From Gemmatimonadota bacterium (lineage in GTDB: Bacteria; Gemmatimonadota; Gemmatimonadetes; Gemmatimonadales; GWC2-71-9): 21,760 nt of DNA. Shown one piece after another: positions 1 to 21,760 of this stretch; positions within the stretch are counted from its first letter, which is position 1, and each line of letters begins with the position of its first letter. The notes beneath the pieces were generated by a model. It had not been told where the DNA came from and made no database searches. It was given only the letters and a program-made list of their open reading frames with translations. Position numbers and translations under genes: made by a program. The DNA lies in the NCBI GenBank assembly GCA_039588295.1, contig JBDHAB010000043.1, forward strand, positions 1-21,760, written 5' to 3'.

Positions 1-286
1 CAACTGCGCCGTTCACCCAGACCAGGATGAACGCGGCCACGAGCGCAACGCCAACGCCGACGCGGTACGCGGCGTCGCCTGACTTCCTCACTGCCAGTTC
101 AAGGGGAATGCCGATGCCGAGCAGAAGGGCGCCGGCTAGAGCGAAGTCGGCCACACTCCAGTTCACCTCATCGGTGAACTGCATTGCAACCAGAGGCAGC
201 AGCAGGACAACCGCCGCGCCTGACCAACCCGCGATCCTCCAACTGCTGCTGCGCCGTTCGCCTCCGCTTCCCGAGTCTCGTGTCAT
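1..286 (-). CDS. Hypothetical integral membrane protein, runs off the window edge (missing from the ORF track)
   Basis: Manual translation from ATG at 286 (GGAGA RBS upstream): MTRDSGSGGERRSSSWRIAGWSGAAVVLLLPLVAMQFTDEVNWSVADFALAGALLLGIGIPLELAVRKSGDAAYRVGVGVALVAAFILVWVNGAV..., open to base 1, three hydrophobic segments. Confidence 0.8.
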   Translation of the reverse strand, partial: MTRDSGSGGERRSSSWRIAGWSGAAVVLLLPLVAMQFTDEVNWSVADFALAGALLLGIGIPLELAVRKSGDAAYRVGVGVALVAAFILVWVNGAV

Positions 287-334
287 TGCCCTGTCTCCAT
301 GCCCGTCCATGTCCATTGCCAGCCATGATTCGGA

Positions 335-356
335 AAAGTACTTTATGGTACAAAGT
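335..356. promoter_or_regulatory. AT-rich palindromic operator-like site upstream of the membrane protein gene
   Basis: Perfect palindrome AAAGTACTTT (335-344) overlapping the inverted repeat ACTTT-N7-AAAGT (340-356), about 50 bp upstream of the ATG at 286 in GC-rich DNA. Confidence 0.5.
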
Positions 357-455
357 TTGTCACCCGCCTGAAACGTGGGATAGTCTGACCAGGCTCGGTG
401 TGGCAAGAACAAGAAGAGCGCTCGTAAACAGAACCGAGACGGATTCAGTCACTAT

Positions 456-516
456 CGCACTCAGACGAACTCAGCCAAGCTCAGAAGAACTTGTTCAGAG
501 CAAATGGGGTTGAGCG
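456..516 (+). repeat. Modular att-like element, distal part only (10-bp-phased repeats plus TCAGAGCAAATGGGGTTGAGCG)
   Basis: Aligns without gaps to 17452-17512 (about 51/61 identical by eye) and to 9411-9466. Confidence 0.85.
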
Positions 517-929
517 CAAGCGCCGATGCCAGTGCATCGACGCTTGCACTCGTGCTCGCCGTCGCTCACGCTCGGGCATCGCATCAGGGGGTCGCGGGTT
601 GACGCCCACTCCACCCCACCTCGCCACTCGCGTCCGCCTCGCGTCAAATCCCGCCGTCCCGACTCACTAAGTTCAAGCCCTGCAACGGTCCTCGGCCTCA
701 CCGGCAGAGGATGGCCTCTGCCGCGTTGTCAGTGTCGTCGAAGCCGTCACCGTTAATCATACCCCACCCGCAGTCACGAATGCTTGCCCCGCGTCGGGCG
801 ATTGGCTTACGTCCTACACACCGCCGCGAACCCACACGTCGAGCAGCGCGTCATCTCCGACAACTCCTTCTCTATTTCTCACGGGAGGCGGCTCGTAGAC
901 TTCGGTCGTTCCCCTCCAAGGAGATGATC

Positions 930-1418
930 ATGCGTAGCATGATTCTCTCGTTCATGCTGCCCGCGGCCTTCGCCTGTCAGCCAGCCACCGTCGAGCGGCA
1001 CGCCACCACCACCGGACCCGAGGTCGAGGCCGTCACAGCCCTTCTCGCTCAGTACTGTGCCAACGTGCGCGCGGGAGACGTAGAGATCTGGGCAACGCTG
1101 CGTGCTGATGACATGGTCCACTTCCCGCCGGATGCACCGCCCATCGTGGGTCTGGACGGATTTCGACCCGTGGCCGAAGGTCTCTTCAGAGAGAACACCA
1201 TCGCGCTGAACGCTCGAGCCGACGAGGTAATCGTGGCTGGGGACCTGGCGGTCATGCGCGCTTCCTTTGAGGAGACGATCACCCCGAAGGATGAGGGGGA
1301 GCCGACTGAGATAGCCGGCAACTGGTTGATCGTCTTGAGGAAACAGGCTGACGGTTCGTGGAAAGTGTGGCGTGACATGTGGAGTATGGTCCCTCCACCA
1401 CAGGCGCCGGCGATGTAA
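930..1418 (+). CDS. DUF4440 / SnoaL-like (NTF2-fold, YybH-type) lipoprotein
   Basis: AAGGAG RBS at 918-923 then ATG 930; signal with lipobox-like AFAC; motifs DDMVHFPPDAPPIVG, EVIVAGDLAV, GNWLIVLRKQADGSWKVWRDMW. Confidence 0.85.
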   Translation: MRSMILSFMLPAAFACQPATVERHATTTGPEVEAVTALLAQYCANVRAGDVEIWATLRADDMVHFPPDAPPIVGLDGFRPVAEGLFRENTIALNARADEVIVAGDLAVMRASFEETITPKDEGEPTEIAGNWLIVLRKQADGSWKVWRDMWSMVPPPQAPAM

Positions 1419-1649
1419 CGACGTACCGATGCCCCCCCTCCGGGACGACTGACGAAACACTGCCATGCAAGGAGAATAGATCCATCACACGTGGTCCTGT
1501 ATAGGGCGGTAGCACGCAGCCAAGCCCTAGCCGCACCAAGACGCCGGCGCGCTGGTAACGGCTCGTCGCGCCGCCTGCTTTGATCTCGCTTAAGCGCTGA
1601 GGGCGGCGCTCACGGGCTGCACGCAGGGCTGATGCGTCTCAGTGAAGAA

Positions 1650-1676
1650 CCCCGAGTGTCACGCCGCGTTTGGGAC
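1650..1676 (+). repeat. Degenerate copy of the GCCCCGAGCG...CGTTCGGGGC hairpin module
   Basis: CCCCGAGTGTCACGCCGCGTTTGGGAC versus GCCCCGAGCGTCACTCGGCGTTCGGGGC at 17309. Confidence 0.65.
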
Positions 1677-1720
1677 GGTCGGTGGGCTGCGGCTCAATCG
1701 AAACTGAACAATTCCCGTCC

Positions 1721-1749
1721 TTGGACATCCGCGTGACCTGCCCTACACT
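1721..1749 (+). promoter_or_regulatory. Putative sigma70-type promoter
   Basis: TTGGAC (1721-1726), 17-nt spacer, TACACT (1744-1749), upstream of the 1976 CDS. Confidence 0.5.
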
Positions 1750-1770
1750 GGGTTGCTGATTTCAAATCTG

Positions 1771-1814
1771 TCGGTGGCCCTCCACGGCCCCGCCGCCTGA
1801 CAGACGCCGCAGTG
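1771..1814 (+). repeat. Conserved 5' leader module, second copy at 4063-4107
   Basis: TCGGTGGCCCTCCACGGCCCCGCCGCCTGACAGACGCCGCAGTG versus TCGGTGGCCTTCCACAGCCCCCGCCGCCTGCCTGATGCCGCAATG. Confidence 0.75.
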
Positions 1815-1975
1815 TGACGCCCGCCTGACGACGAGACCACTCCGCCATCGAAGGAGAATCGCCATTACCTGAACAGGGAGGGACCATGCGCACAGCCCAA
1901 AGCCCTCGCGTGTCGGTGTCTCATGACCACCGTGGCAGGCGCAGTCCCCCGCATCGGCATGGAGGGATGCTTCCA

Positions 1976-2422
1976 ATGAGGCGGCTCAGCATCATGACGC
2001 TACTGGCATCGACGTTCCTCGTCGCAGGCCCGCTCGCCGCGCAGGAGCAACCCGGAACCTTGTTCATCAGGGGGGAATACTGGACCTGTCCGCAGGAGAA
2101 CATCGAGGCGCTCGTTCAGACGTCGGACTCGATCTGGGCACCGATACTCGACGGGATGGTGTCAGACGGTGAGTTCGTCAGATGGGGCTGGGCGACGCCC
2201 TTCCGCGCCTTCCATGGCCAAGGTGAGGAAGCCGAACTTCAAGAAATCGAACCCAAGTGGGACTTAGTAGTCTCCTTCACGGCGAAAAGTGAAGAGGCTT
2301 TCGACTCCGCATGGGAGGAGTACTTCGCTCGACTGAAGGCCAAGTTCCCGGACTTCCAGAGCCCGTGGCAGTTTTGTGACGGGTTGGTGATAGTTGACTA
2401 CTGGGCGCCTGCTTCTCGCTAA
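1976..2422 (+). CDS. Hypothetical secreted protein (148 aa)
   Basis: GGAGG RBS at 1961-1965; Sec signal MRRLSIMTLLASTFLVAGPLAA/QEQ; protein-like composition. Confidence 0.75.
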   Translation: MRRLSIMTLLASTFLVAGPLAAQEQPGTLFIRGEYWTCPQENIEALVQTSDSIWAPILDGMVSDGEFVRWGWATPFRAFHGQGEEAELQEIEPKWDLVVSFTAKSEEAFDSAWEEYFARLKAKFPDFQSPWQFCDGLVIVDYWAPASR

Positions 2423-2447
2423 GGAAGCAGCTGTGTAAAGAGGCCAC

Positions 2448-2476
2448 GGGGCGGCTCCACCAGGGCCGCCCCTCTT
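2448..2476 (+). terminator. Putative intrinsic terminator
   Basis: GGGGCGGCTC-CACCA-GGGCCGCCCC hairpin followed by TCTT, 25 bp after the stop at 2422. Confidence 0.55.
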
Positions 2477-2496
2477 CATCTCGGCTGCAACAAACC

Positions 2497-2528
2497 GCCC
2501 CGAGCGTCACGTGGCGTTCGAGGCTTTT
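2497..2528 (+). repeat. Hairpin module of the repeated element (terminator-like)
   Basis: GCCCCGAGCGTCACGTGGCGTTCGAGGC followed by TTTT. Confidence 0.85.
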
Positions 2529-2627
2529 GGTTACTCGCAATGGTAACGGCCAGGCCATATCTTCACCCCCATGTCCGACATCACGTCCCGACTCTCGACC
2601 GACGACGAGAGGTCAAGAGGACTCGGA

Positions 2628-3737
2628 ATGCACCGGCGTGTACTGTCGCTCATGATCGGCTCGCTTCTTCTCCCGCTGGGCTGCGATGGCCCTACGGGTC
2701 CAACCCCGAGCGAGTTCTGTAGTGACTATCCCGACGCGGCCATCGCGACGTTCGAGGATGCCAACTTGGAGGCGGCGATTAGGGCTGCACTCTCGGTCGG
2801 CGCGCAGGAGGATCTCACCTGCGGCCTGATATCCGGACTCACGGTGTTACTTGCCTGGCGCCGCGAGATCACGAGCCTGGTGGGGATTCAGAATCTCACC
2901 GGCCTGACGGAACTCTGGCTCGACCACAACTCGATCACCGACGTCGACCCGCTGAGTGGGCTCACGGGCCTGACGGGCCTCTGGCTCAACGACAACTCGA
3001 TCGCCGACATCGGGCCGCTACGCGGGCTCACGAGCCTGACGACCCTCGACCTCGACAACAACTCGATCACCGACGTCGGCCCCTTGAGCGGGCTCACGAG
3101 CCTGATAGGGCTCGGCCTCCGCAACAACACGATCAGCGACATCAGTCCTCTCGGAGAGCTCCCTGGCCTGGAGGCCCTCTGGCTTGACGGCAACGCGATC
3201 AGCGACCTCAGCGCATTGAGCGGTCTCACGAGCCTGGAGAGCATTGACCTCAACAACAACGCGATCAGCGACATCGGCGCGGTGAGTGGACTCGCGAGGC
3301 TAACATCTCTCGGCCTCGACAACAACTCGATCCGTGACATTGGGCCGGTGAATGGGCTCACGAACTTGACAACCCTCAACTTTGGCCGCAACGCGATCAC
3401 CGACATCAGCCCGCTAAGTGGCCTCCCGAGCCTGAGAGACCTCGGCCCCAGCAACAATGCGATTAGTGACATCGGGCCTCTCGCAGGGCTCACGAGCCTG
3501 GGGAACCTCGGCCTCAGCTCCAACGCGATCAGCAACACCAGGGCGCTCGCTGGGCTCACGAACCTGTCGGCCCTGGCGCTCAACAACAACCCAAACCTCA
3601 CCGACATCCAGCCGTTGCTCGACAACACAGGACTCGGCGCGGGCGATGTCGTGTATCTCCGTTCCACGAGCGTGAGTTGCACGGACGTGGCCGCGCTGGA
3701 AGCCAAGGGAGTGACGGTGCAGTCCGACTGTTCGTGA
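2628..3737 (+). CDS. Internalin-like leucine-rich repeat lipoprotein
   Basis: GAGGA RBS then ATG 2628; lipobox LPLGC; cap motif FEDANLEAAIR; about 12 22-aa repeats LxxLxLxxNxIxDIxPLxGLTx (66-bp DNA periodicity); C-terminal cap. Confidence 0.92.
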   Translation: MHRRVLSLMIGSLLLPLGCDGPTGPTPSEFCSDYPDAAIATFEDANLEAAIRAALSVGAQEDLTCGLISGLTVLLAWRREITSLVGIQNLTGLTELWLDHNSITDVDPLSGLTGLTGLWLNDNSIADIGPLRGLTSLTTLDLDNNSITDVGPLSGLTSLIGLGLRNNTISDISPLGELPGLEALWLDGNAISDLSALSGLTSLESIDLNNNAISDIGAVSGLARLTSLGLDNNSIRDIGPVNGLTNLTTLNFGRNAITDISPLSGLPSLRDLGPSNNAISDIGPLAGLTSLGNLGLSSNAISNTRALAGLTNLSALALNNNPNLTDIQPLLDNTGLGAGDVVYLRSTSVSCTDVAALEAKGVTVQSDCS

Positions 3738-3760
3738 ACGACGCCGCGCCGTTGGCGATC

Positions 3761-3960
3761 AGCCCGAGCGTCAGGCGGCGCTCGGGGCATGCGGACGATA
3801 GTAAGTCGGTAAGAGGGTACGAAGGTAGTCCTACGATCTTACCGTCCTACCCTCCTACCGCCTTCCGTGGTGTGCGAAGAGTGTGCAGCGGACGACGGTA
3901 AGCACGTAGGATGGTAGGCTGGTAACCTACCCGCCTACCAGCCCATCTTCCTACCATCAT
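3761..3960 (+). repeat. Modular element: hairpin, GGTAG/CTACC palindrome, GTGGTGTGCGAAGAGTGTGC, second GGTAG/CTACC palindrome
   Basis: Hairpin 3761-3788; 8-bp-periodic block about 3797-3866; direct-repeat motif 3867-3886; second block about 3893-3958. Same layout as 9970-10140. Confidence 0.85.
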
Positions 3961-4000
3961 CTACATACACGACCATTTCACTTCAATTGTTGAGTCTTTG

Positions 4001-4049
4001 CGACTCTTGCGATCCCGTTGCACGGAGCGTAAGCTAGCGCCGCACAACT
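4001..4049 (+). promoter_or_regulatory. Duplicated promoter module, second copy at 7146-7194
   Basis: 25-bp identity CGACTCTTGCGATCCCGTTGCACGG with 7146-7170 and shared CCGCACAACT; TTGCGA (4007-4012)-N17-TAAGCT (4030-4035). Confidence 0.7.
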
Positions 4050-4104
4050 TGAAGCAACTGTATCGGTGGCCTTCCACAGCCCCCGCCGCCTGCCTGATGC
4101 CGCA

Positions 4105-4752
4105 ATGATCCGCCACGCGCTCACAGCAACAATCTGCACCGCCTTACTGACGGTCGCCGGCGAACGCCTCTGCGCCCAGGACATCTCGGTCGGAGGCAGA
4201 CTCGGCCTGGTCGGCGGGGCCGTGTGGTTCGAGGACGAAGAGGCCAACGATATGAACCGGCCGAGGGCTGGTTTCCAGATCGGCGGCGTAGTGGCGTACC
4301 GATCGCATTCGATCCTCTCGATGCAGGCTGAACTCTGGTACGTGCAGAAGGGCTGGACGGAAACGCAAGGCGGCGGAGGCCGGCGGTTGACGTACGTGGA
4401 GTTGCCCGTGCTCCTGACGGTGACTGCTCCCTGGAAGACCGCCCCCCAACTGCTCGCGGGTGCGTCTGCGAGTCTGGAGTTGGGTTGCTCGGTCACCGGC
4501 GTGCGCGGGGTGGGCAGTGTGAGCTGCGACGATCCGCAGGTGGAGTGGCATCACACGAAGGCCCAGTTCGGAACCTGGCTTGGACTGGGAGTGCGGCGGC
4601 GGCTGGGCTCGAGCCATCTCGCTGTTCAACTGCTGGCCAATCTCAATCTGACCAACCTGAACAGCGAGCCTCTGCCACGGGGATACGTCAGACTGCTGTC
4701 GGCTACCCTATCGGCCACTTACGTGATCGCCCTTGGAGGAACGGCACGATGA
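4105..4752 (+). CDS. Outer-membrane beta-barrel protein (PorT/OMP_b-brl_2-like)
   Basis: Signal peptide, then ISVGGRLGL, GFQIGG, SMQAELWYVQKG, LTYVELPVLL amphipathic strands. Start placed at ATG 4105. Confidence 0.8.
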   Translation: MIRHALTATICTALLTVAGERLCAQDISVGGRLGLVGGAVWFEDEEANDMNRPRAGFQIGGVVAYRSHSILSMQAELWYVQKGWTETQGGGGRRLTYVELPVLLTVTAPWKTAPQLLAGASASLELGCSVTGVRGVGSVSCDDPQVEWHHTKAQFGTWLGLGVRRRLGSSHLAVQLLANLNLTNLNSEPLPRGYVRLLSATLSATYVIALGGTAR

Positions 4753-5849
4753 GTCCACGTCGACCATCCGCGTTTCGAATCGGAGCCGCCGTCGCCACGT
4801 TCGCGCTCGTGACGGCCGCATGTGGAGAGACGCCGCTCGAACCAGTAACCGTTACGCCGGTCGAGGGCCTCCAAGGCTTCGAGGCGTCGCTCGACAGCAT
4901 CCGGGTGGCGCTCCGGATCCCGGGCCTGGCTGCCGCGATCGCCCAGGGGGACGGGATCGTCTGGTCGCGCGGATTCGGACTGGCCGACGTCGAGCGTGGC
5001 AGGCCCGCGACCGACACGACGTCCTTCTACGTGGCCTCGGTTACGAAATCGGTGGCCGCCATCGTACTGATGCAGCTGGTCGAGGAGGGGCTGGTGAACC
5101 TCGACGAGCCCATCAGCGACTACGGCGTGAACCTCGAAGCCGACGGCGTGATCACCGTGAAACACGTCTTCAATCACACCTCCGAGGGCAACCCCGGCAC
5201 CGTGTTTCGGTACAACGGGGGCCGCTACATCAAGCTGGGATCCGTGATGTTGCAGGCGACCGGCGAGACGTTTGCGCAGTTGCTCGCGGAGCGAATTGTG
5301 CAACCTCTCGGGCTCCGCCACACCGCGCCGGATGTCGAGCTCCTGGCGGATTTCTACGTGACCGGTCTCCCCAGACAAGCGTTCCTGGCCAACGTCGCGA
5401 TGCCGTACGAGCTGGTGGACGGCCAGGTCGTTCCCTTCGCCCGGATTCGTCATTTCAGCCCAGCCGCGGGGTTGGTGACCTCCGTGCGGGACCTCGCACG
5501 CATCTCGATCGCCCTAGACGCCGGTCACCTGCTCGGTTCCCCGGCCGGAGAGGAAATGCTGTCGCCCTCGATCGAGATATACGGGCCCAGCAGGACGTAC
5601 GGTCTGGGCTGGTTCGTGCAGATGTACGAGGGCGTCAAGCTGGAGTGGCACTTCGGTCTGGCACTCGGGCATTCGTCCCTCATGATCCGCGCGCCTCAGC
5701 AGGAGCTCGTGTTCGTGGCAGTCGCCAATACGAGCAGTTTGACCGGGGCATACGACATGGGCGCCTCCGACATCATGGTGACCGGTCCCGGACGGTTGTT
5801 CGTCGAGTCGTTCGTGCTGGGAAACGAGCCCCTTCCCAGCACTAGGTAG
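4749..5849 (+). CDS. Serine hydrolase, beta-lactamase class C / PBP family lipoprotein
   Basis: ATGA overlap with the upstream stop; lipobox TAAC; IPGLAAAI, GFGLAD, SxxK (ASVTKS), PGTVFRYN, YGLGWF, WHFG. Confidence 0.92.
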   Translation: MSPRRPSAFRIGAAVATFALVTAACGETPLEPVTVTPVEGLQGFEASLDSIRVALRIPGLAAAIAQGDGIVWSRGFGLADVERGRPATDTTSFYVASVTKSVAAIVLMQLVEEGLVNLDEPISDYGVNLEADGVITVKHVFNHTSEGNPGTVFRYNGGRYIKLGSVMLQATGETFAQLLAERIVQPLGLRHTAPDVELLADFYVTGLPRQAFLANVAMPYELVDGQVVPFARIRHFSPAAGLVTSVRDLARISIALDAGHLLGSPAGEEMLSPSIEIYGPSRTYGLGWFVQMYEGVKLEWHFGLALGHSSLMIRAPQQELVFVAVANTSSLTGAYDMGASDIMVTGPGRLFVESFVLGNEPLPSTR

Positions 5850-6022
5850 TACCCATGCTGACATAGGCTAATCTCTTCGTGCGATTCAGGTGAACTCCGA
5901 GTCCCGATCCCCCAGCATGGACAGATCAGGGGTTGGAACTCACCTTTTGGGGCGTCGGCTCGCAGCGCGCGCACTGAGACCTTGATTAGGTGGAACGCCG
6001 GACGGCGAAGAGGTCACCGCTG

Positions 6023-6622
6023 ATGGAACAACGGTCAGCAGTGGTATGGCCGGGAGCCATGAGCTGGGTGACCACACGGTTGGACTACCTCGTGAACTGG
6101 GCGCGGTCCAACAGTCTCTGGCCGATGCCGTTCAACACGGCGTGCTGCGCCATCGAGTTCATGGCGACGTGGGCGTCGCGGTTTGATGCCGCGCGCTTCG
6201 GCATGGAGTGGATGAGGTTCTCGCCTCGCCAAGCCGATGTCCTCATTTGCAGCGGGCGCGTGCCCGTGAAGCTCGCTCCCGTGATCCGTCGCATCTATGA
6301 CCAGATGCCTCAGCCAAAGTGGGTGATTGCGATGGGGGCGTGTGCCTCGACCGGCGGGGTGTTCGACACCTACGCAATGGTGCAGGGCATCGACCTCATC
6401 GTCCCGGTCGATGTCTACATCCCGGGGTGCCCACCTCGTCCAGAAGGTCTCGTTTACGGTATCCTGCTACTCCAGAAGAAGGTGCGCGGCGAGACGTTAC
6501 GTGATTCGTCTCTGCGCGAAGAGCATCCGCTTGCTCCCGGAGGGCTGCGGATCCCTCCTCGACTGGTCGACGAACTGGCGGAGCCGTTCGGCAACTCGAT
6601 CCACCAAACGCGGTCGGCGTAG
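6023..6622 (+). CDS. nuoB: NADH-quinone oxidoreductase subunit B, stand-alone copy
   Basis: [63 protein letters not shown]; all four cluster N2 cysteines present. Start could be 6059. Confidence 0.93.
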
Positions 6623-6773
6623 CGATAGTGGTGAGCTGCCGCCGCGCAGCGACCGGGCCCGGCCGTGTCACAAGCGACGCGAGATGTGCAACTGGGTCGA
6701 GAAGACGCCGTAGTGAGACCAGTTGCGCCGGGCCGTCACTCACTTCTCCTTGCGAACCCGGCAGGAGCCACTC

Positions 6774-7091
6774 ATGAGAGACAGCTACAGTGCTTCTTGG
6801 GTCATCGTCCGACCGCTCTTCATTTCGCTTGCACTCGGTCCGGCCGTCCTCACCAGTGCCGAGGCGCAGGCTGAGCCTGAGATCCCGTTGCCGTTGGAGT
6901 TCGTGGCCGCCGGTGTGGTTTCGACTGACGGCGGGGAAGCATTCCCAACCCTGACGCCGGACGGCACGAGTCTCTATTTCGCGACGCACGAACGCGGATG
7001 GACGGGTTTGCACATCGTCGTGTCGCTAGCGGCGGGAACCGTGCGCAACTCGCACACGGCGTTCCGGACTCCTGTCTTTGCGCTCCGGTGA
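6774..7091 (+). pseudogene. 3'-truncated TolB-like/PD40 beta-propeller gene
   Basis: AGGAG RBS, signal peptide, then AAGVVSTDGGEAFPTLTPDGTSLYFAT (one PD40-type blade). Resemblance ends near 7030 and the frame stops after 105 aa. Confidence 0.7.
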
Positions 7092-7145
7092 GCGATGCGC
7101 GACGCCTCGGGCGGGAGGATGAACAGAGTGTCAACAACGACAGCA

Positions 7146-7194
7146 CGACTCTTGCGATCCCGTTGCACGGGGTACAACGTAGGCCCGCACAACT
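7146..7194 (+). promoter_or_regulatory. Duplicated promoter module upstream of qor
   Basis: Copy of 4001-4049; TTGCGA-N17-CAACGT. Confidence 0.65.
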
Positions 7195-7207
7195 GATAGA
7201 AACTCCC

Positions 7208-8176
7208 ATGAAGGCGATTCGCTTCCATCAGACCGGGCCGCCCGAGGTGCTTCAGTGGGAGGATGTCGACGTCGGCTCGCCGGGGCCGGGCGAGGTGCGG
7301 CTGCGGCACACGGCCGTGGGGTTGAACTTCATCGACACCTATCACCGCAGCGGCGTCTATCCGGCCGAAGTGCCCGGGGGCTTGGGGGTCGAAGGCGCCG
7401 GGGTCGTCGAGGAGGCAGGTCAGGAGACTCCGTTTCGACCGGGCGACCGGGTGGCGTACGCCGGTGGACCGCTGGGAAGCTACTCGCAGCAGCGGTGCAT
7501 GCCGGCCGACCGGCTGGTCGCATTGCCGGACCAGATCGACGACCAAACCGCCGCGGCCGTTACGCTGAAAGGCCTGACGACCCACTACCTGCTCCGCCGC
7601 ACCTACGACGTGCAGCCGGGCGACACCATCCTGGTCCACGCCGCGGCGGGCGGCGTCGGACTGCTGCTCTGCCAGTGGGCCGCGCATGTGGGCGCGACGG
7701 TGATCGGCACGGTGGGCAGCCGGGACAAGGCCGACCTGGCGGCGGCCCACGGCTGCCATCACCCAGTACTCTATCGTGACGAGGACTTCGTGCAGCGGGT
7801 CCGCGAACTGACCGGTGGCGAAGGCGTGCCCGTCGTGTACGACTCGGTCGGCAAAGCCACGTTCGAGGGATCGTTGAACTGTCTCCGGCCGCTGGGCCTG
7901 ATGGTCACCTTCGGCCAGTCCTCGGGGATGGTTGACCCGCTGCCGGTTCACGAACTGACCCGCCGCGGGTCGCTGTATCTCACACGGCCGACGCTGGCGA
8001 GCTACACCGCCACGCGACAGCAGCTGGAGGCGAGCGCCGCTGAGTTGTTTGCAGTCGTGGCGAACGGCGCGGTCCGGGTGCGAATCGGGCAGACCTATCC
8101 GCTGGCGGACGCCGTCCAGGCTCATCGCGATCTGGAGGGTCGGCGCACGACTGGCGCGACGGTGTTGGCGCCTTAG
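7208..8176 (+). CDS. qor: NADPH:quinone oxidoreductase (zeta-crystallin/MDR family)
   Basis: MKAIRFHQTGPPEVLQWE, GLNFIDTYHRSG, GVEGAGVV, HAAAGGVG nucleotide-binding motif, YDSVGK, FGQSSG, GSLYLTRPTL, AHRDLEGRRTTG. Confidence 0.95.
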   Translation: MKAIRFHQTGPPEVLQWEDVDVGSPGPGEVRLRHTAVGLNFIDTYHRSGVYPAEVPGGLGVEGAGVVEEAGQETPFRPGDRVAYAGGPLGSYSQQRCMPADRLVALPDQIDDQTAAAVTLKGLTTHYLLRRTYDVQPGDTILVHAAAGGVGLLLCQWAAHVGATVIGTVGSRDKADLAAAHGCHHPVLYRDEDFVQRVRELTGGEGVPVVYDSVGKATFEGSLNCLRPLGLMVTFGQSSGMVDPLPVHELTRRGSLYLTRPTLASYTATRQQLEASAAELFAVVANGAVRVRIGQTYPLADAVQAHRDLEGRRTTGATVLAP

Positions 8177-8220
8177 GCCGCGATCGCTGAGTGTCCAACA
8201 TTCGCTCAGGAGGGTAGCGC

Positions 8221-9180
8221 ATGAAGTGGATCACCATATCGGTCACGGTGAGTGTGCTTTGTGGCGGCCTACGGCCGAGCCCTGCCAGAGCGCAGTTCCT
8301 CCGGTGTGAAGTCACCAATGAACCGAGCCAGGTACTGCTGAGCGACGATGACGTCGTGAACTTCCTCCAGGCTCTGGACGCCCTGGAATCCGCATCGGAT
8401 TCTGCGTCCGTGCTTCAGCGGATGTATGTGGACCGGGCGAGCCCAGGACTCAGTGAGTACCTGAGATCCCACGAGTTCGAGGCCGAGGACTTCGTCGAGG
8501 CGATCCGCAATGAGGAGGGGAAGTACCAGGGCCTCCGAGACTTGCCGAGCCAGCTCGCCTCTCAGGACGGAGCCACACGCTCGGCGCTTGCTTCGCTCAG
8601 GGTACAGATTCCGGACGTTCAGTTCGTGCCTGTCTACTTCTTTGTCGGTATCGGTGATGCGGGACTCAACGCGGAGCCGTCCGAGTACGGACTGCTGCTT
8701 GCCATCACGGAGACGACGTCAGATTTCAGTGTCGTGAAGCTCGCCATCGTCCATGAGACCGTGCATGTGCAGCAGGCTCTGGCCATCGGGATCGAAGAGT
8801 ACATGCAGGTCTTTGGGCCGAAGATGAGCTTGCTGGCACTCGCCATCAGAGAGGGTACAGCAGAGTTCTTTACGTTCCTCAGCACCGGAGAGTATGGCAA
8901 GAAGAGGGCCTACGAATACGTGCTCGAGAACGAAGCAACCCTGTGGCAGCGATTCGAGCACGATATGCTCGAGCGTCTGCCTGGAGAATGGATGTTTGCC
9001 ACCCCCAGTGATCCCGAGCAGCCGGTCGACCTCGGCTACATCATGGGAGCGCGGATCGTGGAGGCCTTCTACAGTAGCGGCGACGACAAAGCTCAGGCGG
9101 TGCGCGAGATTCTGGCCATTACTGACTACGAGCTGTTCCTCGAGCAAAGCGGATACGCTGAGCAGTTCACGCCGCCTTGA
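8221..9180 (+). CDS. Secreted putative Zn-dependent protease (DUF2268-like)
   Basis: GGAGG RBS, signal peptide, HExxH (HETVH), downstream EGTAEF, DLGYIMGARIVEAFY. Confidence 0.8.
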   Translation: MKWITISVTVSVLCGGLRPSPARAQFLRCEVTNEPSQVLLSDDDVVNFLQALDALESASDSASVLQRMYVDRASPGLSEYLRSHEFEAEDFVEAIRNEEGKYQGLRDLPSQLASQDGATRSALASLRVQIPDVQFVPVYFFVGIGDAGLNAEPSEYGLLLAITETTSDFSVVKLAIVHETVHVQQALAIGIEEYMQVFGPKMSLLALAIREGTAEFFTFLSTGEYGKKRAYEYVLENEATLWQRFEHDMLERLPGEWMFATPSDPEQPVDLGYIMGARIVEAFYSSGDDKAQAVREILAITDYELFLEQSGYAEQFTPP

Positions 9181-9210
9181 GGGCACGTACCGACAACTCG
9201 AAATCACCAA

Positions 9211-9495
9211 GCCCCGAGCGGCACGCCGCGTTGCGAAGGACGGTAAGTGGGTAGGATGGTAGGCTGGTCGTCCTACGCTCTCACCGCCCTACCCTCCTAC
9301 CGCCTTCTGTGGTGTGCGAAAAGTCTGCGAACTCAGCCAAACGGAGCCAAACTCAGCGCGACGCAGCCAGAGAACTCGCGTCTGTAGTTGCTTACGCAGC
9401 AATACGTAACCGCACTCGGGCCGACGCAGCCGAACGCAGCGAGACTCGTTCAGAGCAAATGGGGTTCATTCGCGGTTCGACTCCCGCCCCGGACA
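9211..9495 (+). mobile_element. Most complete copy of the modular element; candidate attR-type attachment site ending in a tRNA 3' fragment
   Basis: Partial hairpin 9211-9232; GGTAG/CTACC block about 9238-9308; GTGGTGTGCGAAAAGTCTGCGAAC 9309-9332; 10-bp-phased AACKCAGCC repeats; TTACG-N8-CGTAA 9392-9409; TCAGAGCAAATGGGGTT 9450-9466; tRNA-like end 9474-9495. Confidence 0.7.
9474..9495 (+). other. tRNA 3'-end fragment (T-loop to discriminator), probably tRNA-Leu; candidate att core
   Basis: GG-TTCGACT-CCCGC-CCCGGAC-A has the spacing of T-loop, 3' T-stem, 7-nt acceptor strand and discriminator A. No matching 5' half upstream. Confidence 0.7.
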
Positions 9496-9609
9496 TACTG
9501 TCGCGCCCGGCCGAATGTCCCGAAACGGACCCATGATGTCCCCGAAGGGGGCTACCGCACTATGTCCCGCACGCCAATATCGCTGTAGAGCGGCACCCGG
9601 AAGGCCACC

Positions 9610-9954
9610 ATGACCCGGCGCAAGTGCTCGTCGTGGTCCTGGTTCCCCGGCGCGGGTCGCGAGGCTACCAAGGAGCTGCTCGACAAGTGTAAGGGTGCCA
9701 CTGTCGGCACCGACGCTGCGGTGCAATGCCGTAAGCGCAACAAACCTGGTGCCAACTGGTTGGCTGTATGGCAAGGTGGCGAGTGGAATACCGAACAGGC
9801 GGCAAGGCCCGTACGGTGGTCGTGGAAGTATCTAGCGAGCACACGGACCCTGATCGAGTCCGGCAAATACTTGAGAGTGGCGAGCTGCTACCTCACGTGT
9901 GCTTCGTGCCTGGCACCATCGTTCGGGTCGAGCTGGAAGAGGGGTGAAAGATGA
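9610..9954 (+). other. Possible degraded or hypothetical coding segment
   Basis: 114-aa ORF with no recognisable motif, ending 15 bp before a hairpin module as real genes here do. Confidence 0.25.
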
Positions 9955-9969
9955 CTGGTACCACGCCAC

Positions 9970-10140
9970 GCCCCGAGCGTCATGCGTCGTTCGGGGCTTT
10001 CCAAATGGCGGTACGTCGGTAAGACGGTAGGGCGGTACCGTCGTACCGTCCTACCCTCCTGCTGCCATCTGTGGTGTGCGAAGAGTGTGCGAACACGCAC
10101 AGGATGGTAAGTCGGGGGGACGGTAGGAGGGTATGTCCTG
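9970..10140 (+). repeat. Modular element: hairpin+TTT, GGTAG/CTACC palindrome, GTGGTGTGCGAAGAGTGTGCGAAC, GGTAG half-block
   Basis: GCCCCGAGCGTCATGCGTCGTTCGGGGCTTT 9970-10000; periodic palindrome about 10005-10068; direct-repeat motif 10071-10094. Confidence 0.88.
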
Positions 10141-10223
10141 TTCGGGGCCGTCGGTTAAGTGAGAGTGGGTGGGTGTGTTTCGGGTGTCTTTCTCACAGCA
10201 GAGCGGCATCGAGGTACGGGTCA

Positions 10224-10532
10224 TTAACCTTCGCGAGCCGAGAGGAGCACTTCCCGTTCAGCCCGCGCGTCCTCCCAGGTCTCGCGCCAGGCCAGGAGAT
10301 CCGGGGGCGTTGGCCGCAGCCGGAAATAGCGGTCGTACATCGCGAGTGCCGCCTCCCGGGCCCCGGCCGCCGCGAGCAGCCGGGCTTCCTCGAGCACGAA
10401 GTCCACGTGAAAGCCGAACAGCCCCCAGAGTCCGGCGCGGTAGGGGCGTCTGACGACCACCTGAAGTCCGAATTCCGGGTAGCCTAGCGCCAACAACAGG
10501 CCGCTCGGATCCATGTAGTGGAGCGCAGCCAT
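10224..10532 (-). pseudogene. 5'-truncated C-terminal fragment of a TPR-type protein
   Basis: FVLEEARLLAAAGAREAALAMYDRYFRLR followed by a capping helix resembles the end of kinase/TPR proteins. No RBS, and the nominal start lies inside a heptamer repeat. Confidence 0.55.
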
Positions 10533-10746
10533 CGGCCGTCAGCTATCAACTCTCAGCCTTCAGCTTTCAGCTGCCCTCCCTCTTCTCAGTCGTCCCGGTC
10601 GTCAGAGTCGTCTCAGTCGTCTGAAAAGAGAGGATGAGTGGGGCAGGAGGCGCAGAGGGGGCAGAACAGCTGCTGCCAGTGCGGCAGCATCGCCTACTCT
10701 CCTACCCTCCTAGCATCTGCCGTCCTACCGCCCTCCCGCCCTCCGA
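10525..10746. repeat. Compound short-period repeat tract (7-mer, 9-mer, 8-mer)
   Basis: 7 x TCAGCYN-like units 10525-10573; 4 x CNNNGTCGT 10585-10620; GGCAG/CCTACC 8-mer arms about 10640-10746. Confidence 0.75.
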
Positions 10747-10796
10747 CGTACGTTTGCACCTCACGTTGACCTTCTGACCAGCAACCCACTGATCCC

Positions 10797-13700
10797 ATGA
10801 CGAAGAATATCTTCCGTACCGCGCTCCTCGTGACCTGGCTCGCCATCCCCGGTGCCGACCTCGCGGCGCAAGCGGCCGACGCGCGCCTCGGCGAGACGAA
10901 CTACAAAGCCCTCGCGTTCCGCAACATCGGACCCGCCATCAACGGCGGCCGCATCGCGGACATCGCGATCCACCCCGACAACGGCAACGTCTGGTACGTG
11001 GCCGTGGGCTCGGGCGGCGTGTGGAAGACCGAAAACGCCGGCACCACCTGGCAGCCGATCTTCGACGAGCAACCCTCCTACTCGATCGGCTCGATCACAC
11101 TCGACCCCAACAACCCCGCCACCGTCTGGGTCGGGACGGGCGAGAACATCGGTGGCCGACACGTGGGCTACGGCGACGGCGTGTACAAGAGCACCGACGG
11201 CGGGAAGAACTGGCAGAACATGGGGCTCAAGGCCTCGGAACACCTCTCGAGGATGCTGGTGCATCCCGAGAACTCCGACGTCGTGTGGGTGTCGGCCCAG
11301 GGACCGCTGTGGACCCCCGGCGGTGAGCGCGGGCTCTACAAGACCACCGATGGCGGCGCGACGTGGCGCAACGTGCTGAGCGATAACGAGTGGACCGGTG
11401 TCACGGACATCGTGATGGATCCGCGCGACCCCGACGTCCTCTACGCTGCCACCTGGGACCGCCACCGCACCGTGGCCGCCTACCTGGGCGGCGGGCCTGG
11501 CTCCGGCATCCACAAGAGCACCGACGGCGGCGAGACCTGGACCAAACTCACCACCGGGTTGCCGTCGTCCAACCTCGGGAAGATCGGGCTCGCGATCTCG
11601 CCACAGGATCCGGACATCGTGTACGCCGCGATCGAGTTGGACCGTCGGACGGGAGGCGTGTACCGCTCCACCAACCGCGGCGGATCGTGGACCAAGATGT
11701 CCGACGCGGTCTCGGGCGCCACCGGGCCGCATTACTACCAGGAGCTCTACGCCTCACCGCACCACTTCGGGCGGCTCTACCTCGTCAGCGCCGTGACGCT
11801 CATCTCCCACGACCACGGCGCGACGTTCCGGGGCATGAACCTGGCCAAGAAACATTCGGACGACCACGCGATTGCGTTCCACAAGGACGATCCGGACTAT
11901 CTGCTGGTGGGCAGCGACGGCGGGTTGTACGAGACCTACGACGACATGAAGACGTGGCGGTTCCTCCGCAATCTCCCGGTAATGCAGTACTACAAGATCT
12001 CGGTGGACGACGCCCAGCCGTTCTACTTCGTCTACGGCGGGACACAGGACAACGGCTCCAACGGCGGCCCCTCGCGCACCAACACCCAGCACGGCATCCG
12101 GAACGCCGATTGGTTCAAGACCCTGGGCGCGGACGGCCACGGCTCCGCGACCGAGCCGGGCAATCCGAACATCATCTACGCCGAGACGCAGCAAGGCGGG
12201 CTGCACCGGGTGGACCGGATCACCGGAGAGCAGGTGTTCATCCAGCCGCAGGCGCGCGAAGCCGAGCCCTTCGAGCGGTACAACTGGGATGCGCCGATCG
12301 AGATCAGCCCTCACAACCCCACGCGCATCTACTTCGCGTCACAGCGCGTGTGGCGCACGGACGATCGCGGCAACAGCTGGACGCCCATCTCCAATGACCT
12401 CACGCGCAACGAGGAACGCATCACGCTACCGATCAGGGGCGCGCAACAGAGCTGGGACAATCCGTGGGACCTCTCGGCCATGTCCAACTACAACACGATC
12501 ACCTCGTTGGCCGAGTCGCCGCTCGTGGAGGGCCTGCTCTACGCCGGCACTGACGATGGTCTGCTGCAGGTGACCGAAGACGGCGGTACCACCTGGCGCC
12601 GCATCGAGGTCGGCAGCATTCGCGGCGTGCCCGCCACGGCATTCGTGAACGACATCAAGGCCGACCTGTTCGACGCCGGCACCGTGTACATGGCGCTCGA
12701 CAACCACAAATACGGCGATTTCAGCCCCTATGTGGTGAAGAGCACGGACCGCGGGCGCTCGTGGCGGTCGATCGCGGGCGACCTTCCCGACCGGCACCTC
12801 GTGTGGCGCGTGGTGCAGGACCACGTGAACCCGCAACTCGTCTTCGCCGCGACGGAGTTCGGCATCTTCTTCACCGTAAACGGTGGTGCAGCGTGGATCG
12901 AGCTCGAAGGGGGCGTGCCCACCATCGCGTTGCGTGACATCACCCTTCAGCGGACGCACCAGGACGTCGTGGCGGGCTCGTTCGGCCGCGGCATCTTCAT
13001 CCTGGACGATTACACGCCGCTCAGGAACTTGAGCGAAGAAGTGCTGGCCCGTGAGGCGGCGCTCTTCCCCGTACGCACCGCGCACTGGTATGTGCCGAAG
13101 AATGTGGTGGGCTCCGAGGGACACGACGACTACCAAGCGGAGAACCCGCCGTTCGGCGCCGTGTTCACCTATCACCTGCGCGACGGTTACCAGTCAATGG
13201 AGGCGGCGCGGAAGAAACTGGAACGCGACCTGGACCGGGACGAGAATGTCCCGTTCCCCGGCTGGGAGTCGTTAGAGCAGGAGATGCGGGAGCAAGGGCC
13301 GACGGTCCAGGTTGTCGTGCGCGACCAGACGGGGACCGTGGTGAACCGCGTGACCGGTCCCACGTCGTCCGGCGTTCACCGCGTGAGTTGGAATCTTCGA
13401 TACGCGAGCACGGACCTGGTCGACTTCGGTGACACCGGCACCGGCAACGGGTTTCCCGTCGGTCCCGGCACCTACACGGCCACGCTGGTCAAGATCGAGG
13501 CGGGCGAGGTCACCGAGCTTGCGGGTCCCGTGTCGTTCGACGTCGCGCTGCTCAGGGACGGGGCGCTACCACGGGTGTCCAACGAGGTCATCGCCCAGTT
13601 CCGTGCCGAGCTGGAAGCGTTCCAGCAGGACCTCGCGCGCGCCGACAATGTCCTGGACGAACTGATAGAGAAGATCGAAGCCATGCAAACGGCGCTGGAT

Positions 13701-14036
13701 CGCGCCGAAGTCGGTGATACGGCGCTGACGCGCCGGCTGTACATGACGCGGCTCGAGCTGCTCGACCTCCGCCAGGCGATCGAGGGCAGCGAGGCGAAAG
13801 ACGAGATCGGCGAACGCGATCCGCCATCGCTCGGGAACCGGTACTTCGTGGGCGTGCGCGGTCTCAACACGACCTACGGCCCGACCGAGCTCCACCGCAG
13901 TACGGTCGCAGCAGGCCGCAACGAACTCGCCGCACTCGAGACCGAGCTGGACCGGATCGTCGAGCAGGTAATGCCGGAACTCGAACGCGCGCTCGAGGCG
14001 GCGGGGGCACCGCCCATCGAGGGGACCGGGCGATAG
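10797..14036 (+). CDS. Secreted VPS10/sortilin-like BNR (Asp-box) repeat protein, glycosyl hydrolase-like
   Basis: Signal peptide; FRNIGPAINGGRIADI; many Asp-box repeats (KSTDGGKNW, KTTDGGATW, KSTDGGETW, RSTNRGGSW, RTDDRGNSW); GGTQDNGS; C-terminal helical region. Confidence 0.92.
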   Translation: MTKNIFRTALLVTWLAIPGADLAAQAADARLGETNYKALAFRNIGPAINGGRIADIAIHPDNGNVWYVAVGSGGVWKTENAGTTWQPIFDEQPSYSIGSITLDPNNPATVWVGTGENIGGRHVGYGDGVYKSTDGGKNWQNMGLKASEHLSRMLVHPENSDVVWVSAQGPLWTPGGERGLYKTTDGGATWRNVLSDNEWTGVTDIVMDPRDPDVLYAATWDRHRTVAAYLGGGPGSGIHKSTDGGETWTKLTTGLPSSNLGKIGLAISPQDPDIVYAAIELDRRTGGVYRSTNRGGSWTKMSDAVSGATGPHYYQELYASPHHFGRLYLVSAVTLISHDHGATFRGMNLAKKHSDDHAIAFHKDDPDYLLVGSDGGLYETYDDMKTWRFLRNLPVMQYYKISVDDAQPFYFVYGGTQDNGSNGGPSRTNTQHGIRNADWFKTLGADGHGSATEPGNPNIIYAETQQGGLHRVDRITGEQVFIQPQAREAEPFERYNWDAPIEISPHNPTRIYFASQRVWRTDDRGNSWTPISNDLTRNEERITLPIRGAQQSWDNPWDLSAMSNYNTITSLAESPLVEGLLYAGTDDGLLQVTEDGGTTWRRIEVGSIRGVPATAFVNDIKADLFDAGTVYMALDNHKYGDFSPYVVKSTDRGRSWRSIAGDLPDRHLVWRVVQDHVNPQLVFAATEFGIFFTVNGGAAWIELEGGVPTIALRDITLQRTHQDVVAGSFGRGIFILDDYTPLRNLSEEVLAREAALFPVRTAHWYVPKNVVGSEGHDDYQAENPPFGAVFTYHLRDGYQSMEAARKKLERDLDRDENVPFPGWESLEQEMREQGPTVQVVVRDQTGTVVNRVTGPTSSGVHRVSWNLRYASTDLVDFGDTGTGNGFPVGPGTYTATLVKIEAGEVTELAGPVSFDVALLRDGALPRVSNEVIAQFRAELEAFQQDLARADNVLDELIEKIEAMQTALDRAEVGDTALTRRLYMTRLELLDLRQAIEGSEAKDEIGERDPPSLGNRYFVGVRGLNTTYGPTELHRSTVAAGRNELAALETELDRIVEQVMPELERALEAAGAPPIEGTGR

Positions 14037-14093
14037 TCGGCGACGAACGAATCCCGTTGCGGGCTTACCGCCACGATACGCCTCGCTGACAGT

Positions 14094-16574
14094 ATGCTAA
14101 CCGTCCCGCGGTTCGGCCGCTCGAGGGTCTGCTCGGTGCTGCGACGGCTTCGGGGTCTCCTCCCGGTGGCCGCTACCGTGCTGCTTGCCGGGTGCTCCGA
14201 TGCACGTCTCGTCGAATGGCCCGCCGGTGACCTCCGCCTCTCGATCGATGGCACCGGACATATCAGCCGCATGACCGACGCCAACAGCGGGCGCGACTAC
14301 CGGGCGGACGACGTCCCATCGCCTGTGCTGTCGGTGCAGACCGACGGTGCACTCCATCCACCACTTTCGTTTGCGTGGGACCCCGAGAATGACGTTGCCG
14401 AGTTCTCCTACGAGGGAGGGGTGACCGCGCGCGTCAACGTGACGCCGAGGGAGACCCACGTGGTGCTGGAGGTCGCGGCGGTGGAGCCCCTCGAGAACGT
14501 TGAGTTGGTCGTGTGGGGCCCGTTCCCAACCACCCTCTCCGACACGATCGGCGAGACGGTTGGGGTCGTACGCGACTCGGAGTTTGCCATCGGCATTCAA
14601 GCATTGAACATCAAGACGCTCGGCGGCCTTCCCTGGAACGACAACGACTTCCCTCCGCAGGTCGATCTGTTCGAAGACGGTGATTTCAGCAACCTGAGTC
14701 GCGAAGGAAGACGGGGGGTGCTCTTCCGGGTTGAGGCGGCAAAGCCCGAGGAGTTCGGGAGTACGCTGCAAGCCTACACCCGTGACCGAAGCCGCGACCG
14801 TGTAATCGAGAACTGGAACCACGAACATTACGTCGCGCCGGCGTTCGACGACGGGGGCGTCATTGGATCCAAGATCGCACTGTTCGGCGCGCCAACCGAA
14901 CAGGTGCTCGAGGCACTTGGTGCCATCGAGCTTGCAGAGGGGCTTCCTCATCCAACCGTCGACGGTGAATGGGGGAAGACCGCGCGCTCCGCGTCTGCCG
15001 CGTATACCATCCTCGACTTCAGCGAAAACGATGTCGATCAGGCCATCGCCTGGACCGAGCGCGCGGGTCTCCGATACCTGTATCACCCAGACCCGTTCCA
15101 GACCTGGGGGCACTTCGAGCTGAAGCGGGATCGTTTCCCCAACGGACGGGCGGGCTTGAGGCGTGCGGTCGACATGGCCGAGGCCTCCGGCGTGCACGTC
15201 GGCGTCCATACGTTATCGAACTTCATTACCACGAACGATCCCTACGTCACGCCCATCCCCGATCCTCGCCTCGCAAAGGTGGGTGGGAGCGGGCTCAGCG
15301 AAGCCGTCGACGCGACGCAAACCGAGATCCCCGTGGCGTCACCGGAGTTCTTTGCGCAGTACGACAACAACACCCTGCGCACGGTGGTCGTGGGAAACGA
15401 GCTGATCCAATACCGCACGGTGTCCGAGGCCGAGCCATGGAAGCTGATCGACTGTGCGCGGGGAGCGTTCGGCACGACGGCGTCGGCGCACGCGGCCGGG
15501 GACGAAGTGGCGTTGCTCGCCGACCACGGCTACCGCGTCTTCCTCACGAACGCCGATCTCAGCCGAGAGGTGGCGACCAATATCGCCGAGCTGTTCAATG
15601 AGACCGGCGTGCGGCAGATCTCGTTCGATGGGTTGGAGGGCAACCAGTCGACTGGCATGGGGAACTACGGTGAGGCGCTGTTCACCACCACCTGGTACGA
15701 CAACCTCTCGGGAGACATCCGTACCCACCTGATTGCCGATGCCAGCCGCACGAGTCACTACTTCTGGCACATCTACACGCGGATGAACTGGGGCGAGCCG
15801 TGGTATGCCGGGTTCCGCGAGAGTCAGACCGAATACCGCATGAAGAACCAGCCCTACTTCCGGCGCAACCTCATGCCCGGCATGCTGGGGTGGTTCCGTA
15901 TGACCAAGGAGACCACGATCGAGGACGTCGAGTGGATGCTCGCGCGTTCGGCCGCGTTCGATGCCGGCTACGCGTTCGTGACGGGCTACGAGGAGTTGGA
16001 GGGCAACGGCTTCACCGACCGCATTCTCGACGCGATCGGCTTGTGGGAACGCGCCAGGATGGCTGACGCATTCCGCAGCGAGCAGAAGCAGCGCATGGAG
16101 GATGTTGAGAGCGAGTTCCACCTCGAGGCCGCTGGAGACCATGCCTTCACGCTGACCCAAGTGCATCCGCAGGTGTTCCGCCACGAGCGCGGTGTTCGCC
16201 AGCCGGGAGAACCAGCGTCGTCTACGTTCGAGTTCGCGAACCCCGGGGAAGCTCAGACGATGCGGTGGATTCTGTCTGCCGAAGACGGTGCCGTATCGCG
16301 GGTGCGGCTTTCCATCGACAATCGCGAGACGATCACTCTACCCGTGCGTTTGCGTGAAGGATGGTCACTGCGGTACGAAGGTGGGTCGACGGTGACAATC
16401 CACGACGCCAGTCACCGACGGGACGGAGGGGTCAGCGTCGACGAGCGTTGGTTCCAGATTGCGCCCGGTCGACACTCCGTCACGCTGGACGCACAGCTGA
16501 CTCCGGCGGATAACGCGAAAGCGCGGTTGGAGCTCAGGCCCCTGGGACTAGGAGAGTCGATCAATGTTCCGTGA
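14094..16574 (+). CDS. Large hypothetical lipoprotein (possible glycoside hydrolase-like barrel)
   Basis: 826-aa ORF with coding-like codon use; lipobox LLAGC; segments GVHTLSNFI, QISFDGLEG, RMNWGEPWY. The start may be a later GTG. Confidence 0.8.
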   Translation: MLTVPRFGRSRVCSVLRRLRGLLPVAATVLLAGCSDARLVEWPAGDLRLSIDGTGHISRMTDANSGRDYRADDVPSPVLSVQTDGALHPPLSFAWDPENDVAEFSYEGGVTARVNVTPRETHVVLEVAAVEPLENVELVVWGPFPTTLSDTIGETVGVVRDSEFAIGIQALNIKTLGGLPWNDNDFPPQVDLFEDGDFSNLSREGRRGVLFRVEAAKPEEFGSTLQAYTRDRSRDRVIENWNHEHYVAPAFDDGGVIGSKIALFGAPTEQVLEALGAIELAEGLPHPTVDGEWGKTARSASAAYTILDFSENDVDQAIAWTERAGLRYLYHPDPFQTWGHFELKRDRFPNGRAGLRRAVDMAEASGVHVGVHTLSNFITTNDPYVTPIPDPRLAKVGGSGLSEAVDATQTEIPVASPEFFAQYDNNTLRTVVVGNELIQYRTVSEAEPWKLIDCARGAFGTTASAHAAGDEVALLADHGYRVFLTNADLSREVATNIAELFNETGVRQISFDGLEGNQSTGMGNYGEALFTTTWYDNLSGDIRTHLIADASRTSHYFWHIYTRMNWGEPWYAGFRESQTEYRMKNQPYFRRNLMPGMLGWFRMTKETTIEDVEWMLARSAAFDAGYAFVTGYEELEGNGFTDRILDAIGLWERARMADAFRSEQKQRMEDVESEFHLEAAGDHAFTLTQVHPQVFRHERGVRQPGEPASSTFEFANPGEAQTMRWILSAEDGAVSRVRLSIDNRETITLPVRLREGWSLRYEGGSTVTIHDASHRRDGGVSVDERWFQIAPGRHSVTLDAQLTPADNAKARLELRPLGLGESINVP

Positions 16575-16733
16575 AGCGGGTATTGCCCGCGTCAACGCAA
16601 CAATGCCTATTGGTGCCGGTTGACGCCGATTGACGTCAAAACACCCGAGCGGCAAGTCGCCACCCCCCTTGAGGTTCCCGTCGTCGTCGACCGCTTCGCC
16701 GAGCTGCGGCAGCCGCTTTGCGAGTGAACCGCT

Positions 16734-16934
16734 TCAGCGTTCTCTCTCGAGGATGATCTCGTAATACTTCGCGGCGCCATAGCCGCCGATCCCTGGGGCA
16801 AACACCTGCACCAAACGCCAACCGTCTCGCGCGTGCTTGTGGATTATGTCCTGGTAAGTCTGCTTGGCCGCCTTGCGGGCAGCCAAGATCCCTTCGCCCA
16901 AGCGGACGAATTTGTATTCGTAGTTCTGTCTCAC
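16734..16934 (-). CDS. DUF4177 domain small protein (66 aa)
   Basis: GGGGAG RBS then GTG at 16934; YEYKFVRL...IIHKHARDGWRLVQVF...YEIILER. Confidence 0.85.
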   Translation of the reverse strand: MRQNYEYKFVRLGEGILAARKAAKQTYQDIIHKHARDGWRLVQVFAPGIGGYGAAKYYEIILERER

Positions 16935-17137
16935 GATCGTTCGCTCCCCTTCGTGCGTTTGACGTTGGATAGCTGTTCGGTAATGTGGTGGCCCTTGGGA
17001 GTCTACCGTCCCATTGCCTCCGCGACTACCGCTCCCTGCTCCCCTCACATGAGCGCCGTAACTAGCCCCCTAATCTTCCCATGGTCCCCGAAAGACTCCA
17101 ACAGCCCGCGCCGTGGCGGTCGTCGGTGAACCGCGGG

Positions 17138-17287
17138 ATGCCCGCTGAGCAGATCCGCAAGCGACTCGGCACCATGACATTGGCGAAGCAAGTGTGTGAG
17201 GATCTGCTACGGGACGCGCTAGACGCGGGTGGAAGCGACAACATTGCCGTTATTGTCGGGCGCGCAGTAGCCAAGGACGCCGTGTAG
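17138..17287 (+). pseudogene. C-terminal fragment of a PP2C-family Ser/Thr phosphatase
   Basis: EQIRKRLGTMTLAKQVCEDLLRDALDAGGSDNIAVIVGR contains the terminal PP2C GGxDNIxVIV motif; all upstream motifs (e.g. DGMGG, CSDGL) are absent. Confidence 0.8.
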
Positions 17288-17308
17288 AGCCGAGGGTGGC
17301 GGCCAACG

Positions 17309-17512
17309 GCCCCGAGCGTCACTCGGCGTTCGGGGCTTTCGGTTCGATATCACACATCTGTGGTGTGCGAAGAGTGTGCGAACTCAGTCAAACTCAGAGC
17401 AACGCAGCCCTAGAAACCGGTCCTGTAACTGCTTACGCAGCAATACGTAACCGCGCTCAGACGAACGCAGCCAAATGCAGCGAAACTCGCTCAGAGCAAA
17501 TGGGGTTGAGCG
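17309..17512 (+). repeat. Modular att-like element lacking the GGTAG insert and the tRNA fragment
   Basis: Hairpin+TTTC 17309-17340; GTGGTGTGCGAAGAGTGTGCGAAC 17360-17383; phased repeats; 25 bp (17430-17454) identical to 9389-9413; TCAGAGCAAATGGGGTTGAGCG 17491-17512. Confidence 0.9.
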
Positions 17513-17776
17513 AGTGAGAATGTTCACGGTCAACAGCGTGGACTTAACAGAATGGCCCGCTTATGCGCACACCGTCCTATGGGCCTCCCTACCACCGCTC
17601 CTCGCCTCTGGCTCGGAGCTTATGGTCAAGTCCCGCCGTGCATCACATCGGGCTGCCGGGCTTTCCCCACCCGGACTCGCCTGTCGGCTAACCGACTAGA
17701 CGTCCACATCCCTTCCCTGATCCCGACGCTTGAGCCGCTCAAGCCGAGCCTTTCCCTCCTCGAACGTGGGCTGCTA

Positions 17777-18040
17777 TCATGGTATCGGGTCGACGCCGAC
17801 CGAGTCCATCCGGAACAGGATGGGATCGACTCCCACGCTGTCGCCGAAGACCACCGCGTCGCACCCGGCATCCTGGCCGTCCGACACGACCACCGAGTCG
17901 GTCTCACTCTCCAAGACGGTGCCCCCGGCGTTCTTCACCTGGACGGAGCAGACAACGGTGGTGTCCTGTTCGCAGGCCGCCACAACCAGGATCGCACCGG
18001 CGGCGAGCATGGTGAGTACCAGGTTTCGGTTGCGCTTCAT
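17777..18040 (-). CDS. Small lipoprotein (87 aa) with a duplicated C-terminal DSVGVDPI motif
   Basis: GGAGG RBS then ATG 18040; MKRNRNLVLTMLAAGAILVVAAC lipoprotein signal; ends GDSVGVDPILFRMDSVGVDPIP. Confidence 0.8.
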   Translation of the reverse strand: MKRNRNLVLTMLAAGAILVVAACEQDTTVVCSVQVKNAGGTVLESETDSVVVSDGQDAGCDAVVFGDSVGVDPILFRMDSVGVDPIP

Positions 18041-18105
18041 GTTGAACTCCTCCCTTTGTGTTGGTGTGCTTTGCCACTCGCACCGCGCGAATCGATCGTG
18101 CTGCG

Positions 18106-21100
18106 TCACTGTGATCCCTCAAGGCGACGGACGGCCGCCTCCGCTTCCTTCCGAAGCGGCTCGGTCTCGGTGTCGGGCTGGCTGAGGGTCTCGATCAGCG
18201 CCTGCCAGTGCTCCAGCGCGCGGTCAGGCATACCGCGCCGCTCGTACAATCGTGCCAGCCGGTAATGCGCGAACGGGTAGGGAATGCCTCGCAACGGGTA
18301 GTGCATGAACGCCATCCGCGTCGGATCGAGCACCAGTTCCAGATACGCCGCCGCCGAGTCGGCGAGCCCGAGATCGTCGTACGCCCGAGCCACGATCCAC
18401 CGCATGAACATGCCGTCCACCCGATCCAGACTGAACGCGTCGTGCTCGCCTTCGAACGCGGCTGGCCCCAGGATCTCGACCGCGCGTCTCGGGTCGCCGG
18501 ACCGAACCGCAGCCAGTGCCTCGACTACAGTGGGGCCGGGTCCCATCCGTCGTCTCGCCACGTCGTCCCAGGCCTCAACCGCAACGCGCAGCTGCTGGAG
18601 CGCCACCGGGTCGCCTCGCGCGGTCTCCCAGAGTCCGCTGAGTACCCTGCCGCCGGGCGTGGTGTCCCGCGCGAGTGGGCCAGGGAGGTCTGGCAAGGTG
18701 CGCCCGCTCACCAAAGCCAGCAGCACACGCGCGCGAGCGTACGAGAGCGCGTCCTCATCCTTTGCGGCGGCGATCGACTGGGCGAGCAGACGCTCCGTTT
18801 CCAGTACGGCCCCTTGCCCCGCCATGCCCCCAGGGATCCCTGTCGAGGCGAACAAGTGAAGGTGCCTCGGCGCGTCTGAGCGCTCCGCGTACCCGCGGCT
18901 CAGTCGCTCCAGGGTTGGCCAGTCGTCTGTGCTCGCCGGAAGCACGAGATTGGCAAAGAACGAGTACGGTTCCTTCAGCCGCCCGAACACCACGCGGGCG
19001 CTGTCCAGACGCCCGACCATCAGCAACTCCGCGCCGAGGTTCAGCAGCTCCAGTTGCCGCGGGCCCTTGAGGAAGGGATCGACTGTGATCGCCAGGGCGA
19101 GCTGCTCAACGGCCTCCTCGTGCCGTCCCATCGACGAGAGGTAGACCCCCAGGTTATTCCGGGCCGAAATCGACGTGGGGTCCTCGTCGAGCGTGCGTTC
19201 GTACCACCGCACCGCTTCGGGAAGGTCGTACTCGATGTTGTAGGCGACGTCGGCCCGCAGCCGGTACTCCTGGGCCGGGGTGAGCCGGTCAGGGTAACGC
19301 AGCGCTTCGCGGCTCGCCCACACCGCGGAGTCGGATTTGCGCGCCGTGAGGTAGTTCGATGCGAGCATGGTCCAGGCCGACGCGAAGGCCGTATCGAGCT
19401 TGACGGCCTCGAGCAGGAACCCCCGGCTCCGGGCCGCCTGGCCCTCTCCCTCCAGAACGGTCGCCTCAACCAACTTGAGAAACGCGGGAAGTGACGGCGT
19501 GGCGACGTTGACCAGCGGGCGGTTGGCCTCGATGTCCTCTCGCCGCTCGCCCAGTTCGCGGCGCGCGATGCGAACGAGCTGCTCGACAGATCGGATGATT
19601 CCCTCACCCAGCTCAGCCATTGTGTTTCGTGACAGCAAATTCGAGCCGTCCTCGGTGCTGATGGCGTGCAGGATGATCGAGTAGTGCGTGCCTCCGATGG
19701 GCCGCACGCTCCCGTAGAAAATGACACGTACGGCGCTCCGGAGAGCTAGGTTGGTCGCGAGTTCCACGCCAACCCGGGCGCTGTCTGGGATCCCGGCGTT
19801 TTGCATCGCCGTCCGGAGTTGGGTGCGCGGCACCGCGCTGAAGTATTTCGACTGATTGAGTTCGGCCGAGACCAACTCCCGCACCGCGATGCCCAGCTCC
19901 GGATCGTCGGAGGGACCGTCGAAATCGGCCACCAGCACCCAGGCACGCTCAGCGATCGGGTCATGGTCGAAGAGCATGTCCCACACCTTCGGTCCGCCGA
20001 CCACGACCGCGACGAGGATGGCAACCGCCGCGATCCAACGGACTGCCGGCCGCTCGGGCTCCCGGGCGGCCTCGAGTGCCGCTGCCAGTTCTCCTGCCGA
20101 CGAGAACCGGTCGGCCGGAGCGCGGGCGAGCGCCTTCGCGATGGCCTGTTCCATTCGCTCCGGCACGGTGTCCCGCAGGAGTCGCAGGCTCGGCACCGGC
20201 TCGGTGAGCTTGCGCGCGATCACCGCGGTCGTGGTGGCGCCGGTGTACGGTGGCTCGCCGCCGAGCAACTCGAAGAGCACGCAGCCGAGTGAGTACACAT
20301 CGGTGCGACCGTCGATGGGTTCACCAGTCGCTTGCTCGGGACTCATGTATTCGGGAGTGCCGATTCCGATGCCCGTCGGCGTGAGACGCTCGGGGGGCTG
20401 GGTCGCGCATTCGACTTGATGGGCGATGCCGAAATCGGTCAGCATCGCGACGCCCTCGTGCAGCAGGACGTTCTCGGGTTTGACGTCGCGATGCACGATC
20501 CCGTCCTCGTGCGCGTAGTCCAGTGCGGCGGCGAGCTCCCGGGCGAGCTGCAGCACGTCGCCGATCGGCAGTTGCCGTTCCATCTCCATCCGCTGGCGCA
20601 GCGATCCGCCACGAACGAACGGGGTGACGAGATACAGGGCATCAGCGGTCACGCCCGAGTCCAGCAGCGGAACGATATTCGGGTGATTGAGCACGGCACA
20701 GATGCCGATCTCCCGCTCGAACCGCTTGGCGGCCGTCTCATCGTAGGCGCCCGCCTTGGTGATCTTGATTGCCACGTCGCGACCGTATCGTAGATCTTCG
20801 GCGAGGTACACGAGCGACATGCCGCCTTCGCCAAGCTTCCCCTTCCTCTTATAGCGTTCCTCGGCTGGGCCTGCTGGCATGTCTGCAGGTGGCGTGGGCA
20901 CGGTGGCGGGGGGCTGCTTGATGCCGTCGAGCAGCGATCGCAGCTCCGGTGACGGGGAGATGCCGATGTCGGCCGCCAGCCGTTTCGCGAAGGCCTCAAA
21001 TGCGCGGATGGCGCGCGCGCGCTTCCCCTGGTCCGCGAGTACTTCCAGCAGCGCGCGGGCGCTGGCTTCCTCATATGGGGCGAGTGCTGTGCCCCGTTCG

Positions 21101-21627
21101 GCCCAGCGAGTGGCGCCGGCCATATCGCCGCGCTCCCGGCAGCGCCGGGTGAGCGACAAACACACGTCGACGGCTGCTCGCCGGGTACGGTCTCGCTCGC
21201 CATCTACCCACTTCTCGAACTCCGGCGCCGATCTGAGATAGAAGCCTTCCAGGAACTCGCCGCGATACAGCCCGATGGCGTCCTCGAAGCGTTCGTCGCC
21301 AGTCGCCTCTTCGAACGCGGCGACGTCGCTCCACACCCGTCCCTCTGGGATGCCCACTTCTCCATCGCCACGTGTTTCAATGACGTCACTCCCCAAGGCG
21401 TTTCGCACGACGAACAGCGCCTGGTTCAGTGCCGCCCTCGCCCGCTTTGCAGGCGACTCCGGCCAAAACAGGCCGAGCAGCGTGTCACGTCGGTGGAGCC
21501 CGTGCGGCCGGCCGGCCGCGAGATAGGCGAGGAGCGCAAGGCGATTCGGCCGCCGGAGGAGTTCGGTGACGAGAGCGCCGTCGCGATTCCGCAGTTCTAC
21601 TGGGCCAAACAGCCGCAGTTCGATCAT
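18106..21627 (-). CDS. SARP/BTAD transcriptional-activator domain + Hanks-type Ser/Thr kinase + TM helix + TPR fusion protein (about 1173 aa)
   Basis: MIELRLFGPVEL, LALLAYLA, RDTLLGLFWPE, LYRGEFLEG, FEKWVDGER, APYEE (SARP/BTAD); LGEGGMSLVY, VAIK, HRDVKPEN, DFG, GTPEYMSPE (kinase); WIAAVAILVAVVVGG (TM); TPR-like helices. Start placed at ATG 21627. Confidence 0.92.
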   Translation of the reverse strand: MIELRLFGPVELRNRDGALVTELLRRPNRLALLAYLAAGRPHGLHRRDTLLGLFWPESPAKRARAALNQALFVVRNALGSDVIETRGDGEVGIPEGRVWSDVAAFEEATGDERFEDAIGLYRGEFLEGFYLRSAPEFEKWVDGERDRTRRAAVDVCLSLTRRCRERGDMAGATRWAERGTALAPYEEASARALLEVLADQGKRARAIRAFEAFAKRLAADIGISPSPELRSLLDGIKQPPATVPTPPADMPAGPAEERYKRKGKLGEGGMSLVYLAEDLRYGRDVAIKITKAGAYDETAAKRFEREIGICAVLNHPNIVPLLDSGVTADALYLVTPFVRGGSLRQRMEMERQLPIGDVLQLARELAAALDYAHEDGIVHRDVKPENVLLHEGVAMLTDFGIAHQVECATQPPERLTPTGIGIGTPEYMSPEQATGEPIDGRTDVYSLGCVLFELLGGEPPYTGATTTAVIARKLTEPVPSLRLLRDTVPERMEQAIAKALARAPADRFSSAGELAAALEAAREPERPAVRWIAAVAILVAVVVGGPKVWDMLFDHDPIAERAWVLVADFDGPSDDPELGIAVRELVSAELNQSKYFSAVPRTQLRTAMQNAGIPDSARVGVELATNLALRSAVRVIFYGSVRPIGGTHYSIILHAISTEDGSNLLSRNTMAELGEGIIRSVEQLVRIARRELGERREDIEANRPLVNVATPSLPAFLKLVEATVLEGEGQAARSRGFLLEAVKLDTAFASAWTMLASNYLTARKSDSAVWASREALRYPDRLTPAQEYRLRADVAYNIEYDLPEAVRWYERTLDEDPTSISARNNLGVYLSSMGRHEEAVEQLALAITVDPFLKGPRQLELLNLGAELLMVGRLDSARVVFGRLKEPYSFFANLVLPASTDDWPTLERLSRGYAERSDAPRHLHLFASTGIPGGMAGQGAVLETERLLAQSIAAAKDEDALSYARARVLLALVSGRTLPDLPGPLARDTTPGGRVLSGLWETARGDPVALQQLRVAVEAWDDVARRRMGPGPTVVEALAAVRSGDPRRAVEILGPAAFEGEHDAFSLDRVDGMFMRWIVARAYDDLGLADSAAAYLELVLDPTRMAFMHYPLRGIPYPFAHYRLARLYERRGMPDRALEHWQALIETLSQPDTETEPLRKEAEAAVRRLEGSQ

Positions 21628-21760
21628 GGGCCAGCGCTCACTCGGGCGGTGAGACACCGATGAGAAGCCGGTGTGGGCCACGGAGTACCGTGCAGTCGAA
21701 GCTAACGGCCGGCCTAGGTGCCGGCTAGGGAAATCACCTTCGACTGGAGGCACACAATGA

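Follow-up and report, generated by a model that had tools for sequence, protein, structure and literature searches.

A nearly genus-restricted 30-bp palindromic repeat lies at exchange points between accessory genes in Gemmatimonadota

Several described systems gather or reshuffle accessory genes at short repeated sites. For the PeSLs of T4-type phages, circles have been shown and, in the parts of the two reports considered here (PMC2839356, PMC4122927), no dedicated recombinase is known. CIMEs are integrase-less elements that stack by att recombination, a form of accretion covered in sections of PMC5704250, whereas the neisserial dRS3 repeat has been proposed to serve homologous or site-specific exchange and is the target of a phage-encoded recombinase (PMC1797815). 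According to passages of the tycheposon preprint (bioRxiv 10.1101/2020.12.28.424599), intact elements make up 3.6% of island material; most DNA of tRNA-anchored islands sits outside recognisable mobile elements. Here, we analyzed a 21,760-nt stretch of a Gemmatimonadota genome (the window) in which a short hairpin, H, recurs between unrelated genes together with pieces of a longer module. H is a repeat separate from this module (the arm), a 30-bp palindrome that is nearly restricted to one genus. No earlier description of it was found in a literature search that lay mostly outside subscription journals.

The features of the window are collected in Table 1. The module coordinates, the + strand and the module order given in an earlier note on this DNA hold. 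The H pattern has five matches, all on the + strand (1651, 2499, 3763, 9972 and 17311), versus none in 100 shuffles, and TCAGAGCAAATGGGGTT occurs three times, also on the + strand (495, 9450 and 17491), and never in shuffles. A sixth, 3'-truncated H stands at 9210. These are not seven copies of one element, as that note had supposed, since two consist of H alone, the one at 456-516 is an arm end without H, and two have nothing past GTGTGCGAA; the full module order is present in just two (9210 and 17308). The 10-bp-phased units agree with the note, and the stop codons noted before four hairpins (3737, 9180, 9954 and 17287) are correctly placed, but two of the four are weak: 9954 closes an ORF that lacks a Pfam match and is absent from the gene calls of our own codon-model script, and 17287 closes a gene fragment. 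No tRNA gene was found in the window, and an Rfam search of it returned only two chance matches to miRNA families. The GGTAG/CTACC palindrome is a repeat family of its own and also occurs between tRNA genes in contig C4.

Table 1. Features of the window, in order of position
Feature	Position	Strand	Details
att arm, core-proximal end	456..511	+	phased repeats, then TCAGAGCA and core AATGGGGTT = tRNA-Pro(GGG) anticodon loop
tRNA-Pro(GGG) 3' half	512..663	+	interrupted by two hairpin-like inserts; attR-type remnant
tRNA pieces within this 3' half	585-600, 645-663	+	
SnoaL/DUF4440 gene with shared leader family	849..1418	+	
hairpin H, degenerate copy	1648..1677	+	identical public contig spans copy
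shared promoter block and P1 leader repeat	1696..1830	+	sigma-70-like match 1722-1749; P1 1767-1828
cargo gene, no Pfam match	1976..2422	+	89.6% to G004:C126; homology stops at H in both
hairpin H	2496..2525	+	
leucine-rich-repeat protein, cargo	2571..3737	+	
truncated arm	3760..3955	+	H 3760-3789, GGTAG/CTACC palindrome, GTGTGCGAA 3870, second palindrome
P2 and P1 leader repeats	3999..4114	+	upstream of next cargo block
cargo block, part 1	4105..9180	+	outer-membrane beta-barrel, PF00144 serine hydrolase, lone NuoB-type gene
cargo block, part 2	4105..9180	+	PD40 fragment, zinc-binding-dehydrogenase-family gene, DUF2268 gene
full att arm behind 3'-truncated H and palindrome	9210..9466	+	GTGTGCGAA 9312, TTACG-N8-CGTAA 9392-9409, core 9458-9466
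tRNA T-arm/acceptor fragment, tRNA-Leu(TAA)-like, fused to Pro core	9470..9495	+	chimeric att; by-eye comparison with C74 gene
truncated arm	9969..10140	+	H 9969-9998, palindrome, GTGTGCGAA x2 (10074, 10085), partial palindrome
Vps10/BNR-repeat protein and 826-aa protein, cargo	10797..16574	+	
hairpin H, best copy of the window	17308..17337	+	contigs of unrelated sequence join at H edges
full att arm	17349..17507	+	GTGTGCGAA x2 (17363, 17374), 10-bp-phased repeats, TTACG-N8-CGTAA (17433), core
interrupted tRNA-Pro 3' half, degenerate end	17592..17640	+	

The window's own genome contains 53 copies of H (61 nhmmer matches) and four congeners contain 6-39 copies, while elsewhere in the phylum no more than 3 of 296 genomes contain any (1-2 copies). 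H has an 11-6-11 geometry (positions 2-12, 13-18 and 19-29), its top strand folds into a 13-bp stem with a 4-nt loop, and both the loop and, almost without variation across genomes, positions 18, 20 and 21 are conserved. The fraction of T is 0.46 in its tail versus 0.22 upstream. All but one of 304 copies are intergenic, and 167 of 193 scored upstream genes are directed into H, with a median distance of 59 nt from stop codon to H. The remaining 26 are directed away from it and 36 of the 304 copies stand behind another terminator-like hairpin, so that H is unnecessary as a terminator in those places; a terminator scan of the window flagged a single H copy. Adjacent copies share their orientation in 118 of 125 pairs (94%), even around 20 inverted genes, at a median spacing of 1.1 kb, and 69 of 118 H-to-H intervals hold one gene. 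One copy is inverted in place with otherwise normal flanks (C4:457), and the linkers 3' of H are variable. Copies occur on small contigs or, where a contig is large, within its last 16 kb, which, together with the shared orientation, is not the picture of repeats strewn beside core genes.

H lies at exchange points between accessory genes. In a comparison of 304 distinct copies, 23 pairs had only the upstream flank in common, 46 only the downstream flank and one both. About two more pairs really share both, the pairs are mutually dependent, and alignment ends are drawn towards H by its own homology. The 'downstream-only' pair L210/L062 shares both flanks, the 'upstream-only' pair L125/L145 probably does so, and in three upstream-sharing pairs the two loci overlap or are nearly identical and the opposite flank is short. 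Two one-gene H-to-H cassettes were found again in other genomes, where both neighbours differ (688 bp at 91% and 586 bp at 90%). Internal ends of shared blocks touch H in 17 of 71 cases (11 in both partners), compared to 6.7 expected if all ends were intergenic; the other 54 lie away from H. Moreover, H and the promoter or arm downstream of it move together (98-99.8% identity), while the upstream flank switches at the H edge. In the window, the SnoaL/DUF4440 unit matches at 86.6% a cassette that lies directly 3' of an H in another genome (G004:C126), and the Vps10/BNR-repeat protein is 91% alike to one with different neighbours (G008:C77). Thus, the view that the cargo is unrelated and shuffled among relatives stands, as does the placing of breakpoints at the hairpin; cassettes are bounded by the hairpin rather than by the att-arm module, since H leads into this arm in just 14 of 289 copies. 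Half-copies of H begin anywhere from about position 9 to 17; several right-half-only copies start at positions 13-15, and three left-half-only copies stop at 14-16. Position 16 is mismatched in 7 of 22 pairs with a common upstream flank and in 18 of 44 with a common downstream flank (L210/L062 having been dropped), and crossover mapping from H variants localised no site. A search of assembled public contigs for circle joints at 97% likeness in 400-4300 gave none, and joints at 88% likeness were attributed to further loci belonging to the repeat families, not to circles.

The long module (GTGTGCGAA x2, phased repeats, TTACG-N8-CGTAA and TCAGAGCAAATGGGGTT) forms the arm on the island side of an attachment site for a tyrosine integrase, in agreement with the earlier note, as seen from its Pro core and the displaced tRNA 3' half. 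The core, AATGGGGTT, comes from tRNA-Pro(GGG), whose anticodon loop it is, and not from the tRNA-Leu that had been proposed; a Leu(TAA)-like tail is present at one site only (9470-9495). Genome-wide, arm parts were found at 10, 3 and 5 places versus the 53 copies of H. The tandem arm repeat lies 117-128 nt upstream of the Pro core in eight places and 3' of the tRNA 3' end in eight places, so arm-type direct repeats flank the core on both sides as predicted arm sites. Many tRNA fragments start near position 30-33, i.e. in the anticodon loop, and arms are also found without H. The three Pro cores of the window have the same (tandem) orientation, and the tRNA-Pro(GGG) gene is missing from the assembly. 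In G041, which is one complete chromosome, some cores are distant from this gene, with one H-arm copy about 880 kb away from it; therefore, arms travel as passengers too. The contig of the window has no integrase, and the expectation of an integrase near the arms failed: a tblastn search with nine integrases of the same genome found none within 1.5 kb of any of 25 arm repeats. Truncated integrases adjoin tRNAs elsewhere. The arms are of a known kind: islands stack at tRNA genes and leave remnants that lack an integrase.

Besides arms, H leads into a promoter block and P1 leader in 38 of 289 copies, and the P1 leader heads 55 genes, which fall into 38 unrelated protein clusters. Since two sigma-70-like matches were found versus 2.5 expected by chance, the one at 1722-1749 is weak on its own. 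P1 was also considered as a structured RNA, which was unsupported: its consensus fold is one 5-bp stem with no covariation.

The best reading, an evenly balanced judgement on the analysis as a whole, is that accessory units are shuffled through recombination of directly repeated H copies, in the manner put forward for the PeSLs of T4 phages; likewise, the window may well belong to a tRNA-targeted island array, now decayed, whose accessory gene units meet at seams marked by H. Tyrosine-integrase islands would pile up at tRNA genes, where arms and tRNA halves would stay behind once the integrases are lost, and H may have begun as a terminator that ended cargo transcription beside an arm or an integrase 3' end. 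Repeated H copies (30-38 bp) could then act as crossover points for host recombination, with longer homology where an upstream hairpin or downstream promoter is common. A one-gene unit would be released as a loop and go back in at a different H, its expression signals in place, recurrent exchange would keep H copies similar within a lineage, and separate ragged deletions would yield fragments and promoter fusions. Host recombination at H is favoured because of the exchange of flanks, the recurring H-to-H cassettes, the excess of block ends touching H, the co-orientation, the joining of H to the P1 leader, the terminator-like fold and placement, the lack of a fixed crossover, the lack of an enzyme that tracks H among the families searched, and the PeSL precedent. 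Against it, 30-38 bp is short for RecA-type exchange, most block ends lie away from H, no circle was seen, the exact 11-6-11 geometry and conserved loop exceed the needs of a terminator, some copies are unnecessary as terminators, and the model does not account for the rise of new H copies beside new genes.

A tentative alternative is that a dedicated site-specific recombinase acts on H in trans. It could be a tyrosine recombinase that uses H as an 11-6-11 duplex, or else an enzyme reading the folded top strand, and the arrays would then be integron-like with a new kind of site. The imperfect palindrome with its almost invariant positions, the co-orientation around inverted genes, the clean H-to-H cassettes, the several right-half-only copies starting at 13-15 and the three left-half-only copies stopping at 14-16, and the 10 of 12 integrase matches within 4 kb of an H that run antiparallel to it are consistent with such an enzyme. 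However, spacer position 16 is often unmatched between related sites, most unit ends are ragged, and the distributions of the families searched give no candidate. IntI is above cut-off in 9 of 14 genomes, not including the H-rich G003 and G045; in G041 about 200 kb separate it from the nearest H, and in the window's own genome it is present but not beside H. Y1-HUH genes occur in 14 of 17 genomes, including H-negative genera, and are absent from G046, IS110 occurs in 7 of 17 (absent from G003 and G004) and resolvases in 5 of 17, so none of them tracks H, although these absences are weak because the genomes are incomplete. One reverse transcriptase gene (contig C111) was found in the window's own genome, the sole genome searched for it. 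The 713 proteins within 5 kb of H form 446 clusters, and the 70 largest, judged from sequence starts, comprise kinases, secreted proteins and one three-member integrase cluster. Equally tentative is a reading in which an undescribed recombinase recognises H and serves a genus-wide, integron-like cassette platform in tRNA-anchored islands; its 30-bp site would differ from attC, dif and tRNA att sites, would double as a terminator and would join promoter-bearing cassettes, att arms and integrase ends.

It is improbable that H belongs with REP- or MITE-like repeats, or serves simply as a terminator, and that it inserts after stop codons in islands and coincides with breakpoints merely because such places are intergenic and fragile. 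REPs are imperfect hairpins like H, Y1 genes are present in the group, and the intergenic placement, the copy inverted in place and the variable 3' linkers would fit. Nevertheless, the confinement to small contigs and to the ends of large ones, the 94% co-orientation and the movement of H with its downstream partner while the upstream flank changes argue against it, and no Y1 gene lies near H in the window's own genome. In the earlier model, an integrase encoded elsewhere adds each unit to a tRNA att site as a small island with no integrase of its own, and H is just a part of the arm; this model is likewise hardly probable and is already contradicted as a full account. Its arm and core are genuine, as are the tandem repeats around core and tRNA end, the tRNA fragments from the anticodon loop and the truncated integrases beside tRNAs, and H precedes Pro, Ser and Ala arms. 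By contrast, H is followed by any tRNA fragment in only 17 of 289 copies, arms exist without H and without a nearby integrase, and those of G041 lie far from their cognate tRNA. That the mosaic arose through misassembly in a metagenome bin rich in repeats, as the short contigs and contig ends carrying H might suggest, is highly improbable, since public contigs with 0-1 differences cross three window junctions (one of them, identical, covers 8791-9456 across the 9210 junction; all are from one study, possibly of the source sample) and the same architecture occurs in other genomes, including a single-contig chromosome.

Returning to recombination between H copies, if plain homology is at work, shuffling of the PeSL type is found in a bacterial chromosome as well as in phages, whereas an enzyme-driven process would be a new cassette recombination system. 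As one short, near-invariant sequence stands at many seams, island assembly becomes testable with a 30-bp substrate. In practice, H can also serve to locate accessory genes in this uncultured marine genus.

Among known recombination sites, attC has AAC/GTT boxes and a long imperfect stem, whereas H has no such boxes and is far shorter; a core-site scan detected classical attC-like sites elsewhere, none in the window, and no AAC/GTT in the H consensus. Like integrons and CALINs (PMC8618304), H arrays have a palindromic site and a common orientation, hold a single gene per unit in most cases and are reshuffled between relatives, but H units usually carry promoters and IntI neither adjoins nor tracks H. 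The pdif/dif modules of Acinetobacter plasmids (PMC13141974) also have two 11-bp arms and a 6-bp spacer between shuffled modules; however, pdif sites are AT-rich XerC/XerD sites with alternating orientation and matched spacers, while H is GC-rich and directly repeated, and H shows no likeness to the sites in Table 1 of that paper. The neisserial dRS3/NIME repeats (PMC1797815) share with H a genus-specific short palindrome, proposed as an exchange substrate beside variable genes, yet dRS3 has a free 8-nt centre and lies between short non-coding RS elements, whereas H has a conserved centre and lies between whole genes. CIMEs and tRNA accretion, as described in sections of PMC5704250, together with the Dehalococcoides ssrA islands (PMC3146451), the tycheposon islands (bioRxiv 10.1101/2020.12.28.424599) and Islander (PMC4383910), resemble the window in their integrase-less units, att arms, fragmented integrases and tRNA 3' halves that are displaced from the anticodon loop onwards; such units are bounded by att repeats, whereas most seams here are H without an att core. 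PeSLs, in the portions of the literature compared, belong to T4-type phages, whereas H belongs to bacterial chromosome islands and has 0 matches in viral contigs; and, unlike in PeSLs, the hairpin alone is invariant in H arrays and is joined to many promoter families and att arms. Both are nevertheless terminator-like stem-loops, often followed by a promoter, that lie between variable genes at indels and swaps.

The motifs, coordinates, strand and order reported in the earlier note all hold and lie far above chance level. It had read seven co-oriented copies as one modular att-like element, which is not borne out in the whole genome (4.5 Mb in 160 contigs, 64% GC): the 30-bp hairpin repeat (H) gives 61 profile-search matches (53 with at least 24 of 30 positions matching) versus 10, 3 and 5 places for three parts of the long module (arm), and the GGTAG/CTACC palindrome is a family of its own, also found between tRNA genes. 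H, rather than the att-arm module, is the true cassette boundary. It is an imperfect palindrome whose top strand folds into a 13-bp stem, of which two pairs are G-T, closed by a loop of 4 nt; it is equally readable as 11-6-11, and a T-richer tail lies behind it. The window is one entire contig (C43) of accessory genes and fragments unrelated to one another, the sequencing runs in which it occurs are listed as marine sediment metagenomes, and searches of the contig found neither tRNA genes nor a tyrosine recombinase.

Features of the window with their positions
Feature	Position	Remark
tRNA-Pro 3' half	512-663	split by two inserts
P1 leader	1767-1828, 4061-4114	
NuoB-type gene	5990-6622	lone, apart from any nuo operon; public contigs accumulate over it
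C-terminal gene fragment	10224-10532	protein intact at C1:249447 of the same genome
Short palindromes in tandem, of the CAGCTATCAAC and GGTAG/CTACC types	10540-10760	ahead of a Vps10/BNR gene; repeat class also between tRNA genes in contig C4
C-terminal gene fragment	17138-17287	protein intact at C11:63156 of the same genome; resembles a PP2C phosphatase end

H was detected in 7 of 8 congeners and in none of 32 other relatives. A phylum sample of 301 genomes yielded eight with H, namely this genome, four congeners (6-39 copies) and three others (1-2 copies), and ten additional genomes reached via individual loci have 1-22 copies each. Each of the 64 stretches of the genome collection that match H bears a Gemmatimonadota or Gemmatimonadales title; at least 140 metagenomic stretches match, and viral contigs gave no match. 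On contigs of at least 60 kb in this genome, all 12 copies lie within about 16 kb of a contig end. Neighbouring copies up to 6 kb apart share orientation in 118 of 125 pairs, and the genes between them run parallel to H in 126 cases and antiparallel in 20. In one copy (C4:457), H is inverted in place while its flanks retain the usual direction, which suggests template switching inside the palindrome.

Comparison of 304 distinct H copies revealed flanks of at least 100 nt in common upstream in 23 pairs, downstream in 46 and on both sides in one, although about two more pairs truly share both flanks and one pair is not independent of another. Where the downstream flank is shared (98-99.8% identity), similarity ends at or within the 5' arm of H; where the upstream flank is shared (94-96% identity), it ends no more than a few bases from the 3' end of H. 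Each of two one-gene units forms an exact H-to-H span in two sources, and its neighbours on either side differ between the sources. In one compared genome (G004), two window genes stand in reversed order with H between them, and homology to the window stops at H. In public contigs, H leads straight into the window leaders at 849 and ~1690 across short variable linkers. One cassette found in two collected loci (L016:730-1315 and L240:78-654) is bounded on either side by H with A at position 14 in one locus and by H with T there in the other; H variants are thus homogenised per lineage. When the internal ends of shared blocks were compared, 17 of the 71 touched H, 11 of them in both partners, whereas 6.7 would be expected were every end intergenic; the other 54 are ragged, so that H accounts for a clear minority of breakpoints.

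Recombination between H copies, as in the promoter-stem-loop (PeSL) cassettes of T4-type phages, accounts for these exchanges with about even probability. A dedicated recombinase acting on H is possible but clearly less probable. Several features speak against short-homology exchange: H has 11-6-11 geometry and a conserved centre, copies are co-oriented even around inverted genes, some half-copies cluster near the centre, and the homology is short. On the other hand, none of the enzymes tested tracks H: two assemblies rich in H lack IntI and H-poor ones have it, and the gene distributions of Y1, IS110 and resolvase do not follow it. Half-copy starts are scattered and position 16 (a loop or spacer base) is unmatched between related sites, which favours short-homology exchange over a spacer-matching tyrosine recombinase. 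A true IntI is encoded at C3:774-1691, and classical attC-like sites lie on other contigs (C54:14418 and C36:43738), all apart from the H arrays; in the single-contig chromosome G041, IntI is ~200 kb from the closest H. H failed as an attC site, judged by the usual features of attC. It also failed the sequence and alternation tests for pdif, as outlined in PMC13141974.

That H is a REP/MITE-like repeat or a passive terminator is unlikely. Stacking of att sites alone, the process closest to the earlier note, is quite improbable: among 289 copies, H is followed by a Pro arm in 14, any tRNA fragment in 17 and a P1 leader in 38. An assembly artefact is very improbable, since identical or near-identical contigs, from one study, span three window junctions.

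The sequence identifies the long module as the att arm of a tRNA-Pro(GGG) site. It terminates in AATGGGGTT, which continues into a tRNA 3' half in contig C72 and in relatives; ARAGORN called tRNA-Pro(GGG) at four loci, and six further loci have full genes. The junction lies in the anticodon loop, where tyrosine integrases typically cross over (PMC4383910). A tandem GTGTGC[CG]AA repeat occurs 117-128 nt ahead of the core in eight places and directly after a tRNA 3' end in eight, as expected for arm-type sites flanking attP; no integrase match lies within 1.5 kb of any of 25 such repeats. The same Pro core is also joined by other arms with different repeats, and Ser, Ala, Arg and Met tRNA fragments likewise begin near position 30-33; these regions thus appear to be decayed stacks of tRNA-targeted islands. 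The cognate tRNA-Pro(GGG) is absent from this assembly. In G041, ~880 kb separate the tRNA-Pro(GGG) gene from a copy of H, arm and core, so arms also travel as passengers. H probably originated as an island terminator, given that it stands before arms and opposite to integrase genes (of 12 integrase matches in its vicinity, 10 are antiparallel to H). Copies of tRNA-Pro(GGG) in G003:C3, G001:C72 and G022:C167 are interrupted, as in the window, by hairpin-like inserts, one behind the anticodon loop and one within the T arm, and in relatives such a split copy immediately precedes the intact gene. In addition, C14:47647-63751 of this genome holds 19 clustered tRNA genes, many of which duplicate isoacceptors, an arrangement seen in tRNA arrays carried by phages or islands.

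Besides att arms, the downstream flanks of H form families of promoter-plus-leader blocks. The ~65-nt leader repeat P1 has 24 matches in this genome and 72 distinct copies overall, 26 of which have H within 260 nt upstream. It stands ahead of 55 genes, whose unrelated products fall into 38 protein clusters and mostly look secreted, many having signal-peptide-like starts by eye. P1 is conserved in sequence, covariation is absent, and it may serve as another point of exchange or bind a regulator. At C99:6667 and C105:3264, the leader and first codons of an expanded Ser/Thr kinase family are fused to unrelated reading frames; this reads as promoter capture after H. It is in the H arrays that the expanded kinases are concentrated: of 713 proteins encoded no more than 5 kb from H, 74 kinase-domain genes form one cluster.

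The att remnants are of an already known kind, and the decayed stacks are like CIMEs, Dehalococcoides ssrA islands and tycheposon islands, as far as these are outlined in PMC5704250, PMC3146451 and bioRxiv 2020.12.28.424599, respectively. No earlier description of H was found in the literature at title and abstract level. H-bounded shuffling resembles the neisserial dRS3 arrays outlined in PMC1797815, but H is not a dRS3 repeat. With a hairpin and a shared promoter between variable genes, H arrays have the layout of T4-phage PeSL cassettes, for which PMC2839356 and PMC4122927 report recombination between neighbours and mini-circles and identify no dedicated enzyme; the shuffling works like that of PeSL cassettes, although H arrays are not members of that group.
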